Source: Thermoanaerobaculia bacterium (GTDB taxonomy: Bacteria; Acidobacteriota; Thermoanaerobaculia; UBA5066). Taken from it: a DNA stretch of 64,000 bases. This document shows, piece by piece, positions 1 through 64,000 of this stretch; within the stretch, counting starts at the first letter, position 1; every line of letters starts with the position of its first letter. Both the position numbers and the translations under genes were made by a program. Below the pieces are notes generated by a model, which did not search any database, had not been told where the DNA came from, and saw nothing but the letters and a program-made list of their open reading frames with translations. The stretch lies in the NCBI GenBank assembly GCA_963816185.1, contig CAWFJJ010000005.1:224001-288000 (forward strand). The letters are read 5' to 3'.

Positions 1-1068
<1,068 letters not shown>

Positions 1069-1118
1069 GGCTCCATCCTCTCAAGTGTTGGAGCCTCCGG
1101 AAATGCCGGGGCGATTCA

Positions 1119-1373
1119 CAGCTCTTTGAGCGCGTCTTCGTCGGCCTGTACAAGTATGACGGGCCGAAGAGGGGCGAAGTCTTCTTCTTTGATGTGATGG
1201 AGAGTCCACCGAAGCAGGGGCCGCCGCGACCCGCGAAGCGGCTGACCCTGAATGAAGTCATCGCTGAGACGACGAGTGAATTCGAGAGGCGAAACGATAC
1301 CAGGTTCGAGTGGGACGACGGCGATGTCGATACGACGCCACCATCCGATGACGTCGCCGGCGACGAGGAGTAA
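1119..1373 (+). pseudogene. 3' remnant (84 codons) of a gene interrupted by IS copy 1; function unknown, possibly a nuclease of the R-M locus
   Basis: Open frame from the IS boundary: QLFERVFVGLYKYDGPKRGEVFFFDVMESPP...acidic tail, TAA at 1371-1373; no start codon of its own; co-oriented with the next gene. Confidence 0.55.
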
Positions 1374-1478
1374 TCCTTGAGTGATTGCCGGAGAAAGAAA
1401 GGCCTCTGGACCGTCGTGCTCCAGAGAGTTCCACCACTCGTTTCCACTGGTCTTGACGTTCGGAGCAAAGGCCGGTAG

Positions 1479-2326
1479 GTGAGAGGACTCGACATCCTCG
1501 CCCGCACGCTCTCGTCGGCCCGAAGAAAGGACCAGTTCGGGAACGAGTGGCAGTTGAGTCTCGCAGTGACCATCATTCGAAGGTGGCTTGCTGGGGAATC
1601 TTTTTCGACCTTCTCCAGACATCGGCCCTCTTTCGGGAGCACGTGTCTGAGTTATCGGTGGTATTTGGCGTCAACCACGAGATGCGGGACTTCAAGAACA
1701 ACCGAAAGAAGGACCTTGATCTTGTGGTTGCTCGCCCACGTGGGGACGGCGAGAAATTCGATGCCCGATCCTTTGGCGATCTCGTGGAAACGTACCAGAT
1801 CGAGCTCACGCCCGAAGAACGCGCCTCGCTCGCCGCACTTCCGGCGTTTTACGAGGGGCCGGTAGGGACCGTCCAGATTGCGCTCGAGGCAAAGGCGTGT
1901 ATGACCGCGCACGTAAAGGCGCTTCCAGGCTCTATGACGAGCTGAACTCGAGTCAGCAGACGATCCATGGAGCCGCGGACGAGGCCGTGGCTGTGGGATT
2001 CGTGATGATTAATGCCGCGACTTCGTTCCTGAGCCCGGGTAAGAACCGATTTGATCTCAGAAAGGCCAAGCCTGACGTATCGCCACATAGTCAGCCAGGG
2101 GTGACTGAGAAGGTCGTAGAAAAACTCAGCGAAATGGACCGGCGCTCCAAGACAGGAGAGTCGGGATTCGACGCATTGGGCATTGCAGTGATTGACTGCA
2201 AGAACGACAGATCGCCGGTCACCCTGGTCCAGGCCATCCCGCGCCGAGGCGGGCGACATCTACAACTACGAGTCGATGATTCGTCGGGTCGCCCAGCTTT
2301 ACGAGGCGAGGTTCAGGACGATTTAG
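1479..2326 (+). CDS. Putative PD-(D/E)xK restriction endonuclease-like protein, three apparent frameshifts (about 1555, 1928, 2240)
   Basis: Stitched frames read MRGLDILARTL...SRSDHHSKVACWG...KKDLDLVVARP...IALEAKACMT...RLYDELNSS...MIRRVAQLYEARFRTI*; D...ExK spacing; convergent with vsr and dcm. Confidence 0.55.
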
Positions 2327-2744
2327 AAAGCCCGTTCGTAAGCTTGCGGACAGCGCTGGCTAGTCGCTCTTCGACCTGACACTCCCATACGACTACCGCC
2401 GTGAAACCCTGGCGGCGGAGCTTCGCGATAGCGCGAGCGTCCCGACGCCGGTTCTCCGAGAACTTCTTCGTCCAGAAGGTCCGATTTCGTTTTGGAACCG
2501 TGGCTCTGACGCAACCCGGGTGACCATGCCAGAAGCACCCGTGAACGAAAACCGCCCATTTTTTCGAACGGTTCGCCATGTCTGGCGAACCAGGCAAGTC
2601 ACGGTTCTCCGTCCTGAAGGCGTGGCCGAGTGAACGGAGGATTCCTCGAACCGTGATTTCCGCCGACGTCCCGCGTTGGCGAATGTGACCCATTCGAATG
2701 GACGTTCTGGAGTCGACCTCGAGGTCGTCTCGTCGAAGGTTCAC
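2313..2744 (-). CDS. vsr: Very short patch repair endonuclease
   Basis: RMGHIRQRGTSAE, LPGSPD, FVHGCFWHGH, VVWEC motifs; directly downstream of a C5 methyltransferase. Confidence 0.93.
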   Translation of the reverse strand: MNLRRDDLEVDSRTSIRMGHIRQRGTSAEITVRGILRSLGHAFRTENRDLPGSPDMANRSKKWAVFVHGCFWHGHPGCVRATVPKRNRTFWTKKFSENRRRDARAIAKLRRQGFTAVVVWECQVEERLASAVRKLTNGLSKSS

Positions 2745-2766
2745 GGGCGACGCTCGGCTTGATCCT

Positions 2767-4047
2767 TCAAACTGCGACGCTGAGACCCTCGCGCATCCGC
2801 GCCAAGTGATTCTCGACGGCGCGCAGGAATCCTTCTGGAAAATGTAGGGAGCTCGATCGCGCCCTAGAGAGAAACCCCGCAGTCGCCTTCACCGAGAGGG
2901 GCTCCACGGGAAACCGGAGAAACTCGTCTAGCGGGGGTGAACGTCGGCGCTTCGGCCATCTGGACACCCGCGCGGCATGTCGACCGTTGCCGACGTTCCA
3001 TGCGGCCCGAGGCCAAGACTGCCCTAGGCGGTGAGTCACGTCGCCGGAGGGGTCGTACTTCCCGGGTCGTCTGAGCCGCCTCCCGATCCACTCGGCGACG
3101 TCAACCGTGACCGCATTGCCGACGAGCTTCCATCGATGACCGGCGCGTGCCACCTCCTCGGCAGGTCTCGGTCCAATCAGCCGGGAAGCCTTGCATCCGC
3201 TCACAGTCCGCTAACGTCGGGCTTTCCGATGAAGCCCGACGGGAAAGAGAATAGCCGGGGGGGAGGGAATCCCGATCGTGGAGCCACCCTTGAGTGTCGG
3301 AACAGCGTTCACCGCCCAACCCAACCCACGGATCCCCTCGGTCCAGTAGAAGCCGCAGGCGACGGGCTCACGAGGAACCTGCTCGGGCTCACCGACATCG
3401 TCGACCAGAAGCACATCGCGGGGGTCTTCTTCCAGGCACGCGAGAAGATAAACGCGTTCACGGCGCTGTGGGAGGCCGAATGCTCTCGAATCGACGACTC
3501 GGTACGCCCACCGATAGCCGAGGTCTTCGAGGCTTGAGATGATCACGTCCAGCGCACGACCTCCGCCTAGCTGGAGCATGAAGGGCACGTTCTCCAATAG
3601 CACGAATGGAACCGGCTGGCGCTCGAGGATGCGGAAGATCTCACCGACGAGGCTAGATCTAGCCCCGGTGATCCCCTCCGTTCGCCCAGCCTGACTAAGG
3701 TCCTGGCAGGGAAAGCCGGCCACGAGAAGGTCGGTTCCATTCGGCAGGCGTACGACATCCCGCACATCGGGCGTAATCGGAATGCCGGGGAAGCGGCTCC
3801 TCAGCACGCTTGCGGCCGCCTCATCGAGCTCGCACAGCAGTCTGGTTTTGTGCCCCGACCGATGTAGGCCCCGTTCGATGCCACCGACGCCCGCGAAAAG
3901 GCCCACGACACCCAGCTCCCGAGTCTGTCTTTCCGAGCCCGAGGCCTTCCGAAAGGACCGAGACTTCTTCGCGGCAGGGAAGGAAAGAACCAGCTGTCTC
4001 CCTCCTTCTGCTCTAGTAGGGGAGTCGGGAACCCGCTTGCCAGCCAT
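2767..4047 (-). CDS. dcm: DNA (cytosine-5)-methyltransferase, 2-3 frameshifts at about 3160-3245
   Basis: Motif I LFAGVGG, IV GFPCQDLS, VI LENV, VIII QRRERVY; IX RMQGFP and X GNAV lie in other frames (ORFs 3101-3319 and 2767-3204). Confidence 0.9.
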
Positions 4048-4091
4048 GTCGTCCCAAACAGTATCTCAGTTTCGAACGGCCGTGAGGGCCC

Positions 4092-5234
4092 CTACGTCCC
4101 CTTCTTGTACAGGTACGCCGACTCCAGCGTCCTGACGCCCTCGCTGTCGCCGACGACGTGTTTGCCGCCGCTCCAGATGGCGGCGCCGGCGGTTCTGCCC
4201 TTCGCGTCGACGGCGTAGTAGCTGACGTTGAACCTCGGGCGGCCTTTCTCGTCGCGGTGGTGGGGGACTTTGTGCGTCTTCTCGTCGATGCGCTTGAGGG
4301 CGAGGAGGCACGCCTCCTCGGGACTCTTCCCCTGCCGCATGAACTCGACGACCGTATGCGAGCCGCAGGTGACGAGGTTCGCCTCTCCGCGTCCCGTGGA
4401 TCCGCAGCTCCCGACGCCGTTCTCGCTGTAGATGCCCGCGCCGACCACGGCCGAGTCTCCGACGCGGCCCGGCATCTTGAAGTAAAGGCCGGACGTCGTC
4501 GTGACGCCCACGAGATCGCCTTTCGCGCTCCTCACGGACATGTGGATCGTGCCCTGCGGCCGGAAGTACTCGTTGCCGTTCTTCCGGATGAACTCCTTGA
4601 TGTCGGGATCCTCGGCTTCCTTGCCGGCCTCGATCCAGTCGTCCGCGTCCGAGAGGCGCTCTTTCCAGTAGAGCCAGATCTTCCGGCTCTTCGCCGTCAG
4701 GAGGTCCTCGACGGGGAAGCCGTGCGCCGTCGCGAACTTCCGTGCGCCCTCGCCGACGAGGAAGACGCGGTCGGTCCTGTCCATGACGAGCTTCGCGACC
4801 TTCGACGGCGTCTTGACGCCCTCGAGCGCGCCCACGGCGCCGGCCCGCATCGTGCGGCCGTCCATGACGCACGCGTCGAGCTGCACGACGCCTTCCTCGT
4901 TCGGGATGCCGCCGTACCCGACGCTCATGTCGTTCGGGTCCAGCTCGTTGATGTTCACGCCCACGATCGCGGCATCCAGCGGGTCGTAGCCCTGGATGAG
5001 CGCCTGCCGTGCGGCCTTCGCGGCCTCGACGCCGTTCGCGGACGTCACGAGGACGTAGGAAGAGGAGGATTCTGCTTCCCGAGCGGGCTGCTGCGCCGCA
5101 GCCGCACCGGTTGACGGTGGGGCCTGGCCACGCAGTCTTTCTTCGAAGGGGGAAGAGGGGAGAAGGCTCGCGGCGCCGGCCGCGGTGGCTGCGGTTGCGG
5201 CCGCCTTCAGGAAGCGGCGGCGGGAGGTGGACAT
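4092..5234 (-). CDS. Ntn-hydrolase of the glycosylasparaginase / isoaspartyl peptidase family, Tat-exported
   Basis: SRRRFLK twin-arginine signal; SVGYGGIPN, LDACVMDG, GT cleavage site, TTSG, PGRVGDS, TGRGE. Confidence 0.9.
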   Translation of the reverse strand: MSTSRRRFLKAAATAATAAGAASLLPSSPFEERLRGQAPPSTGAAAAQQPAREAESSSSYVLVTSANGVEAAKAARQALIQGYDPLDAAIVGVNINELDPNDMSVGYGGIPNEEGVVQLDACVMDGRTMRAGAVGALEGVKTPSKVAKLVMDRTDRVFLVGEGARKFATAHGFPVEDLLTAKSRKIWLYWKERLSDADDWIEAGKEAEDPDIKEFIRKNGNEYFRPQGTIHMSVRSAKGDLVGVTTTSGLYFKMPGRVGDSAVVGAGIYSENGVGSCGSTGRGEANLVTCGSHTVVEFMRQGKSPEEACLLALKRIDEKTHKVPHHRDEKGRPRFNVSYYAVDAKGRTAGAAIWSGGKHVVGDSEGVRTLESAYLYKKGT

Positions 5235-5352
5235 CGGCAGCTGCCTTTCTCGGCGCGTTTCGACCGCGCCGTTGCGAAAGCGTCATTCACCTTCTAAGTA
5301 GATCTTCTTTTCTCCTGGCTCACCGAGACGGCGACAGGAGACGACGCTGGCG

Positions 5353-5763
5353 TCACTCCTCCGGCAGCTCGGCTTCTTCCTCTTCCGCCCGCACGCCGCC
5401 CGGGAGCGCGTACTTCATCACGATGTCGCCGAGGTGCTGCGAGAAGGCCGAGCGGGGCAGAACCTGGTCGCAGCCCGCCTTCTCGCCCTTCTCGAGAAGA
5501 TCCTTCCTCACGTGCTCGTAGTAGCCCACGACGGCGATGCCTCTCGTCTTCGGGTTCTTCTTCAGGGCCGCGATCGCGGTGAAGGGGTCGTCGCGGAGCG
5601 CGAGGTCGACGATGACGAGGCCCACGCGCCCGGATTCGGCCTTGGCCGCGAGCTGAGCGGATTTTTCGATGAAGATGCCGTTCGCCTGCGCGGATTTCAG
5701 CGTGTGGTCGATCTTGGTCTTCCAGAACAAATCGTCCGCCAGGACGAGGACCGTGGGGTTCAT
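5353..5763 (-). CDS. Single receiver-domain (CheY-like) protein
   Basis: MNPTVLVLADDLF...LVIVDL...AGCDQVLPRS; atypical receiver fold. Confidence 0.7.
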   Translation of the reverse strand: MNPTVLVLADDLFWKTKIDHTLKSAQANGIFIEKSAQLAAKAESGRVGLVIVDLALRDDPFTAIAALKKNPKTRGIAVVGYYEHVRKDLLEKGEKAGCDQVLPRSAFSQHLGDIVMKYALPGGVRAEEEEAELPEE

Positions 5764-5930
5764 GGAATGCCTCCTCGGGCGACAGCTCGAACCTGTGATT
5801 CGGCATGGGCTTGCGATGGATCGAGCAGGGACAGTATAGGCCCGTCGCGGGCCGGTCACAGGTTCGACAAGTCGCCTCGGGGGATGTCAGACTCCCCGCC
5901 AGTTTTTCGAGGGACCAGGAGGACACACGG

Positions 5931-7960
<2,030 letters not shown>

Positions 7961-7999
7961 GGTCCCTCGTTTCCGGTCATCGGGGCGCGGGTCGTCAGG

Positions 8000-8329
8000 G
8001 TGAATTTTCTTAGAGTGGAAGAGGGAAGAAGAGAACGGGCGAAGCGCCTGCGGCTGGCATCGGCGATCGTCGGCACGCTGGTTTTCCTGGCTCTTTACTT
8101 CGTAGACCCGGCCACATCGTCCTTTGCGCCGCCGTGTCTCTTCACGGCGCTCTTCGGAGTCCGCTGCCCCGGCTGCGGCAGCCTGCGCGCGCTGCACGCG
8201 CTCGCTCATGGCGACCTGAAAGCGGCGCTCGCCTTCAATGCGCCCCTCGCTTATGTCCTGCCGCTCGCAGGCGCTTTCCTCCTTTATTCCCTTCTAAGAA
8301 GATCTTCTTCTTCCGGCTCTTCTCTTTAG
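8000..8329 (+). CDS. DUF2752-like small membrane protein
   Basis: PPCLF...CPGCGSLRALHALAHGD...FNA motif with two hydrophobic helices. Confidence 0.75.
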   Translation: MNFLRVEEGRRERAKRLRLASAIVGTLVFLALYFVDPATSSFAPPCLFTALFGVRCPGCGSLRALHALAHGDLKAALAFNAPLAYVLPLAGAFLLYSLLRRSSSSGSSL

Positions 8330-8518
8330 CTTCCTTTCTCCGCCTGATCTGAGCCGGGGACGCACGCCTCGCCGCTTTCGTTCAGGTGTCCCTTTTCGGC
8401 GGCACGAAAGCGTGCAGGGATGTGTGGCATCACGGGTTTTCCAGTGTTTTTCCGGGCCTGTCGATTGCACTGTAGAGGATGTCCCCGAAAGAAACCGGGG
8501 CAGAAAGAGAGGCCGATC

Positions 8519-8974
8519 ATGAAGACCCTGATGCGTACCTTGACGCTGTCCGCCGCGGCCCTCGCGGCCCTGGTGGCGGCCCCGAAGTCCGATGCCCAGC
8601 AATTCCGACACGGCGGGGCGCGCGAAACGTTCCGTGGAAACTCCGGTCACGGCGGAAGCTTCCGCGGAGGCGACTTCCGTGGACGCGAATTCCGCGGGCA
8701 CGAGTTCCGTGGAGGCGACTTCCGAGGTCGCGAATTCCGAGGATACGGCTGGCACAACCGGGGATTCGTTCGCCCGCCGGCCTTCTTCTACGGCCACCGC
8801 TACGTCTCTCCGTTCCGCGTCTTCGCCGGCAGCCGCTTCTACTCGTACTGCCCGGGTCCCGGCTACATCTACGTCGACGACCTCGGCTGGGTCTTCCCGC
8901 CCTTCCTCGGCGCCGTCTGGGTTCCCGCGCACATCAACGGGTTCGGCGTCCGGGTCCGCGGCTTCTGGCGTTGA
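8519..8974 (+). CDS. Secreted Gly/Arg/Phe-rich hypothetical protein
   Basis: AGAGG RBS, signal peptide MKTLMRTLTLSAAALAALVA, FRGxx repeats, C-terminal WVPAH...VRGFWR. Confidence 0.75.
   Translation: MKTLMRTLTLSAAALAALVAAPKSDAQQFRHGGARETFRGNSGHGGSFRGGDFRGREFRGHEFRGGDFRGREFRGYGWHNRGFVRPPAFFYGHRYVSPFRVFAGSRFYSYCPGPGYIYVDDLGWVFPPFLGAVWVPAHINGFGVRVRGFWR
8660..8743 (+). repeat. Six tandem 15-nt units encoding FRG(GD/RE/HE)
   Basis: TTCCGnGG at 8660, 8675, 8690, 8705, 8720, 8735. Confidence 0.9.
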
Positions 8975-8997
8975 GTCTGCTTCCCTCGGACCGCACG

Positions 8998-9025
8998 GAG
9001 CGCCGCCTCGAGAGGGGCGGCGCTC
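8998..9025. terminator. Hairpin between convergent genes, probable bidirectional terminator
   Basis: GAGCGCCGCCTC-GAGA-GGGGCGGCGCTC stem followed by TCGTCTTT. Confidence 0.65.
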
Positions 9026-9038
9026 TCGTCTTTGATGC

Positions 9039-10112
9039 TCAGGCGCCGCTCTCGCGCGCGAGAAGATCGCGCTTGCGCCGGATCCCCCACCGATAGCCGC
9101 CCAGCCCGCCGTCCCCCCGGACGACTCGATGGCACGGCACGACGAGCGCCGCGGGGTTCCTGGCGCAGGCCGAGGCGACCGCACGCACGGCGGACGGACG
9201 TCCGATCGTCGCGGCGATCTCGCCATAGGAACGCGTCTCGCCACGCGGAATCGTGCGCAGCGCCTCGAAGACGCGCCGCTGAAAGGTCGTGGCGCGCAGG
9301 TCGAGCGGGATACCGGAGAGATCGACGTCGCCGCCGAGCGAGCGCACGATGAGCTCCGTCCAATCGCCGAGCGCCCCGGGAGCCGGCTCGAGGAGGGCTT
9401 CGGGATATTCGCGCCGAAGAGCTTCCGCGAGCTCCCGGTCGGAATTCCCGAGCGTGACGGCGCAGACGCCTCGATCCGTCGCGGCGACGAGGAGCCGGCC
9501 GAGCGGCGTGGGAACGCTTCTGTACCGGATGTGGAGGCCGCGCCCTCCGCGCTGATAACGTCCCGGCGTCATGCCGAGATGCCGGGGTGCCTGGGCGTAC
9601 GTGCGGCTGCTCGACCCGTACCCGGCCTCGAAGCTGGCGGAGGCGACGCTCGTCCCATCCCTCAGCAGCGCCTTGAGCCGGTCGGCGCGCTGTGCGTCCG
9701 CGTAGCGCTTCGGTGTGACACCGACGAGCTTCTTGAAGACGCGTTGGAGATGGAACGGCGACAGCCCTGCGGCGCGGGAAAGAACCCGGAGCGGCACCGG
9801 AACGTCACCGTGCGATTCGAGGAACGCAATGGCGCGGCGTACGGCGCGGACGGCCGAGGCCGGCTCGGCGCTTTGCGGGCGGCACCGGAGACAGGCACGG
9901 TAGCCGGCGGCCTCGGCTCCGCCGGGGTCCGCGAAGAAGGTCACGTTCTCGCGCTTCGGCCGGCGGGCCGCGCAGGACGGGCGGCAGTAGACGCCCGTCG
10001 TCGAGACCGCGAAGACGAAGAGACCGTCGGAGGCGGCGTCGCGCGCGAGAACCGCGTTCCAGGCGCGGGCGGGATCTGGAGGAGGGGGCGAGGACATCGC
10101 GGTGATCATCAT
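9039..10112 (-). CDS. ada: Bifunctional transcriptional activator / O6-methylguanine-DNA methyltransferase Ada
   Basis: TGVYCRPSC and ACLRC Zn site, AraC HTH (SPFHLQRVFK), active site PCHRVV; true start may be at 10097. Confidence 0.95.
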   Translation of the reverse strand: MMITAMSSPPPPDPARAWNAVLARDAASDGLFVFAVSTTGVYCRPSCAARRPKRENVTFFADPGGAEAAGYRACLRCRPQSAEPASAVRAVRRAIAFLESHGDVPVPLRVLSRAAGLSPFHLQRVFKKLVGVTPKRYADAQRADRLKALLRDGTSVASASFEAGYGSSSRTYAQAPRHLGMTPGRYQRGGRGLHIRYRSVPTPLGRLLVAATDRGVCAVTLGNSDRELAEALRREYPEALLEPAPGALGDWTELIVRSLGGDVDLSGIPLDLRATTFQRRVFEALRTIPRGETRSYGEIAATIGRPSAVRAVASACARNPAALVVPCHRVVRGDGGLGGYRWGIRRKRDLLARESGA

Positions 10113-10175
10113 GCCGGGAAGATGGGGCGGTGCGCGCCTCCTCTCTCCCCGGATCTTGCGGTCAAACTCGCGAGG

Positions 10176-10871
10176 TCACGAGCGCTTGAAAAGGGGCAAG
10201 AGCGTCGGTTCGAGGCGACGGTACAGGGCGGCCGTCGCCTCGACGTCTCCCCGGCAGTAGTCGGCGATCTCCCGGATGCGACCCTGCCGGTAAAGGTCGC
10301 CCACGGCATAGCCATGCATCTCTTCGCTTTTCGGAGAGGGGATCCCGAACGCGACGCAGGCGGCGTGGAGGTGGGCTGCTGGTCCCGTGCGACGGCGCCT
10401 TGGAAACTGAGCATTCCATGCAGATCGACGTGCGTCTCGATCGAGTATCGATAGCCGAGAAGATTCTTAGAAGGTGAGAGACCGTGAATGGCGCTGCTCA
10501 CGGAGAGGAAAGGCCCGTCGAACGCGCGGCCGTTGAAGGAGACGAAGCGGTCGAACTTGAGAGCGTTCGCCCAAAACTCGCGAGAGCATCGTCGGCTCTT
10601 CGCACGCGACGAAGTCGAAGAGCCCGTCCTCGGCGAGGTGCGCCTCGCGCCGCCCGGTCGCCTCGTGCCAGACGAACCCGCGCCCGGTCTCCGGATTCGT
10701 CATGCCGATCACGATGACTTTCCCCGTATAAGGAGAGAGCGCTCCGCCCTCTTTCCTTCTCAGAAAATCTTCGTGATCTTCGGCCCGTCGCGTGAGCTTC
10801 TCGCGCTGCAGCGCATCCAGCTCGAGCCACGGAAACGACACCGTTTCGATGTCGAAGACGACCGTCTTCAC
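10176..10871 (-). CDS. PolB-related 3'-5' exonuclease (RNase H-like fold), two frameshifts (about 10580, 10375)
   Basis: VKTVVFDIET (ExoI), SFNGRAFD (ExoII), HVDL, IADYCRGDV (ExoIII) across three frames; stop TGA at 10176-10178. Confidence 0.8.
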
Positions 10872-10881
10872 GGGAGGGAGC

Positions 10882-11718
10882 TTACTTCGGGACAGTTGCC
10901 GGCGGCGTCGGCACTGCGGGCTGCGGCAGGACGACGCCGAGACGTTCGGCGAGCCAGGCGAAGGCAGCCTGCTTCGCTTCGGGATGCTCGCGGAAGACGG
11001 CGAGATCGTGTGCGCTGCCGGGGAAGAGAAGCATGCGTCGAGGCTCCTCGACGGAGGCCAGCAGGCGCCGCGCGGAGTCCGCGCGGCCGGGATCGTCCTC
11101 GCAGGCAAGGAGCAGCGCCGCGCGCGGCGTGACCTTCTTCCCGCCGGCGAGCGGAAGAACGCGCGGCTCGTTCACGGAAATCGCCACGGCGGCGTCCACG
11201 AGCCTCTCCGACGACGCGAGGAGCGCGAGATACCCGCCGACCGAGAGGCCGACCGCCGCGGTGCGCGGAGACTTCGTTCTCAACCAGGCGGCGGCGGCCT
11301 CCACGTCGCGCGGGAAGCCCGCCGGGTCCCTGAGGAGACTCGGGGAGATCTGGAGCGCCCGACCGGCCTTCTTCGTCGACTCGCCGTGAGCGCGCAGGTC
11401 GAAGGAAAGCGTCGCGAATCCCCGCTCGTGGAGCTCCTCGGCGAAGGGCTCCCATTCGCGCCGCTCGCGCGAGAAGTCGTGGATGAGGAGGACGCCCGGA
11501 GCTTTCGCGTTTCCCTCGACCGGGCGCCAGGACGACGCGAGCGCGACGCCGTCGGCCGTCCGGATCGTGACGCGGAAGGGGTCCACCGGGCGCGGCACCG
11601 GCGTGGGCTCGGGCGCCCTCCTCTTTCTTCTCTTCGCGTCTGCGGCTCCGCTCGAAAGGAGCGCGAGCACGGCGACCGCGGCGATCGCTCGCCGGTGGGC
11701 GGGCCGGAGACCGGTCAC
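10882..11718 (-). CDS. Secreted alpha/beta hydrolase
   Basis: Signal-like N-terminus, FDLRAHGES, nucleophile elbow GLSVGG, C-terminal His (GSAH); GTG overlaps the upstream stop. Confidence 0.8.
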   Translation of the reverse strand: MTGLRPAHRRAIAAVAVLALLSSGAADAKRRKRRAPEPTPVPRPVDPFRVTIRTADGVALASSWRPVEGNAKAPGVLLIHDFSRERREWEPFAEELHERGFATLSFDLRAHGESTKKAGRALQISPSLLRDPAGFPRDVEAAAAWLRTKSPRTAAVGLSVGGYLALLASSERLVDAAVAISVNEPRVLPLAGGKKVTPRAALLLACEDDPGRADSARRLLASVEEPRRMLLFPGSAHDLAVFREHPEAKQAAFAWLAERLGVVLPQPAVPTPPATVPK

Positions 11719-12740
11719 TTCGGCTTGAAGCCGCTGCCGAGCGCGAAGAGGACGTGGTCGTGGACGTAGTGCGTGAGAAGGAACGAGAGCACGACCGCGT
11801 AGTAGCTTGGCTCCGCCGGCAGGTGCAGGACGACGGTGAGGAGCAGGATCACGAGCGTGGCCCCGGTCGTCAGCAGGAGATTCCAGCCGTAGTAGCGGAA
11901 GAACTTCCCGGGCTGCGCCATCTTCCTCACGAACGTGGCTCCGGCGGCGGCATTGTCCTGCCGGAGGATGAGGTACGTGAGCCCGAGGTACTGGAACGAA
12001 TGCCACGCGTTGAAGCCCTGGAAGGAGATCGAGAGCTCCGGCAGGCGAGGGACGAGGAGGGCCACGACGACGGTGAGCGCCATGAAGAAGGCATACGGCG
12101 CCGCGAGCTCGCGGCGGCGGATCTGGTTCGCGGTGAAAACGATCCACGCGGCGATCAGTGCCGCCGTGAAGACGGCGAAGGAGTCGGCGAACCATGCGTG
12201 CTTCAGGAAGGCGGGGAACCAGAGAGTCGTCTCGCCGATGCGGAACGTGCCGGCGACGTGCCGGTACATCGCATAGCTGTAGAGCGACGTGATGACGACC
12301 GAGAAGTCGAGAAGGCGCTGCCATGGACGCGCGGCGCCACCCTTCTCACGATAGAGGTAACCGATGTACGAGGCCTGGTCGCACACGTGAATCGAGGCCC
12401 ACGTGAAGAAGAACGTGAGAAGCCACGGAAAGGCGTAGACGGTGCCGAGGATGACGCCGACCGGAACGATCACCACGGGCGCCCAGGTGAGCGCCGGGTG
12501 GATCTGCCGGAAGCGCGGCTCGAAGACCGTCTTCAGGAAGGTCGCGTACATGTGCGGGCCGCCGATGAGAAGCGTGATGAGGAGGTCCACGCCCCCCGCG
12601 GTCGTTTTTCCGAGCGAGTGAACGAGAAGCGGGACGGCCACGATGGCCGCCGACAACGTCAGGACGATGAGGTCCCAGCGCGGATTCGCGATCCACTGCG
12701 AGGGCTGGGAACGGGCCAGAGCCTGCGCTTCGGCGTTCAT
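11715..12740 (-). CDS. Multi-pass membrane protein with His motifs, unknown function
   Basis: About 9 hydrophobic segments; GPHMYAT, SIHVCDQ, AWHSFQY, THYVHDH. Confidence 0.75.
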   Translation of the reverse strand: MNAEAQALARSQPSQWIANPRWDLIVLTLSAAIVAVPLLVHSLGKTTAGGVDLLITLLIGGPHMYATFLKTVFEPRFRQIHPALTWAPVVIVPVGVILGTVYAFPWLLTFFFTWASIHVCDQASYIGYLYREKGGAARPWQRLLDFSVVITSLYSYAMYRHVAGTFRIGETTLWFPAFLKHAWFADSFAVFTAALIAAWIVFTANQIRRRELAAPYAFFMALTVVVALLVPRLPELSISFQGFNAWHSFQYLGLTYLILRQDNAAAGATFVRKMAQPGKFFRYYGWNLLLTTGATLVILLLTVVLHLPAEPSYYAVVLSFLLTHYVHDHVLFALGSGFKPK

Positions 12741-12828
12741 GGTGATCGCGGGCCGAGTGGCGCCGGGCCCGGCGGCGCGAGTGTAGCAAAGGGAAGAAAC
12801 GCCTCTGGACGGGCGTTAAGATCGATGC

Positions 12829-13821
12829 GTGAGCACGCACGCGATCGCACGTCCTGTACCCGTCGACCCGTCGCTCGACCTCGAGGCGGCCATTCGCCGC
12901 CTCAAGAAGGAGCGAGACGCAGTCGTCCTGGCGCACTACTACCAGGAGTCCGAGATCCAGGACCTCGCCGATTTCGTGGGCGACTCGCTCGAGCTGGCGA
13001 GACGCGGGACGCAGGCTTCGGCACCGGTCATCGCGTTCGCGGGCGTCCACTTCATGGCCGAGACGTCGAAGATCCTCACGCCGGAAAAGACGGTCGTGGT
13101 GCCGGACCTCGAGGCCGGCTGCTCGCTCGCGGACGGCTGTCCGGCGCCGCTCTTCGGCGAGTGGCTGAAGAAATACCCCGGCCACACGGTCGTCAGCTAC
13201 ATCAACTGCTCGGCGGGCGTGAAGGCTCTCTCGGACGTCATCGTGACGTCGTCTTCGGCCGAGGTCATCCTGAGGCAGATCCCCGATCCGGTCGTGTTCG
13301 CGCCGGATCGGAACCTCGCCGCGTGGCTCGAGAAGAAGCTGAATCGCACCTTCGTGGTGTGGCCGGGAACGTGCATCGTGCACGAGACGTTCTCGGAGAA
13401 GAAGCTCGTCGACCTCATGACACGCCATCCCGGCGCGGAGGTCATCGCGCACCCGGAATGCGAAGAGCGGATCCTGCGCTACGCGGCCGTCGTGGCCTCC
13501 ACCTCGGGACTCCTGAAGCACGTCGTGACGTCGCCGAAGGACGCGTTCATCGTGGCGACGGAGGAAGGGATCCTCCACCAGATGCGCCGGGCGGCGCCGG
13601 GCAAGACGCTCATCCCCGCCCCGCCGGACGCGGACTGCGCGTGCAACACGTGCCCGCACATGAAGCGCAACACGCTCGAGAAGCTGTATCTCTGCCTGCG
13701 CGACCTTAAGCCTTCGATCGAAGTTCCCGAAGACGTGAGAGTCAAGGCGAAGCGCTCCATCGACCGGATGCTCGAGATGACGGCCGGTATGACGCTGACC
13801 CCCGTCGGCTCGCGCTCTTGA
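12829..13821 (+). CDS. nadA: Quinolinate synthase
   Basis: LAHYYQ, GDSLEL, GVHFMAET, AGCSLA, SYINCSA, CIVH, AHPEC, CPHMK. Confidence 0.97.
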   Translation: MSTHAIARPVPVDPSLDLEAAIRRLKKERDAVVLAHYYQESEIQDLADFVGDSLELARRGTQASAPVIAFAGVHFMAETSKILTPEKTVVVPDLEAGCSLADGCPAPLFGEWLKKYPGHTVVSYINCSAGVKALSDVIVTSSSAEVILRQIPDPVVFAPDRNLAAWLEKKLNRTFVVWPGTCIVHETFSEKKLVDLMTRHPGAEVIAHPECEERILRYAAVVASTSGLLKHVVTSPKDAFIVATEEGILHQMRRAAPGKTLIPAPPDADCACNTCPHMKRNTLEKLYLCLRDLKPSIEVPEDVRVKAKRSIDRMLEMTAGMTLTPVGSRS

Positions 13822-14987
13822 GGGAGGAGCGCCGCCCGCCGCTCGAAGGGATCGTCGTCCTCGACCTGTCGCGCGTCCTGGCCGGGCCGGTCGCGACGAT
13901 GGTCCTCGCGGACCTCGGCGCGCGCATCGTGAAGGTCGAGGATCCGCGCGGCGGCGACTTTTCGCGCGGATGGAAACCGCCCGTGCTCGACGGCGAGTCG
14001 GCCTACTTCCTGTCCGTGAACCGGCGAAAGGAATCGGCCGCCGTGGATCTCGGGTCGGAAGCGGGCGGTGAGTTCGTGCGCCGCTGGGCCGCGAAGGCGG
14101 ACGTTCTCGTCGAGAACTTCCTTCCCGGCGCGCTCGAGAGGCGTGGTCTCGGAGTCGAGACGCTGCGCGCGCTCAATCCGCGCCTCGTCGTCTGCTCGAT
14201 CTCGGGCGCGGGAGACGTGGGGCCGGAAGCAGGCGAGCCGGGGTTCGACCTCCTCGCCCAGGGCGCGACGGGGCTCATGTGGATCACGGGGCCGCCGGAC
14301 GATGGCCCTCAGAAGGTGGGAGTCGCGGTCGTCGACGTGCTCGCCGGCTGGTCCGCGGTGACGGCGATCCTCGGCGCGCTCCATGCGCGCGAGCGCGACG
14401 GAAAGGGAGCCCACGTGAAGACGAACCTCATCTCGACGGGTCTCGCCGCGCTCGTCAACGTCTCGGGCTCGGCGCTCGTGACCGGCCGCGAGGCCATGCG
14501 CCATGGCAATTCCCACGCGACGATCGAGCCGTATCGCGCCTTCGAGGCTTCGAATGGCGGATTCCTGCTCGCCGTCGGGACGGATCGGCAGTTCGAGTCT
14601 CTGTGCGAGAAGGTCCTCGGGCGGAAGGACATCTCGAAGGACGCGCGCTTCTCGACGAATGCCGCGCGCGTGGTCAACCGCAAGGACCTCGTCCCCATTC
14701 TCGCGTCTCTCTTCGAAAAAGAGCCGCGTGCGATCTGGCTCCAACGTTGCAAGGCTGCCGGGATTCCCGCCGGCCCCGTGGCGGGCGTGCTCGAGGCGAT
14801 TCGATCTCCTCAGGCGACGGCGCTGGGATCGGTCCTCGAGACGACCCGCGACGGACGGACGGTGCCCACGATTCGGCCGCCTTTTTTCCTCGACGGTTTC
14901 GCCGACCCCGCGCCCGCCGCCCCTCCGCGTCTCGGGGAGGACACCGAAAGACTCTTCGCGGAGGTCGGACTCGCTCCGCCTTCCTGA
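13818..14987 (+). CDS. Family III CoA-transferase (CaiB/BaiF)
   Basis: PLEGIVVLDLSRVLAGP...LADLGARIVKVE, NRRKES, DVLVENF, catalytic Asp in VVDVLAG. Confidence 0.93.
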   Translation: MREERRPPLEGIVVLDLSRVLAGPVATMVLADLGARIVKVEDPRGGDFSRGWKPPVLDGESAYFLSVNRRKESAAVDLGSEAGGEFVRRWAAKADVLVENFLPGALERRGLGVETLRALNPRLVVCSISGAGDVGPEAGEPGFDLLAQGATGLMWITGPPDDGPQKVGVAVVDVLAGWSAVTAILGALHARERDGKGAHVKTNLISTGLAALVNVSGSALVTGREAMRHGNSHATIEPYRAFEASNGGFLLAVGTDRQFESLCEKVLGRKDISKDARFSTNAARVVNRKDLVPILASLFEKEPRAIWLQRCKAAGIPAGPVAGVLEAIRSPQATALGSVLETTRDGRTVPTIRPPFFLDGFADPAPAAPPRLGEDTERLFAEVGLAPPS

Positions 14988-15038
14988 CCTTCCTCGGTTC
15001 GACCCAGCGACCTGGCACCGCTGGTATTCTCCGCGCGG

Positions 15039-15641
15039 ATGAAGGTCGCGTTCATCGGTACACACGGCGTCGGGAAGACCACCCTCTGCTACGACCTCGC
15101 GGCGGCCCTGAAGAAGAGGGATCTGACCGTGGAGCTCGTTCGGGAGGTCGCGCGCGAGTGCCCGCTGCCCATCAACCAGGACACGACGCTCAAGGCTCAG
15201 GCCTGGATTCTGCACACGCAGATCGCCTGGGAGCTGCAGGCCGAAGCGAAGGCGGACGTCGTGTTCTGCGACCGCGCCGTCCTCGACAATTTCTGCTACA
15301 TGCGGCGTGCGTTCACGGGCGCCCCTGCCGAATCGATCCTCGAGGAGCTTGTCCGGAGCTGGACGAAGACGTACGACGCGCTCTTCAAGGTTCCGATCGT
15401 CGGCGATCCGCGCTTCGACGGCGTACGCGACACGGACCTCAAGTTCCAGCGAGAGATTGACGGCGCGATCGAACAAACGCTCGCCGTCTGGGGCGTCCCG
15501 CACGTCCCGCTCGATCCGGCCCGACGCGGCGAGTGGGGAGCGCTCGTCCTCGACGCGCTCCTCCCGCGCCTCCGACCACAGGAGCTGCTCTTCCCGGAGC
15601 CGGGAGAGCGCCTTACCACCACGGGGGTCCCCGATGCCTGA
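15039..15641 (+). CDS. P-loop NTPase (AAA_28 / NadR-kinase-like)
   Basis: GTHGVGKTT Walker A, EVAR, CDRAVLD, DGVRD. Confidence 0.8.
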   Translation: MKVAFIGTHGVGKTTLCYDLAAALKKRDLTVELVREVARECPLPINQDTTLKAQAWILHTQIAWELQAEAKADVVFCDRAVLDNFCYMRRAFTGAPAESILEELVRSWTKTYDALFKVPIVGDPRFDGVRDTDLKFQREIDGAIEQTLAVWGVPHVPLDPARRGEWGALVLDALLPRLRPQELLFPEPGERLTTTGVPDA

Positions 15642-16569
15642 AACGACGTCCCTCGGCGTGAACGAACGCGCCCGCCACCTCGAAACACTCGCAGCCACGC
15701 CCGCCGCTCTCAGGGCCGCGCTCCGCGGCGTGCCTCGCAAGCTCCTCTTGTTCACGCCTGCGCCGGGCAAGTGGTCGATCCTCGAGATCCTGTGCCATCT
15801 GCGCGACATGGAGAGGGAGGGCTACCTCGAGAGGTACACGCGGATCCTCGCCGAAAACGAGCCGCGCCTTCCCGACCTGAACGGCGATGCGCTCGCGATC
15901 GAGCGCGATTACCGGGGGCAGAAAGCGGGGGACGTCCTGCGCGACTGGATGCGCCTGCGCCGCGAGAGCCTCCGGCTCCTCAAGAAGTCGAAGCCCGAGC
16001 AATGGCGCCGCGCGGGGTTCCACGAGACCGCGGGCCGGCTCACGATCGACGACCTCGTCGTGCGGCATGCGGTGGGCAACGACATCGCGCATCTCGCCCA
16101 GATCGATGCGATCAAGCGCCGGGCGGCCCTTCTCGAACGCCTCTCGGCCGCCCCCGCCGCGCTCACAGCCGCCCTGAAGGGCGTGCCCGACGACGTCCTG
16201 CGGCGCCGACCGCCGACCGGGAAGTGGTCGATGATCGAGAACGCCGCCCACGTGCGCGACATCGAGCGCATCTACCAGGAGCGCTTCTCGAAGGTGGCGT
16301 TCTCCGAAAGACCGGCGTTCTGGATGCTGGACAACGACCGGGCCGCAGCCCAATTGAAGTACGGGGAGTCCGATCCCGCAGCCGTCGCGAAGGAGTTCCG
16401 GCGGCTGAGGGAGGACACGCTGGTGCTTCTGCGCGCACTGCCCGACGCGGCCTGGCGGCGCATGGGCCTCCACCCGAAGCGCGGCGAGCTGACCCTCGAG
16501 CAGCTCGCCGCGGTCCTCGCGGGCCACGACGACAACCACATCGGAAAGATCCGGGAGCTGCGGGGATAA
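15634..16569 (+). CDS. Tandem DinB/YfiT-like protein (two domains)
   Basis: GKWSILEILCHLRD and GKWSMIENAAHVRD, ending NDIAH and HDDNH; ATG overlaps the upstream gene. Confidence 0.88.
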   Translation: MPETTSLGVNERARHLETLAATPAALRAALRGVPRKLLLFTPAPGKWSILEILCHLRDMEREGYLERYTRILAENEPRLPDLNGDALAIERDYRGQKAGDVLRDWMRLRRESLRLLKKSKPEQWRRAGFHETAGRLTIDDLVVRHAVGNDIAHLAQIDAIKRRAALLERLSAAPAALTAALKGVPDDVLRRRPPTGKWSMIENAAHVRDIERIYQERFSKVAFSERPAFWMLDNDRAAAQLKYGESDPAAVAKEFRRLREDTLVLLRALPDAAWRRMGLHPKRGELTLEQLAAVLAGHDDNHIGKIRELRG

Positions 16570-16586
16570 AGAACGCGTGGTCGTCT

Positions 16587-16675
16587 CGCGCGAGCGGTAT
16601 ACCCTCCTCCTTCGCGCGTGAACTCGCTTCGCTCAGACAGCACGCGCGTGCGTCGGAGGGCATACCGCCCCGCGC
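16587..16675. repeat. Long imperfect palindrome (REP/MITE-like or terminator)
   Basis: GCGGTATACCCTCC (16594-16607) pairs with GGAGGGCATACCGC (16655-16668); inner CGCGCGTG/CACGCGCG; loop contains CTCGCTTCGCTC. Confidence 0.7.
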
Positions 16676-16682
16676 TCGACTC

Positions 16683-16710
16683 TTGACAAATCAATTTTCA
16701 TTGATATATT
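16683..16710 (+). promoter_or_regulatory. Sigma70 promoter of the ars operon with overlapping ArsR-type operator
   Basis: TTGACA (16683-16688), 16-nt spacer, TATATT (16705-16710); ATCAA-N6-TTGAT palindrome 16690-16705; ATG 6 nt after the -10. Confidence 0.85.
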
Positions 16711-16716
16711 GAAGGC

Positions 16717-17112
16717 ATGGCAGGACCGGCCATTCCAGCGAGGAAGACTCAATACCGCTTGGATGTTGCTCGACTCGCCCGCCTTTTCCATGCCCTGTCG
16801 GACGAGACGCGACTGAAGATCGTGGAACGGCTGCTTTTGGGTGAGCAGTGTGTCTGTAACCTCATGGAAATGCTAGCGTTAGGGCAATCGCATCTGTCGT
16901 TTCACATGAAGAGCCTGAAGGCTGCCGGGCTCGTGACCGACCGCCGCGACGGGCGCTGGATCCACTACTCCTTGAACCCCGAATCCCTCGGGGAGATCCA
17001 GGAATTCGTGGGAGCGGTCAACGAGAAGGCCACGCGGCTGGACGCCGCTCGCTGCTGCGAAGAGGAAAAGAAGACCTCGGTGGGACAACTCTACGGTTTC
17101 TCACTTTTCTAA
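16717..17112 (+). CDS. arsR: ArsR/SmtB-family As(III)-responsive repressor
   Basis: LFHALSDETRLKI, EQCVCNL, LSFHMKSLKAAGLV, C-terminal CC pair; first gene of the ars operon. Confidence 0.93.
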   Translation: MAGPAIPARKTQYRLDVARLARLFHALSDETRLKIVERLLLGEQCVCNLMEMLALGQSHLSFHMKSLKAAGLVTDRRDGRWIHYSLNPESLGEIQEFVGAVNEKATRLDAARCCEEEKKTSVGQLYGFSLF

Positions 17113-17114
17113 GA

Positions 17115-17130
17115 ATCAAGAATTCTTGAT
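17115..17130. promoter_or_regulatory. Second ArsR-type operator between arsR and arsM
   Basis: Perfect palindrome ATCAAGAATTCTTGAT with the same ATCAA-N6-TTGAT pattern as 16690-16705. Confidence 0.75.
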
Positions 17131-17145
17131 TAATTGGAGGACCCT

Positions 17146-17964
17146 GTGGCTGAAACGAGCATCAAGGACGTAGTCAAGGAGAAATACGGAGAAGCCGCCC
17201 GGCGGGCCGCGGCCGAAGGCGCGTCGTGCTGCGCCCCCGCGTGCTGCGGCGGGGAAAAAGACCCCATTACTTCGGATCTCTATTCTCTTTCGGAAACCGC
17301 AGGCCTCCCGACCGCGGCGGTGTCGGCCTCGCTCGGGTGCGGCAACCCGACGGCCCTCGCGAGTCTGAACGCGGGCGACACGGTCCTCGACCTCGGCTCG
17401 GGCGGCGGCATCGACGTTCTCCTTTCGGCTCGCCGTGTCGGCCCCACCGGGAAGGTCTACGGCCTCGACATGACGGACGACATGCTCGCCCTCGCCCGCG
17501 AGAACCAGCGGAAGGCGGGCGTGACAAACGTGGAGTTCCTCAAGGGCGAGCTCGAGAACATCCCGCTCCCCGACGGGAGTATCGACGTCATCATCTCGAA
17601 CTGCGTCGTGAACCTCTCGGCCGACAAGGACCGCGCGCTGACCGAGGCGTTCCGCGTCCTCAAGCCGGGCGGGCGGTTCGCGGTGTCGGACGTCGTCGTG
17701 AGAGGCGAAGTCCCGGCCGACGTCCGGAAGAACGTCGAGCTCTGGATCGGCTGCCTCGCGGGCGCTCTCGAGGAGAAGGATTTCGAGGCGAAGCTGAAGA
17801 AAGCGGGCTTCACGGACGTCGCGATCGTGCCGACGCGCGTCTACACGATCGCGGACGCGCAGGATTTCCTCTCGGCTGCGGGGATCGACGTGGACGCGAT
17901 TGGACCACTCGTCGATGGCAAGTTCATGAGCGCGTTCGTTCGAGCGACGAAGCCGGCGGTGTAG
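17146..17964 (+). CDS. arsM: Arsenite S-adenosylmethionine methyltransferase
   Basis: GGAGG RBS then GTG; [33 protein letters not shown]. Confidence 0.95.
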
Positions 17965-17974
17965 GGAAGAGCAT

Positions 17975-19072
17975 GTGAGCGAAGCGTCCGCGCCGAAGCG
18001 CCTGAACGTCTTCGAGCGCTACCTCACCCTCTGGGTCGCTCTCTGCATGGTCGCCGGAGTGACGATCGGAAAGCTCCTTCCGGGCCTGACCGGCGCGATC
18101 CGCGGGCTCGAGTTCGGCGAGGGGAGCCAGATCAACGTCGCGATCGCGGTCCTGATCTGGCTGATGGTCTACCCGATGATGCTCAAGATCGATTTCACGA
18201 GCATTCTCGGCGTGAGAAAGAAGCCGAAGGGTCTTCTCGTGACCCTCTTCGTGAACTGGCTCGTCAAGCCGTTCTCGATGGCCTTCCTGGCCTGGCTTTT
18301 CTTCAAGCATGTCTTCGCGGGCCTCATCGCGCCCGGTCTCGCCGACCAGTACATCGCGGGGGCCATCATCCTGGCCGCGGCCCCCTGCACGGCGATGGTT
18401 TTCGTCTGGTCGTACCTCACCGACGGCGACCCGGCCTACACGCTGGTCCAGGTCTCCGTGAACGACCTGATCATGCTCGTCCTGTTCGCGCCGATCGTCA
18501 CGCTCCTCGTAAGCGGTGCGAGCAACCTGACCGTGCCGGTGAAGGTCCTGATCACCAGCGTGATCTCGTTCATCGTCATCCCGCTGGTTCTCGGGAGCCT
18601 GAGCCGGACGATTCTCCTCCGCGCGAAGGGCGTCGAGTGGTTCGAGACCCGCTTCCTGGCCTTCTTCCACCCGGTCACGGTGATCGCGCTCCTCGCGACG
18701 CTCGTCCTCATCTTCGCGTTCCAGGCCGACAACCTCCTGACGCACTGGTTCCACGTCGTCCTCATCGCCATCCCGCTCCTGATCCAGGTCTACTTCAACT
18801 CCGGACTCACGTACGGCCTGATGAAGCTTCTGAGGGTTCCGCACAACGTGGCGGCTCCGGGCGCACTCATCGGCGCGAGCAACTTCTTCGAGCTGGCGGT
18901 CGCGACCGCGATCGCCCTTTACGGGCCGGGCTCCGGCGCGGCGCTCGCCACGGTGGTTGGTGTCCTCGTCGAAGTCCCCGTGATGCTCTCCGTCTGTGCC
19001 GCGTGCAACCGCACCCGAGCCTGGTTTCCGCCGCCCGCTCCGGCGGTGGCCCCGGCCGGAGGGATGCGGTGA
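17975..19072 (+). CDS. acr3: ACR3-family arsenite efflux transporter
   Basis: [54 protein letters not shown]. Confidence 0.96.
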
Positions 19073-19467
19073 AGACCGGCGGGCTCCTCTTCCTGTGTGT
19101 GGCGAATTCGGCCCGGAGCCAGATGGCAGAAGGGCTGGCGCGCGCGCGCTTCGGGGACGCCGTACGCGTGCAGAGTGCCGGCTCGGACGCCGCTGGCGTG
19201 AACCCGCTCGCGGTGAAGGCTCTCGCGGAGCTCGGGATCGACATCTCGCTCCAGACCTCCAAGACCGTCGACACGATCGATCCTTCGACTGTCGATACCG
19301 TCGTCACGCTCTGCGCCGAAGAGGTCTGCCCGGTCTATCTGTCGAAGGCGCAGCGCCTGCACTGGCCGCTTCCGGATCCGACGGCCGGAGGCGGTTCGGA
19401 GGAGGAGCAGCTCAACCGGTTCCGCCGAACGCGGGACGAGATCCGCGCGCGCCTCGAGACCTTGTAA
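19069..19467 (+). CDS. arsC: Arsenate reductase, LMW-PTP/thioredoxin type
   Basis: [31 protein letters not shown]; GTG overlaps the acr3 stop. Confidence 0.93.
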
Positions 19468-21282
19468 CTACGGGTTCTCGGACACGCAGACGCGGTCGCG
19501 CCCCTCCTGCTTGGCTCGATAGAGGGCGACGTCGGCGTTTTGCATGAGGACGTCGCGGCTCGAGCCGTTCTCCGGATAGGTCGCCACCCCCAGAGACAGG
19601 GTCACGGGATCCAGAACCCGCGTTCCGTGCTGCACGCGCAGCTGTCTCGCGGCCTCCCGGATCTCCTCGGCCCGCTGCACCGCGGTCTCTCGGGAGGCGT
19701 CCTGCAGAAGGATCGTGAACTCCTCCCCCCCGTAGCGGCAGGCGATGTCACCGGCTCGGATCCGCCGCTGCAGGAACGAGCCCAGATCCCGCAGAAGCGC
19801 ATCGCCGGCATCGTGACCGAAGGTATCGTTGAAGGTCTTGAAGTGGTCGATGTCCACCATGAGGATGCCGAGCACCTTGCCTTGGCGTTCGGCGCGGCGC
19901 AGCTCCCGCGTCAAGGACTCTTCCATGTAACGGCGGTTGAATAGGCCGGTGAGGGGATCCCGCACGGACAGGTGTTGAAGGGTCTCCTGCAGCTTCAGCT
20001 TGGCCAGAGCCAGACCCAGATGCTCTCCCACCCGGACTCCGAGGTGCTGACGGGCATCCCATCGCTCCGGGTCGGCGGACGCGAGCAGAAGGTGGAGCGT
20101 CCCGAGAGCCGCCCCATGGGCCATCATGGGCACGCACAGGTAGGCGGCGTGTCCGTCCGTCACGTGTCTGCATCGCAGGCCGGCCTCGATGTCCGACCGA
20201 CCGTGGATTCGTCCTCGCCGCAGGCTCCAGCAGTCGTCCGGGGAGAAGACGCTTTCGCCGACGGGCTTGTCTCCCCACGCGGCAACGGCCTCGACCGTCT
20301 GGCCTGACTCTCCGAAGACGAGCAGGGCTCCGGAATCCTCCGGAAACAGCTGCCTCGCGAAGACCTGAAACCCCGTGTGGGCCTCTGCGCTCGTGTTGCA
20401 GCTCTGCAGGAGATCGCCCATCTGACCGAGCAGGTTGATCTCGGCGTTGCGATGCTCGAGCTCCCGTCCCCAGAGCATCAGGCGATCGTTGGCGTGCTGG
20501 AGCTCCAGGGTCCGTTCCGCCACCGTAGCTTCCAGCTCCTTCCGCTCCGTGATGTCGAAGAAAAGCCCGCTGATGTACTCCACCCTGCCCGCTTCGTCGC
20601 AGACGATGTGGCTCCTCTCGTGGATCCAGACGGGTCTTCCATTCGCGGATCTCACGCGATACTCCCGAACGTAGGCCCGGCTGGTCCTCAGGGCCTGGAG
20701 AAAAGCTCCTCTCGCGGCTTCGCGGTCTTCCTCCCAGATCAGATCCGTCCACTTCATCCCGTGAGGACCGAATGACGTCTGGGCGTAGCCGATCAGCGCC
20801 TCCACCTTCCGGTCGAAGAGGTCGATCGTGCCGTCGACATACCCCTTGAACGTGACGGCCGGGATGTTGTCGACCACGATTCTGAAGTCCTGCTCGGCCT
20901 TGTGAAGACTCTGCTCGAGACTCTTCCGGTCCGTGACGTCGAAGAACAGGCCGGTGATGCATTCGATCCTGCCGCCGGGATCACAGACGATGTGACTCCG
21001 CTCGTGGACCCAGACGTGATTCCCGGACCTGGCGCTGATCCGGTACTCGCGGGTGTAGGCCTTTCCGGCCTTGAGCGCGGCGAGGAAAGCTTCCTTGGCG
21101 GCACCGCGATCCGAGTCGAGGATCAGATCCGTCCACTTCCGCTCCCGGGTCTCGAACTCTTCCTTGGTGTAGCCGGTCATGGCCTCCACCTTCCGGTCGA
21201 AGAGATCGATGGTCCCGTCGGCGTAACCTCGAAAGAGAACGGCCGGAATGTCGGCGAGAATCGCGTCAAAGTCCCAGCTCAT
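19468..21282 (-). CDS. Diguanylate cyclase, PAS-PAS-GAF-GGDEF
   Basis: Two similar PAS/PAC repeats (DLFDRKVEA...REYR...WxHERSHIVCD), DCWSLRRG GAF, DPLTGLFNRR, RAGD I-site, GGEEF. Confidence 0.93.
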   Translation of the reverse strand: MSWDFDAILADIPAVLFRGYADGTIDLFDRKVEAMTGYTKEEFETRERKWTDLILDSDRGAAKEAFLAALKAGKAYTREYRISARSGNHVWVHERSHIVCDPGGRIECITGLFFDVTDRKSLEQSLHKAEQDFRIVVDNIPAVTFKGYVDGTIDLFDRKVEALIGYAQTSFGPHGMKWTDLIWEEDREAARGAFLQALRTSRAYVREYRVRSANGRPVWIHERSHIVCDEAGRVEYISGLFFDITERKELEATVAERTLELQHANDRLMLWGRELEHRNAEINLLGQMGDLLQSCNTSAEAHTGFQVFARQLFPEDSGALLVFGESGQTVEAVAAWGDKPVGESVFSPDDCWSLRRGRIHGRSDIEAGLRCRHVTDGHAAYLCVPMMAHGAALGTLHLLLASADPERWDARQHLGVRVGEHLGLALAKLKLQETLQHLSVRDPLTGLFNRRYMEESLTRELRRAERQGKVLGILMVDIDHFKTFNDTFGHDAGDALLRDLGSFLQRRIRAGDIACRYGGEEFTILLQDASRETAVQRAEEIREAARQLRVQHGTRVLDPVTLSLGVATYPENGSSRDVLMQNADVALYRAKQEGRDRVCVSENP

Positions 21283-21457
21283 TCCCGCCAGAATAGGAAG
21301 ATCGATCCGGACCCGCAAGCGAGCAGGGCCGAGGACATCTCAAGTGCCGAGTCTTTCTTGGCCAGCCATGAGCCCGGACCTTTCCGTTTGTCGCATGTCT
21401 CAAGGAAAGCGGAGCGCTGCAGACAGCGAGGACAGCCCCCGCCGAGGAGAGAACGCC

Positions 21458-24211
21458 ATGAAGAGACTCGCCGTCGTTCTCGCCCTGCTCCTCCCGGCGG
21501 CCGGTCTGGCTCAGCTCCCGCCGGTCATCAAGTACACCATCCCAGGCGTCGTGAATGCTGGCGGCCTGAACAACACCCGATTCGTGTCCGATCTCGCACT
21601 CACGAACCCGGGCTCGTCTTCGGCAAACCTGCTCCTTTCGTTCGTGCCGGAAGAAGACCTCGACGATCTCGAGGTCAGCCTGTCCGGGGGGAAGACGATC
21701 GTGTGGCGAAACGTCCTCCAGCAGCTCTGGGGCGGTGCCGAGACCGCCGGCGCGGTCGTCGTCAGGTCCGACCAGCCGCTCCTCGTCCGGGCGCGGACCT
21801 ACAACACGGCCGCGGGCGGCACCTACGGCGTCGCGCTGCCCGTCTACGATTCGGACCGCTTCATCTCGCCGGGAGCGGGCGCGCACAGCCTCTGGGTGAG
21901 CCAGAGCGCCGACTCGAAGGCCGGCTACCGGACGAACATCGCCGTTCTCTTCCCCGACGCCGACGGTGGCGCAGCGACCGTGATCGTGTTCGACGCCGAC
22001 GGCAGGTCCCTGGGCCAGCAGGACTATTCGCTGTCTTCGGCCGGATTCCAGCAGTTCGGCGTCGGGAGCTTCGCGGGCGCCGCGCCGGTCGCGCGGGCCG
22101 AGATCCAGGTGGGCCGCGGGCACGCCGCCGGCTACTCCGTCGTCGTGGACAACGTCACGGGCGACAGCTCGCTCTTCACGTTCGAGCCGCTCCCGGCCGG
22201 GGCACAGGACGTCCTCGTCAACGGTGTGGCGCGTGCGAACGGACGCAACAGCACGTTCTTTCGGACAGACGGGCGCTTCTTCAACCCGGGCGAGACCGAC
22301 GCGACGGTGACGGTCACGTTTCACGCGAACCAGACCAGCAACCCCTCGCCGGTCACGCGCGACTTCGTCATTCCCGCAGGGAAGATCCGGGACATCGTCG
22401 ACGTCCTCGACTCCCTGCTGGGCCTGCCGGTGGGCTCGGCCGGGGCCTTGCGGTTCACGTCCGACTCCGCGGTCGCGATCCTCTGCCGGACGAGCAATGT
22501 CGATCCGGCGGGCGTCAAGCCGGGCACCTTCGGCGCGCAGCAGAAGCCCACGCCGGTTCTCTCGTTCCTGATGTCGGCCGACACGGGGGCGGTCGTCACG
22601 GGCATTCGTCAGAACGCGACGTTCCGGACGAACATCGGCTTTGCCGCGGGCGCGGACGGTGCCATGTACTCCCTGACACTCAAGCATCCGTCTGGTGCGA
22701 CGGTCGCCACCGCGTCCGGCTCTCTCGGAGCCTTCGGCTGGATGCAGCCGAACGTCGCGGACCTCTTCCCGGGGACGACGATTCCCGAGGACGCGACGCT
22801 TCTCGTACGGGTCACCTCCGGAAGCGTCGACGTGTTCGATTCCTCGATCGACAACGCCTCCGGAGACCCGGTCGTCACTCCGATCGTGCCTCTGCCCGCG
22901 GACATCCCTTCCGCAGCGACGATAGGGCCTGAAGGGGGGAGCGTGAGATCCGACGATGGCCGGCTGACCGTCAAGGTCCCCGCCGGGGCGCTCTCCTCGT
23001 CGGCGAGCGTCGGTCTCCAGACCGCTCCGAACACCGCGCCCAATGGTGTCGGGTCCGGGTACTCGCTTACCGTCGGCGGCGCGTCCTTCGCGAAGGCACC
23101 GCTCGCGTCCCTCCGCTACAGCGCCAGAGACCTCGTCGGCAGCGGCCCGGAACACCTCATGCTGGCCTATCAGTCGGCAGGCACGCTCTACGCTCTAAGA
23201 GGCTCGACCCGCGACACGTCGACGCGGACGCTCTGGACTCCTCTGCTCGGTGCTCCCTTCGGAGCGAAATCGACGCTCTCGAAAGGATCGAGGGAGACCC
23301 TGACGAAGGACTCGGGAGCGGCTATCGCCCCGATCCTGGACTTCACGATCACTCCGGGGAAGGCCGGAGTGCTCAGCGGGAGGTCCGTCCAATTCAAGTT
23401 GACGGGGACCCATGTTCTCAGCGATGGGACGCTCGCACCCGTGGACTTGACGACCGGCACCACGTGGGAGCTTCAACCTTCGGGAGCGCCGGGGAATCTT
23501 CTCGCCCTTGGTGATACTGCAACGTACGTGGCACCTCAGGCGGTGAGCTGTGTGCAGCCCCTCAAGGTGGTCTTCCACCGCAACATCGATGGGATGAACT
23601 ACGTCGGCTGGGCCGAGATCACCCTCCTTCCGCGCGTGTGGGAGCTTCTCGCGAGCGCGGTGGTGAGGGCCGACCATTGCAAGGTCGCGGGTAATTCCCC
23701 GAGCTTCACATTGATGACGGACCTGATGAGAATGGAGATGACTCTGATCGAGACGGCTGATGGTTTCCAGTTCACGGAGGGAATACAGGCATCGATCGTC
23801 AGCAAAGGATCGTATGCATCGGATTTCCTCTGTCCGTCGAAAGGCTGCGCAAATTTCTGGAAGGCTGAACCGAAGACCGACTTGAATTTCTATGGCGGAG
23901 TCCTGGCCGACGGCGGGTGGGACAACACCGCCGGCACCTTCCTTATGCGGAATTTTGGTCTGGTCCTCGGCGGCGGGATACAGTATGAATGGGGTTATTG
24001 TCAGGGGGGCTTTGGGAGGGGAATGCTGCCGGGGATGGGCGGCCTGGAAAATTTGGGAGTCAGCTTCTCTCCTCCCGACCCGAATGGCGACTGCAAGACG
24101 GAAATGAAGCTTACGTGGCAGGACTATCGGGATTTGCTAGGTGTGCCCGTCACGAAGAAGGACGTGTACTACGGGACCGAATACCTCCTAGTTCTGGAAC
24201 CGAGCGATTGA
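21458..24211 (+). CDS. Large secreted/surface protein with two repeated beta-rich modules, a ZU5-like domain and a divergent C-terminus
   Basis: AGGAG RBS, signal MKRLAVVLALLL; repeats GLNNTRFVSD..NPG and GRNSTFFRTD..NPG, YRTNI/FRTNI; TIGPEGGSVRSDDGRLTVKVPAGAL. Confidence 0.75.
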   Translation: MKRLAVVLALLLPAAGLAQLPPVIKYTIPGVVNAGGLNNTRFVSDLALTNPGSSSANLLLSFVPEEDLDDLEVSLSGGKTIVWRNVLQQLWGGAETAGAVVVRSDQPLLVRARTYNTAAGGTYGVALPVYDSDRFISPGAGAHSLWVSQSADSKAGYRTNIAVLFPDADGGAATVIVFDADGRSLGQQDYSLSSAGFQQFGVGSFAGAAPVARAEIQVGRGHAAGYSVVVDNVTGDSSLFTFEPLPAGAQDVLVNGVARANGRNSTFFRTDGRFFNPGETDATVTVTFHANQTSNPSPVTRDFVIPAGKIRDIVDVLDSLLGLPVGSAGALRFTSDSAVAILCRTSNVDPAGVKPGTFGAQQKPTPVLSFLMSADTGAVVTGIRQNATFRTNIGFAAGADGAMYSLTLKHPSGATVATASGSLGAFGWMQPNVADLFPGTTIPEDATLLVRVTSGSVDVFDSSIDNASGDPVVTPIVPLPADIPSAATIGPEGGSVRSDDGRLTVKVPAGALSSSASVGLQTAPNTAPNGVGSGYSLTVGGASFAKAPLASLRYSARDLVGSGPEHLMLAYQSAGTLYALRGSTRDTSTRTLWTPLLGAPFGAKSTLSKGSRETLTKDSGAAIAPILDFTITPGKAGVLSGRSVQFKLTGTHVLSDGTLAPVDLTTGTTWELQPSGAPGNLLALGDTATYVAPQAVSCVQPLKVVFHRNIDGMNYVGWAEITLLPRVWELLASAVVRADHCKVAGNSPSFTLMTDLMRMEMTLIETADGFQFTEGIQASIVSKGSYASDFLCPSKGCANFWKAEPKTDLNFYGGVLADGGWDNTAGTFLMRNFGLVLGGGIQYEWGYCQGGFGRGMLPGMGGLENLGVSFSPPDPNGDCKTEMKLTWQDYRDLLGVPVTKKDVYYGTEYLLVLEPSD

Positions 24212-24238
24212 CTTCGGCCTGGCGAGGGATCCCGCCCC

Positions 24239-25323
24239 TCACGCCAGCAGCCGAAAGGCGAGCGCGGCCACGAGGCCGGCCACCGGCAGCGTGACGACCC
24301 ACGCGAGAAGCATCTCCCGCACGGTTCGCCAATGGACCTTGCTTTCTCTCGACTCGGCGCCGATCCCGATGATCGCGCCCGAAGACACGTGGGTCGTCGA
24401 GACGGGGACGGCCCAGAGCGAGGCGGCGCTCACGAGCGCCGAGGTCGTGAGGTTCGCGAGCAGCCCGTCGTCGTGCGAGATCCGTGTCACTTTCCTCGCG
24501 AGCGTCTCCGTGACGCGGAAGCCGCCGAGGACGCTGCCGAGACTCATCGCCACGGCGACGAGCGCGTAGAAACCGAAGGAGGAGATGCCGAGTCCCGCCG
24601 TCGCCGGCGATGCCGAGAGCGAGGATCTTCGGCGTGTCGTTGAGGCCGCGGAAGAAGCATGTCGCGCCCGCAGAGGTCCAGTGCAGGGAGTCGAGGAGCC
24701 CTACGCGGACGAGCGTCTCGGGCGGGCAGTCGGAAGCCGCTACCAGGTCCAGGGCGGGCAAGGGAGACGACGAGCGCGGCGCCGACCGAGGCCGGAAGCG
24801 GCTCGCGCCGCTCGACGCAGACGCAGAATGGGTGCGCGCGGCGAAAGACCGGCAGGGCGACGGGCGCGAGAAGGAGCACGAGCGCCAGGGAGATCACGGG
24901 CGAGAGCGCGAGCGGGAGCACGACCTTTCTCGCGACGGCTGCCCACGCGACGCCCGAAGCGCCCACGACGGCGAGGCCCGCGCCGCAAAGGGCGCCGGTC
25001 AGCGCGTGCGTCGTCGAGACGGGAAGCCCCGTGCGGTTCGCGATCAGAAGCCACGCGATCGCGCCGCACGCGACCGAGAGGAGGAACGCGTTTCCCTCGA
25101 ACGGCTTCACGAGGAAGCCCTTGCCGCTGAACGTCGCGACGAGCCCCTGGGAAAGGAACGCGGCCGCGAGGCCTCCCGCGAAGGTCCACGCGGTGCCCCA
25201 AATCACCGCGGCTTGGTACCGCGTCGTGCCCGAGCCGACGAGCGTGGCGATACCCTTCGACACGTCGTTCGCGCCGTTCGCGAACGCGAGACCGAGCGTC
25301 AGGAGCACGAGGACGAGGCCCAT
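24239..25323 (-). CDS. PiT/PHO4-family inorganic phosphate (anion) transporter, frameshifts at about 24760 and 24600
   Basis: GANDVSKGIATLVGSG, PVSTTHA, RGLNDTPK, second PVSTTHV; ATG overlaps the upstream TGA. Confidence 0.88.
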
Positions 25324-27821
25324 CAGCAACAGCCCGTCCCGTCGGTGCCCGGTGCGCAGCACGCATAGCCGGCGCGCTCCTCGCCCGGCTCGAGGATCGC
25401 GAAGAATCCTTTGTACGGGGGATGCGAGAGCTTCGCGACGGTGTCGGTGCACACTTCGTAGGCCTCGTTGCGGGGGAACTGGTGGCCCTCCTCGTCGACG
25501 AACGCCTTGCCCGGCCCGAGGTAAACGGCCCGGTGGCCCTTGAAGACGCAGCCCGAGGTCTTCTCGAACTTGAACCCGCGCACCGTGACTGAAAAGAACG
25601 GATAACCCTCGACGTCCTTCCAGTAGCTCTTCTTCAGGATCTCGAGGCCGTAGAAGCCGGCTCGTTCGAGGCCCGCGAGGAAGCCCTCCTGCGTGAGCGC
25701 GCCGACGAGGCACTCTCCCCAGAGCCGCGGGTTCGTCTTGAGGTGCGGAGGCACGTCCGTCTCCGAGACGATGTCCGAGATCACGATGCGACCGTGATCC
25801 TTCAGGACGCGCCAGATCTCTTCGAACACGCGCGGCTTGTCGGGCGAAAGGTTCACGACGCAGTTCGAGGTGACGAGGTCGACCGTCTTCGATTCCACCG
25901 GAATCTCCTCGAGGAATCCTTCGCGGAACTCGACGACGTCGTACCCGAGCGCCGCGGCAACCTTCGGCTTGTTCTCGTGCGCGACCGACAACATCCGATC
26001 CGTCATGTCGACGCCGATCGCCTTGCCAGTCTTGCCGACGAGTTTCGCCGCGATGAAGACGTCGATGCCGGCCCCGGAGCCGAGGTCGACGACGGTCTCG
26101 CCTTCCCTGATGAGAGCCGTCGTCATGGGCGAGCCGCAGCCGTAGAAGCGGTCGAGGACGTCCTTCGGGATGTGGGAGACGGCGGAGTCGTCGTACTTCG
26201 TCGGGCAGCACAGCTCGGGCTGCGGCGTCTCGGCGGCGGCGCCGTAGAACTCGCGCATCTTCGCGCGCGGCTTGTCGACGTCGAACGAGAGGACGCAGTT
26301 GGAGTGGAGCGTGAGGACGGGTTCCTCGGCGAGCGCCCCGTCGGCGGTTCCGCAGGCGATGGCGCCTTCCCCCATCGCGTGGAGGACGAGCGGCGCGTCG
26401 TACCCGGAGCGCGCGTTCTTTCGCGCGCGCTTCTCGCGGCCGAGCGCCGTCATGACTCTCTTCGTGAGCGCGACGGAAATCGGGTAGTACGGATCGGCAC
26501 CGAGGAAGTCGCCGCCGGAGAAACACCAGGCGTGCTCGAGGTCCCCGCCCCCCGTGAAGAAGCGGAAGGGGTCGGCACTCGCCGCGGGCTTTCGCGCGAG
26601 CGTCGCGCCACGGAGCGTCCGGATGACCGGCGACGTCTCGAGGATTTCCGCGAGGTCCTGCCGCGTCGCGTCGCCGCAGACGAGCGCGGGCTCGTTTGCG
26701 AGAGCCGCCGTCGGGTAGACCACACCGTCCGCGTAGACGCAGATCGAGTCCCAGCCCGCGTTCCCGAGGTCGTACTTGACGCCCGGGACGCCGTTCACAC
26801 GCCGCTTGATCGCCTCGAGGTTGTCGAGCGTCGTTCCCTCGCGTCCCGCGGCGTCCGCGACGGCGAGGACGGCCTTGAGAAGCACGAGGTTCTCGGGGAA
26901 GAAGCCGTTCGCGCTCTCGGCCGCGCGGCCTCGTCTGTGACTCCACATGAGATGCTGGCTCTTCGCACCGACTCGCTTGACGAGAGCCGGGATCTCGGCG
27001 AGCTCGGAAAGGTTCGCTTCGGTCGGGACCGTCGTCAGCGAGACGTCGAAACCCAGATCCGCGAGAAGCTTCGCGCCGTCGAGCGCCTTCACGAAGGTGC
27101 CCGCCCCGCGGACCTCGTCGTTCGTCTCGGGGCTGGCCCCGTCGATCGAAACCTGAAACTTCACGCGGGAGCGGTCGAGGGATTCGAGGCCTTTCTTCGC
27201 GGCGCCCGAAAAGACGGTCGCGTTCGTGAGGATGATCATCTCGGCGCCGTGCGTTCGGGTCGCGCGGTTCGCGAGGTCGAAAAGGTCCCTTCTCAGGAAC
27301 GGCTCGCCGCCCGTGACGTAGAGGCGCTCCATTCCGAGCTGCACCGCGCGGTCGACGAGCCGCACGAGGGCCTCGGGGTCGCTGCCCCGCGAGCCGTCCG
27401 GGCCCGACGAGACGAGGCAGTGCGTGCACGTGAGGTTGCACGCGTTGTTGATGTGCAGCCACAGCTCGCGGAGCCCGGCCGGCTCGATGAGAGCGGCGCG
27501 GCCGGGGTAGGGCTCGCGGACGAACGGGGCGTCCGACAGCAGACCGGCGCGATCGAGGGCGCGGAGGAAGTCGTGCACCTGGAGCCACGCCTTTCCCGCT
27601 TCGAGCTGACGGTCGAAGGCCCATCGTGCGACACAGGTTCCGAATGCGAGAGGTGCGCCGGTCTCCTCGGCCGCGCGGATCGCACGAAGCAGCTCTCCGC
27701 CGCGGGCGTCGACGGCAATCCAGTTGGGCGCCTCGTGGTCGACGGCGTAGAGGATGTCGTCTTCCGTGAACGTGTAGAGCGCGGGGACGTGGAGCGGAGT
27801 CCGCTCCTGAAGAACGGTCAT
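25323..27821 (-). CDS. Radical SAM - As(III) methyltransferase (ArsM/AS3MT-like) fusion protein
   Basis: CNLTCTHC (27417-27440), TGGEPF, TNAT, VSIDG; C-terminal half has LCCP, FYGCGSP, DLGSGAGID, SNCV, WGECL and ends in CC; GGAGG RBS. Confidence 0.88.
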   Translation of the reverse strand: MTVLQERTPLHVPALYTFTEDDILYAVDHEAPNWIAVDARGGELLRAIRAAEETGAPLAFGTCVARWAFDRQLEAGKAWLQVHDFLRALDRAGLLSDAPFVREPYPGRAALIEPAGLRELWLHINNACNLTCTHCLVSSGPDGSRGSDPEALVRLVDRAVQLGMERLYVTGGEPFLRRDLFDLANRATRTHGAEMIILTNATVFSGAAKKGLESLDRSRVKFQVSIDGASPETNDEVRGAGTFVKALDGAKLLADLGFDVSLTTVPTEANLSELAEIPALVKRVGAKSQHLMWSHRRGRAAESANGFFPENLVLLKAVLAVADAAGREGTTLDNLEAIKRRVNGVPGVKYDLGNAGWDSICVYADGVVYPTAALANEPALVCGDATRQDLAEILETSPVIRTLRGATLARKPAASADPFRFFTGGGDLEHAWCFSGGDFLGADPYYPISVALTKRVMTALGREKRARKNARSGYDAPLVLHAMGEGAIACGTADGALAEEPVLTLHSNCVLSFDVDKPRAKMREFYGAAAETPQPELCCPTKYDDSAVSHIPKDVLDRFYGCGSPMTTALIREGETVVDLGSGAGIDVFIAAKLVGKTGKAIGVDMTDRMLSVAHENKPKVAAALGYDVVEFREGFLEEIPVESKTVDLVTSNCVVNLSPDKPRVFEEIWRVLKDHGRIVISDIVSETDVPPHLKTNPRLWGECLVGALTQEGFLAGLERAGFYGLEILKKSYWKDVEGYPFFSVTVRGFKFEKTSGCVFKGHRAVYLGPGKAFVDEEGHQFPRNEAYEVCTDTVAKLSHPPYKGFFAILEPGEERAGYACCAPGTDGTGCC

Positions 27822-27866
27822 CGCCAACCTCCTGGAATTTCGGGTCCCGGGCCGCGGGGAAAGGCG

Positions 27867-28559
27867 TCAGACGGCGGTCGCGGCGGGAGGCGCGCGAGCT
27901 GGCGAGACCGGGCGGGGCGCGTGCGTTCGCGCCAGGCGAACGCGCGCAGGAGCTTCCGGGACCGGGCGCAGCGAGTCGAGAAGCGCTGCGAGCTCTGGGT
28001 CGAGGCTCGGCTCCGACGCGAGGAAGGCGAGGTCGGACGGGCTGTCGACGTCTGCAAGCACGTCCAGAAGAGCCGCGTCGGGAGCGTTACGAACGAGAGC
28101 CGAAAAAACGTCCGCCGTTCGCCACGTCACCTTGTCGAACAGCTCCGAGAGGTTCGTCCCCACCCGAGACCCGATCAGCCAGACGCCGCCGTCCGGCGAC
28201 GGGCCGAGAACGACGTCCCGCGTCTCGAGAGCGTGGAAAGCGGCGGAGAGCTGCGTCCCGGAGAGGCCGGGCACGTCTCCGGGGACGGCGACGATCTCGG
28301 CGTAGCCCGCGGCACGCGCGTCCTCGAACGCGTTCCTCAGTCGCTCGCCGAATCCAAGGCCGCGCTGCGGCAGAATCCGCGCCGCTTCCGGCGCCGAGGC
28401 GGCGCTCGCGCAAATCAGGTCGACGCCGAGAGCTCGTGCCGCTGCGGCCACGCGCTGGATCGAGAACGCGAACAGCAGGCCGCCCCCCGGCATGCTCTTC
28501 ACGGCCCCCTCCTGGAGAGGTGATCTCGAGAACAGCAGGATGCAGCGGGACCCTCTCAC
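27867..28559 (-). CDS. DUF2064 / TIGR04282-like (CofC-related GT-A fold) transferase with C-terminal RAPP tail
   Basis: PQRGLGFGERL, VPGDVP, VVLGPSPDGGVWLIG, LADVD; tail ...PARAPPAATAV*. Confidence 0.82.
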   Translation of the reverse strand: MRGSRCILLFSRSPLQEGAVKSMPGGGLLFAFSIQRVAAAARALGVDLICASAASAPEAARILPQRGLGFGERLRNAFEDARAAGYAEIVAVPGDVPGLSGTQLSAAFHALETRDVVLGPSPDGGVWLIGSRVGTNLSELFDKVTWRTADVFSALVRNAPDAALLDVLADVDSPSDLAFLASEPSLDPELAALLDSLRPVPEAPARVRLARTHAPRPVSPARAPPAATAV

Positions 28560-28634
28560 GTGCCTGACTTCTGAATGCTAATACGGCCCGCCGACATTCC
28601 CCGGATCCGCTTCCGGAGAACGTTTTGTGGATTC

Positions 28635-28660
28635 TGAAACCTTTTCGGGCTGTTTGCGTC
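28635..28660 (+). promoter_or_regulatory. Candidate ECF-sigma promoter
   Basis: TGAAAC-16 nt-CGTC, upstream of the ORF at 28713. Confidence 0.5.
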
Positions 28661-28712
28661 TTCTTACTTGAAGCGTGGCCCCCGGGGGCGGAAAAAGGTG
28701 AACGAGGGGATC

Positions 28713-28979
28713 ATGGAATCGGCCGTAGAACTTCACGAGGCGAGAGTCCTGAGGGCAGGAATCGAAATGCGAGAGGCGGAATTGGCTTCCCTTCGCGGCG
28801 ATGCTCCCTCGGCCGACGGCGCGCGGCGCGCCGAAGAGGTCACGAGAGAGATCGAGCGCCTCAAGGACGACTATCGCCGGGTCCTTGCGCGCCAGGCCGA
28901 CGAGGACTATTGCCGCCGCCGCACGGAATGGCGCGCCCAGCAGGGCGGCCGCGGCCGGCGCACCAGCGCCTGCGCCTGA
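28713..28979 (+). CDS. Small coiled-coil hypothetical protein
   Basis: GAGGGG RBS, 88 codons, charged helical pattern, upstream promoter motif. Confidence 0.55.
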   Translation: MESAVELHEARVLRAGIEMREAELASLRGDAPSADGARRAEEVTREIERLKDDYRRVLARQADEDYCRRRTEWRAQQGGRGRRTSACA

Positions 28980-28983
28980 CGCG

Positions 28984-29442
28984 CTACTTCCTCGAGATGT
29001 CGAAGCTGATCTTGATCGTCCTTGCGACCTTGTAGTCGTTCGTGACCATCTTCACGAACATCATGTTCGTGTCGTCGAGCTTGCCCTTGTCGAGCGTGGC
29101 CGTGCGGTCGTTCTCCCCGAAGGGCTTGCCGTCCCTGCCACCGGGAATGGTGACGACGTACTTGCACTTGTAATCCTTGTCACGGTCCCGGTTCGAGTAG
29201 TGAAACTCCACCACCATCGTGTGCGTGTCTTTCAGGTCCTTCTCGGCCTTGTGGAAGTCGTCCGAGTCCGGCCAGTGCCGGATGCGGAAGGAATCGATCG
29301 TGACGTCGCCGACCTTGATTCCGACCTTGATGTCCTTGTCGCCCGTGAAGGGATAGCTGCGCTCGAATTTTCCCGTCTGGGCGTAACCCGGCGAGGGCAG
29401 TAGGAGCGCTGCGGCGAGAGCGGCGAGGCCGAACCGGTTCAT
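28984..29442 (-). CDS. Secreted hypothetical protein
   Basis: GGAGG RBS, signal peptide MNRFGLAALAAALLL, host-like codon usage. Confidence 0.75.
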   Translation of the reverse strand: MNRFGLAALAAALLLPSPGYAQTGKFERSYPFTGDKDIKVGIKVGDVTIDSFRIRHWPDSDDFHKAEKDLKDTHTMVVEFHYSNRDRDKDYKCKYVVTIPGGRDGKPFGENDRTATLDKGKLDDTNMMFVKMVTNDYKVARTIKISFDISRK

Positions 29443-29466
29443 GAGGGACCTCCGTGGGCGCGGATC

Positions 29467-30378
29467 TTAGCGCCCGCCGCCGAGGGATTCGTAGACCGTG
29501 AGGAGCGCCTGGGTGCCGTCCTCGGAGCGGCCTGAGGCCTCGAGCGCCGCCAGGAGCTGATGGACGAGAGCCGTGCCGGGGAGGGGGATCCCCCGTGCGC
29601 GGGCCGACTTCAGGACGATCGCGAGGTCCTTCTGCTGGTGCTTGACCGCGAAGGCGGGCTTGAAATCGCGGTCGATCATCTTCTTTCCGAGGACCTCGAG
29701 CGCCCAGGAGTTGGCGGCGCCCGAAGTGAGAGCTTCGTGGAGCTTCGCCAGAGGAAGGCCGCTCTTCGCGGCGAAGGCGAGTGCCTCCGAGACTCCCATG
29801 AGGTTGTTCGCCACAAGGATCTGGTTCGCCGCCTTGCCGAGCTGGCCGGCGCCCGAGGGTCCGAGCGCCGTCAGGCGGCGGCCCATCGCCTCGAAAACGG
29901 GCCGCGCCTTCTCGAGCGCCGCGACGTCTCCGCCGACGAAGAACGTGAGAGTCCCCTCGATCGCGCCCTTTTGTCCGCCCGACACCGGCGCATCCAGGAA
30001 GGGGATGCCTTTTTCCAGGAGCCGCGCCGCGATCGCGCGCGCGGCCTCTGCGGCGATCGTCGAGCAGTCGACGGCGATCGCGCCCTTTCGCGCGCCTTGA
30101 GCGGTGCCGGACGTGCCGAGGTGGACGTCCTCGACCTCGGGCGCATCCGGGACGCACGAGACGATGACGTCGGCGCCCTCCGCGGCGGCGGCCGGTGTTT
30201 CCGCGGCACGCGCCTCGTGCCCCTCCGCCGAGAGAGCGCGCGCGAACGCTTCCGCTTTCCCGGGAGTCCGCGTCGCGACGGCGAGCGGGAAGCCGGCCTT
30301 CGCGAGGTTCCGGGCCATGCCCTGGCCCATCGTGCCGAGTCCGATGAAGGCGACGTGCAAACGAGAGGGTTCACTCAT
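29467..30378 (-). CDS. NAD(P)-dependent beta-hydroxyacid dehydrogenase (3-hydroxyisobutyrate dehydrogenase/GarR-like)
   Basis: FIGLGTMGQGMA, FLDAPVSGG, GAGQLGKAANQ, KDL. Confidence 0.92.
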   Translation of the reverse strand: MSEPSRLHVAFIGLGTMGQGMARNLAKAGFPLAVATRTPGKAEAFARALSAEGHEARAAETPAAAAEGADVIVSCVPDAPEVEDVHLGTSGTAQGARKGAIAVDCSTIAAEAARAIAARLLEKGIPFLDAPVSGGQKGAIEGTLTFFVGGDVAALEKARPVFEAMGRRLTALGPSGAGQLGKAANQILVANNLMGVSEALAFAAKSGLPLAKLHEALTSGAANSWALEVLGKKMIDRDFKPAFAVKHQQKDLAIVLKSARARGIPLPGTALVHQLLAALEASGRSEDGTQALLTVYESLGGGR

Positions 30379-30414
30379 GGTGGAAATGAGTTTAGTTCCT
30401 GCTACCATTTCCCC

Positions 30415-30999
30415 GTGAAGCCGGGAGTCGACGCGATACACGCGGCCGGGGCGGCTGCGGTCCTCGCGGTGGTGTCGCTCGCTCACCTCCCCGTTGCCCG
30501 ATTCCTGCACTACCTTTCATTCTCAGGCGACGTGGACGTGGGGCGCCTCTTGTGGTTCGCGCCTGCCGCGGTCCTCGGTGCGTTTCTGTTCGAGCGCATC
30601 GTCCGGGGTACGTTCTACGGCTGGCTCCGGAAGAAGCTCCCGGCCGGAATGGCCGCGCCCGTCGTCGCCGCGGTCGGCGCGGTGCCGGTCGCGGCGCTTC
30701 GACTGTGGCTGGCCCCGCGTTTCGAGGCTCCGCCGCTCCTCGCGATGGTGCACGCCTATCTCGTCGCGTTCGCTCTCGGGCTCGGCCTCGCGTGGCTCGC
30801 GCTCGGGACAGGCGCCACGTGGCCCGGCGGCGCCGCGCTCGCGGTGATCTGGCTCGTGAAAGGAACGGTCCCGGTCGCTTTTCACGGGCGTCCCGTCCCC
30901 GTTCTCGAGCTCCTGGCAGCGGCTCTGGGAGCCGTCGCCGTGGCGTTCGTCCTGAAGAAGCCGCTCGCCCCGCACCGCGACGCGCTGTGGGGCGCGTGA
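30415..30999 (+). CDS. Multi-pass membrane protein (distant CPBP-like)
   Basis: About 6 hydrophobic helices, FERIVRG; TACCAT 6 nt before the GTG. Confidence 0.6.
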   Translation: MKPGVDAIHAAGAAAVLAVVSLAHLPVARFLHYLSFSGDVDVGRLLWFAPAAVLGAFLFERIVRGTFYGWLRKKLPAGMAAPVVAAVGAVPVAALRLWLAPRFEAPPLLAMVHAYLVAFALGLGLAWLALGTGATWPGGAALAVIWLVKGTVPVAFHGRPVPVLELLAAALGAVAVAFVLKKPLAPHRDALWGA

Positions 31000-31016
31000 G
31001 AGTGGAGGTGTCCCCG

Positions 31017-31586
31017 ATGAGCGCGGTTCCCTCGCGTCTCAGACAGCTCGACCTCTTCCTCGAAGAGCCGCCGTCCCCCGCCGAGCTGGGTGCGGAGCAG
31101 GGGGCGCTCCAGGCTCGCTACGATTCCCTCGCGGGGGAGTGGAAGCTCCCGCGTGCCCGCGTCGTCCTCTCGACGCGCCGCGCGACCGGAGGGGTCATCA
31201 CGTACGGCCCGCCGCACGTGATCCGCGTGTCGAGCCACATGTCCTTGGAGGACCGCCTTCAGACGCTGCTGCACGAGACCGCCCACGCCATCTGCTTCGC
31301 GCGCTGGGGCGTCGCGGAGGGCCACTCGCCGCGCTTCTGGTCCGTCGCGCGAAAGCTGGGCGTCGTCCGGAAGGTCGCCCCGGAGACCGAGCGCCTGCGC
31401 CGTTTGCGCGAGGCGAACGCGCGTTACGCGTATCGCTGCCCGGGATGCACGGCGGAGTGGACGCGGCGCACTCCCTTCGGACGCGCGCGCCTCTGCGCTT
31501 CGTGTGAGCGCGCGGGCCGTCCGGCCCGCCTCATTCTCGTCCGGCGCCCGAAGCCGGCGCGCCGGCGGGCGGCGCCGAGACGCTGA
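31017..31586 (+). CDS. SprT-like zinc metalloprotease
   Basis: TLLHETAH, GHSPRF, CPGC...CASC zinc ribbon; GGAGG RBS. Confidence 0.85.
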   Translation: MSAVPSRLRQLDLFLEEPPSPAELGAEQGALQARYDSLAGEWKLPRARVVLSTRRATGGVITYGPPHVIRVSSHMSLEDRLQTLLHETAHAICFARWGVAEGHSPRFWSVARKLGVVRKVAPETERLRRLREANARYAYRCPGCTAEWTRRTPFGRARLCASCERAGRPARLILVRRPKPARRRAAPRR

Positions 31587-33381
31587 GCGGCGCGTCCAGC
31601 TTGAAGACGGGCACGAGGCCGACGGTCTCGTCGAAATAAGGCGTCCGACGATAGAAGAAGCGGCGGCGGGCCCGCGCGTCGCCGGCGAACTTCGGATCCT
31701 TCAGCTTCTCTTCCCACTCCGCCTTCAGCGCCGGATCCTTCGCGAGCATCGCCTTCGCGAGGGGATCGAGCACGCGCGTGTCCATGTACTCCTTCTCCTC
31801 GAGGCACGAGGAGAGCTCGCCCCACGCAAAGAGGGAGTCGGGGCTCTCGGGCTCGAGAAGGGCGATCGCGACGTTCGCGAGCTCCGTGTCGAGCGGCACG
31901 TAGAGCGAGCCGGCCGGGATGACGCGCGTCTCGACCGCGCGCGAGATCTTCGCCTCGACGCGGACGCGGCCCTGATACGAAGTCTTCGCGAAGACGACCG
32001 CGGAGGCGCGCGAGGTCCCGACCTCGAGCGTGCGCGCGGCCGGAAACACCTCGTACCGGATGCCGTGCGCCTTCAGCCTTTCCTCCACGCTGGAGAAGCC
32101 CGCCGGAATCAGGTATGCCGCCGGGCGCGGGACGGTCACCGTCGCCTTCGCGTGCTCGAGGCTCGGGATGTGGATCGTCTTCTCCTTCGTACGGTCCCAG
32201 CGGACGACGGGCCGCCCCGTGACCTCCGAAACGGACTCCGTCCACGCGTACGTGGGGAAGTCGACGCTCTCCGGCCGCGCGGGATCTCCCTCGGCGGCCA
32301 CGACGACGGGCGAGCCGGCCGGCTCCGTGCGCACGGCCGACCGCGCCTTCTCGCGCGCCGCGAGAAGCTCCTTCGCGCTTCGGCCCGTGCGCTCGAGGAG
32401 CGCGCGGAGAAAGACGAGGTTCGATCGGACGCGGTCCGAGAAGGGCTTGAGAGCGTGAGTCTCGACGAGGATCGACGGGACGTTGCGGATGGGGAAGTAG
32501 CCCGTGGAATACCGCGGGGAAAAGACGGACGAGTCGAGCCCCTTCATCGGATCCTTCGGGTCGCGGAATTCGACATACGCGCCGTTCGTAACGAAGCGTT
32601 CGCCTTCGACGTCGGACAGCGCCTTCGGGACCACGCCCTTCAGCCAGTCGCGGAGAGGACCCGGCGTGACGGGCTCGTTCGCGTACGAGACCGTGAGCGT
32701 GGCCTGAAAATCGGCGCCGTCCGTGACGTGGTCGTCTACGAAGAGGTCCGGCTTCCATGCGTCCGCGAGCCCGAGGAGAGCTCGTGTCTCACGCGCATCG
32801 GCCTTCACGAAGTCACGGTTCAGGTCGAGGCCCCGCGCGTTCGACCGATAGCCCATCTCGTCGGGACCGTTCTGATTCGGGCGGTTGTACGGCGAGACGC
32901 GCGTGTACCCGTCGACGTTGTAGACGACGACCGTCACGAGCGTGACGCCGTCGAGAAGGTCGAGCCGGTTCGTGAGAGCGATGTCGCGCAGGAGAATCAG
33001 CGTCGCGTCCGTGCCGTCCACTTCGCCGGCGTGAATCGAGTTGAGGACGAGGACGACGGGCTCAGGGCTCTTGAAGCGCTCGGCCGGGTCGAAGATCTTC
33101 TCCTTCGAAGCGACGACGACCGGGATGCGACGTCCCTGCTCGGAGGGCCCGATGAACGAGACGTGGAGGTACGGCGACAGGCGCTCGAGCCGCGCCAGGA
33201 ACGCGAGCACCTCGTCGTACGTCTCCGTTTTCCGGAAGCCCGTCAGCTCCGCCTGCGTGAGGAGGTCGGGCGGAACCCGGATGGGCGGATGCCCTGCGGC
33301 GAGGCCGCGCCCGGAGGCCAGCACGATCGGGAGGACGAGAAAGAGGATGGACGGCCTGAAGAGAGTCCCTCGAACGAACAT
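31531..33381 (-). CDS. Secreted M14-family zinc carboxypeptidase
   Basis: IHAGEVDG, YNVDG, LDLNRDF, DDHVTDG, LVETH; signal peptide. Confidence 0.9.
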   Translation of the reverse strand: MFVRGTLFRPSILFLVLPIVLASGRGLAAGHPPIRVPPDLLTQAELTGFRKTETYDEVLAFLARLERLSPYLHVSFIGPSEQGRRIPVVVASKEKIFDPAERFKSPEPVVLVLNSIHAGEVDGTDATLILLRDIALTNRLDLLDGVTLVTVVVYNVDGYTRVSPYNRPNQNGPDEMGYRSNARGLDLNRDFVKADARETRALLGLADAWKPDLFVDDHVTDGADFQATLTVSYANEPVTPGPLRDWLKGVVPKALSDVEGERFVTNGAYVEFRDPKDPMKGLDSSVFSPRYSTGYFPIRNVPSILVETHALKPFSDRVRSNLVFLRALLERTGRSAKELLAAREKARSAVRTEPAGSPVVVAAEGDPARPESVDFPTYAWTESVSEVTGRPVVRWDRTKEKTIHIPSLEHAKATVTVPRPAAYLIPAGFSSVEERLKAHGIRYEVFPAARTLEVGTSRASAVVFAKTSYQGRVRVEAKISRAVETRVIPAGSLYVPLDTELANVAIALLEPESPDSLFAWGELSSCLEEKEYMDTRVLDPLAKAMLAKDPALKAEWEEKLKDPKFAGDARARRRFFYRRTPYFDETVGLVPVFKLDAPLSVSAPPAGAPASGAGRE

Positions 33382-33418
33382 GCGCAAGGTTAGCAGCGGG
33401 CTGGACTATCGTAGCGGC

Positions 33419-33802
33419 ATGAAGCGCGCGCTCGCGATCCTTTTCGCAGTCTTCACGGCGGCCCCGGCCCTTGCGGCCGGGCGGGCATCCCTGAACGTCT
33501 ACTTCCAAAGCAACCTGAAGGACACGGCCTATCAAAAGAAGACGTTCGAGAGGGTCGTGAAAACGTGGAAGGCGCCTGCGTCGTCGCAGATTCCGGAGGT
33601 CGGCAAGAAGACCGTCGTGCAGTCCGTCATCGCGAAGGACGGCAAGCTCGTCTCGGCGGTCGTCTCCATGACCTCGGGAAAGAAGGGCTGGGATGCCGCG
33701 GCTCTCGCCGCGGTGAAAACAGCCGCCCCATTCGATCCTCTTCCCGGGAACTTCGGAGCTTCGACGATCGAAGTCCATTTCCACGTCAGCGTGGTGCCGT
33801 AG
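33419..33802 (+). CDS. TonB/TolA C-terminal domain protein
   Basis: Signal peptide; VIAKDGKL...SGKKGWDAAALAAVKTAAPFDPLP...VHFH. Confidence 0.78.
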   Translation: MKRALAILFAVFTAAPALAAGRASLNVYFQSNLKDTAYQKKTFERVVKTWKAPASSQIPEVGKKTVVQSVIAKDGKLVSAVVSMTSGKKGWDAAALAAVKTAAPFDPLPGNFGASTIEVHFHVSVVP

Positions 33803-33848
33803 GCCAGAGACGAAGATAGCCTGCGAGTCACGCAGTTCGAGTGAGGAG

Positions 33849-34973
33849 TCACTTTTCCTTGTTCGAGAACTCGGGCCACCATTTCGCAAGGCGTCGCCGG
33901 ATCGTGTTCAGAACCCGGTCAGCGCTCCCCGATCCGGCGGTTGCAGCCTCGGGAGCTACCTTTAGAGCGTAGTAGGAAACCGCTTCCGCATCGGTGCCGA
34001 TTGTTTGCCGCAGGCGGATCGGGCCCGGAGTACGTGATCCTGATGAGTCGAGATCAAAGACATAGATCCAAGCGGGAATTCGGTTGCCGGCGGCCTTGTC
34101 GGCTGAATGTCGCAGCCTGAAAGTACCGTCGGAGAGGAGCTTCATCTCTGGCTTTCCGAGGTGTTTTTGCCAGCTGTCCCATACCGAGACCGGAAGCGCC
34201 AGCACGCAGCCTGCACAGGATTCATCGGCGCCGATCTGAAACTTCAACATCATCTGATAGAAGGTCCGCTTGAAGACGTTCGCGATGTTCGGCCCCTCGA
34301 TGCGCTCTGAGAGCCAGTGCGGGTTCTCGCGTAGCGCCTTGAAGAAGCTTCGGCGGTGAAGTCTTAAGGCGTCGCCGAGGTTCTTGACCACGCTCCGGTA
34401 AGAGCCGTGAAAGTCCATGGTCTGGACCTCGAGGATTCCGTATCTGTTGAGGCTCAATCGACCATCATCGCTCTCTATGTGGATCAGGGTGATGTCGAAT
34501 GAGAACTCGGGTGAACGCTCGGTTGCCGCGATCGAAATCTCGCCTCCAAGCTTGTCCTGAAAGTAGAGGACGCCCGCGGAACCCTTTTGGATGTCGCTAG
34601 CAAAGCGACTCTTGACCTTGGGATGCGCCAGCGTCGGCGCCGGCAGGATCGTGAGCGGTCTCGAAGCAGCCCGGCCAAACAGCCTTCGCGCGACCTGTTC
34701 GAGCAGCTTGTCGTCCAGCGCCCGATAGGGGCATACAAGCCAATCCTGGCGCGGGCCATTACTGGCGCTGCTGATCGTGCAGATCCCGAGCGAAGAAACC
34801 GGCTTTACACAGCTTTTTTCCTCGCCGGTGACGCGAGAAAGGAATGGGCACCGCGACGACTGCTGATCACTAAGCCCGCCGGACGCGATTGACTCAGATG
34901 GATAGACGCGGTGACCGAACCACTCGCTCACAAAGTTCCCGCGCGTTTGCTTCGGAGGCACCTTGTTACGCAT
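33849..34973 (-). CDS. NotI-family type II restriction endonuclease
   Basis: SEWFGHR, four Cys (CPF, CVK, GICT, VCPYR) as in the NotI metal site, SFD...EVQTMDFHGSY, PNIANVFKR; lower GC; follows a methyltransferase. Confidence 0.78.
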   Translation of the reverse strand: MRNKVPPKQTRGNFVSEWFGHRVYPSESIASGGLSDQQSSRCPFLSRVTGEEKSCVKPVSSLGICTISSASNGPRQDWLVCPYRALDDKLLEQVARRLFGRAASRPLTILPAPTLAHPKVKSRFASDIQKGSAGVLYFQDKLGGEISIAATERSPEFSFDITLIHIESDDGRLSLNRYGILEVQTMDFHGSYRSVVKNLGDALRLHRRSFFKALRENPHWLSERIEGPNIANVFKRTFYQMMLKFQIGADESCAGCVLALPVSVWDSWQKHLGKPEMKLLSDGTFRLRHSADKAAGNRIPAWIYVFDLDSSGSRTPGPIRLRQTIGTDAEAVSYYALKVAPEAATAGSGSADRVLNTIRRRLAKWWPEFSNKEK

Positions 34974-35060
34974 GAAGCGGCAAGATCATGCTGCGAAGGC
35001 GTCTGGCGACGTTAGCCCGCGCCGCCTCTGCGTACTCGGGAACGAGCTCAAAGCCCAGAG
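34966..35060 (-). pseudogene. C-terminal remnant of an N4/N6 DNA methyltransferase
   Basis: LGFELVPEYAEAARANV...* begins at the IS boundary; stop overlaps the endonuclease start. Confidence 0.7.
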
Positions 35061-35110
35061 TGAATCGCCCCGGCATTTCCGGAGGCTCCAACACTTGAGA
35101 GGATGGAGCC

Positions 35111-36342
<1,232 letters not shown>

Positions 36343-36372
36343 ACAGGTCTCCGGAGAACCCGGGGCGTTTCA

Positions 36373-36707
36373 ACCCCTCCGTTTTGTCGATACCACTCGT
36401 AGGGAGGGGGAGCATCGACGGAATGGCCCGTCTCCTTCCATCTTTCGAGGATCGACCAGTCGTGACTGAGGCTGTACGTCCGTTGTCCCCAATAAGGCGG
36501 GCTGGTGATCAGGAGGTCAACGCTGTTAGGCGGTAGCCGATCGAGAAGGTCGTAAGCGTCGCCGATCTCAATGAGTGGCGTCTTTGCCCCGTGTCCATAT
36601 TCTCTGACGACAGACCTGAGTGCGAGAGCGGTTCTCGCGCTGTGAGGTCGCAGGATGGGGTACTGAGTCGGTTTCCCAGCACTCCGCGTGGATTTGTGGC
36701 TAGCCAT
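36373..36707 (-). pseudogene. N-terminal part of a beta-class N4-cytosine/N6-adenine DNA methyltransferase, cut by the IS
   Basis: IGDAYDLLDRLPPNSVDLLITSPPYW catalytic motif; frame runs into the IS right end after ...WYRQNGG. Confidence 0.85.
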
Positions 36708-36783
36708 TTCGTCCTGGAACCGTCGCCGTCAGACAACTCGTTGAAGCAGCGTAGCACGCCCCGAAGCGAAGGAATGGCCTCCG

Positions 36784-37968
36784 TCAGATCACCCCGAACT
36801 CCTTCCCGACCGCGATGAACGCTTCGACGGCTTCGTCCAGGTCGGCCTCCGTGTGGACCGCGGAGATCTGGCAGCGCAGCCGCGCGTGACCTTTCGGGAC
36901 GACGGGGAAGCCGAAGCCCGAGACGTACACGCCACGCTGGAAGAGCGCGTCCGACATCGCGAGCGCTTTCGCCGTGTCGCCGACGATCACGGGAACGATC
37001 GGGTGGATGCCGTCCGGGATCCGGAATCCCGCGGCCGACATGCGCGCGCGGAACATCCGTGCGTTCTTCTGGACGCGATGGGCGGGCGAGGGGTCTTCCA
37101 TCAGCATGCGGAACGCCTCCAGGGAGGACGCCGCGACGGCGGGCGGGAGCGCGTTCGAGAAGAGCGACGTGCGCGAGCGCTGCCGGAGGAGATCCACGAT
37201 GGGCGCGGGCCCGGTCGTGAAGCCGCCCGCGGCCGAGCCCATCGCCTTCCCGAGCGTGGACGTGAAGAGCGAGACGCGCGACATGACTCCCAGCTCCTCG
37301 GCCGAGCCGCGGCCGGTCTTCCCGAGGACTCCCGTCGCGTGGGAATCGTCCACGACGAGGGTCGCGTCGTACCGGTCGCAGAGGTCCGCGAGCTCGCGGA
37401 GCGACCCGATCTCGCCTTCCATCGAAAAGACGCCGTCCGTGATGAAGAGGCGACGGCGCGCGGCTTGCGCTTCCTGGAGGGCCTTCTCGAGCGCCGCGAG
37501 GTCGCCGTGCGGCGTGAGGAAACGCTTCGCCTTGCAGAGGCGAACGCCGTCGATGATCGAGGCGTGGTTGAGGGCGTCCGAGAGGAGCGCGTCCTCCTCG
37601 CCGAGGAGGGGCGCGAAGAGCCCCTCGTTCGCGTTCCAGCAGGACATGTAGAGGATCGCGTCCTCGGTCCCGAAAAAGCGCGAGATCGTCTCCTCGAGCT
37701 CCTTGTGGAGAGCCTGCGTTCCGCAGATGAAACGCACCGAGCCGAGGCCGTTTCCCCACTTTTCGAGCGCGTCTTTCGCAGCCTTCACGATGCGCGGGTG
37801 GTTCGCGAATCCGAGGTAGTTGTTCGAGGTGAGCATGAGGACGTCGCGGCCGTCCACGCGCACGCGCGCCCCCGTGGGTCCTTCGAGGACGCGCTCTTTT
37901 TTCCAGGTCTTCGCGTTCTTCAGCGCGGCGATCTCCGCGCGGCAGAAATCGGTGAGGCTTGTGCTCAT
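36784..37968 (-). CDS. kbl: Glycine C-acetyltransferase (2-amino-3-ketobutyrate CoA ligase)
   Basis: SNNYLGFA, SVRFICGTQ, SDALNHASIIDG, TDGVFSM, DDSH, TLGKA, LRQRSR, ARLRCQIS. Confidence 0.93.
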   Translation of the reverse strand: MSTSLTDFCRAEIAALKNAKTWKKERVLEGPTGARVRVDGRDVLMLTSNNYLGFANHPRIVKAAKDALEKWGNGLGSVRFICGTQALHKELEETISRFFGTEDAILYMSCWNANEGLFAPLLGEEDALLSDALNHASIIDGVRLCKAKRFLTPHGDLAALEKALQEAQAARRRLFITDGVFSMEGEIGSLRELADLCDRYDATLVVDDSHATGVLGKTGRGSAEELGVMSRVSLFTSTLGKAMGSAAGGFTTGPAPIVDLLRQRSRTSLFSNALPPAVAASSLEAFRMLMEDPSPAHRVQKNARMFRARMSAAGFRIPDGIHPIVPVIVGDTAKALAMSDALFQRGVYVSGFGFPVVPKGHARLRCQISAVHTEADLDEAVEAFIAVGKEFGVI

Positions 37969-37994
37969 GCCGGCGAGGTTATCCGAAAAATGAA

Positions 37995-38020
37995 GCGGCG
38001 GGCCGAATCGGGCCCGCCGC
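37995..38020 (-). terminator. Rho-independent terminator
   Basis: GCGGCGGGCC/GGCCCGCCGC 10-bp stem followed on the minus strand by TTCATTTTT, 25 nt after the upstream stop. Confidence 0.8.
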
Positions 38021-38045
38021 GGGAAGGAGCGAGGCGCTCGGATCC

Positions 38046-39158
38046 TTATTTCTTCGTGATCTCGGTCGCGATGAACTGCGCCGCGGACAGGCTCGCGCCC
38101 ATCGCCGAGGCCATCACGAACGTGCCCTTCACGCGGACGGCCGACCCGACGACGATGCCGGCGTCGACCTTCGTGAGCCCGTTCACGAGGACGTCGCGCG
38201 AGGAGATCTTCCAGTGGCCCAGCGGTGCGCCGGTCGCCGACGGGGTTGGCGGGATCGACTCGACGATGCCGTCGAACTCGGTCGCGCGCCCTCCCGGACC
38301 CGGAGGCGGAACGACCGGAGCCTTCGTGATGGACACGGCGACGAGGAACGAGGGCGCCATCGAGCCCGGCGGCGGGTTCTGGATGCGCGCGACGACATCG
38401 ACGATGTCGCCGACCTTCGGATCGCCGACGATCTTCGTGTCGGAATCGATCTGCACCACGCGGCCCGCGATCGTCCACGCGGTCGGCGTGATCGTCTGGA
38501 CGGGGCCACGGAACGCGAAGAGCACCGGCGGCGAGACTCCGAACGCGGCGACGCTCGTCGCGAGAAGGCCGCCGGAATCCACGACGGACACGATCGCGAA
38601 CATGCCCGGCTGGAGGTCGCCGATCCCCTTGACGGCGCCGCTCGGGCCGCCTCCGGACCATTTCGTGCTCGGGTCCGTGGAAACCGTCTGGTCGAGCATC
38701 GTGAATTTCCCGTCCGCGACGTCCACGAATTGGATCGTGCCCGTGAGCTCGCCCGCGCGCGCCGGAAACACGACCACGCTCGTCGCCGCGAGCGGCGGCG
38801 GCGGAACAGAGGGCGGAAGCGCGGCCGGAACCGTCACCTGCGCGACGACGCGGTCGCCGACGAGAATGCCTGACCACGGGAGCGGGTTCGCGAACCGATC
38901 ATCGCCCCCGGTGATCGTGGCGTTCGTAACGTCGATTCGAACGTCGCCCTCGATGAGGTCGAGGACGGGACCCGTGACTTTGGAAACGACTCCCTCGACG
39001 GTGGAGGATCTCACCGCCGACGGCAACGATGCGCCGTCCTCAGCCGCCGCGAAAGGCGCGAGGCCGAAGAGAAGAAGGAGAGACACGACGAGAGCGGAGG
39101 AAGTTCCGAGCAGAGTATGTCGTCTGGAGGTGCGCGCAAGAAGGGAACGAGTCGTCAT
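38046..39158 (-). CDS. Secreted DUF5666-like repeat protein
   Basis: Signal peptide; four repeats of the type G.V......W.I.G..V.....TK..G...VG..V.V. Confidence 0.75.
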   Translation of the reverse strand: MTTRSLLARTSRRHTLLGTSSALVVSLLLLFGLAPFAAAEDGASLPSAVRSSTVEGVVSKVTGPVLDLIEGDVRIDVTNATITGGDDRFANPLPWSGILVGDRVVAQVTVPAALPPSVPPPPLAATSVVVFPARAGELTGTIQFVDVADGKFTMLDQTVSTDPSTKWSGGGPSGAVKGIGDLQPGMFAIVSVVDSGGLLATSVAAFGVSPPVLFAFRGPVQTITPTAWTIAGRVVQIDSDTKIVGDPKVGDIVDVVARIQNPPPGSMAPSFLVAVSITKAPVVPPPGPGGRATEFDGIVESIPPTPSATGAPLGHWKISSRDVLVNGLTKVDAGIVVGSAVRVKGTFVMASAMGASLSAAQFIATEITKK

Positions 39159-39292
39159 CGTGGCTCTCCTTCCGGTCGGGAGTGTCCAGGCCGGAAGCCA
39201 TCCCACGCTCCTACGGCCGGCCTAACGGCGGCGTCGACCGGCCTTTCTCCTGGCGGGTCTCTTCTTGGACTTTCCCTTCGGGACGCGCTTCT

Positions 39293-39883
39293 TCATCGGG
39301 CGTCGGGCCGCCTTTTTCGCGGCCTTCTTTTGACGGGCTTCCGTTTCGCGGGACGCGCTTTTCTCGCGGCCTTCTTTTTCGCCGGCCGTCGCGCTTTCTC
39401 CTTCGTCTTCTTCTTCTTCGCTCCGCCGAGCGTGCGGGCCTGCTCGCGCCTCTTGCGGGCATGGAGCTTCTGTTTGACGAGCTCGTCGATCTGCGACGTC
39501 GGGACCCAGTCTTCGTCGGGGTGCAGATCCGAGGCCTGAAAAACGATGATTCGGTAGCCGTCCGGATCGAGAATCTCCGCCGAGCGGCCTGTGAACTCGT
39601 CGGTCGGCGGTCGCGTCACCGTGACGCCGCGCTCCTTGAGCTTTGCGATCGTCTCGTCGAGCGACCAGGTAGAAAAAACCGCGGCGACCTGGTTGCGCGA
39701 CGGCACTTCGCCGGGACGCAAGGGAGTGAGCTTGAGAAGCAAAGGACCAAGCGCGAATTCGACCCAGTCGTTCTCGAAGCCGCCCCCCTCAGGCAGTCCG
39801 AGGGTCTCACCATAGAAGCGGCGTGAACGCGGAAAATCGCTTGCGGAAACATGAATCCGCCTGAGGGCGAGGAACATCTTCAA
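39293..39883 (-). CDS. VOC/glyoxalase-family protein with Lys/Arg-rich C-terminal tail
   Basis: SDFPRSRRFYGETLGL, GRSAEILDPDGYRI; tail KKKKTKEKARRPAKKKAARK. Confidence 0.85.
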   Translation of the reverse strand: MKMFLALRRIHVSASDFPRSRRFYGETLGLPEGGGFENDWVEFALGPLLLKLTPLRPGEVPSRNQVAAVFSTWSLDETIAKLKERGVTVTRPPTDEFTGRSAEILDPDGYRIIVFQASDLHPDEDWVPTSQIDELVKQKLHARKRREQARTLGGAKKKKTKEKARRPAKKKAARKARPAKRKPVKRRPRKRRPDAR

Positions 39884-40002
39884 ACCTCCGAATCCGTCTC
39901 CCGGAAGAACGCCGGCCCCGAAAATCCCCTGGAACCTTGGGCGAGACTGTCCGCGTTCCTCCCGTTCCGGGGGAGCCGGCCAGAACTGATTCCGGAGCTT
40001 GG

Positions 40003-40031
40003 ATTCTAGAAGGAAGTGGTTGAGTTTTCAA
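40003..40031 (-). promoter_or_regulatory. Sigma70 promoter driving a structured leader and the VOC gene
   Basis: Minus strand TTGAAA-17 nt-TAGAAT. Confidence 0.7.
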
Positions 40032-40465
40032 TCACTTTCGTGCTGATGACTCGTTCCTCCGCAAGGCTCGACCCAGACGGCGCCGGAGGGGCCGGACTCG
40101 CGCTTCCAGATCGGAACCCGGGCCTTGATCGCCTCGATTCCGGCTCGACAGGCCGCGAAGGCCTCCGCCCGATGAGGAGCCGAAGCCGCGACGACCACCG
40201 CGACGTCCCCTACCGCCAGTGCGCCAACCCTATGGCGGAAAAGCACTTGCGCGTCAGGGTGGCTACGGGCGAGGTCCTCCGCGATGCGGGCCATCTCTTT
40301 CTCGGCCATGGGGCCGTAGGCTTCGTAATCGAGCCGTTCCACCTTGTGGCCCTCGTTTTCGTCCCGCACGACACCCACGAAGAGCGCCAGCCCGCCGTCT
40401 TTATCCCGCCTGAGGACGTTCAACAGCGCGGCGGGATCGAGCGGGTCCGTCGAAAGGAAGCTCAC
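40028..40465 (-). CDS. moaE: Molybdopterin synthase catalytic subunit
   Basis: GGLALFVGVVR, LDYEAY, HRVG, HRAEAF, IKARVPIWKRE. Confidence 0.95.
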   Translation of the reverse strand: MSFLSTDPLDPAALLNVLRRDKDGGLALFVGVVRDENEGHKVERLDYEAYGPMAEKEMARIAEDLARSHPDAQVLFRHRVGALAVGDVAVVVAASAPHRAEAFAACRAGIEAIKARVPIWKRESGPSGAVWVEPCGGTSHQHESD

Positions 40466-40500
40466 GAAAACATGATAAGACCCAAGGCGGGAAATCGAAT

Positions 40501-41268
40501 ATGACGACGCGCCGCCGCCGCGTCCTGGCCGTCTCCGCGCTCAAGGGCGGCGTGGGGAAGACGACGACCGCCGTGAACCTGGCGGCGGCGGCCGCTCGCG
40601 CCGGGCGCCGCACGCTCCTCGTGGATGCCGATCCCCAGGGCGGCGTCGGAATGTCCCTCGGACTCGCTCCCGAAGCGCGAGGCCTCGCGGCCTGGGTGAC
40701 GAAGGACGCCTCCTTCGAGGATTCGGTGGTGCGTGCCTCTCGCGAAAATCTCGACGTCCTGCCTTCCGGCGAGCGGCTCCTCGAAGTCGAAGACGTGTTC
40801 CGGGAGAAAGGGAAGGAAAAGCGCAGAACCCGCCTCGAAAGGCGCTTCGAGACGCTCGGCGAGGAGGGGTACGAGGTCGTCATCCTCGACTGTCCGCCCG
40901 CGGCTTCGCTCCTCCTCGAGAACGTGTATCACGTCGCGGACGAGCTCATCCTGCCCGCGAAGCTCGACTTTCTCTCGCTCCCGGCGCTCGAGAAGACGCG
41001 TCTCTTCGTGAAGGAGGAGAACGTCTCACGCGAAAAGCCGCTCCGGATCGCGGGCGTCCTGCCGACGTTCTACGACCTGAGGACCGCCGTCTCGACGGAG
41101 CTCCTCGACACGTTGCGCGAGCGCTTCACGAAGATCCTCTCGCCGATCCGCATCAACGTCGCGCTCGCCGAGGCGCCCTCCGTCGGGAAGACGATCTTCG
41201 AGTTCGACGGGTCTTCGCGAGGCGCGGTCGATTACGCGCTCCTCGCGGAGGATCTGAAGCTGGCCTGA
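40501..41268 (+). CDS. ParA/Soj-family ATPase (orphan)
   Basis: KGGVGKTT, LVDADPQG, ILDCPP, LAEAPS; no adjacent parB. Confidence 0.9.
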   Translation: MTTRRRRVLAVSALKGGVGKTTTAVNLAAAAARAGRRTLLVDADPQGGVGMSLGLAPEARGLAAWVTKDASFEDSVVRASRENLDVLPSGERLLEVEDVFREKGKEKRRTRLERRFETLGEEGYEVVILDCPPAASLLLENVYHVADELILPAKLDFLSLPALEKTRLFVKEENVSREKPLRIAGVLPTFYDLRTAVSTELLDTLRERFTKILSPIRINVALAEAPSVGKTIFEFDGSSRGAVDYALLAEDLKLA

Positions 41269-41283
41269 AGGGGACGGCATTCT

Positions 41284-43683
41284 TCAGACCGCCGGGGGGA
41301 TCTTCACCCGGCGGACGATCGCCTGGAAGCGTGGCTCGGAGCGGAGCGGATCCCACGGCGAGAACACCCGGAGAAACACGAGGCGGCCCTCGCGCTCGTC
41401 GGCGGATTTTTCCAGCCAGCCGAGGGCTTTCTCCTTATGGCCAAGGCCGACCTCGACGAGCGCGAACGCCATCGCCGAGACGAATCGCTCTTTCGACATT
41501 GCCTCGAGCCGGTCGAGAGCGTTTTCCGCCTCTGCGCGCCGACCGGTCCGTCCGCAGACGTGGCCCCAGGCGGCGATCGGATCCGGCTGGCCCTCCTCGA
41601 GCTTCATGGCGCGCGTGAACTCCGACATGGCCTCGTCCGTGTGCCCGGCTCTGAGCTGAGAGAAGCCGAGGAAGATCCGCGTCAGCGCCGATGCGGGGTC
41701 CAGGTCGACCGCTTCCTTGAGTCGGGTCACCGCCTCCGCGTCGTCGCCGGCGAAATAGGAAGCCATCCCCACGTCCATGTTGATCCATACGTTCAGGGGG
41801 TCGAGCTGCCGCGCGAGGCGGATCTCCCGGAGGGATTCGTCGAAGCGGCTCGACGCGCTGAGAAGGTTCGAATACCACTGGTGCGCGACCGCGTCGTTCG
41901 GATTGAGGGCGATCGCCGTGAGGAATCCCTCTTCCGCGCTTTTCCAGTCCCAGTCGAACTCGTATTTGGCGTCCGCGAGCGCGGCACGTGCGCCGCTCAA
42001 CGTCGGATCGAGCTCGATGGCGCGGAGAGCCGCCGCACGCTGCTTCGGGAGGATCTCGCCGGGCGGCTGCATTCCGTAGAACGCACGCAGGTTGTACACG
42101 TCCGCGAGGCCCGCCCAGGCGAGGGCTTCTTTCGGGTCGCGCTCGAGGACCTTCTGGAACAGGGCGAGGCTCTTCTCGTAGCCCTCTTCGGTCCGCCTGT
42201 TCCAGTGGTAGCGCGCGCGCAGGTAGAGGTCCCAGGCCTCGGGATCGTGTGACGAGCGATTGGCGAGGCGCTGCTTGTCGGCCCCGGTCAGCGGGAGATT
42301 CAGCGAGCGCGAGATCCTCTCCGCGATCTCGGCGGGCAGGGCGGAGGTACTCGAGCTCGGGTTCGTGAGCCGATCCCCCCAGATGTGCGTGCCGTGTTGC
42401 ACGTCGATGAGCTCCGCCTGCACCGAGATGGAGTCTCCGCGTCTTTGCACGCGGCCGGACAGGGCGGCCTGGACCCCGAGCTTCTGCCCGGCCTTGCGGG
42501 GATCTTTTTCCTCGAGGCTGAACACCGTCGTCCGCGCCATCACGCGCAGTCCGGGCACCCGGGACAGGATGTTGATGAGATCCTCCGTGATCCCCTCGGC
42601 GAGGTACTCGTCCTCGGTTTTCCCCGTGTCGTTGACGAAGGGAAGAACGGCGAGGGAATCGAACCGTCCGGAAGACCGGTGGAGACGCGGCAGGACGAGC
42701 GCGGCGAGCGCGGCCGCTGCGACGAGGCATGCGGCGATGAGAGCCGTGCGGCTTCGGCCTTTCATCTCCGGGGGAGGGGTCACGAGGGTCGGCGCGACGG
42801 GCCCGCTCCGCGCGGCACCTGGCGCCGTCGCCGTGAGCTTCAGGGCGAAGGCGAGGTCCCGCGCCGTCTGGAACCTCTGTCCGGGATCCTTCTCGAGGCA
42901 GCGCAGGATGAGCAGCCGGAGGTCCTCCGGGATGCCGGGCGCGAGGTCGGCGGGGTCGGTGGGATCCTTGCGCAGTGTCGCGACGAGAACCTCGGGTCCG
43001 GTCTCGCCGGCGAACGTCCTCTTGCCCGTCACCATCTCGTAGAGAACACAGCCGAACGAGAAGATGTCGCTTCGCGCGTCGGCGGGCCTCCGCCGGATCT
43101 GCTCCGGCGAGATGTAGCCCGCCGTTCCCACGAGGGTGCCGGTCTCGGTGATCGCAACCTCCTCGTTCGAGCCGCCAGACGAGGATTCGCCCGGGTCCAA
43201 CGTGGCGATCCCGAAATCGAGGATCTTCACGCGCCCGTCCGAAGTCAGAAAAATGTTGCTGGGCTTCAAATCGCGGTGAACGACGCCGTTCGCGTGCGCG
43301 GCCCCGAGCCCCTCGGCGACGCTGAGACCGATCTCGACGGCCTTCCGCCAGGGGAGCGGGCTGCGGAGCGGTCCCTGCCCCAGCCTCTCGCCGAGAGTCT
43401 GGCCCTCGAGAAGCTCGCTGACGGCGAAGCTGACGCCGCCCGCGGAACCCACGTCGTGGATGTCGAGGATGTTCGGGTGCGACAAGGCGGCCACGGCCCG
43501 CGTCTCGCGCTCGAACCGTGCACGTGCGGCCGTATCGAGCGCGAGAGTCTCGGAAAGAACCTTCACGGCGACCTCGCGGCCGAGCCGCGTGTCGCGTGCC
43601 CGGTAGACCTCGCCCATCCCGCCGGCGCCGATCGGCGCCAGGATTTCGTAGGCCCCGAGGCGCGTTCCCTCGCGGAGTGTCAC
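41284..43683 (-). CDS. Hanks-type Ser/Thr protein kinase with TolB-like and TPR domains
   Basis: GAGGMGEVY, VAVKVL, HRDLKPSN, DFG, YISPE; TM helix; SLAVLPF; TPR repeats; WDPLRSEPRF. Confidence 0.95.
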   Translation of the reverse strand: MTLREGTRLGAYEILAPIGAGGMGEVYRARDTRLGREVAVKVLSETLALDTAARARFERETRAVAALSHPNILDIHDVGSAGGVSFAVSELLEGQTLGERLGQGPLRSPLPWRKAVEIGLSVAEGLGAAHANGVVHRDLKPSNIFLTSDGRVKILDFGIATLDPGESSSGGSNEEVAITETGTLVGTAGYISPEQIRRRPADARSDIFSFGCVLYEMVTGKRTFAGETGPEVLVATLRKDPTDPADLAPGIPEDLRLLILRCLEKDPGQRFQTARDLAFALKLTATAPGAARSGPVAPTLVTPPPEMKGRSRTALIAACLVAAAALAALVLPRLHRSSGRFDSLAVLPFVNDTGKTEDEYLAEGITEDLINILSRVPGLRVMARTTVFSLEEKDPRKAGQKLGVQAALSGRVQRRGDSISVQAELIDVQHGTHIWGDRLTNPSSSTSALPAEIAERISRSLNLPLTGADKQRLANRSSHDPEAWDLYLRARYHWNRRTEEGYEKSLALFQKVLERDPKEALAWAGLADVYNLRAFYGMQPPGEILPKQRAAALRAIELDPTLSGARAALADAKYEFDWDWKSAEEGFLTAIALNPNDAVAHQWYSNLLSASSRFDESLREIRLARQLDPLNVWINMDVGMASYFAGDDAEAVTRLKEAVDLDPASALTRIFLGFSQLRAGHTDEAMSEFTRAMKLEEGQPDPIAAWGHVCGRTGRRAEAENALDRLEAMSKERFVSAMAFALVEVGLGHKEKALGWLEKSADEREGRLVFLRVFSPWDPLRSEPRFQAIVRRVKIPPAV

Positions 43684-43717
43684 CGGTGGCTCCAGGGGAT
43701 TCTATTCTCGAGTCTTC

Positions 43718-44989
43718 TCAGAACTCCTTTGTGAACGAGAAATACAAGGCGTTGCGGCCCGTGGAAGAAGCGCCGTCCTTGCGGGTCTCGAGGCCGAAAT
43801 TGCGCGAGACGAAAAGCTCGATCGAGGAGTCCCACAAAAAGCCGCTCGTGAGTCCCACGGTGACACCGTCGAGCCAATCCGTGCGGTTCGTGAAGCCTCC
43901 CTGCGCATCGAACCGAACGCGGTCCGCCCGCGCCAGCGTGCCGCGCGCGGAGAGGAAGAGGAAGAACAGCGCTTCGAAGCGGTATTCCAGGTTCAGGATG
44001 CCGTAGCCGCGCGTCGCGATCTCGTCGAAGGCGGCCGCGGGAAGGATGGGCTGCGAGAGGCTTTCGAAATCACCCGCGTTGGATCCTCCCGAGAGACGCA
44101 GGGCGGAAAAGCGGTCCAGGCTCGAGCCGGCGCCGCCGTACGCCGAAAGGAGAAGGCGATGACGTTCGCTGTTTACGAACGGGACGGGAAGCGCCGCCAG
44201 CGCGTAGCCGCTGATCGCCGACCAGATCCGCGTCTCGTCGGCCGCATGGGGTCCGGTCGGGCCACCGCCCCAGTCCTGCCAGCCCGCGCGGTGCGCCCAG
44301 AGAGCGTCGAGCCCCCCGCCGAAACCCCGGTGGGGCAGTTCGAGGAGATTTCGCTCGAACGCGTCCGCTCGGACGCGGCCGTGGACGCGGCCCTCGTATG
44401 CATCCGAGGGAAGGCGGAAAGAGTCGAGCGTGTCGGAGCCGCGCCGGAAGAAGAGGACGCCTGGCTCGTACGTCAGCGCGGCCTCGACGGCGTTGTCCTG
44501 AAGGGAGGGAGCGATCGTGAAGCGCGTTCCGAGGCCGACGCCCGCCCGCACGACTGACCATTCCAGCTCCTCGGACGCGATCCGGCGCCCCTCGACGTAC
44601 TCCGAGCGGGCCCACGGGAGCGTGGTGTTCTCGAACGTGAGGACGCTTTCGAGCCTTCCGGAAAGCCTCCGGTTCCAGCGGACGTCGTCGTAGATGCCCA
44701 GGAGCACCGCGCGGAAACGCTCCTCGCCGCCGTTCCTGTTTCGCCAGAGGAGAACCGCTCCTTGGGGAACGAGCGTCCGGCTCTCCGGGCCGTCGGGAAT
44801 CCATTGGAGCGCGGCCCAGAGCTCGGTGACGCGAGTCCGGTCCCGCGCGGGAACGTCCACCGGCTTCCCGAAGAGGGTCCCCGTGAACGCTTCACCGGCG
44901 AGGGCCGTTCGACCTTCCTGCGCGACCGCGGGCCGCGCCAGGCTGCAACAGCCGAGAAGGCAGAGCAGAAACGCCCGGCCGGCTCTCAT
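43718..44989 (-). CDS. Putative outer-membrane beta-barrel protein
   Basis: Signal peptide, alternating beta-strand pattern, C-terminal ALYFSFTKEF. Confidence 0.65.
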   Translation of the reverse strand: MRAGRAFLLCLLGCCSLARPAVAQEGRTALAGEAFTGTLFGKPVDVPARDRTRVTELWAALQWIPDGPESRTLVPQGAVLLWRNRNGGEERFRAVLLGIYDDVRWNRRLSGRLESVLTFENTTLPWARSEYVEGRRIASEELEWSVVRAGVGLGTRFTIAPSLQDNAVEAALTYEPGVLFFRRGSDTLDSFRLPSDAYEGRVHGRVRADAFERNLLELPHRGFGGGLDALWAHRAGWQDWGGGPTGPHAADETRIWSAISGYALAALPVPFVNSERHRLLLSAYGGAGSSLDRFSALRLSGGSNAGDFESLSQPILPAAAFDEIATRGYGILNLEYRFEALFFLFLSARGTLARADRVRFDAQGGFTNRTDWLDGVTVGLTSGFLWDSSIELFVSRNFGLETRKDGASSTGRNALYFSFTKEF

Positions 44990-45069
44990 CTGATGATCCT
45001 TCCGTCCCCTACGACGAGCTGTTCAGAAGATGGGAGCCGGGAACGAAGCTGTAAATGATGAGAATGAAT

Positions 45070-45624
45070 CTAAGGGTTCCGGGGGTCATAGCTTCTTCCT
45101 TCGGCCGACGAGGAAGCGGTGGAAGAAGGGACCGGCTCGAGACGCAGGACGACGAGCGGAGGATCCAGCTTGTAGGCGGCCCCGTCGCCGTGGTCGATGA
45201 GAAACCCGGCGCCGGAGAGCGCCACGCCTCCGATTACGGCGCCCGTTGCAGCCCCTTCGAAGGCCAGAAAGCCCGAGTCGCTCCTGTGGCCGATGGCGCC
45301 CCCGGCGACGACCCCGACGGGAATGCCGATCGTATCGAGCCAGACCAGGCCCGAGTCCTTCCGCGTTAACGCGACGCGTCTCGTCTCGTAGCCTTCCTTC
45401 TCGACGACGATCTCGAGGGCCTTTTCCTTTCTCTTCAGCCTCAGGACGCCGGGGGTCGTGATCTTCTGATCCCCCACCGAGGCGATCGCGCCCGGCGGAT
45501 CGGTCTCGACGCGCACATTCTGGTGGGTCCCATGGATCATGGTCGCGCAGCCGGAAAGGAACGGTGCAAGCGCGAGCAAGAGCGAGGTTCCGAGGGGTCG
45601 GAGGCCTGTGCAACGAGCGTTCAT
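45070..45624 (-). CDS. PEGA-domain lipoprotein
   Basis: Lipobox LSGC, CATMIHGTHQ, VETDPPGA, VEKEGYE; AGGAG RBS. Confidence 0.78.
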   Translation of the reverse strand: MNARCTGLRPLGTSLLLALAPFLSGCATMIHGTHQNVRVETDPPGAIASVGDQKITTPGVLRLKRKEKALEIVVEKEGYETRRVALTRKDSGLVWLDTIGIPVGVVAGGAIGHRSDSGFLAFEGAATGAVIGGVALSGAGFLIDHGDGAAYKLDPPLVVLRLEPVPSSTASSSAEGRSYDPRNP

Positions 45625-45720
45625 GGCGCTTCTCCTTTTCTCTCGGGAGAACGTGGAGCCGCTCGTGCCCGGCAGTCTTCAAGGATTTCCGGGGTTCTTC
45701 TGGTATTTTTCGTGAAACCC

Positions 45721-46398
45721 ATGCGCCTCGGGTTCGGGGATTGCGTCTTCGACTCGGACACGCGCGAGCTCACGCGCGGAGGCAAAGCCGTTCACGTTTC
45801 CCCGAAGGCCTTCCGCCTGCTCGATCTCCTGCTGAAGAGCCGGCCGCGGGCGCTCTCGAAGGCAGAGCTCAAGGACGCGATCTGGCCGAAGACGTTCGTT
45901 CTCGAGACGAATCTCGCGAACCTCGCGGCGGAGCTGCGCGCCGCTCTCGGCGAAAAGGGCCGGAACTCCCGCTTCGTCCGGACGGTCCACGGCTTCGGCT
46001 ACGCGTTCTCGGGTGAAGCCCGGGGAGAGGGGGAATCGAAGCAGTCGAAAGGGGCGTCCTTCCGCCTGCTCGCCGGTGACGAGGAATTCCTCCTCCGGGA
46101 AGGCAGGACGGTCGTCGGGCGCGACAGGTCTGCGGAGGTCTTCCTCGACGACTCGACGGTCTCGAGGCGGCATGCGCGGCTCGTCGTCGACGGACCGAAC
46201 GTCACGATCGAGGATCTGGGCAGCAAGAACGGGACGTTCGTCTCCGGCCGCAAGGTGGAAGGTGTCGCGGCCCTGAAGGACGGAGACGAGATCCAGGTCG
46301 GATCGGTCTTCGTGACGTTCCAGGCGGTGCCCGAAGCGCGATCGACTGCCACCGCGCGCCGCAGGTCGACGGCCTCGCGTCGGCTGAAGGCCTTGTAG
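45721..46398 (+). CDS. Winged-helix (OmpR/CadC-type) plus FHA-domain transcriptional regulator
   Basis: FGDCVFD...SPKAF...LRAALG...RTVHGFGY; VVGR, VSRRHA, DLGSKNGT. Confidence 0.9.
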   Translation: MRLGFGDCVFDSDTRELTRGGKAVHVSPKAFRLLDLLLKSRPRALSKAELKDAIWPKTFVLETNLANLAAELRAALGEKGRNSRFVRTVHGFGYAFSGEARGEGESKQSKGASFRLLAGDEEFLLREGRTVVGRDRSAEVFLDDSTVSRRHARLVVDGPNVTIEDLGSKNGTFVSGRKVEGVAALKDGDEIQVGSVFVTFQAVPEARSTATARRRSTASRRLKAL

Positions 46399-46408
46399 AG
46401 GTAGAGCG

Positions 46409-46651
46409 CTAGCCGCCGGCGACGGGAGGCAGAAGCGCGACGGTGTCGCCCGGCGTGACGGGGTCGGTTTCCCGCGCCCACGCCTCATTGACCGCGAGCT
46501 TCGCGCGCGTCCCGAAGCGCGCGATGGCGGGATGGGCGGCCTCGAGGGCGCGCCTCAGTGACGTGACCGTGGCCGGCTCGGGCACCTCGACCGCAATCGT
46601 GCGTCCGACCGCGTCCCTCAGCGAGGCAAAGAGGAGAACCTCGACTTTCAC
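46409..46651 (-). CDS. moaD: Molybdopterin synthase sulfur carrier subunit
   Basis: VLLFASLRD, AVNE, C-terminal LPPVAGG. Confidence 0.92.
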   Translation of the reverse strand: MKVEVLLFASLRDAVGRTIAVEVPEPATVTSLRRALEAAHPAIARFGTRAKLAVNEAWARETDPVTPGDTVALLPPVAGG

Positions 46652-46704
46652 CTTGGCGATCTTACGTTGGGCCGCCGCGCCTAGAATCGCGCGCCGGAGG
46701 ACTC

Positions 46705-47490
46705 ATGGCGGACGGACGTCTCGCGGGAAAGAACGCGCTCGTGACGGGGGCGGGCCGGGGAATCGGGCGGGCCATCGCGCTCAGGCTCGCGGAAGAAGGC
46801 GCGCACGTGGCGGTGGGCGTGCGCAAGGAGAACGAAGGCGCGGCCGTCGTGGCCGAGATCCGGGAGGCAGGCGGGTCGGCCTCGACCGTCCTCCTCGATG
46901 TCGTGGACGCCGCCTCCGTCGCCACGGGCGTCGAGCGGGCAGCGCGCCCGGACCGGCGCCTCGACATCCTCGTGAACAACGCGGGGGTCGGGGGGCCGAC
47001 TCCGTTCGACGGCGACGAACGCTCGGACGGGGCCTGGCAGAGGATCCTGGACGTGAACCTCACGGGGACATGGCGCGTCTGCCGTGCGGTGCGGCCGTTC
47101 CTGCCCGACGGGGGGCGCATCGTGAACCTCTCGTCGGTGACGGGACGCTTCGGGGCCGCCGGCATGGCCGCGTACAGCACGTCCAAGCACGGCATCATCG
47201 GGCTCACGCGCACGCTCGCTCTGGAGCTCGCTCCGCGGAAGATCACGGTGAACGCCGTCTGTCCGGGCTGGGTCGACACGGACATGGGGCGTTCGGGAAT
47301 CGCCCTGATGGGAAAGACGATGGGGAAGAGCGTGGACGAGGCGCTCGCTTTCGCTGCGAAGATGGCGCCCCTCGGCGAGGTCCTCTCGTCGCCCGAGATC
47401 GCGGGCCTCGTCGCCTATCTCGCGTCTCCAGAGGCGAAGAACGTGACCGGCCAGGCCATCGTGATAGACGGCGGCCAGGTGATGCCGTGA
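46705..47490 (+). CDS. Short-chain dehydrogenase/reductase
   Basis: TGAGRGIG, NNAG, YSTSK, VNAVCPG. Confidence 0.93.
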   Translation: MADGRLAGKNALVTGAGRGIGRAIALRLAEEGAHVAVGVRKENEGAAVVAEIREAGGSASTVLLDVVDAASVATGVERAARPDRRLDILVNNAGVGGPTPFDGDERSDGAWQRILDVNLTGTWRVCRAVRPFLPDGGRIVNLSSVTGRFGAAGMAAYSTSKHGIIGLTRTLALELAPRKITVNAVCPGWVDTDMGRSGIALMGKTMGKSVDEALAFAAKMAPLGEVLSSPEIAGLVAYLASPEAKNVTGQAIVIDGGQVMP

Positions 47491-47521
47491 GCTCCGGAAT
47501 ACACGACGGCTGCCGGCGGAC

Positions 47522-48238
47522 TTGAGAAACATCAGAGCCGTTTTCTTCGACGCGGGGCAGACGCTTCTCGAAGCGGATCCGCCGGTCGAGGCGGTCTATC
47601 GCGAGGCGTTCGCGACGCACGGGGTCGAGGCGGACCTCGAGGCGGTGCACCGCGCCGTGCACGCGACCTGGCGGGAGGTCGATGCGCGGCGCGAACGCGG
47701 CGAGGAACGCTGGGGCGGGCTGGAGGGCGAGGCCGGCTTCTGGCGGCGCTTCGTCGAGGAGGTCTTCGGCCGCTCGGGAGGGACAGGGCTTCCGGAGCCT
47801 CTTCTCGAGGGCCTCATCGCGCACTTCCGCCAGGACAAGCACTGGAAGGTGTACCCCGAGACGCGCGAGGTCCTCTCGGCGCTTCGCAGCGCGGGGATGA
47901 ATCTTCTCGTCGTCAGCAACTGGGACTCGACGCTTCCGGGCCTTCTCGAGCGGCTGGGCCTCCTGCCTTTCTTCGACGGCGTCGTCGTCTCCGCGGTTTT
48001 CGGGTCGTCGAAGCCTTCGCGTGCCATCTTCGACGAGGCCGTCCGGCTCGCGGGCGTCCCGCATGCGGAGGCGCTGCACGTGGGCGATTCGCTCATCGAC
48101 GACTACCGCGGCGCTCGCGCGGCGGGTCTTCACGCTCTGCTTCTCGACCGCGGAGGGCAACGCTGCCCTCCCGAGGTCGAGTCCATCGCGTCCCTGGCCG
48201 AGCTGCCCGCCCGGTTGGGCGGACACTTCACGGCTTAG
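47522..48238 (+). CDS. HAD-IA family hydrolase
   Basis: FFDAGQTL, VVSNWD, KPSRAIF, HVGDS...DD. Confidence 0.9.
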   Translation: MRNIRAVFFDAGQTLLEADPPVEAVYREAFATHGVEADLEAVHRAVHATWREVDARRERGEERWGGLEGEAGFWRRFVEEVFGRSGGTGLPEPLLEGLIAHFRQDKHWKVYPETREVLSALRSAGMNLLVVSNWDSTLPGLLERLGLLPFFDGVVVSAVFGSSKPSRAIFDEAVRLAGVPHAEALHVGDSLIDDYRGARAAGLHALLLDRGGQRCPPEVESIASLAELPARLGGHFTA

Positions 48239-48250
48239 ACTCCCCGGGAC

Positions 48251-49768
48251 ATGTCGTCGCTCTTCCGGCGCAAGCCGCTCGATGCCCTGATCGCCGAAGG
48301 AGGCGACGAAGTCCACGGTCTCAAGAAGACCCTCAACTGGGTCGACCTGATGGCCCTCGGCATCGGCGCGATCATCGGAGCCGGCATCTTCGCCACGCTC
48401 GGCAGCGCGACGTCCGGCGGCACGGGTGCCCCGCCCGCAGGCCCCGGCGTCACGGTCTCGATCTTCCTCACGGCCGTGGCCTGCGGCTTCTGCGCGCTGT
48501 GTTACGCGGAGTTCGCGAGCCTCGTGCCGGTCGCGGGCTCGGCCTACACGTACAGCTACGCGACGCTGGGTGAGCTCGTGGCGTGGATCATCGGGTGGGA
48601 CCTCATCATCGAGTACGCCGTCGGAAACATCGCCGTCGCGATCTCGTGGGCCGCGTACTTCCGCCAGCTCATGCTCGGCTTCGGGGTCCAGATCCCCGCG
48701 TGGATGGCGACGGACTACCGTTCGACGGTCCTCGCGGCAAAGTCCGCCGCCGAGTCCGGCGTGGCGAGCCTCGGCCCCGAATACGCGCTCGCCTACGAGG
48801 CGCACCTGCACCATCCCGTCCTCGCGGGAATCCCGGTCGTCTGCAATCTCCTGGCGGTCGTCATCACGGCTGCGATCACCTGGATCCTCGTCATCGGCGT
48901 CAAGGAGTCGGCGCGGTTCAACAACGTGATCGTCGTCCTGAAGCTCATGACGCTGCTGTTCTTCATCGTCGTGGGCGCGATGTGGGTCAAGCCCGCGAAC
49001 TGGCATCCGTTCTTCCCCGGCGGCCTCCATGGCGTGTGGACCGGAGCCTCCCTCATCTTCTTCGCGTACATCGGCTTCGACGCGATCTCGACCGCCGCCG
49101 AGGAATGTGAGAACCCCGGCCGCGACATGCCGCGTGGAATTCTCGGTTCGCTCGCGATCTGCACGATCCTCTACCTCGCGGCGGCCCTCGTTCTGACGGG
49201 CATGATCCCGTTCGCGAAGCTGGGGGGCGTCGCCGACCCGCTTGCGGCCGCTCTCACGTACGTCAACCAGGGGTGGGCCGCGGGCATCCTCGCGTTCGGC
49301 GCCGTGGTCGCGATGACGTCCGTCCTCCTCGTCTTCCAGCTCGGGCAGCCGCGCATCCTCATGGCGATGTCGCGCGACGGGCTCTTGGGTCCGTGGTTCG
49401 GGAAGATCCACCCGACGTACCGGACGCCGTACGTCACGACGATCCTGACGGGCATCTTCGTCGCGTTCTTCGCGGCCGTCGCGAACATCGACGAAGTCGT
49501 TCAGCTCACGAACATCGGGACGCTCTTCGCGTTCGTGCTCGTGTGCATCGGGATCCTCATCCTGCGCGTCCGCGAGCCCGAGCGGCCGCGGAAGTTCCGC
49601 GTCCCGTTCTCGCCCGTGACGCCCGTTCTCGGAATCGCGATGTGCCTCGTCCTGATGGCGGGCCTGCCGATTCTCACATGGATCCGCTTCGGCGTCTGGC
49701 TCGTGATCGGCCTCGCGCTCTACTTCCTTTACGGCTCGCGCCGCAGCCGGCTCGCGGTGAAGACCTGA
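48251..49768 (+). CDS. APC-family (cationic) amino acid permease
   Basis: GIGAIIGAGIF, CYAEFAS, AGSAYTY, FFAYIGFD, MSRDGLL, NIGTLFAF. Confidence 0.95.
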   Translation: MSSLFRRKPLDALIAEGGDEVHGLKKTLNWVDLMALGIGAIIGAGIFATLGSATSGGTGAPPAGPGVTVSIFLTAVACGFCALCYAEFASLVPVAGSAYTYSYATLGELVAWIIGWDLIIEYAVGNIAVAISWAAYFRQLMLGFGVQIPAWMATDYRSTVLAAKSAAESGVASLGPEYALAYEAHLHHPVLAGIPVVCNLLAVVITAAITWILVIGVKESARFNNVIVVLKLMTLLFFIVVGAMWVKPANWHPFFPGGLHGVWTGASLIFFAYIGFDAISTAAEECENPGRDMPRGILGSLAICTILYLAAALVLTGMIPFAKLGGVADPLAAALTYVNQGWAAGILAFGAVVAMTSVLLVFQLGQPRILMAMSRDGLLGPWFGKIHPTYRTPYVTTILTGIFVAFFAAVANIDEVVQLTNIGTLFAFVLVCIGILILRVREPERPRKFRVPFSPVTPVLGIAMCLVLMAGLPILTWIRFGVWLVIGLALYFLYGSRRSRLAVKT

Positions 49769-49780
49769 CCAGGAATCAGC

Positions 49781-50857
49781 TCAGCGGAAGGCGCCCAGGG
49801 CGCCCGTCCCCGCGTAGCCCGTCATCTCGACGTACGCGCGGCCGAGCGGCGTACGGGCGCCCGGCACGATCACGTCGCAAGCGCCTTCCCAGTACGTCAC
49901 GCGGGTGGACTTTTCCGTCACGAGCTCCTGGTCGGCGAGAACCGGAACGATCTCGACGCTGAGCGAAGCACGCGGCACGCGCAGCGTCCACCGCGACGGA
50001 TACGTCCCGCCGGAACCTGGGCTCTTCCAGTGCGCCGTCTCCTCGATTGAGAAGTCCTCCGAGGAGAGAGATTCAGCTCTTCCGTCCTTCGCCACGAGAG
50101 TCCCGGAAGAGAACGGCGAGGCGCTTCCGGCCTTTGCGCGCATCCGGTAAAGCATGAGATCGCGGCCGTCGAGAAGGTGCAGCCCGAACCAGTCCCAGCC
50201 CGCCGTGTCTCTTCCGATCGAGCCCGAGCCCCACTCGTGGTCGAACCATGAAAGGCCGGTCACGGCCTCGCTCTTCCCGCCGTTCGTCCACCAGCCCTCG
50301 GAGCGGAGGCGCGTGAAGCTCACGTAGCGGCTTACGGCGTCGCTTTCCGGTCCTTTGCGCGAAAGGCCACCCGCGCCGTGGACGACCGGCGGTTTTTCGG
50401 GCGTCAGGATGAGCGAGATCTCCTCGCCGCCGTCCGAGGCGAAAAGCACGAGCCGGTTTCCCACTTCCTCGAGGCGCCAGTCCTCGTTCGCGACGCAGAG
50501 CCGGTCCTCGCGCGCGAAGGCCGCTCCGACGCCGGTGCGGTGGATTCGCTCGGCGAACCGGAACGCCCCCGCCATGACGTCAGTCCGCGCGAAATGCGCG
50601 AGAAAGAGGTCGCGTGCGGCGAAGGCGGACGTTCGCGCGCTCTTCGGCTCGTCGGCAATGCCCGTGCGAAAGAAGGTGAGCTGGTAGCCGAGCCGCTTTC
50701 CGGAGGGCGTGTCGAGCTGGCCCGTGACGTACCACCACTCCACGCGCGCGTCGTCGTGCGACCCGTGATCGCGGGGAAACGAGAGATTTTGCTTCGGATC
50801 GAGACTCTTGAATCGGCCGGCGAGGAGGAAAAGCAGCGCGAGTGCGAGATTCTTCAT
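49781..50857 (-). CDS. AttH-like lipocalin / carotenoid 1,2-hydratase-family secreted protein
   Basis: FPRDHG, EWWY, YQLTFFR, WFDHEW, GWDWF, YWEG, YVEMTGY. Confidence 0.88.
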   Translation of the reverse strand: MKNLALALLFLLAGRFKSLDPKQNLSFPRDHGSHDDARVEWWYVTGQLDTPSGKRLGYQLTFFRTGIADEPKSARTSAFAARDLFLAHFARTDVMAGAFRFAERIHRTGVGAAFAREDRLCVANEDWRLEEVGNRLVLFASDGGEEISLILTPEKPPVVHGAGGLSRKGPESDAVSRYVSFTRLRSEGWWTNGGKSEAVTGLSWFDHEWGSGSIGRDTAGWDWFGLHLLDGRDLMLYRMRAKAGSASPFSSGTLVAKDGRAESLSSEDFSIEETAHWKSPGSGGTYPSRWTLRVPRASLSVEIVPVLADQELVTEKSTRVTYWEGACDVIVPGARTPLGRAYVEMTGYAGTGALGAFR

Positions 50858-53649
50858 CACTCTTCCTTCAGCGCGGCCGCGACGTCCGTCGCAGCCGCAA
50901 GGCTGGCCGGCCGCGAGGCAGCCGCGAGCGTCGCGAGAAGGACGAGGGCGAGCGCCGCCGCGAGGAAGCCCCACGGCGTGTGCATCGCGATCGTCCAGCC
51001 GAATGACTGGCGGTTGATGACGTGGACGAGGACGAGCGACATCGCGCCTCCCGCGAGCGCCCCGAGGCCGGCCCCGAGACCGCCGATCGCGGCCGCCTCG
51101 TAGCGGACGGCTCTCTTCACCCGGGCTGCCGAGGCCCCGAGGACGCGCAGAAGGCCGATCTCGCGCCGCCTTTCGAGGACGAGCGCGGTCAGCGTGTTGA
51201 AGACGCCGAGCACGGCCACGGCGAGCGCCACGACCTCGAGCGCGTACGTGACGGCGAACGTCCGATCGAAGATCCTGAGGACGATCTTTCGGAGCGTCGC
51301 GTTCGTCCGCACCCGGAGCGCGAACCGTCCGCGCAAGGCCGCCGCCACGCGGCGTGCCCCTTCCTCGGGCGAGACTCCGTCCTTCAGCGTCACGGCGACG
51401 GACGAAGCGCCGGTGAGCGGCCAGAGCCTCTGAAAATGTGCGCGGTCGAGCGTCACCGTGCCGCGATCGTTCGAGTAATCCGTGTAGACCGCGGCAACGC
51501 GCACCCGGACGGGCCCGCGGTCGGTCGGGAGCTCCACGAAATCGCCCGGCTTCACGTGGAATTTCTCGCCGAACGGCTCCGAGATCATGGCCTCGTCCTT
51601 TCCGAGGGCGTCCGTGAAGACCTTCCTCGTGTCGCGCCCGTCCACGAGCGGCAGGTTCCCGTGCTTCGCGATGAACGCGAAGAGGCCCGATCCCACGGTG
51701 AACGGCACTCCATCTCGCGTGGCGGGGAAGGCGAGGAACGGGTCGACGTCGTCCACGCCCGGCACCGCGCGCACGAGGTCGATCGCTTCGTCCGGGATCC
51801 GGCCGAAGGACGGGCCGGACCTTCCGCTCGCCGGCGACAGGAAGAGATCCGAGGCGAGCGTCTGGCCGATCCACGTCGCGACCGTCGTGCGGAAGGAGCC
51901 GACCATGACGGCGACCGAAACCATCATCGCGAGAGCCATCGTGAGCGCGGCCACGGCCACCGATGTGCGCGAGAGGCTGCCGGTCAGGTTCGCGCGAGCG
52001 AGGCGCGCCTCGACGCCCAAGAGGCGCAGCGCAAACCGGTCGAGGCGCGTGGCCGCGAAAGTCACGGCCGCGGGAGCGAGCAGGGAGACGCCCGAAGCGA
52101 TCAGGAAGACCGAGAGGAATCCGAAGAGAGGGAGGCCGTTGACGGGCCCGGACCGCGTCGCGACGAATGCGAGGACGAGCAGGGCCGTGCCCGCGAGAGC
52201 GAGAGGACGTGTCCTTCGACGGCGCACGGCCTCGACCGAGCCGTGACGCATCGTCGCGGCGGGCTCGACGCGCGCGGCCTCGAGGGCGGGGGCGAGAGCC
52301 GACAGGATGGACGAGACGACGCCGACGGAGAACGCGAGGAGCAGCACGCGAGGGTCGAGGTGGAGCACCGGATGCGCCGAGGGAAGGTAGAGCTCGGTCG
52401 CGGTGCCGCCCACGAGGAGGAGCGCGCCCTCCGCAAGCGCGACGCCGAGGGCCACGCCGGCCGCGCTTCCGAGGACGCCGAGCACGAGCCCCTCGGCGAG
52501 GAAGACGGCGAACACGGACCGCTTCGACGCCCCGAGCGCGCGGACGGTGCCGATGTCCGTGCGACGCCGCAAGACCGAGATGGACAGTGTGTTGTAGACG
52601 AAATACATCCCGACGAGGAGGGCGATCAGGCCGAGGGCGGAGAGGTTCACGCGAAACGCGCGGACCAGATGCTCGACGGTCTGCGTGCGCCGCTCCGGGC
52701 GCCCGGCCGTCGTGCCCGGGGGCAGCGACGCGCGGATCTCCTCCTCGAAACGCGCGCGGCCGTCTTCCGGAAGGCCGGGCGGCAGAACGACGTCGATGCG
52801 GTCGAGGCGGCCGACCTTCCCGAATGCCTCCTGCGCGACCGCGAGGTCCATGAACACGATCGAGCCGGAGGCCGCACGCGCGGCGCCAAGGGGCCGAAGC
52901 ACGGCGGCGACGCGGAACGTGCGCTCCACGCCGTTCGTGACGAGGTGCAGCGAACTCCCGGTGTGAAGAGAATTTCTTTCTGCGAATACAGAGGTGACCA
53001 GGATCGAATTCTTTTCGAAGACGGATAAGAGGTTTGCTTCGGACCCGTTCGCGTCGTGTTTTGCGTCGGCTCCGGGTGAAGGCGTTTCGCTCGCTTCGCT
53101 CGCGTGCTTAGAAGGGGAAATTTCCTCGGGGCGCGCCGAACCAATGCCGCTTTGCCCGGCCGTCCCCGCGCGCTCCTGACCCTTATTACCTTCTAAGAAA
53201 ATCGTAGGCTGCGTTTCACGAGCCCCACTGTAGTTCGCGCGTTCCGGCGAACCGTCCTGCGAGGGAGCAAATCCGTATTCTCTTGCTGCCGCGTCCGCGA
53301 GCGGGTCGATGCCGAGCACCTCGACGACCTCGCCGTCCGCAGCGCCCGCCGCGGCCGTTTCGGTGATCGCGGGCGCGAGCGTCGCCCCCTCGCGACGGAG
53401 CCAGGCGAGGCGCTCCAGCGCGGCCTCGGGAATGCCCGGGCCGTCCGCGAGCACCGTGATCCCGGCCTTTCCGGCGACGAGGTCCACGGTGTCGGAGAAA
53501 GACGAAAGGACCGAAGCGTTCGCGAGGCGGATCGCGGCGATCGTCGCGACGCCGACGGCGATGCCCGAGACCGTGAGGAGGAAGCGAAGCCGGTCCCTCG
53601 CGGCCGGCCGGAGGACGAGCGGGCCGATCAGCGAAAAGAAACCGATCAT
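50857..53649 (-). CDS. FtsX/MacB-like ABC transporter permease (AttF/G-like) with an in-frame low-complexity insertion
   Basis: Two MacB-periplasmic plus FtsX halves (RRRTDIGTVRALGA; ERRREIGLLRVLGA), INRQSFGW. Confidence 0.9.
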   Translation of the reverse strand: MIGFFSLIGPLVLRPAARDRLRFLLTVSGIAVGVATIAAIRLANASVLSSFSDTVDLVAGKAGITVLADGPGIPEAALERLAWLRREGATLAPAITETAAAGAADGEVVEVLGIDPLADAAAREYGFAPSQDGSPERANYSGARETQPTIFLEGNKGQERAGTAGQSGIGSARPEEISPSKHASEASETPSPGADAKHDANGSEANLLSVFEKNSILVTSVFAERNSLHTGSSLHLVTNGVERTFRVAAVLRPLGAARAASGSIVFMDLAVAQEAFGKVGRLDRIDVVLPPGLPEDGRARFEEEIRASLPPGTTAGRPERRTQTVEHLVRAFRVNLSALGLIALLVGMYFVYNTLSISVLRRRTDIGTVRALGASKRSVFAVFLAEGLVLGVLGSAAGVALGVALAEGALLLVGGTATELYLPSAHPVLHLDPRVLLLAFSVGVVSSILSALAPALEAARVEPAATMRHGSVEAVRRRRTRPLALAGTALLVLAFVATRSGPVNGLPLFGFLSVFLIASGVSLLAPAAVTFAATRLDRFALRLLGVEARLARANLTGSLSRTSVAVAALTMALAMMVSVAVMVGSFRTTVATWIGQTLASDLFLSPASGRSGPSFGRIPDEAIDLVRAVPGVDDVDPFLAFPATRDGVPFTVGSGLFAFIAKHGNLPLVDGRDTRKVFTDALGKDEAMISEPFGEKFHVKPGDFVELPTDRGPVRVRVAAVYTDYSNDRGTVTLDRAHFQRLWPLTGASSVAVTLKDGVSPEEGARRVAAALRGRFALRVRTNATLRKIVLRIFDRTFAVTYALEVVALAVAVLGVFNTLTALVLERRREIGLLRVLGASAARVKRAVRYEAAAIGGLGAGLGALAGGAMSLVLVHVINRQSFGWTIAMHTPWGFLAAALALVLLATLAAASRPASLAAATDVAAALKEE

Positions 53650-54326
53650 GGCTCGAGCCGTCCGTCACGCAGGTGGAGGATGCGCGAGGCGCGCGCCGCG
53701 GCTTCGGCCGAGTGCGTCGCCATGACGACGGTGATGCCGCGCTCCGTCACGAGGGCCGAGACGAGGGCGAGCACCTGCTCGCCCGTCTTCGAGTCGAGAT
53801 TGCCGGTCGGCTCGTCGGCGAGGAGGAGCGCGGGCCCGTTCGCGAGCGCACGCGCCACGGCGACGCGCTGCATCTGCCCGCCTGAAAGCTCGTACGGGTA
53901 AGAGCGCGCCTTGTCCGAGAGGCCGACGTCGGAAAGACCTCGCGCCGCGCGCGCATCCGCGTCGGCCGGGGAGACTCCGTCGAGGAGGAGCGGCAGCGCG
54001 ACGTTCTCGAGGGCCGTCATCGTGGGCAGGAGGTTGAAGAACTGGAATACCGTGGCCGCGGTTTTCCGTCGGTACGCGTCGCGTTCGTCCTCGGACAGCG
54101 TCGCGAGATCCTTCCCGTCCACGAGGACGCGGCCCGCCGTCGGGCGATCGAGACCGCCGAGGAGATTCAGGAGCGTCGACTTGCCGCAGCCCGAAGGTCC
54201 GAGGAGAGCGGTGAAGGTGCCGGGCTCGAGCGCGAGAGAGACGCCGAGGAGCGCGTCGACCCCGGCGGCCCCGTTTCCGCCGCCGTACGACTTCGTCACG
54301 GACTCGGCGATCACGCGGGCGCCCAT
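53646..54326 (-). CDS. ABC transporter ATP-binding protein (LolD/MacB-like)
   Basis: GPSGCGKST, LSGGQMQR, LLADEPTGNLD, ATH. Confidence 0.95.
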   Translation of the reverse strand: MGARVIAESVTKSYGGGNGAAGVDALLGVSLALEPGTFTALLGPSGCGKSTLLNLLGGLDRPTAGRVLVDGKDLATLSEDERDAYRRKTAATVFQFFNLLPTMTALENVALPLLLDGVSPADADARAARGLSDVGLSDKARSYPYELSGGQMQRVAVARALANGPALLLADEPTGNLDSKTGEQVLALVSALVTERGITVVMATHSAEAAARASRILHLRDGRLEP

Positions 54327-54370
54327 GAGCCTCATCCTACGTATGATGCCCGCGTCGGGATGGACGCCGC

Positions 54371-55180
54371 GTGCTGAAAAACCTCGCCGGCCTGTGGCGC
54401 CACCGCGCGCTCGCGTACGTCCTCGTCGCCCGCGAGCTGAAGGCCCGCTATCGCGGCAGCGTTCTGGGATTCTTCTGGTCGCTCCTGAACCCCCTCCTGA
54501 TGCTCGCGGTCTACGCGATCGTCTTCGCCGTCATCTTCACGGGCCGCGGTCCCGAGACGTCGCCGTACGCGTTGTTCCTCTTCTCCGGTCTCCTGCCGTG
54601 GAACTGGCTCTCGTCGTCGCTGACGGACGCGGCGGCATCGCTGACGACGCACGGGGCGCTCCTCAAGAAGATCCTCTTCCCGGCCGAGGTGCTGCCGATC
54701 GTGGCGGTTCTCGCGCAAGGCCTCCACTTCGTCTTCGCCCTGCCTGTCCTTCTCGCCGGCCTCGTCCTCGGCGCTCTCGGCGTCTTCGGCCCGTCGATCC
54801 CCCTCGGATGGCCGCTCGTGCAGGCCCTCCCGCTCTTCGTTCTCGAAGGGATCTTCGTCGGAGGGGTCGGGCTGCTCCTCGCCGCTCTCACGGTCCATTT
54901 TCGCGACGTGAAGGATCTCCTCGCGACGGCGCTGTCGCTCTGGTTCTTCGCGACGCCCGTCCTGTACAGGCTCGACGACATCAAGCAGGAGCGCGTGCGC
55001 GCGCTCTTGCTCTTCAATCCGGCGGCACCCTTCTTCGATGGGTGGCACGACGCGCTTTTCTACGCACGGTGGATCGAGCCGTCCCGGTGGGGCCTCCTCC
55101 TCGCGATCGCGTGCGCGTCGTTTTTCCTCGGGTATGCGCTCTTCGACCGGCTGCGCGACTCGTATCCGGAGGCGGTGTGA
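54371..55180 (+). CDS. wzm: Polysaccharide ABC exporter permease
   Basis: RELKARYRGSVLGFFWSLLNPL, FRDVKD, FFATPVLY, NP. Confidence 0.9.
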   Translation: MLKNLAGLWRHRALAYVLVARELKARYRGSVLGFFWSLLNPLLMLAVYAIVFAVIFTGRGPETSPYALFLFSGLLPWNWLSSSLTDAAASLTTHGALLKKILFPAEVLPIVAVLAQGLHFVFALPVLLAGLVLGALGVFGPSIPLGWPLVQALPLFVLEGIFVGGVGLLLAALTVHFRDVKDLLATALSLWFFATPVLYRLDDIKQERVRALLLFNPAAPFFDGWHDALFYARWIEPSRWGLLLAIACASFFLGYALFDRLRDSYPEAV

Positions 55181-56706
55181 AGCCCGTCACGCCGGCCGTC
55201 ACGGCCGAAAGCCTTTCGAAGAGCTATCGAAAATGGGGGCGCACGCGCGCGTTCGGGACGCTCAAGTCGGCGCTTCTCGGGCGCTCGCTGGCGGCGGCGC
55301 TCGCCCCTTCCGAGGTCGTGGCCGCGCTCTCGGACGTGTCTTTCACGGTCGCACGCGGCGAGACCTTCGGCGTCGTGGGGCCGAACGGCTGCGGCAAGTC
55401 CACGCTCCTGAAGCTCGTCGCCGGCCTCTTCAAGCCCACCTCGGGGCGGATCGCCGTCGATGGGAAGGTCTCGGCGCTCATCGAGCTCGGCGCGGGCTTC
55501 CACCCGGAGATCTCGGGACGCGAGAACGTCGTCATCAACGGCGTCATGCTCGGGCTCTCGCGCAAGGAGATCGAGCGGAAGCTGCCCGAGATCATCGCGT
55601 TCTCGGGCCTCGAAGGCTTCATCGACGAGCCCGTGAAGACGTACTCGTCGGGCATGTACGTGCGCCTCGGCTTCGCGGTGGCCGTGCACGTGGACCCGGA
55701 CATCCTCGTCGTGGACGAGGTCCTCGCCGTGGGCGACGAGGCCTTCGCGCACCGCTGTCTCGACACGATCGCGGAGTTCTCGCGGCGCGGCAAGACGATT
55801 TTCTTCGTCTCGCACTCGCTCGTCCTCGTCGAGGATCTGTGCGACCGCGTGCTTTACCTCGAGGGCGGCCGGATCAAGGCGCTCGGCGATCCCAGAGAGA
55901 CGCTCGCGAAATACCGCATGAACGTCGCGGCGGGGGAGGGCGCACGTCTCTCGACGGAGCATCGGAAGGATCAGGAGATTCTGCTTCGGACAAGAGAAGA
56001 GAAGATTTTCTCAAAAGGGGAAGAGGGGGCGGCGGCGGGCGGCGAGACGGCGCTGCGCGCCGGGGAAACTGCTGCACGCGGGGATTCGGCGCATTTCTTA
56101 GAAGGGGCAAAAGGCTCAGGGGCTACCGGTGCCGGATCGGCTGTCGAGCGGGCTGACTCTCATACCCCCTTCAAAGAAAATCCACCCTTGCCCGAAGCGT
56201 CTCGAAAGCAGGAAACACAACAGAGCGTGGAGTCACCTCTGGAACAGAAGAATCCTCTTCGCCGATGGGGCAACCGGGACGTGTCGATCACGGGCTGCCG
56301 CTTGCTCGACGCCTCCGGCGCCGAGCGCTACGCGTTTCGCTCGGGGGAGTCGCTGACGGTCGAGATCTCCGTGGCGCCGCGGGCCTCCACCGCCGATTTC
56401 GTCTTCGGGATCGGGATCTTCACGCTCGAGGACGTGTGTGTGCACGGCAGCAACACGGAGACCGACGGCTTCCTGCCGGAACGCCTCGACGGCCCGGCGA
56501 CGGTGCGCGTGACGCTGCCGCGCCTCGACCTCGGGACCGGGACGTATCTCCTGGACGTGGCGGTCCACTCCCGCCGCGAGACGCCTTACGACTACTGGCG
56601 CGGCGCGTGCCGCTTCCAGGTGGATTCGCCCGATCGCGACGCGGGCCTCTATCGCCCGGAACGCCTCTGGACGTTCGCGGGCGCCGTCTCGGTGAGCGCG
56701 CGGTGA
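55177..56706 (+). CDS. wzt: Polysaccharide ABC exporter ATPase with Wzt_C domain and a long linker insertion
   Basis: GPNGCGKST, GAGFHPE, YSSGM..RLGF, VDEVLAVGD; C-terminal carbohydrate-binding domain. Confidence 0.92.
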   Translation: MKPVTPAVTAESLSKSYRKWGRTRAFGTLKSALLGRSLAAALAPSEVVAALSDVSFTVARGETFGVVGPNGCGKSTLLKLVAGLFKPTSGRIAVDGKVSALIELGAGFHPEISGRENVVINGVMLGLSRKEIERKLPEIIAFSGLEGFIDEPVKTYSSGMYVRLGFAVAVHVDPDILVVDEVLAVGDEAFAHRCLDTIAEFSRRGKTIFFVSHSLVLVEDLCDRVLYLEGGRIKALGDPRETLAKYRMNVAAGEGARLSTEHRKDQEILLRTREEKIFSKGEEGAAAGGETALRAGETAARGDSAHFLEGAKGSGATGAGSAVERADSHTPFKENPPLPEASRKQETQQSVESPLEQKNPLRRWGNRDVSITGCRLLDASGAERYAFRSGESLTVEISVAPRASTADFVFGIGIFTLEDVCVHGSNTETDGFLPERLDGPATVRVTLPRLDLGTGTYLLDVAVHSRRETPYDYWRGACRFQVDSPDRDAGLYRPERLWTFAGAVSVSAR

Positions 56707-58400
56707 TCCGTCCGGAACGCGTCGACCGGACGCTCCTTTCGCTTCTCCTCCTCGCGATCCTGCTGCTCGTCCTCGAGCCCGGCGTGGTCCCGCTCTTCGA
56801 GCCGGACGAAGGCCGGTACGCCGAGATTCCGCGCGAAATGCTCGCCTCTCACGACTTCCTGACTCCGCGCCTGAACGGCGTTCTTTACTTCGAGAAACCG
56901 CCGCTCTACTACTGGACGGTCGCCGCGTCGATGGCGCTCCTCGGGCCGACGGAGCTCGCGGTGCGCCTCCCGGGGAAGCTCGCCGCGGTGTCGATGGTCC
57001 TCCTCGCGGTGGCATTCGCTCGGCGGCGTTGGGGAGCCCGTACGGGGCTTCTCGCCGGGTTGATCCTTTCGACGTCGATTCTCCTCGTCGCACTCGCGCG
57101 GATCGCGCTGATCGATCCGATGCTCTCGGCTGCGCTCACCGCGGCGACGTTCGCCTTCGTTTCGTTCGCGGAGAGTGACGCCGCGGGAGATGGCCGTCGC
57201 GGCCGGCGCGCTCTTTACGCCTTTTACGCCGCATGCGCGGCGGCCGTACTCCTCAAGGGTCTCGTCGGCATCGTCCTGCCGGGAGGCGCAATCGTCGTCT
57301 GGACGCTCGTCACGGGCCGGTGGGGGACGCTGGCCAGAATCTTTTCGGCAGGACCGATCCTTCTGTTCTGCGTCCTCGCGATTCCCTGGCACGTCGCGAT
57401 GGCTCTCCGTCATCCCGACTTCCTCCAGTTCTACTTCGTGCACGAGCACTTCCAGCGTTTCACGACGATGGAGTCCCGGCGTCCGGGGCCCCCCGGCTAC
57501 TTCATTCCCGTCCTCCTCGCGGGTTTCCTGCCGTGGACCGGCTTTTTCGGGCGATTTCGGGAGGTGTGGCCGGGCTTTTCACGCGGCCGGTGGCGTGGCC
57601 GCGGGACAGAAGCGTTCCTCTGGATCTGGGCCTTTCTCGTCTTCGCTTTCTTCTCAGTCTCGAAGTCGAAGCTCATCCCGTACGTCCTCCCGATATGGCC
57701 CGCGCTCTCGGTGCTCCTCGCTCTCGGCATCGAGCGAGCCCGTCAGCGCGGCGCGGAGTTCCGAGCGGACCGGCGCCTCTCTGCGGCGTTCTTCGGACTC
57801 CTCTTCGCCGCGGCGGCGGCATACGGCTGGGGCGCGGGATATCTCGAGCGCTTCGGGGGCGCGCGCACGGGCCTCTTCGCGCTCCTGGCCCTCCTCGGCG
57901 GATTCGTCCTCAACGTGTCGCCTCGACTCTTCCACCCGCGGCGGGGCGGTGATCCGGCGCTGGCCGTGGCCGCGCCGTGGCTCACGTTCGTGGCGGGGCT
58001 TCTCATCGTGCTTCCCGGCGTGGCCCGTGAGATCACGCCGTGGCCGATCGCGTCGCGGACCCTCGAGATTCTGGAGCCGGACGACCTTCTCCTGCAGAAG
58101 GGGCACTACCTCGAGGTGCTTCCGTTCTACGTCAGGCGCCTCACGCCGGTGGCTTCGCTCGGCTGGAGCGAGCTCGACTTCGGCCGTTCTCATCCCGGAA
58201 CCGAAACGCTCTTTCCGTCCGACGAAGCGTTCGCGGCGGACTGGAACGGGAGCCGGCGAATGCTCGTCGTCGTGCACCGGGATCAGCTCGGCGCGTTCGG
58301 TCGGTCGCCGTTGTCGGCAACTCCCGCGACGTTCCTCGCCAGGGAAACTAGCGGAAAGCATCTGCTGCTCTCGAATCGGCGGATAGGATCGGATCCATGA
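56703..58400 (+). CDS. arnT: ArnT/GT83-family undecaprenyl-phosphate sugar transferase
   Basis: PDEGRYAEIPREM, YFEKPPLYYW, LLKG, HEHFQRF, SKSKLIPYVLP. Confidence 0.88.
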   Translation: MIRPERVDRTLLSLLLLAILLLVLEPGVVPLFEPDEGRYAEIPREMLASHDFLTPRLNGVLYFEKPPLYYWTVAASMALLGPTELAVRLPGKLAAVSMVLLAVAFARRRWGARTGLLAGLILSTSILLVALARIALIDPMLSAALTAATFAFVSFAESDAAGDGRRGRRALYAFYAACAAAVLLKGLVGIVLPGGAIVVWTLVTGRWGTLARIFSAGPILLFCVLAIPWHVAMALRHPDFLQFYFVHEHFQRFTTMESRRPGPPGYFIPVLLAGFLPWTGFFGRFREVWPGFSRGRWRGRGTEAFLWIWAFLVFAFFSVSKSKLIPYVLPIWPALSVLLALGIERARQRGAEFRADRRLSAAFFGLLFAAAAAYGWGAGYLERFGGARTGLFALLALLGGFVLNVSPRLFHPRRGGDPALAVAAPWLTFVAGLLIVLPGVAREITPWPIASRTLEILEPDDLLLQKGHYLEVLPFYVRRLTPVASLGWSELDFGRSHPGTETLFPSDEAFAADWNGSRRMLVVVHRDQLGAFGRSPLSATPATFLARETSGKHLLLSNRRIGSDP

Positions 58401-60397
58401 AGCGCACCGCCGTCCTTTTCGCCCCCCTGATGTTCTTCGCCGCCCTGGCCTCGACGGCATCGGCGGCAGGACCGCCGACCGCGAAGGGCGGCGGGAAGCC
58501 GGCCCGCCCGGCTCCGCTTTTCGTCGTCGGCTGGGACGGGGCCGACTGGAAGCTCCTCGATCCGCTCATGAAGCGCGGCCTCCTGCCGAACCTCTCGGCG
58601 CTCGTCGCGCGCGGGCGAACCTGGAACCTCGAAACTTTCAACCCGATGATCTCGCCGCTCATCTGGACGACGCTGGCGACGGGACGGTCGCCCGTCGACC
58701 ACGGCGTCGCCGACTTCCAGGAGCTCGATCCGAAGACCCGTGCGCGTCTCCCGATCTCGGGCTGGTCGCGAAAGGTGCCCGCCATCTGGAACGTCGCGAG
58801 CGCGAAAGGGCTGAAGGTCGGCGTCGTGGGCTGGTGGGCGACGTGGCCCGCCGAGAAGGTCAACGGCTTCTTCGTCTCGGATCGCGCCTCGCCCGTCCTC
58901 TTTCCGGCCGAGGTCCTGAGCGGCTCTCCTGCGCTGACGTGGCCCGAGGGCCTCGCCGAGGGGGTCCGCCTCGTCGGGCGGCGCGACGGGACGCCCGGCT
59001 TCGACGAAGTCTCGAAGGTGCTCCACGTGACGAAAGCGGAGTTCGACGCGGCGGTCGCGGCGAAGAGGGATCTCGGCAACCCGATCACCGGCTACCAGAA
59101 GATCCTGGGCTCGACGCGGGTCTACGCGCGGACGGCGCTCGAGCTGTACGACCGCGAGAAGCCCGATCTCCTGATGGTCTATTTCGAGGGGACCGACGAG
59201 ATCGGGCACCTCCTCGCTCGCTACTACCCGCCGAAGCTCCCGGCCATCTCCGAGGAAGATTTCCGGAAGTACCAGGACGGGGTCGCCGCTTACTTCCAGG
59301 AGGCCGACCGGATCCTGGGCGAGTTCCTGAAGCGGGCCGACAAGGCGGGAGCGAACCTCGTTCTCCTTTCGGATCACGGCTTCAAGTGGGCCGACCGGCC
59401 TGCTTTCTACTCGTCCATCCAGTTCGACACGGCGTACCTGTGGCACGAGTCGCCGGGGATCCTCGCTGCGGTCGGGCCGGGCTTCCCGGCGGCGGCGGCG
59501 CGCGGGAAGGCGGGAATCTTCGACGTGACGCCGACGCTCTGCCGACTCCTGGGTCTCCCGGGCGACCCCGCCTTCGAGGGCCGGCCCGTATCGGGGAGCC
59601 GGCTTCCCGCCGCGCCGGCGGCCGTTTCGTGGACGAAGACCTTCAAGGTCGAGCGGCTCGCGGCTCGCGCCTCGAGCGAGGCCGACAGGAAGGCGAGCGA
59701 GGAGTTCACGAAGAAGCTGATCTCTCTCGGGTACCTCACGGGGGCCGAGGCGGCCGCCGTGGACGCGCGCCCGCCCGAGCGCGCCGGCGCGGAGACGGCG
59801 GGCACTTTCCAGAACATCGCGACGTTCCTCCGGTCCCGCGGCAAGGCCAAGGAAGCCCTTCCCTGGTACCGCAAGGCTCTCGAGGTCAACCCGAAGGCGC
59901 CGACGGCGCTTTACAACTACTCCGTCGACCTCCAGATCCTCAACCGGTGGGACGAGTCGGACGACGCCCTCATCAGCGCGGCTAAGAACGGCTATCACGA
60001 TCCCGAGGCCGCGGTCTACCGTCGCGTGGCGTCCTATTCGCAGCGCGGCGAGAAGGACCCGAAATTGCGCCCGCAGCTCCGGAAGTTCCTGCGCAAGGTG
60101 GTGGACGCCTTTCCGGAGAACGTCAAGTATCGCGCCTCGCTGGGCAAGGCCCTCTTCGAGGCGAAGGACTGCGCCGGTTCGCAGACGATCTTCCGGGACC
60201 TGGCGGCGCGGAACCCCCGCGACACGGATGCGTTGAACCTGATGGCGCTCTCTTCCTGGTGTCTCGGCGACCTTGCGGGAGCCCGCGATTACTTCACTCG
60301 CTCGCTCGCCGTGGACCCGAACCAGCCGGCGGTCCGCGGCGGGCTCGGCCAGCTCGCGCACGGGGACGGAGGCCGGTCGCCCGGTTCCCCCCGCTAG
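58397..60397 (+). CDS. Secreted alkaline-phosphatase-superfamily (NPP/phosphodiesterase) protein with TPR repeats
   Basis: GWDGADW, SPLIWTTLATG, TDEIGH, LSDHGF, WH; LISLGY then TPR helices. Confidence 0.85.
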   Translation: MKRTAVLFAPLMFFAALASTASAAGPPTAKGGGKPARPAPLFVVGWDGADWKLLDPLMKRGLLPNLSALVARGRTWNLETFNPMISPLIWTTLATGRSPVDHGVADFQELDPKTRARLPISGWSRKVPAIWNVASAKGLKVGVVGWWATWPAEKVNGFFVSDRASPVLFPAEVLSGSPALTWPEGLAEGVRLVGRRDGTPGFDEVSKVLHVTKAEFDAAVAAKRDLGNPITGYQKILGSTRVYARTALELYDREKPDLLMVYFEGTDEIGHLLARYYPPKLPAISEEDFRKYQDGVAAYFQEADRILGEFLKRADKAGANLVLLSDHGFKWADRPAFYSSIQFDTAYLWHESPGILAAVGPGFPAAAARGKAGIFDVTPTLCRLLGLPGDPAFEGRPVSGSRLPAAPAAVSWTKTFKVERLAARASSEADRKASEEFTKKLISLGYLTGAEAAAVDARPPERAGAETAGTFQNIATFLRSRGKAKEALPWYRKALEVNPKAPTALYNYSVDLQILNRWDESDDALISAAKNGYHDPEAAVYRRVASYSQRGEKDPKLRPQLRKFLRKVVDAFPENVKYRASLGKALFEAKDCAGSQTIFRDLAARNPRDTDALNLMALSSWCLGDLAGARDYFTRSLAVDPNQPAVRGGLGQLAHGDGGRSPGSPR

Positions 60398-60407
60398 AAT
60401 CGCGCCA

Positions 60408-61364
60408 GTGAACCGGAGCGATGAGCGGGCCGTGGTGCCGCGGAAGGTGTCCGTGGTGGTCCCCGTCTTCAACGAGGAGGCGAACCTGCCGCTCCTTCTG
60501 CCGCGCCTCCTTCCGGTGCTCGCTGGCCTCGGCCGCCCGTACGAGGTCGTCTTCGCGGACGACGGCTCGCGCGACCGTTCGCTCGAGATCCTCAAGAAGG
60601 CCACCGCGGAGAATCCCGGCGTCGTGAAGGTGGTCGAGCTCGTACGGAACGCGGGGCAGCACATGGCCATCCTCGCCGGCTTCACGGCGACAGACGGGGA
60701 ATACGTCCTCACGCTCGACGCCGATCTCCAGAACCCGCCCGAGGAGATCCCCAAGCTCGTCCTCGCGATGGACGAAGGGCACGACGTCGTCGGGACGATC
60801 CGGCAGGGCCGGCGGGACTCGTTCTTCCGGCGTACCGCGTCGCGCCTCGTGAACCGCACGACGGCCCTGATCACCGGCATGCGCCTGAACGACTACGGAT
60901 GCATGCTGCGGGGCTACCACCGCGACGTCGTGGACGTGATGGCGGCCTCGGACGAGGCCTCGACGTTCATTCCGGCGCTCGCCCAGCAATACGCCCGGCG
61001 GCCGATCGAAATTCCCGTGGCCCACGCGGAGCGCACGGCGGGCGAGTCGAAGTATTCTCTGTACAAGCTCGTGCGCCTCAACTTCGACCTCATGACCGGC
61101 TTCTCCGTCGTGCCGCTGCAGCTCTTCACGCTCTTCGGGTTCGTCACCGCACTCTCGGGCTTCGGGTTCGGCGTCTTCCTGCTCGTGCGCCGGCTCGTCG
61201 GAGGCGCCGAGGCGGAGGGCGTCTTCACGCTCTTCGCGCTCGCCTTCGTCGTCATGGGGATCCTCATGGCCGGGATCGGGATCGTGGGCGAATACGTGGG
61301 CCGCATCTACCAGCAGGTGCGCGGGCGCCCGCGCTTTTTGATCCGGAAAGTTTGGGGGGCCTGA
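60408..61364 (+). CDS. arnC: Undecaprenyl-phosphate Ara4FN transferase (GT2)
   Basis: VVVPVFNEE, DDGSRD, RNAGQH, LDADLQNPPEEI, DYGCMLR, GESKY, GEYVGRIY. Confidence 0.88.
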   Translation: MNRSDERAVVPRKVSVVVPVFNEEANLPLLLPRLLPVLAGLGRPYEVVFADDGSRDRSLEILKKATAENPGVVKVVELVRNAGQHMAILAGFTATDGEYVLTLDADLQNPPEEIPKLVLAMDEGHDVVGTIRQGRRDSFFRRTASRLVNRTTALITGMRLNDYGCMLRGYHRDVVDVMAASDEASTFIPALAQQYARRPIEIPVAHAERTAGESKYSLYKLVRLNFDLMTGFSVVPLQLFTLFGFVTALSGFGFGVFLLVRRLVGGAEAEGVFTLFALAFVVMGILMAGIGIVGEYVGRIYQQVRGRPRFLIRKVWGA

Positions 61365-61392
61365 TGGGTGGAATCGTTCGAGGGGAAGGTTG

Positions 61393-62307
61393 ATGGGCGG
61401 AATCATCGTCTGTGCGTATAGCGACGTCGGGTACAAATGTTTGAAGACGCTTTTCGACGCCGGCGAGAGCGTGCGCGTCGTCTACACGCACGACGACGTG
61501 CCGGGTGAAGAGCGCTGGTTCGACTCCGTGGCCGAGCTGGCGCGTACGAATGGCATCGAGCCGCGGCGCGTGGCCAACCTGGACGACCCTCTCGACGAAA
61601 AGAGCATCCGCGGCGTATCGCCCGATTTTCTCTTCTCCTTCTACTTCCGGGCGATGATCCCGGGACGCATCCTGGCGCTCGCGCGGCGCGGAGCGCTCAA
61701 CATGCACGGGTCGCTCCTGCCCGCGTTCCGGGGCCGCTCGCCGGTGAACTGGGCCATTCTCAAGGGGGCTACGGAGACGGGCGCCTCGCTTCATTACATG
61801 ACCGAGAAGCCGGACGCCGGCGACCTCGTGGACCAGGAGCGCGTCCCGATCGGACCCGAGGACGACGCGCTGACGGTTTCGCGCCGGGTGGCGGACGCGG
61901 CCGCGCTGGTTCTCGCGAGGTCACTCCCTCATCTCAAGGTGGGCGATGCCCCGCGCATCCCGCTCGACCTCTCGAAGGGATCCTATTTCGGCGGCCGCAA
62001 GCCCGAGGACGGCCTCATCGACTGGACGCATTCCGCGAAGGAGGTCCACGACCTCGTGCGCGCCGTTACGAAGCCGTGGCCCGGCGCCTTCACGGACGTC
62101 TTCGGGAAGAAGGTCACGATCTGGAAAACGCGCTTGTCGCCGCACGGCGGACACGACGTCTTCCCGGGAAAGGTCGAGCTGACGGAGCGCTCCGTAATCG
62201 TCTTCGCGGGAGACGACCACACGGTCGAGATTGTGGCGGCCCGGCCCGAGGGCGGACCGGATCTCGACGCCGCTGGATTCCACTCCTGGCTCTTGAGCAG
62301 CGTCTGA
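61393..62307 (+). CDS. arnA: UDP-Ara4N formyltransferase (stand-alone ArnA N-terminal domain)
   Basis: AYSDVG, WFDSVA, FSFYFR, NMHGSLLP, GRSPVNWA, PDAGD, YFGGRKPEDG. Confidence 0.85.
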   Translation: MGGIIVCAYSDVGYKCLKTLFDAGESVRVVYTHDDVPGEERWFDSVAELARTNGIEPRRVANLDDPLDEKSIRGVSPDFLFSFYFRAMIPGRILALARRGALNMHGSLLPAFRGRSPVNWAILKGATETGASLHYMTEKPDAGDLVDQERVPIGPEDDALTVSRRVADAAALVLARSLPHLKVGDAPRIPLDLSKGSYFGGRKPEDGLIDWTHSAKEVHDLVRAVTKPWPGAFTDVFGKKVTIWKTRLSPHGGHDVFPGKVELTERSVIVFAGDDHTVEIVAARPEGGPDLDAAGFHSWLLSSV

Positions 62308-62361
62308 CTCGCGAAGCCTCGCGTAGACTGCTTTGAGACGAAGATCTCGAAAGGGAGGCGC

Positions 62362-63393
62362 ATGCGAGTCCTGATCCTCGGGGTCAACGGGTTCATCGGG
62401 AACGCCCTCACGCGCCGCATCCTCACGACGACGGACTGGGAGGTGTTCGGCCTCGACGTCGGGAGCGAGCGCATCGAGGAGTTCCTGCCCGACAAGCGCT
62501 TCCGCTTCCTCGAGGGCGACATCGCGATCAACCGCGAGTGGATCGAATATCACGTCAAGAAGGCCGACGTCGTGCTGCCGCTCGTCGCGATCGCGACTCC
62601 CGCGGCCTACGTGAAAAACCCGCTCGCCGTCTTCGAGCTGGACTTCGAGGAGAACCTCCGGATCATCAAGATGGCGGGCAAGTACGAAAAGCGCGTCGTC
62701 TTCCCGTCCACGTCCGAGGTCTACGGGATGTGCCCGGATAAGGAGTTCGACGAGGACCGCTCGCCGCTCGTCTACGGCCCGATCGCGAAGCCCCGCTGGA
62801 TCTACTCGGCTTCCAAGCAGCTTCTCGACCGCGTCATCGCGGCGATGGGCACCGCGCAGGGGCTGAAGTACACGCTCTTCCGGCCGTTCAACTGGTACGG
62901 ACCGCACCTCGACAACGTGGACGCGCCGAAGGAAGGCTCGAGCCGCGTCCTCACGCAGTTCCTGCACAACATCCTGTACGGCGTGCCGATCAAGCTCGTG
63001 GACGGGGGCGCGCAGCGCCGGTGCTTCACGTACATCGAGGACGGCATCGACGGCCTCATGACGATCCTCGAGAACCCCAGGGGAAAGGCCGACAGCCAGA
63101 TCTTCAATCTCGGCAACCCCCAGGCCGACCTCTCGATCATCGAGCTCGCGCACGCCCTGATCGAGGCCGTCGCGGCGTACCCGAAGTTCGCGGTGGCCGC
63201 GAAGAGGACGAAGATCGTGAAGGTCTCGTCCAGGCAGTATTACGGCGAGGGCTATCAGGACATCACGACGCGCGTACCGTCGGTCGCAAAAGCGAAGAAG
63301 CTCCTCGGGTGGACGCCGAAGACGGACTTTCCGACGGGCCTCAAGAAGACGCTCGACTTCTATCTCAAAGGCCGCAAGCCTCCCGTCGTTTGA
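62362..63393 (+). CDS. arnA: UDP-glucuronate oxidase/decarboxylase (stand-alone ArnA C-terminal domain)
   Basis: ILGVNGFIG, EWIEYHVKK, PLVAIATP, ELDFEENL, PSTSEVYG, RWIYSASKQ, FRPFNW. Confidence 0.93.
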   Translation: MRVLILGVNGFIGNALTRRILTTTDWEVFGLDVGSERIEEFLPDKRFRFLEGDIAINREWIEYHVKKADVVLPLVAIATPAAYVKNPLAVFELDFEENLRIIKMAGKYEKRVVFPSTSEVYGMCPDKEFDEDRSPLVYGPIAKPRWIYSASKQLLDRVIAAMGTAQGLKYTLFRPFNWYGPHLDNVDAPKEGSSRVLTQFLHNILYGVPIKLVDGGAQRRCFTYIEDGIDGLMTILENPRGKADSQIFNLGNPQADLSIIELAHALIEAVAAYPKFAVAAKRTKIVKVSSRQYYGEGYQDITTRVPSVAKAKKLLGWTPKTDFPTGLKKTLDFYLKGRKPPVV

Positions 63394-64000
63394 AGAAGCT
63401 CGCCCTCAAGGTCGATGTCGACACGTACCGCGGAACGCTCGAGGGCGTGCCGAGGCTCGTCGACCTCTTCCAAAGGCACGGCGTCAAGGCGACGTTCTTC
63501 TTCTCGCTCGGTCCCGACACGAGCGGCAAGGCGATCAAGAGGGTCTTCCGGAAGGGGTTCATCCGGAAGGTCCTCTCGGCGAACCCGGCGGCGTCCTACG
63601 GCTTTCGCACGATGCTCTACGGGACGCTCCTCCCTTCGCCCGACATCGGCCGGCGGAGGGAGACCGTCGCGCGAATGCGCGAAGCCGCGGCGGCCGGGCA
63701 CGCCGTCGGCATCCACGCGTGGGACCACGTCGACTGGCACGATCGCCTGCCGAAGATGACGAGGGACGTGATCGAGGAGATCGTCGCGAACGAGCACGGG
63801 CGCTTCGCCGAGATCTTCGGAGAGAGGGCGCGGTTTCAGGCGGCCCCGGGCTGGACCGCGACACCCCTTTCCGTCGAGGTGCAGGAGGCGCACGGCCTCG
63901 TCGCGACATCGGACACGCGCGGGGGCGGGCCGTTCTTTCCGATTCGGGCGGACGGAACGGTCTCGAAAGTCCTGGAGATTCCCTCGACGCTGCCCACGCT
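63390..64000 (+). CDS. arnD: Undecaprenyl-phosphate Ara4FN deformylase, runs off the window end
   Basis: TTG start overlapping the upstream stop; LKVDVDTYRGTLEGVP, FFFSLGPDTSG, LYGTLLP, GIHAWDH, AAPGW, IPSTLPT. Confidence 0.9.
   Translation, partial: MKKLALKVDVDTYRGTLEGVPRLVDLFQRHGVKATFFFSLGPDTSGKAIKRVFRKGFIRKVLSANPAASYGFRTMLYGTLLPSPDIGRRRETVARMREAAAAGHAVGIHAWDHVDWHDRLPKMTRDVIEEIVANEHGRFAEIFGERARFQAAPGWTATPLSVEVQEAHGLVATSDTRGGGPFFPIRADGTVSKVLEIPSTLPT

Follow-up and report, generated by a model that had tools for sequence, protein, structure and literature searches.

The window analysed here, a stretch of 64,000 nucleotides from a Thermoanaerobaculia bacterium (genome G000 in what follows), carries short polar repeat arms within or next to genes for an asparaginase, a small DUF2752 protein, a putative exonuclease, a MacB/FtsX-type permease and Wzt. 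The arms are located as follows:

5130..5165, minus strand: arm variant, read as TTTCTTCGAAGGGGGAAGAGGGG on the plus strand; inner partner of the arm at 5289.
5289..5320, plus strand: arm CCTTCTAAGTAGATCTTC with a pyrimidine tail, in the spacer from the asparaginase start codon (5234) to the stop codon of the upstream gene (5353).
7995..8040, minus strand: arm variant TTTCTTAGAGTGGAAGAGGGAAGAAGAG at the 5' end of a small DUF2752 ORF (8000-8329).
8280..8335, plus strand: consensus arm CCCTTCTAAGAAGATCTTC with a TTC-rich tail, coding for the C-terminal ...SLLRRSSSSGSSL (then stop) of the DUF2752 ORF.
10455..10480, minus strand: arm, plus strand AGATTCTTAGAAGGTGAGAG, reading LSPSKNLL; the ORF, on the minus strand, weakly matches a PolB-type 3'-5' exonuclease.
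10745..10775, plus strand: arm variant CCTTCTCAGAAAATCTTC, paired with the arm at 10455 over 292 bp.
53100..53125, minus strand: arm, plus strand GCTTAGAAGGGGAAA, reading ...ISPSKH... in the minus-strand ORF of the MacB/FtsX-type permease (50857-53649).
53180..53206, plus strand: arm TTACCTTCTAAGAAAATCG, reading ...IFLEGNKG... in the same permease ORF (50857-53649).
55990..56026, minus strand: additional lone arm AAGAGAAGAGAAGATTTTCTCAAAAGGGGAAGAGGG, occupying 36 nt of the Wzt linker in frame.
56085..56115, minus strand: left arm of the canonical pair, CATTTCTTAGAAGGGGCAAAAGG, reading HFLEGAKG in the linker that joins the ABC ATPase and Wzt_C domains.
56160..56190, plus strand: right arm of this pair, CCCCCTTCAAAGAAAATCC, reading TPFKEN, with a pair spacing of 74 bp.

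The first-pass annotation had described five clusters, each an inward-facing pair, and the arrangement is as claimed. The exact 9-mer CCTTCTAAG or its complement was present at 5290, 8290 and 53189 (plus strand) and at 10466, 53107 and 56097 (minus strand). The variants at 5138-5149 (TTTCTTCGAAGG) and 8006-8017 (TTTCTTAGAGTG) were seen in the sequence, and those at 10754, 56001 and 56167 fitted the 19-mer with two to three mismatches. The asparaginase gene (4092-5234, minus strand, Asparaginase_2 match) contains the arm at 5130 in frame within its signal-peptide region; this arm reads ...PSSPFEER... and was kept in all of G003, G011, G008 and G004, the arm at 5289 being found at the orthologous locus of G004 only and absent from G003, G011 and G008. 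The gene carrying the 10455 arm had been labelled an exonuclease; the label is weakly supported (PF10108, E = 0.0016, 18.6 bits, under its 24-bit cut-off) and the reading frame is broken in the assembly. The interior of this pair is coding-like DNA, conserved in five genomes. The permease ORF is open and in frame through its pair (spacing 85 bp), and in the right arm of the Wzt pair AAA replaces TAA in the frame where TAA is a stop codon.

The six copies of the 9-mer in the window compare with 0.09 expected, and none of 100 shuffles reached six. The whole genome (5.09 Mb) contained 242 copies, where Markov models of order 0, 2 and 4 predict 10-15, and 149 copies of the 12-mer CCTTCTAAGAAA, against 0.07-0.2 expected, with 0-2 copies for each of seven scrambled control 12-mers. 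The over-representation claimed for the word holds both in the window and genome-wide under the Markov models. The exact 12-mer is found in equal numbers on the two strands (76 and 73). The host, a soil bacterium, has a GC-rich genome, and the arm word is AT-rich. The repeat unit, a polar arm, is about 25-36 bp long, with a GAAGAG-rich outer tail followed by AGA-TTTCTTAGAAGG and, on the inner side, by TGAATGGGG, TGAAGAGGG or GTGAGTGGGG; its core, TTCT-A-AGAA, is a 9-bp palindrome. The purine-rich patches reported around the sites are present, and were identified as the outer arm tails, GAAGAG-like on one strand.

A facing partner (three mismatches or fewer) was found for 335 of 414 arms (81%), and such a match on the outer side, taken as a control, for just 25 of the 220 arms that were solo. 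When neighbouring arms no more than 1 kb apart were compared, 102 pairs faced inward and 10 outward, and the bias in pairing and orientation extends beyond the window, genome-wide and across the genus; neither of the refuting outcomes named in the first-pass annotation was seen. Facing arms are 45-330 bp apart. Intergenic pairs exhibited a sharp spacing mode at 73-76 bp, with 31 of the 62 at 66-84 bp, and a spacing of about 75 bp was observed in 5 of 35 intragenic pairs. The canonical pair measures about 87 bp core to core and single arms about 36 bp; the element is bounded by terminal inverted repeats, as is expected of a MITE. Exact copies made up 33% of the arms without a partner versus 39% of those with one (at most one mismatch), solo arms being not more decayed. 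Along the contigs the elements are over-dispersed (variance-to-mean ratio 1.9), and their density varies 7-fold among large contigs, from 0.21 to 1.48 per 10 kb.

The 62 intergenic pairs comprised 43 in tandem, 12 in convergent and 7 in divergent spacers, typically about 20-40 bp past the upstream stop codon and about 115 bp ahead of the next start; neither promoters nor divergent spacers showed an association with the arms. In seven cases the TAG of the arm doubles as the gene's own stop codon. Within called genes lie 202 of the 414 arms, in hosts such as Wzt, a MacB-type permease, an MFS transporter, a PlsC-type acyltransferase and an asparaginase for the in-frame arms. The stop of the motif itself was lost in all 37 copies placed in its frame (21/21 sense and 16/16 antisense arms), a single base change, most often T to G, having abolished the TAA or TAG. 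Of 45 same-strand pairs, 20 are traversed by an ORF that stays open and in frame. As had been noted for the exonuclease gene, the motif is written in rare codons: TTA and CTA account for 0.2% and 0.6% of Leu codons, AGA for 2.6% of Arg, TCT for 5.2% of Ser and CCT for 7.7% of Pro. The only recurrent peptides are those encoded by the arms (FLEGEE, PSKKS, LLRK, PFEE). Some intragenic pairs enclose native conserved coding sequence, for example the FPEG block of the PlsC-type acyltransferase. Both arms of this gene are retained in four species, and in comparison with another family they resemble replaced patches (+5 aa, -3 aa), not one insertion.

Among the interiors of 97 pairs no similarity was found, save one segmental duplication and a nested second repeat, nor was any found between interiors and the rest of the genome or the local flanks. 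The 33 canonical interiors had a column entropy of 1.57, compared with 1.61-1.73 for shuffles, a marginal residual similarity. The family looks like one without earlier description in the literature searched, conserved at its two ends only; the statement of the first-pass annotation that it knew of no description agrees with our literature searches on such a repeat, which returned none.

The exact 12-mer was present in 45-149 copies in each of 11 genus genomes, in none of 6 genomes of sister genera and in at most 2 copies in 134 other genomes of the class. A search for exact pairs among 185,579 species genomes gave 101 matches, and all 80 matches listed came from Thermoanaerobaculia or Acidobacteriota MAGs. 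This form of the motif is limited to one Thermoanaerobaculia genus. At C1:680503 of G000, a pair is inserted as a 126-bp segment where two stop codons converge. Some 20-24 of the 28 remaining genomes of the genus have no more than a gap of about 17-60 nt at this place; G006 has an arm pair with an unrelated interior, G012 a different repeat and G019 no match. In other species this convergent spacer bears a GC-rich hairpin or another hairpin repeat. At the Wzt linker, the 11 aligned loci (G000 and 10 relatives) show a full pair, a solo right arm or the extra 36-nt arm at 55990, the last in G000 only. Of 67 G000 arms traced in G003, 40 were kept, 17 decayed and 10 absent; in the reverse direction 38 of 46 were kept. 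Core identity between the two genomes was 0.82-0.83, 4-fold sites being 0.736 identical over both branches. The comparison gave no clear signal of purifying selection on the arms, and their decay between species is roughly neutral.

RAYT (Y1_Tnp, PF01797) gave no match in G000, which is 94.9% complete; it is present in 4 of 29 genus genomes, in genes that are not flanked by arms. The IS3 copy in the window, the only IS inspected, has ends (TGAATCGCCCCGG...) unlike the arm. No target-site duplication was visible at C1:680503, the sole clean filled/empty site examined.

The demonstrated features of the family are its enrichment, polarity, spacing, gene context, stop removal, gain and loss, genus restriction and lack of an associated RAYT. 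We tentatively read it as a new variant of REPIN/MITE/RPE-like selfish repeat, an assignment that falls a little short of probable. The motif would be the conserved end, or arm, of genus-specific short repeats acting as selfish, non-autonomous mobile DNA, with an architecture nearest to REPINs and MITEs and an in-frame genic habit nearest to Rickettsia palindromic elements (RPEs). Arms may be set down as inward-facing pairs, at times singly, and copies would survive where they do little harm: right after stops, between convergent or tandem genes, and in translated protein loops and linkers. We infer that a putative enzyme reads the arm as double-stranded sequence and then inserts it, a second arm being preferentially put opposite an existing one with DNA looping setting the distance; interiors would then be unrelated and could be native DNA.

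The report on REPINs of Pseudomonas fluorescens SBW25 describes REP doublets that form hairpins, are moved by RAYT tyrosine transposases and prefer spacings of 71 and 110 bp (PMC3116915). The present family resembles REPINs in its short conserved sequence, mainly in inverted doublets with a preferred spacing (here about 75 bp), in spacers less conserved than the ends, in the minority of singlets, and in hundreds of copies inherited vertically within a lineage. It differs in that no RAYT is associated with it, that its interiors are unrelated and not merely less conserved, with no extension of the hairpin by the interior, that half of the arms are genic, that its singlets, unlike REPIN singlets, are not more decayed, and that its arm does not have the form of a GTAG- or CGTC-tagged palindrome. 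RPEs, as summarised in a MITE review (PMC10969869), are palindromic repeats of about 100-150 bp lying in frame within unrelated housekeeping genes and adding a peptide segment. In-frame insertion into unrelated protein genes is found here too; however, RPE copies so described have their whole sequence and a conserved peptide in common, whereas the copies here have just their ends in common, native coding sequence is enclosed by some of the pairs, and the majority of copies fall between genes. For MITEs, Correia and ERIC elements among them, that review describes terminal inverted repeats, a length of about 100-150 bp, 3'/5' gene-proximal spacers and polymorphism between relatives (PMC10969869), all of which recur here. 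Compared with that account, the present family has no common internal sequence, no cognate IS was found for it (window IS3 copy inspected) and no target-site duplication is visible at the one site C1:680503.

Several observations are difficult for the selfish-repeat reading. Interiors are unrelated even in a lineage-specific insertion, and ordinary MITE or REPIN copies inherit theirs; no cognate transposase was found, nor a target-site duplication at C1:680503; native sequence is bracketed in genes, and solo arms are not more decayed. The first-pass annotation offered two options, a genome-wide binding site for a DNA-organising or looping protein and a decayed palindromic element of which the ends are left. 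The evidence favours the latter, given the presence/absence polymorphisms with clean empty sites, the position after stops, the stop removal, the nearly neutral decay and the restriction to one genus. A decayed element leaves unexplained the unrelated interiors and the pairs around native coding sequence, and the binding-site option is therefore retained.

In that option, the main rival to the selfish repeat although unlikely on balance, the arms would be paired docking sites for a host DNA-binding factor (for example a nucleoid protein, or one acting in looping or as a roadblock). It would bind two sites in inverted orientation, separated by about 7 helical turns, and the sites would be made and maintained by selection or a conversion-like drive, not by transposition. 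Consistent with this, the arms are conserved as sequence and not as a helix (8 compensated versus 276 one-sided arm-arm changes in 170 pairs), and interior folding showed no excess structure (mean z 0.02 over 111 elements). The palindromic core, the sharp intergenic mode, the bracketed coding sequence, the PlsC-type pairs kept in four species and the drop in conservation from the core (0.82) through the adjoining 9 nt (0.70-0.74) to the interior (0.62-0.63) also fit. However, the core identity of 0.82-0.83 is close to what a single branch of neutral decay would leave after correction for ascertainment, 27 of 67 arms are decayed or absent in G003, and docking does not sit well with the loss of the 75-bp spacing in genes (5/35), the 7-fold range in density or the lack of promoter or divergent-spacer association. 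The analogies drawn with matS, SlmA and Noc sites are a misfit for a family of about 600 copies undergoing turnover.

USS in Pasteurellaceae and DUS in Neisseriaceae are lineage-specific short words with hundreds of copies, which occupy both strands, are tolerated within coding frames and frequently form inverted pairs downstream of genes. The present family shares all of these traits, and an arm acting as a DNA uptake signal of this type would be built up via biased uptake and homologous recombination, and would therefore be written into coding and non-coding DNA alike. The equal strand numbers, a genus restriction like that of a DUS dialect, the rare codons with minimal changes where a stop would arise, and the lack of an associated transposase agree with it, as does the presence of ComEC and DprA in this uncultured lineage, though these are also found in 10 and 11 of 14 control genomes. 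We nevertheless regard this explanation as improbable: uptake bias predicts neither 81% inward pairing at 45-330 bp with a 75-bp mode, nor whole 126-bp insertions with both arms and interior, nor the clustering and uneven density. In contrast to USS and DUS, most arms are here paired, the two being separated by about 50 nt of unrelated DNA, and whole pairs are gained and lost in a clustered distribution, not as single copies evenly spread.

It is very doubtful that the pair acts as an RNA or ssDNA hairpin (a 3'-end stabiliser, terminator, RNase III site or attC-like folded recombination site). The place, right after stops and between convergent genes, is suitable, arms and tails can form stems of 12-25 bp (whole-element MFE of -42 to -68 kcal/mol in 14 examples), and the C1:680503 spacer bears other hairpins elsewhere. 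But arm mismatches are uncompensated, the loop of about 50 nt has no structure beyond that of shuffles, half of the arms lie within genes, the layout of an intrinsic terminator (GC-rich stem, then U tract) is absent, the stem base being AT-rich, and a comparison of the window with Rfam at gathering thresholds gave no matching family. Invertons, in which a recombinase would flip the segment between the inverted repeats, genic ones included, are highly improbable: the repeats do lie around 45-330 bp, some in genes with open frames, but there are about 250 or more loci, a conserved catalytic block is among the enclosed segments, intragenic spacings modulo 3 are unbiased (13, 14 and 8) and, as a weak argument, no strand-changing joint was found in 8 kb (4 contigs, no reads).

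A further and clearly unlikely reading is that the mobile or 'written' unit is the arm alone (about 25-36 bp), with no element body. A putative sequence-specific enzyme would insert arms into double-stranded DNA, the second opposite the first, with looping fixing how far apart they lie (no less than 45 bp, and best at about 75 bp), and the DNA between them would be whatever pre-existed or filled the break. Such a unit would account for the lack of relationship among interiors and for pairs that surround native coding blocks, as well as for the nested arm-arm-arm sets and the 36-nt single-arm indels. If true, it would represent a kind of bacterial repeat that propagates as ends alone.

The 9-mer CCTTCTAAG or its complement was found six times in the 64-kb window (5290, 8290, 10466, 53107, 53189 and 56097), at the positions reported by the first-pass annotation, compared to 0.09 copies expected; six copies were never reached in 100 dinucleotide-preserving shuffles. 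The variants at 10754, 56001 and 56167 were recovered with a longer 19-mer, and those at about 5138 and 8006 were visible on inspection of the window sequence. Across the source genome G000 (5.09 Mb, 30 contigs, 67% G+C), in which the window is C5:224001-288000, the 9-mer is present in 242 copies, compared to 10-15 expected from Markov models of order 0, 2 and 4. The longer 12-mer CCTTCTAAGAAA showed 149 exact copies, for a Markov expectation of 0.07-0.2, and 265 copies with one mismatch, with seven scrambled control words giving 0-2 exact and 6-30 one-mismatch matches in the same genome. This excess over the Markov and scrambled controls therefore establishes a genome-wide enrichment, whose absence the first-pass annotation had named as refuting the motif, and the repeat, which that annotation had described well, is real.

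The alignment of 242 copies gave a polar, AT-rich unit of about 25-36 bp, called here the arm, which reads CCCTCTTCA-CCTTCTAAGAAA-TCTTCTTCTTCC and, on the other strand, a GAAGAG-rich tail, AGA-TTTCTTAGAAGG, then TGAATGGGG, TGAAGAGGG or GTGAGTGGGG. With at most one mismatch, 414 arms were retained in G000. Adjacent arms at most 1 kb apart have their G-rich ends facing inward in 102 cases and outward in 10, and their start-to-start distance peaks sharply at 73-76 bp. For 335 of the 414 arms (81%), a partner facing inward was found at up to three mismatches; on the outer side, used as a control, a comparable match was found for only 25 of 220 solo arms.

The position of the arms relative to genes was obtained with a retrained gene caller, the first two callers being unreliable, and is approximate in this GC-rich genome. 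By this caller, 62 of 97 pairs are intergenic (43 between tandem, 12 between convergent and 7 between divergent genes) and 35 lie within called genes. The intergenic pairs are located about 20-40 bp past the upstream stop codon and about 115 bp ahead of the next start codon, with the stop codon of the gene being the arm's own TAG in seven cases. A spacing of 66-84 bp was observed in 31 of the 62 intergenic pairs versus 5 of the 35 intragenic ones, whose spacing is spread out with a median of 135 bp. Only 11 polar elements of G000 could be classified for polarity relative to gene direction, too few for any trend. Individual genes carrying arms are as follows.

Genes carrying arms in the window and elsewhere in G000
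Window: Wzt-type ABC protein (ABC_tran and Wzt_C), three arms in the interdomain linker
Window: MacB/FtsX-type permease, reading IFLEGNKG ... ISPSKH across its pair
Window: DUF2752 ORF, bracketed by a pair
Window: asparaginase gene, one arm in the signal-peptide region and one upstream of the start codon
Window 10113-10880, minus strand: putative PolB-type 3'-5' exonuclease gene (weak PF10108 match, E=0.0016)
Elsewhere in G000: PlsC-type acyltransferase, two pairs, one of them bracketing the conserved FPEG block
Elsewhere in G000: MFS transporter, pair in the central loop

Within called genes, 202 of the 414 arms were located and all six frames are used. In the two frames where the arm would read TAA or TAG, the stop was lost in every copy (21 sense, 16 antisense), mostly by a T to G change at position 6, and roughly half of the copies are exact in the four remaining frames. 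The ORF is open and in frame across 20 of the 45 pairs with same-strand coding flanks. The use of rare codons by the coding arms, proposed at first pass from the exonuclease gene, was borne out, these codons being among the rarest of G000, with TTA representing 0.2% and CTA 0.6% of Leu codons, AGA 2.6% of Arg codons and TCT 5.2% of Ser codons.

Several observations concern the window itself. The gene at 10113-10880 (minus strand) appears frame-broken in the assembly, and a related contig exhibits three 1-nt indels at 10560-10584. The neighbouring 9039-10112 (minus strand) codes for an ordinary fused Ada-type protein with Ada zinc-binding, AraC-type HTH and O6-methylguanine methyltransferase domains. 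The OPT oligopeptide transporter gene (5805-7960) is split over three frames, with breaks at about 6279 and 6829 and an indel at about 5799/5800; these breaks are probably assembly errors and not the mark of a pseudogene, since contigs from other runs differ by 1-nt indels exactly there. In an RNA run, contigs connect 7960 directly with 8493 or 8498, bypassing about 0.5 kb with the DUF2752 ORF and both arms, the sides of the joint being 30-34 nt long and coming from a relative 90-95% alike, a mere hint that the segment 7960-8498 is missing in some strains.

The DNA between the arms has a 73% G+C content and genome-like dinucleotide biases (TA odds ratio 0.37), with no codon periodicity. Compared with shuffled sequence, it showed no excess of secondary structure (mean z 0.02, 111 elements). 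Among the interiors of the 97 pairs, the only similarities came from a single segmental duplication and from three long pairs in which a second repeat family is nested, and the column entropy of the interiors of 33 canonical G000 elements is only marginally lower than in shuffled sets (1.57 versus 1.61-1.73). An origin of the interiors as captured or templated DNA was rejected: they matched neither the rest of G000 nor their local flanks, and one interior 27-mer had no exact match in metagenome contigs. The second repeat is GC-rich, measures about 100-150 nt, includes hairpin-like parts and is matched at at least 20 other places of G000; in another genome, G012 (locus L142), it fills a convergent spacer that holds an arm pair in G000.

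Second repeat nested in arm pairs of G000
C24:129878-130207
C30:539966-540184
C28:439662-439909

The exact pair pattern is present in 23 of the 24 further genus genomes and missing from each of the 16 genomes representing two other families of the order; of these 16, G025 and G030 are unpublished and used for counts only. All 11 genus genomes sampled contain 45-149 exact copies of the 12-mer, compared to none in six sister-genus genomes of the same family and no more than two in 134 further genomes of the class. Exact pairs occur in 101 stretches among 185,579 species genomes, and the 80 loci listed are all from Thermoanaerobaculia or Acidobacteriota MAGs. No exact pair was found in viral contigs, and viral carriage was rejected.

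Comparison between species showed that arms and pairs are gained and lost at individual sites. At G000:C1:680503, the pair forms an insertion of 126 bp separating two convergent stop codons. Most of the 28 further genus genomes (about 20-24) have nothing more than a gap of about 17-60 nt at this site; a pair of arms around an unrelated interior was found in G006, a different repeat in G012, and no match in G019. The Wzt linker contains the right arm alone in two species and the pair in the others, with an extra 36-nt in-frame arm in G000 alone, and the asparaginase gene has the coding-region arm in five of five species and the upstream arm in two of five. A nested extra arm of G007 is kept as a deleted remnant in G000. 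Both PlsC arms are retained in four species and, against the orthologues of another family (G029 and G027), look like replaced patches (+5 and -3 residues) and not like one insertion.

The rate of change was followed over 800 kb of the genome G003 against G000, at a 4-fold-site identity of 0.736. With kept arms defined by at most two mismatches to the consensus, 67 G000 arms with syntenic flanks gave 40 kept, 17 decayed and 10 absent in G003, and 38 of 46 were kept in the reverse direction. Over all aligned arms, the identity is 0.82-0.83 in the core, 0.70-0.74 in the next 9 nt and 0.62-0.63, with many gaps, in the interior. No purifying selection on the core could be demonstrated from these genomes, because the G000 arms were picked as near consensus and neutral change on the G003 branch alone already predicts about 0.85; the core-to-interior gradient is the only sign, a hint, of constraint.

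As the most likely reading, we tentatively consider the arms as a genus-specific selfish repeat family with only its polar ends conserved, REPIN- or MITE-like in architecture and tolerated in genes like the Rickettsia palindromic elements (RPE) in the available text of PMC10969869. The pairs are strikingly similar to the REP doublets of Pseudomonas fluorescens, for which the available text of PMC3116915 describes preferred spacings (71 and 110 bp) and a spacer of lower conservation. Unlike REPINs, which are mobilised by RAYT, the arms have no Y1_Tnp (PF01797) beside them: the domain is missing from G000 and occurs in just 4 of the 29 genomes of the genus, without flanking arms, and arm singlets are no more decayed than doublets. 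Unlike MITEs, the pairs share no interior. No target-site duplication is visible at the single clean filled/empty site, G000:C1:680503. The 11 intervals of 330-4000 bp between distant arms contain only ordinary genes, and an arm-enclosed gene as mobiliser was dropped. Rfam, at gathering thresholds, matched no arm of the window; its sole matches there were two ALIL pseudoknots, which belong to IS3 elements and act as frameshift signals of their transposases, at 674-790 (minus strand) and 35389-35505 (plus strand). The ends of the window IS3 copy (about 35060-36372; TGAATCGCCCCGG... and ...CCGGGGCGTTTCA) differ from the arm, and their loose likeness to its inner part (TGAATGGGGCC) may be due to chance.

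The selfish-repeat reading leaves unexplained that the interiors are unrelated, even in the lineage-specific insertion, that pairs surround native coding blocks and that the mobilising enzyme is missing. Two other readings therefore stay alive: the pair could be a protein docking site, which we regard as less probable than the selfish repeat, or, in a bolder reading, the arm alone may be the inserted unit, a second arm being set opposite an existing one. A base-pairing role, as RNA or single-strand hairpin, is unlikely because the changes in 170 pairs are uncompensated (276 one-sided versus 8 compensated), the interior is unstructured and the arms have no Rfam match. A DNA uptake signal would be compatible with ComEC and DprA, whose presence is uninformative, but uptake bias predicts neither pairing, nor whole-element insertions, nor the clustering of arms along contigs (variance-to-mean ratio 1.9; 0.21 arms per 10 kb on C29, of 467 kb, versus 1.48 on C28). 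This uneven density, compared on C29, C18, C6 and the small C2-C4 and C9-C11, with no arm on many small contigs, could come from bin contamination (3.4% estimated), plasmids or islands, or real regional differences. For invertons, Logan contigs from four runs (at most 0.29 of sampled words in common) were compared over 8 kb, and no joint at an arm changed strand or marked an excision; being contigs and not reads, they are uninformative on absence. A small ORF from the ATG of TGAATG to the TAA of the right arm was dropped because the spacing has no multiple-of-3 preference. A promoter or Shine-Dalgarno role, suggested by the resemblance to AGGAGGTGA and the 16S rRNA 3' end (GGATCACCTCCTTTCTAAGG), was dropped as the arms lie past stops and not ahead of starts, are also intragenic and are symmetric. 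The arm complement matches AGGAGGTGA at 8 of 9 positions, and the arm TCACCTTCTAAGAAATC is similar, with four letters missing, to the 16S 3' end GGATCACCTCCTTTCTAAGGGATC (locus L122, 3040-3065, G000:C1), with no functional link found between them.

For Thermoanaerobaculia or Acidobacteriota, the available text of the literature (PMC10969869, PMC11778308, PMC3116915), supplementary files aside, yielded no account of such repeats. If selfish, the arms would follow the Rickettsia RPEs as a second clear case of large-scale in-frame colonisation of protein-coding genes, here in a free-living, GC-rich soil lineage and with only the repeat ends conserved, a conservation not accounted for by current MITE or REPIN replication models. 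If the pairs are read by a host factor, they would point to an undescribed DNA-binding system whose paired sites number about 250-300 per genome. The arms are usable as a metagenome marker for the genus. Many enzymes and transporters gain from them low-complexity peptides built of the very rare codons TTA, AGA and CTA, and some genes take their stop codon from an arm.

Follow-up and report, generated by a model that had tools for sequence, protein, structure and literature searches.

Organization of the radical SAM–ArsM locus

The window (the whole 64,000-nucleotide stretch analysed here, from the genome of a soil bacterium) carries three co-directional minus-strand genes, encoding a DUF2064 protein, a fusion of a radical SAM module to an ArsM-type methyltransferase, and a PiT-family permease (Table 1). 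The original prediction had described this three-gene set, the fusion and its motifs correctly; its single-frame PiT gene and its placement of the module beside an ars operon did not hold. The fusion lies 45 nt downstream of DUF2064, its frame has no internal stops, and the predicted length of 832 aa was confirmed from the ATG. The PiT ATG (25323–25321) and the fusion TGA have one base in common in a TGATG junction, as the predicted overlap required, and the PiT gene is, judging from this junction, translationally coupled to the fusion.

Table 1. Features of the radical SAM–ArsM locus and its surroundings (window positions).
Feature	Position	Strand	Remarks
Radical SAM–ArsM locus	24239-28559	-	DUF2064, fusion and PiT, all co-directional
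DUF2064 / divergent TIGR04282-like nucleotidyl- or glycosyl-transferase-fold protein, 230 aa	27867..28559	-	First module gene
Radical SAM–ArsM fusion, 832 aa + stop	25323..27821	-	Open frame 25323-27827, ATG at 27821
N-terminal PqqD/RRE-like domain, aa 13-95	27537..27785	-	AF2 model and CteB structural match
Radical SAM core, aa 116-345	26787..27476	-	PF04055 E 1e-21; C128-x3-C132-x2-C135; GGEP aa 171-174
SPASM-like domain, aa 346-470	26412..26786	-	CteB/anSME SPASM-region fold; SPASM Pfam sub-threshold
ArsM-type As(III) SAM methyltransferase, aa 521-832, third domain and tail ACCAPGTDGTGCC	25326..26261	-	5evj and 4fr0 matches
PiT-family (PHO4) permease gene	24239..25323	-	Three frames; PHO4 match in two pieces
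arsR-arsM-acr3 operon	16717..19072	+	NCBIfam; context only, outside module

The fusion joins two conserved halves

The Radical_SAM Pfam model matches aa 126–278 (E = 1e-21). In an AF2 model of this half (pLDDT 89.8, pTM 0.90), the RRE-like domain comprises strands 15–20, 23–28 and 33–37 followed by helices 39–53, 60–71 and 75–91, with W34 invariant in a 12-sequence alignment. The top structural match is CteB (5wgg_A), with model residues 13–464 superposing on residues 2–450 (Z = 30.9, r.m.s.d. 4.5 over 413 residues, RRE included). The predicted CxxxCxxC motif (C128/C132/C135) is present and, like the SAM-binding GGEP motif, invariant in the 12-sequence alignment; both motifs, together with many further core residues, are also invariant over 30 sequences, at identities down to 36%, so the radical SAM domain is not vestigial. 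The SPASM-like domain scores 17.4 bits on the SPASM Pfam model, under the 21.5 cut-off, and retains only C361 and C382, the CxxCx5C...C auxiliary-cluster cysteines being absent, as they are in 88 of 103 family members (the window protein among them) and present in 13–15. Lacking the CxxCx5CxxxC motif, members of the window clade cannot bind the two auxiliary clusters. Against the ArsS model TIGR04167 the fusion scores 62.5 bits (cut-off 300), over model positions 5–150 only, and its top NCBIfam radical SAM matches include the sactipeptide maturase StsB (116 bits). On these scores and the modelled fold, this half is of the SPASM/peptide-maturase type and not of the ArsS type, in agreement with the original prediction.

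The C-terminal half matches Methyltransf_31 (aa 574–712, E = 3e-30) and the arsenite methyltransferase structures 5evj (E = 4e-40) and 4fr0 (E = 7e-39). C562, C654 and C704 align to C72, C174 and C224 of CmArsM (4fr0), and the CC at 538/539 aligns to the N-terminal Cys of CrArsM; the 4fr0 alignment extends to chain residue 339 and thus spans the third domain, which had been described as AS3MT-like. All four cysteine motifs that had been read from the sequence, CCP (C538/C539), YGCG (C562), SNCV (C654) and GEC (C704), are present and, like C128/C132/C135, C822 and C832, invariant in the 12-sequence alignment (44–72% identity). The terminal CC is likewise there, as part of a conserved CC...CC tail of the pattern ACCxPxxGCC. 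The ArsM half scores 234 bits on NF008823, below the 263 cut-off. Its C-terminal part scores 204 bits on NF040538 (arsinothricin-type ArsM) and 152 bits on NF038099 (arsenosugar-type), both far under the respective cut-offs of 500 and 400.

More than 1700 fusion homologues were found, the best 120 of them 740–839 aa long, and a literature search returned no paper on the radical SAM–ArsM fusion family; the design is widespread but unstudied. By sequence, modelled fold and comparison across genomes, a radical SAM domain equipped for catalysis is genuinely joined to a complete ArsM in one conserved protein.

Phosphate-type importers usually accompany the fusion

The PiT gene had been taken as one intact gene. 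Comparison by tblastn with intact relatives spread its homology over three frames, with two +1 shifts near 24768 and 24606, and Pfam PHO4 matches in pieces (1–138/350 and 253–350/350). At each shift the window has an extra base that is missing from related soil contigs; once both are left out, a single frame of 364 aa results, which shares 60% identity across 363 aa with the PiT that follows a Gemmatimonadales fusion. Among the nearest relatives, PiT is internally deleted in L141 and missing from L142–L145 and L169. Frameshifted here and deleted there, PiT is dispensable in this lineage, so the enzyme can fulfil its role without the importer, whose gene in this strain is inactivated or being lost.

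The best NCBIfam matches of PiT are the sulfate permease CysP, a weak match, and PitA, and its substrate specificity is not readable from sequence. In related loci the fusion usually has a phosphate-type importer coupled to it: 54 metagenome loci extended far enough downstream for the comparison, and of these PiT was found in 33 (in 32 of them within 700 nt of the fusion) and PstS with PstC in 3. A Pst-like, binding-protein-dependent importer occupies the PiT position in four related operons; the L035 operon has the order DUF2064–fusion–PstS–PstC–PstA–PstB, with genes abutting or overlapping, and PstC of the replacing importer scores 245 bits, above its cut-off. PiT had been proposed either to import arsenate or to export the product, and its replacement by a Pst-like importer favours import over export.

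Accessory genes and genomic neighbourhood

The DUF2064 protein matches PF09837 (79.1 bits, cut-off 25.8) and is kept in sister contigs at 76% amino acid identity. Loci of relatives carry TIGR04282 and TIGR04283 transferases; on TIGR04282 the window protein scores 91.4 bits (aa 57–177 against model positions 67–189), below the 134 cut-off. A neighbourhood survey of the fusion returned recurrent PiT or Pst-like importers, TIGR04282, TIGR04283, DUF547, MerA-like reductase and DedA proteins. In 33 SPASM-type fusion loci from genomes we counted PiT at 11, TIGR04282-like proteins at 8, TIGR04283 at 7, DUF547 at 8 and the MerA-like reductase at 8, related fusion loci being non-independent samples. 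TIGR04282 and TIGR04283 proteins above cut-off lie beside the fusion in loci from four phyla, Acidobacteriota, Planctomycetota, Nitrospirota and Proteobacteria. No small ORF (18–90 aa) within 3 kb of the fusion was common to two genome-derived loci at E = 1e-3, in a search of the L035–L083 set, with L089 and L133 left out, that has limited sensitivity for short, fast-evolving peptides. Locus L133 carries a true ArsS–ArsM fusion (ArsS 403 bits at aa 32–329, then ArsM), flanked by DUF547, TIGR04283 and TIGR04282.

An ordinary arsM (17134–17964; NF008823 359 bits, cut-off 263) lies 7.4 kb from the fusion, close to the predicted 7 kb, between arsR (16717–17112) and acr3 (17975–19072). This operon is separated from the module by a GGDEF gene and a gene for a 987-aa protein, and so is near rather than beside it. 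ACR3 was found at 0 of 80 related metagenome loci, and the operon is missing from sister contigs L143, L145 and L169. On this comparison, arsR-arsM-acr3 is a variable neighbour whose proximity to the fusion is incidental. The earlier argument that a second arsM makes plain detoxification unlikely is a weak one.

Elsewhere in the genome, a different contig has the canonical ArsS cluster in complete form, with ArsS (421 bits), TIGR04282 (193 bits, on contig C30), TIGR04283 (197 bits) and TIGR04169 (171 bits) as well as rhodanese and TauE; the fusion is thus no simple ArsS replacement. Fusion and ArsS also occur together in G348 and G258. Across 401 Acidobacteriota genomes, a set that takes in genomes flagged unpublished (G049, G152 and G024), ArsS was present in 3/12 fusion genomes and 74/389 others. 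Mutual exclusion was not seen, so isofunctional replacement is not indicated, and the fusion may make a product other than the one ArsS makes. In G367 (one contig, 96% complete) the fusion adjoins TIGR04283 and ArsS was not found. In the 401-genome set, TIGR04282 occurred in 70/77 ArsS genomes, 9/12 fusion genomes and 74/315 with neither; these last 74 mean that it is not arsenic-specific evidence. The "arsenosugar" name of TIGR04282 is based on association.

Proposed function and alternative explanations

Sequence, fold and comparative genomics partly support the original interpretation. The fusion protein probably builds carbon–arsenic compounds. By analogy with ArsM and ArsS, we propose that it is a bifunctional organoarsenical synthase acting on co-imported arsenate, a reading that we hold at slightly better than even odds (roughly 0.55) and for which we infer the substrate, the radical, the product and the direction of transport. 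In this reading, its radical SAM module would have been recruited from the RRE–radical SAM–SPASM peptide-maturase lineage. Arsenate would enter through PiT, or through the Pst-like ABC system in relatives, and be reduced; the ArsM half would bind As(III) on C562/C654/C704, with C538/C539, for SAM-dependent methylation. The C-terminal CC...CC tail could then hold the trivalent methylarsenical and present it to the radical SAM site, compare RCCLKC of ArsL. There a carbon radical generated from SAM would add to arsenic; by comparison with ArsS, 5'-deoxyadenosyl is the most likely one. The resulting As-centred radical would give its electron back to the [4Fe-4S] cluster. Such electron return would require no auxiliary cluster, in keeping with the SPASM cysteines having been lost in the clade. 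DUF2064/TIGR04282-type and TIGR04283-type transferases, DUF547, the MerA-like flavoprotein reductase and DedA/VTT proteins may process or handle the product, each only in genomes carrying them. The module's likely physiological role is to turn arsenate taken up along with phosphate into an organoarsenical that the cell tolerates. In this strain the fusion exists side by side with the canonical ArsS cluster and the ordinary arsRM-acr3 operon.

An organoarsenical synthase could also use a radical step and yield a product unlike those of ArsS, for example by 3-amino-3-carboxypropyl transfer, as ArsL does, or by adding another carbon radical to MAs(III)/As(III), its product coexisting with arsenosugar-type products in one cell. 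The co-occurrence of ArsS and fusion in this genome, G348 and G258 without exclusion is consistent with this, as are a radical SAM lineage unrelated to the ArsS subfamily, a fusion-side DUF2064 (91 bits) that is a divergent paralogue of the ArsS-side copy (193 bits), and a C-terminal Cys tail recalling the As(III)-binding motif of ArsL. The higher score of the C-terminal ArsM part on NF040538 (204 against 152 bits on NF038099) points the same way, but neither value comes anywhere near its cut-off (500 and 400, respectively), and in other phyla fusion and ArsS clusters have the same accessory genes; we regard a different product as possible though unlikely. That the radical SAM half is idle, regulatory or structural, leaving a plain detoxifying ArsM co-expressed with a phosphate transporter, would suit the lost SPASM cysteines, the tie to phosphate-type importers, which admit arsenate, and the ars operon nearby in the window. 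It is nevertheless improbable, given that cluster cysteines, GGEP and other core residues are invariant in 30 sequences to 36% identity, that length is kept at 740–839 aa in the best 120 of more than 1700 homologues, and that an ordinary arsM is already there in the genome.

The usual role of an RRE is peptide binding, which the organoarsenical synthase reading leaves unaccounted for. In a RiPP-like peptide maturase, the RRE would dock a precursor, the radical SAM domain cross-link it and the methyltransferase methylate it, arsenic not being a substrate; the N-terminal half does share its architecture, RRE included, with TigE and the sactipeptide synthase CteB, with StsB (116 bits) among its best NCBIfam radical SAM matches. 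Yet no small ORF was common to any two of the searched genome-derived fusion loci (E = 1e-3), proteins of this clade cannot bind the auxiliary clusters required for sactionine-type chemistry, the methyltransferase retains the full set of As(III)-binding ArsM cysteines, and the neighbours are transporters and transferases rather than RiPP-cluster proteases or exporters, all of which makes peptide maturation very improbable. Scarcely more credible is the same architecture acting on another soft metalloid or thiol-bound substrate (Sb, Se or Te) taken up by PiT/CysP-like oxyanion transport. ArsM enzymes do methylate Sb(III), CysP is the best, if weak, NCBIfam match of the PiT pieces, the genome's ArsS cluster has rhodanese and TauE, and MerA-like reductase and DedA are recurrent neighbours; however, cysteine set and fold match those of the As(III) methyltransferases that have been solved with bound As, and the transporter replacing PiT is Pst-like (phosphate/arsenate; PstC 245 bits), not of the sulfate type.

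Comparison with known systems

CteB, SuiB, TigE and anSME (5wgg, 5v1t, 8vpo and 4k36) match the fold of fusion aa 13–464 with the RRE (Z = 30.9 and 25.4), whereas the fusion lacks their CxxCx5CxxxC motif, is joined to ArsM and has no precursor peptide found within 3 kb. CmArsM, CrArsM and AS3MT (4fr0, 5evj) have the same three ArsM domains, SAM motif and cysteines equivalent to C44/C72/C174/C224; in the fusion, 520 residues of radical SAM module precede ArsM, and its NF008823 score (234 bits) is below 263.

The arsQML cluster carries another kind of permease. ArsL with ArsM would resemble the proposed fusion role in combining radical SAM C–As bond formation with ArsM, and, apart from the generic model, the arsinothricin-type ArsM model gives the best score for part of the fusion's ArsM half. 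ArsL binds As(III) by a C-terminal RCCLKC motif (PMC13598754), to which we liken the ACCxPxxGCC end of the fusion; in the arsinothricin pathway of Burkholderia gladioli GSRB05, ArsL and ArsM are separate, unlike the single fusion protein, and SAM cleavage by ArsL is non-canonical (PMC13598754; 10.1101/2024.02.01.577332).

ArsS (TIGR04167) with ArsM, of the Synechocystis type, likewise pairs a radical SAM enzyme with ArsM, shares TIGR04282, TIGR04283 and DUF547 accessory genes with fusion loci in several phyla, and, like the SPASM-type module, also occurs fused N-terminally to ArsM (L133). The fusion differs in coexisting here with a true ArsS, in its usual coupling to PiT and in having an RRE and a SPASM-like domain in place of any match to the C-terminal half of ArsS. 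ArsS turns DMAs(III) into DDMAA by a redox-neutral adenosylation (PMC13598754), and a radical addition to As(III) of this redox-neutral kind would proceed without an auxiliary cluster.

Results

Locus and conservation of the fusion

The window (G+C 65–70%) lies on contig C5 of a genome of 5.09 Mb in 30 contigs, estimated at 94.9% completeness. The protein encoded by the first gene of the module scored 79.1 bits on Pfam DUF2064, above the cut-off of 25.8, and 91.4 bits on TIGR04282, under the cut-off of 134. A sequence scan of 23900–29100 found no promoter-like sites and a single terminator-like site, which was on the wrong strand; shuffled sequences gave more. The 987-aa protein encoded between the GGDEF gene and the module had no family match in Pfam or NCBIfam. 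When the fusion was used as the query against its own genome, the ArsM-type genes recovered were the two in the window and a weak match on contig C18 (E 2e-5).

Features of the module and its surroundings, in window coordinates
Feature	Position	Strand	Remarks
arsR	16717-17112	+	upstream end of the nearby ars set
ordinary arsM	17134-17964	+	359 bits on NF008823
acr3	17975-19072	+	follows arsM
GGDEF gene	19468-21318	-	between acr3 and the module
987-aa protein gene	21248-24211	+	between the GGDEF gene and the module; lacking in sister contigs
PiT-family gene	24239-25323 (ATG 25323-25321)	-	ATG and fusion stop have one base in common
radical SAM-ArsM fusion gene, 832 aa	25323-27821 (ATG 27821, stop 25323-25325)	-	starts 45 nt after the DUF2064 gene
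DUF2064 gene	27867-28559	-	first in transcription order

Database searches returned more than 1,700 significant homologues of the fusion, the best 120 of which are 740–839 aa long, at least 72% identical to it and annotated with generic labels only. In alignments of 12 sequences (A1, 44–72% identity) and 30 sequences (A2, 36–82% identity), the residues that were invariant or nearly so included C128/C132/C135 and the GGEP motif, the ArsM cysteines C538/C539, C562, C654 and C704, and the terminal cysteines C822 and C832. The fusion is real and conserved, with the sequence motifs of both halves in place. A literature search, which was short on subscription journals and supplements, found no published account of a radical SAM–ArsM fusion. 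At two loci (L062:7473-10421 and L081:9974-12506) the fusion is spread over two ORFs, for which a stop, a frameshift or an assembly error are possible explanations.

In a phylogenetic tree of the family, Cys-poor forms made up a clade of 13 rows and Cys-rich forms a clade of 11, both starred. The clade that contains the window fusion is well supported and comprises four sequences from Thermoanaerobaculia and five from Gemmatimonadota. The Gemmatimonadota fusions (loci L061–L069; 67–75% identity to the window fusion) were monophyletic inside the Thermoanaerobaculia clade (support 98/96 and 100/99), and this nested position suggests that the fusion was transferred between Acidobacteriota (Thermoanaerobaculia) and Gemmatimonadota, in either direction.

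The two halves of the fusion

The C-terminal half matched Pfam Methyltransf_31 at aa 574–712 (E 3.3e-30), which places a SAM-binding Rossmann fold in this region, and its SAM motif (DLGxGxG) reads VVDLGSGAGID, nearly invariant in A1 and A2. Aligned to CmArsM (4fr0), fusion residues C562, C654 and C704 correspond to C72, C174 and C224, with positions counted along the alignment and the cysteine numbering of CmArsM taken by us to be C44/C72/C174/C224; C539 pairs with the N-terminal Cys of CrArsM (5evj). The CmArsM alignment extends through the third ArsM domain of the fusion, and all four ArsM-type cysteines are invariant in A1. The original prediction of four Cys motifs and an AS3MT-like third domain therefore holds at the level of alignment, with the arsenite methyltransferase model NF008823 scoring 234.2 bits, under its cut-off of 263, over aa 539–735 (model positions 42–233 of 272). 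The arsinothricin-type and arsenosugar-type ArsM models scored lower than NF008823, and both were under their own cut-offs.

The N-terminal half matched PF04055 (Radical_SAM) at aa 126–278 (E 1e-21), with C128/C132/C135 (CxxxCxxC) and G171-G172-E173 invariant in A1 and A2. An AlphaFold2 model of residues 1–520 (pLDDT 89.8, pTM 0.90) has a predicted N-terminal domain of β3-α3, or RRE (PqqD-like), topology; Pfam PqqD was unreported for the fusion at E 0.01. CteB, a sactipeptide synthase, was the top structural match of the model (Z 30.9, with an rmsd of 4.5 over 413 residues): model residues 13–464 overlay chain residues 2–450, an overlap that takes in the RRE, radical SAM core and SPASM region. 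TigE, SkfB, anSME, ChlB and SuiB came next. In structural comparison, the predicted radical SAM fold fits the partial TIM barrel of anSME and CteB. The leading NCBIfam matches for this half were Rv1681-type, StsB, MftC and AhbD-type radical SAM models. The ArsS model TIGR04167 reached 62.5 bits against a cut-off of 300, matching positions 5–150 of 303 only; together with CteB as best fold, this score bears out the earlier proposal that the radical SAM part is SPASM-type, not ArsS-type.

The SPASM region itself is reduced. PF13186 scored 17.4 bits, under its threshold of 21.5, and the fusion departs from the seven-cysteine SPASM motif for two auxiliary [4Fe-4S] clusters. Residues A414, D417, T423 and Y446 sit where Cys-rich relatives have Cys, and distant relatives align with CxxCx5C and DPYC at the SPASM positions. 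The auxiliary SPASM cysteines are kept in 13–15 and missing in 88 of 103 family sequences, which were chosen from 113 loci by their radical SAM and ArsM motifs, so that those motifs are fixed by selection. A precursor-peptide search, of low sensitivity, found no small ORF within 3 kb of the fusion that was common to the loci.

Relation to ArsS

The same genome encodes a complete canonical 'arsenosugar' set on contig C30 (C30:14515-21021; L058:2515-9021), consisting of a TauE-like exporter, a rhodanese, a VTT/DedA protein, TIGR04282 (193 bits), TIGR04283 (197 bits), ArsS (421 bits) and a TIGR04169 peroxidase-like protein (171 bits), with no ArsM beside the set. Two further loci of this genome (C14:2309-4629 and C24:178604-180854) each have a 422-aa radical SAM frame adjoining a TIGR04283-like glycosyltransferase; their search statistics are identical, which would fit a segmental duplication or a region assembled twice.

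Across 401 Acidobacteriota genomes, ArsS occurred in 77 (a tally that includes the unpublished-flagged genome G049) and the full-length fusion in 12, with the fusion in none of the three other genomes of the window's genus. ArsS was present in 3 of the 12 fusion genomes vs 74 of the 389 others, so the two are not mutually exclusive. TIGR04282 was found in 151 of the 401 genomes: 70 of the 77 ArsS genomes, 9 of the 12 fusion genomes and 74 of the 315 that had neither. This tally includes the unpublished-flagged G049, G152 and G024, and its related genomes are not independent, which makes the Fisher value computed from it too strong. A true ArsS–ArsM fusion of 679 aa was found in a Proteobacteria MAG (L133:221-2260), with ArsS (403 bits) at aa 32–329 followed by ArsM, and its neighbours are DUF547, TIGR04282 and a protein that contains TIGR04283; a Panacagrimonas MAG (L089:1408-3575) has ArsM first and then an ArsS frame that overlaps it. 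The comparison supports a reading in which the SPASM-type fusion works like ArsS plus ArsM, with the same helper genes. The fusion as a replacement for ArsS is not supported: we rejected this for the window's genome, which has both, and the phylum sample gives no exclusion.

Gene neighbourhoods of the relatives

From 35 genome loci at the start, L075 and L079 were dropped as duplicates of L043 and L044, L089 and L133 were excluded as ArsS-type, and 33 SPASM-type fusion loci remain. Because several are on short contigs, neighbour counts are lower bounds: PiT in at least 11 of the 33; TIGR04282-like genes in at least 8, and additionally in L035 with an HMM score of 49 bits; DUF547 and a MerA-like flavoprotein (NF004991, 700 bits) in at least 8 each; TIGR04283-like genes in at least 7; and a VTT/DedA protein in at least 5. 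HMM searches placed TIGR04283 and TIGR04282 over their cut-offs beside the fusion in two Acidobacteriota loci (L041, L078), one Planctomycetota locus (L074) and one Nitrospirota locus (L082). Of these two families, the window fusion has beside it only the sub-threshold DUF2064 gene (91 bits), and no TIGR04283.

The neighbourhoods also showed variation in other genes. A VTT/DedA gene lies immediately upstream of the fusion in L064, L065 and L069. In three Vicinamibacterales-type loci (L040, L041, L043), the fusion is accompanied by an HMPTM-like zinc-ribbon radical SAM protein (681–714 aa), MoaA, an AlkB-type 2OG-Fe(II) oxygenase and a DAO-family flavoprotein, an accessory set unlike the window's. 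In a genome of the same class (G373), the fusion gene overlaps at its 3' end with a gene for a CobW/HypB/UreG-family GTPase (L044:10388-11536).

We also surveyed 80 close relatives in metagenomes (57–92% identity), whose loci are not independent of one another. Where at least 1.3 kb was available past a complete fusion end, PiT lay within 6 kb in 33 of 54 loci (32 within 700 nt), PstS and PstC in 3 and neither importer in 18. A DUF2064/TIGR04282-like gene lay within 3 kb in 21 of the 56 loci with at least 900 nt available upstream. The closest species-level genome (L035, 72% identity) has an operon of DUF2064, fusion, PstS, PstC, PstA and PstB, with genes abutting or overlapping; PstC scored 245 bits, over its cut-off, and PstS, PstA and PstB were under theirs. 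In this locus (L035:4651-11261), as in L146, L148 and L149, the slot immediately after the fusion, elsewhere filled by PiT, is taken by a divergent PstSCAB-like ABC importer. The presence of a binding-protein-dependent importer in this slot points to uptake of a phosphate-like oxyanion as the role of the transporter.

The original prediction set the module beside an ars operon, and this neighbourhood did not recur in the survey. None of the 80 metagenome loci had ACR3, ArsS (>150 bits) or a separate ArsM, and 1 had an ArsR-like match; among the 33 genome loci, ACR3 and ArsR each occurred in 1, the window itself. Aligned to four sister contigs (L141, L143, L145, L169), window positions 16565–25300 resolve arsR-arsM-acr3, the 987-aa gene and PiT as indel-variable segments, and L143, L145 and L169 are without both the 987-aa gene and the entire arsR-arsM-acr3 operon. 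We therefore rejected linkage to the ars operon as a conserved feature.

The window's PiT gene

The original prediction placed a PiT gene after the fusion, with its start overlapping the fusion stop. The overlap, of one base, stands; the single frame does not. N- and C-terminal PHO4 (PF01384) pieces were in different frames by Pfam, and tblastn spread homology to intact PiT proteins over three reading frames. In Logan contigs from related soil runs, aligned to the window, a base is missing at 24768 (run X1, a single contig with 2 mismatches over 222 bases) and another at 24606 (run X3, also a single contig). Removing both bases gives a single 364-aa frame with no stops, which over 363 residues shares 60% identity with the PiT encoded after a Gemmatimonadales fusion.

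Contigs of near-identical strains without the extra base at each site are what would be expected if the frameshifts were assembly errors, a reading that we do not favour. Against it, the rpoB and rpoC genes read through as intact frames (1452 and 1412 aa), so indels are not widespread in the assembly, and PiT is lost in the nearest relatives too: in L141 (91.6% nucleotide identity) an internal deletion of 671 nt leaves a remnant only, and in L143, L145 and L169 (85% nucleotide identity) PiT is gone and the fusion runs directly into the GGDEF gene. Since rpoB and rpoC are intact and PiT is lost or truncated in the nearest relatives, we lean towards true decay of PiT in the window's sub-lineage.

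Discussion

A 2026 review (PMC13598754) describes the adenosylation of DMAs(III) by ArsS, which yields DDMAA and is redox-neutral, with the As-centred radical re-reducing the cluster; it also states that ArsL holds As(III) by three cysteines in its C-terminal RCCLKC motif. By analogy, the fusion would carry out methylation on the cysteines of its ArsM half and pass the trivalent product on by way of its conserved C-terminal CC...CC tail, after which a radical derived from SAM would add at the radical SAM site. Such a radical step would require no auxiliary cluster, which fits the stripped SPASM domain. Docking of the fusion's own C-terminal tail by the RRE is speculation.

Taken as a whole, the module may be purpose-built for arsenic assimilation, an unlikely reading to which we give a probability of about 0.15 and which combines arsenate import, Cys-arm transfer, RRE docking in cis and a non-ArsS organoarsenical. 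A dedicated PiT or Pst-like importer would take in arsenate, the C-terminal vicinal-cysteine arm would carry the metalloid from the ArsM site to the auxiliary-cluster-free radical SAM site, and the retained RRE would dock this arm in cis. If so, the module would serve assimilation, not collateral detoxification, and a non-ArsS organoarsenical product would account for ArsS and the fusion in one genome.

To our knowledge, ArsS and ArsL are the only characterized enzymatic routes to complex C–As bonds. The fusion family would then be a third radical SAM solution, independently recruited and fused with the methyltransferase that partners it. Its members are common among uncultured Acidobacteriota, Gemmatimonadota, Nitrospirota and Planctomycetota of soils and sediments, and its tight coupling to phosphate-type importers would tie arsenic biotransformation to phosphate acquisition. 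The fusion offers a directly testable single-gene entry to organoarsenical biosynthesis in soils and sediments, and its cysteine-stripped SPASM and orphan RRE would be a case of peptide-maturase scaffolds repurposed for small-molecule chemistry.

Among known systems, ArsM (CmArsM/CrArsM) has the same cysteine set and SAM motif as the fusion, whose NF008823 score is nevertheless sub-cut-off. CteB shares the RRE, radical SAM and SPASM fold, whereas the fusion is without the auxiliary-cluster cysteines. ArsS, at 421 bits in the window's own genome, differs in that the fusion has no match to the C-terminal half of TIGR04167. ArsL cleaves SAM non-canonically to an ACP radical; its C-terminal RCCLKC site and the Cys-rich tail of the fusion are alike by analogy.
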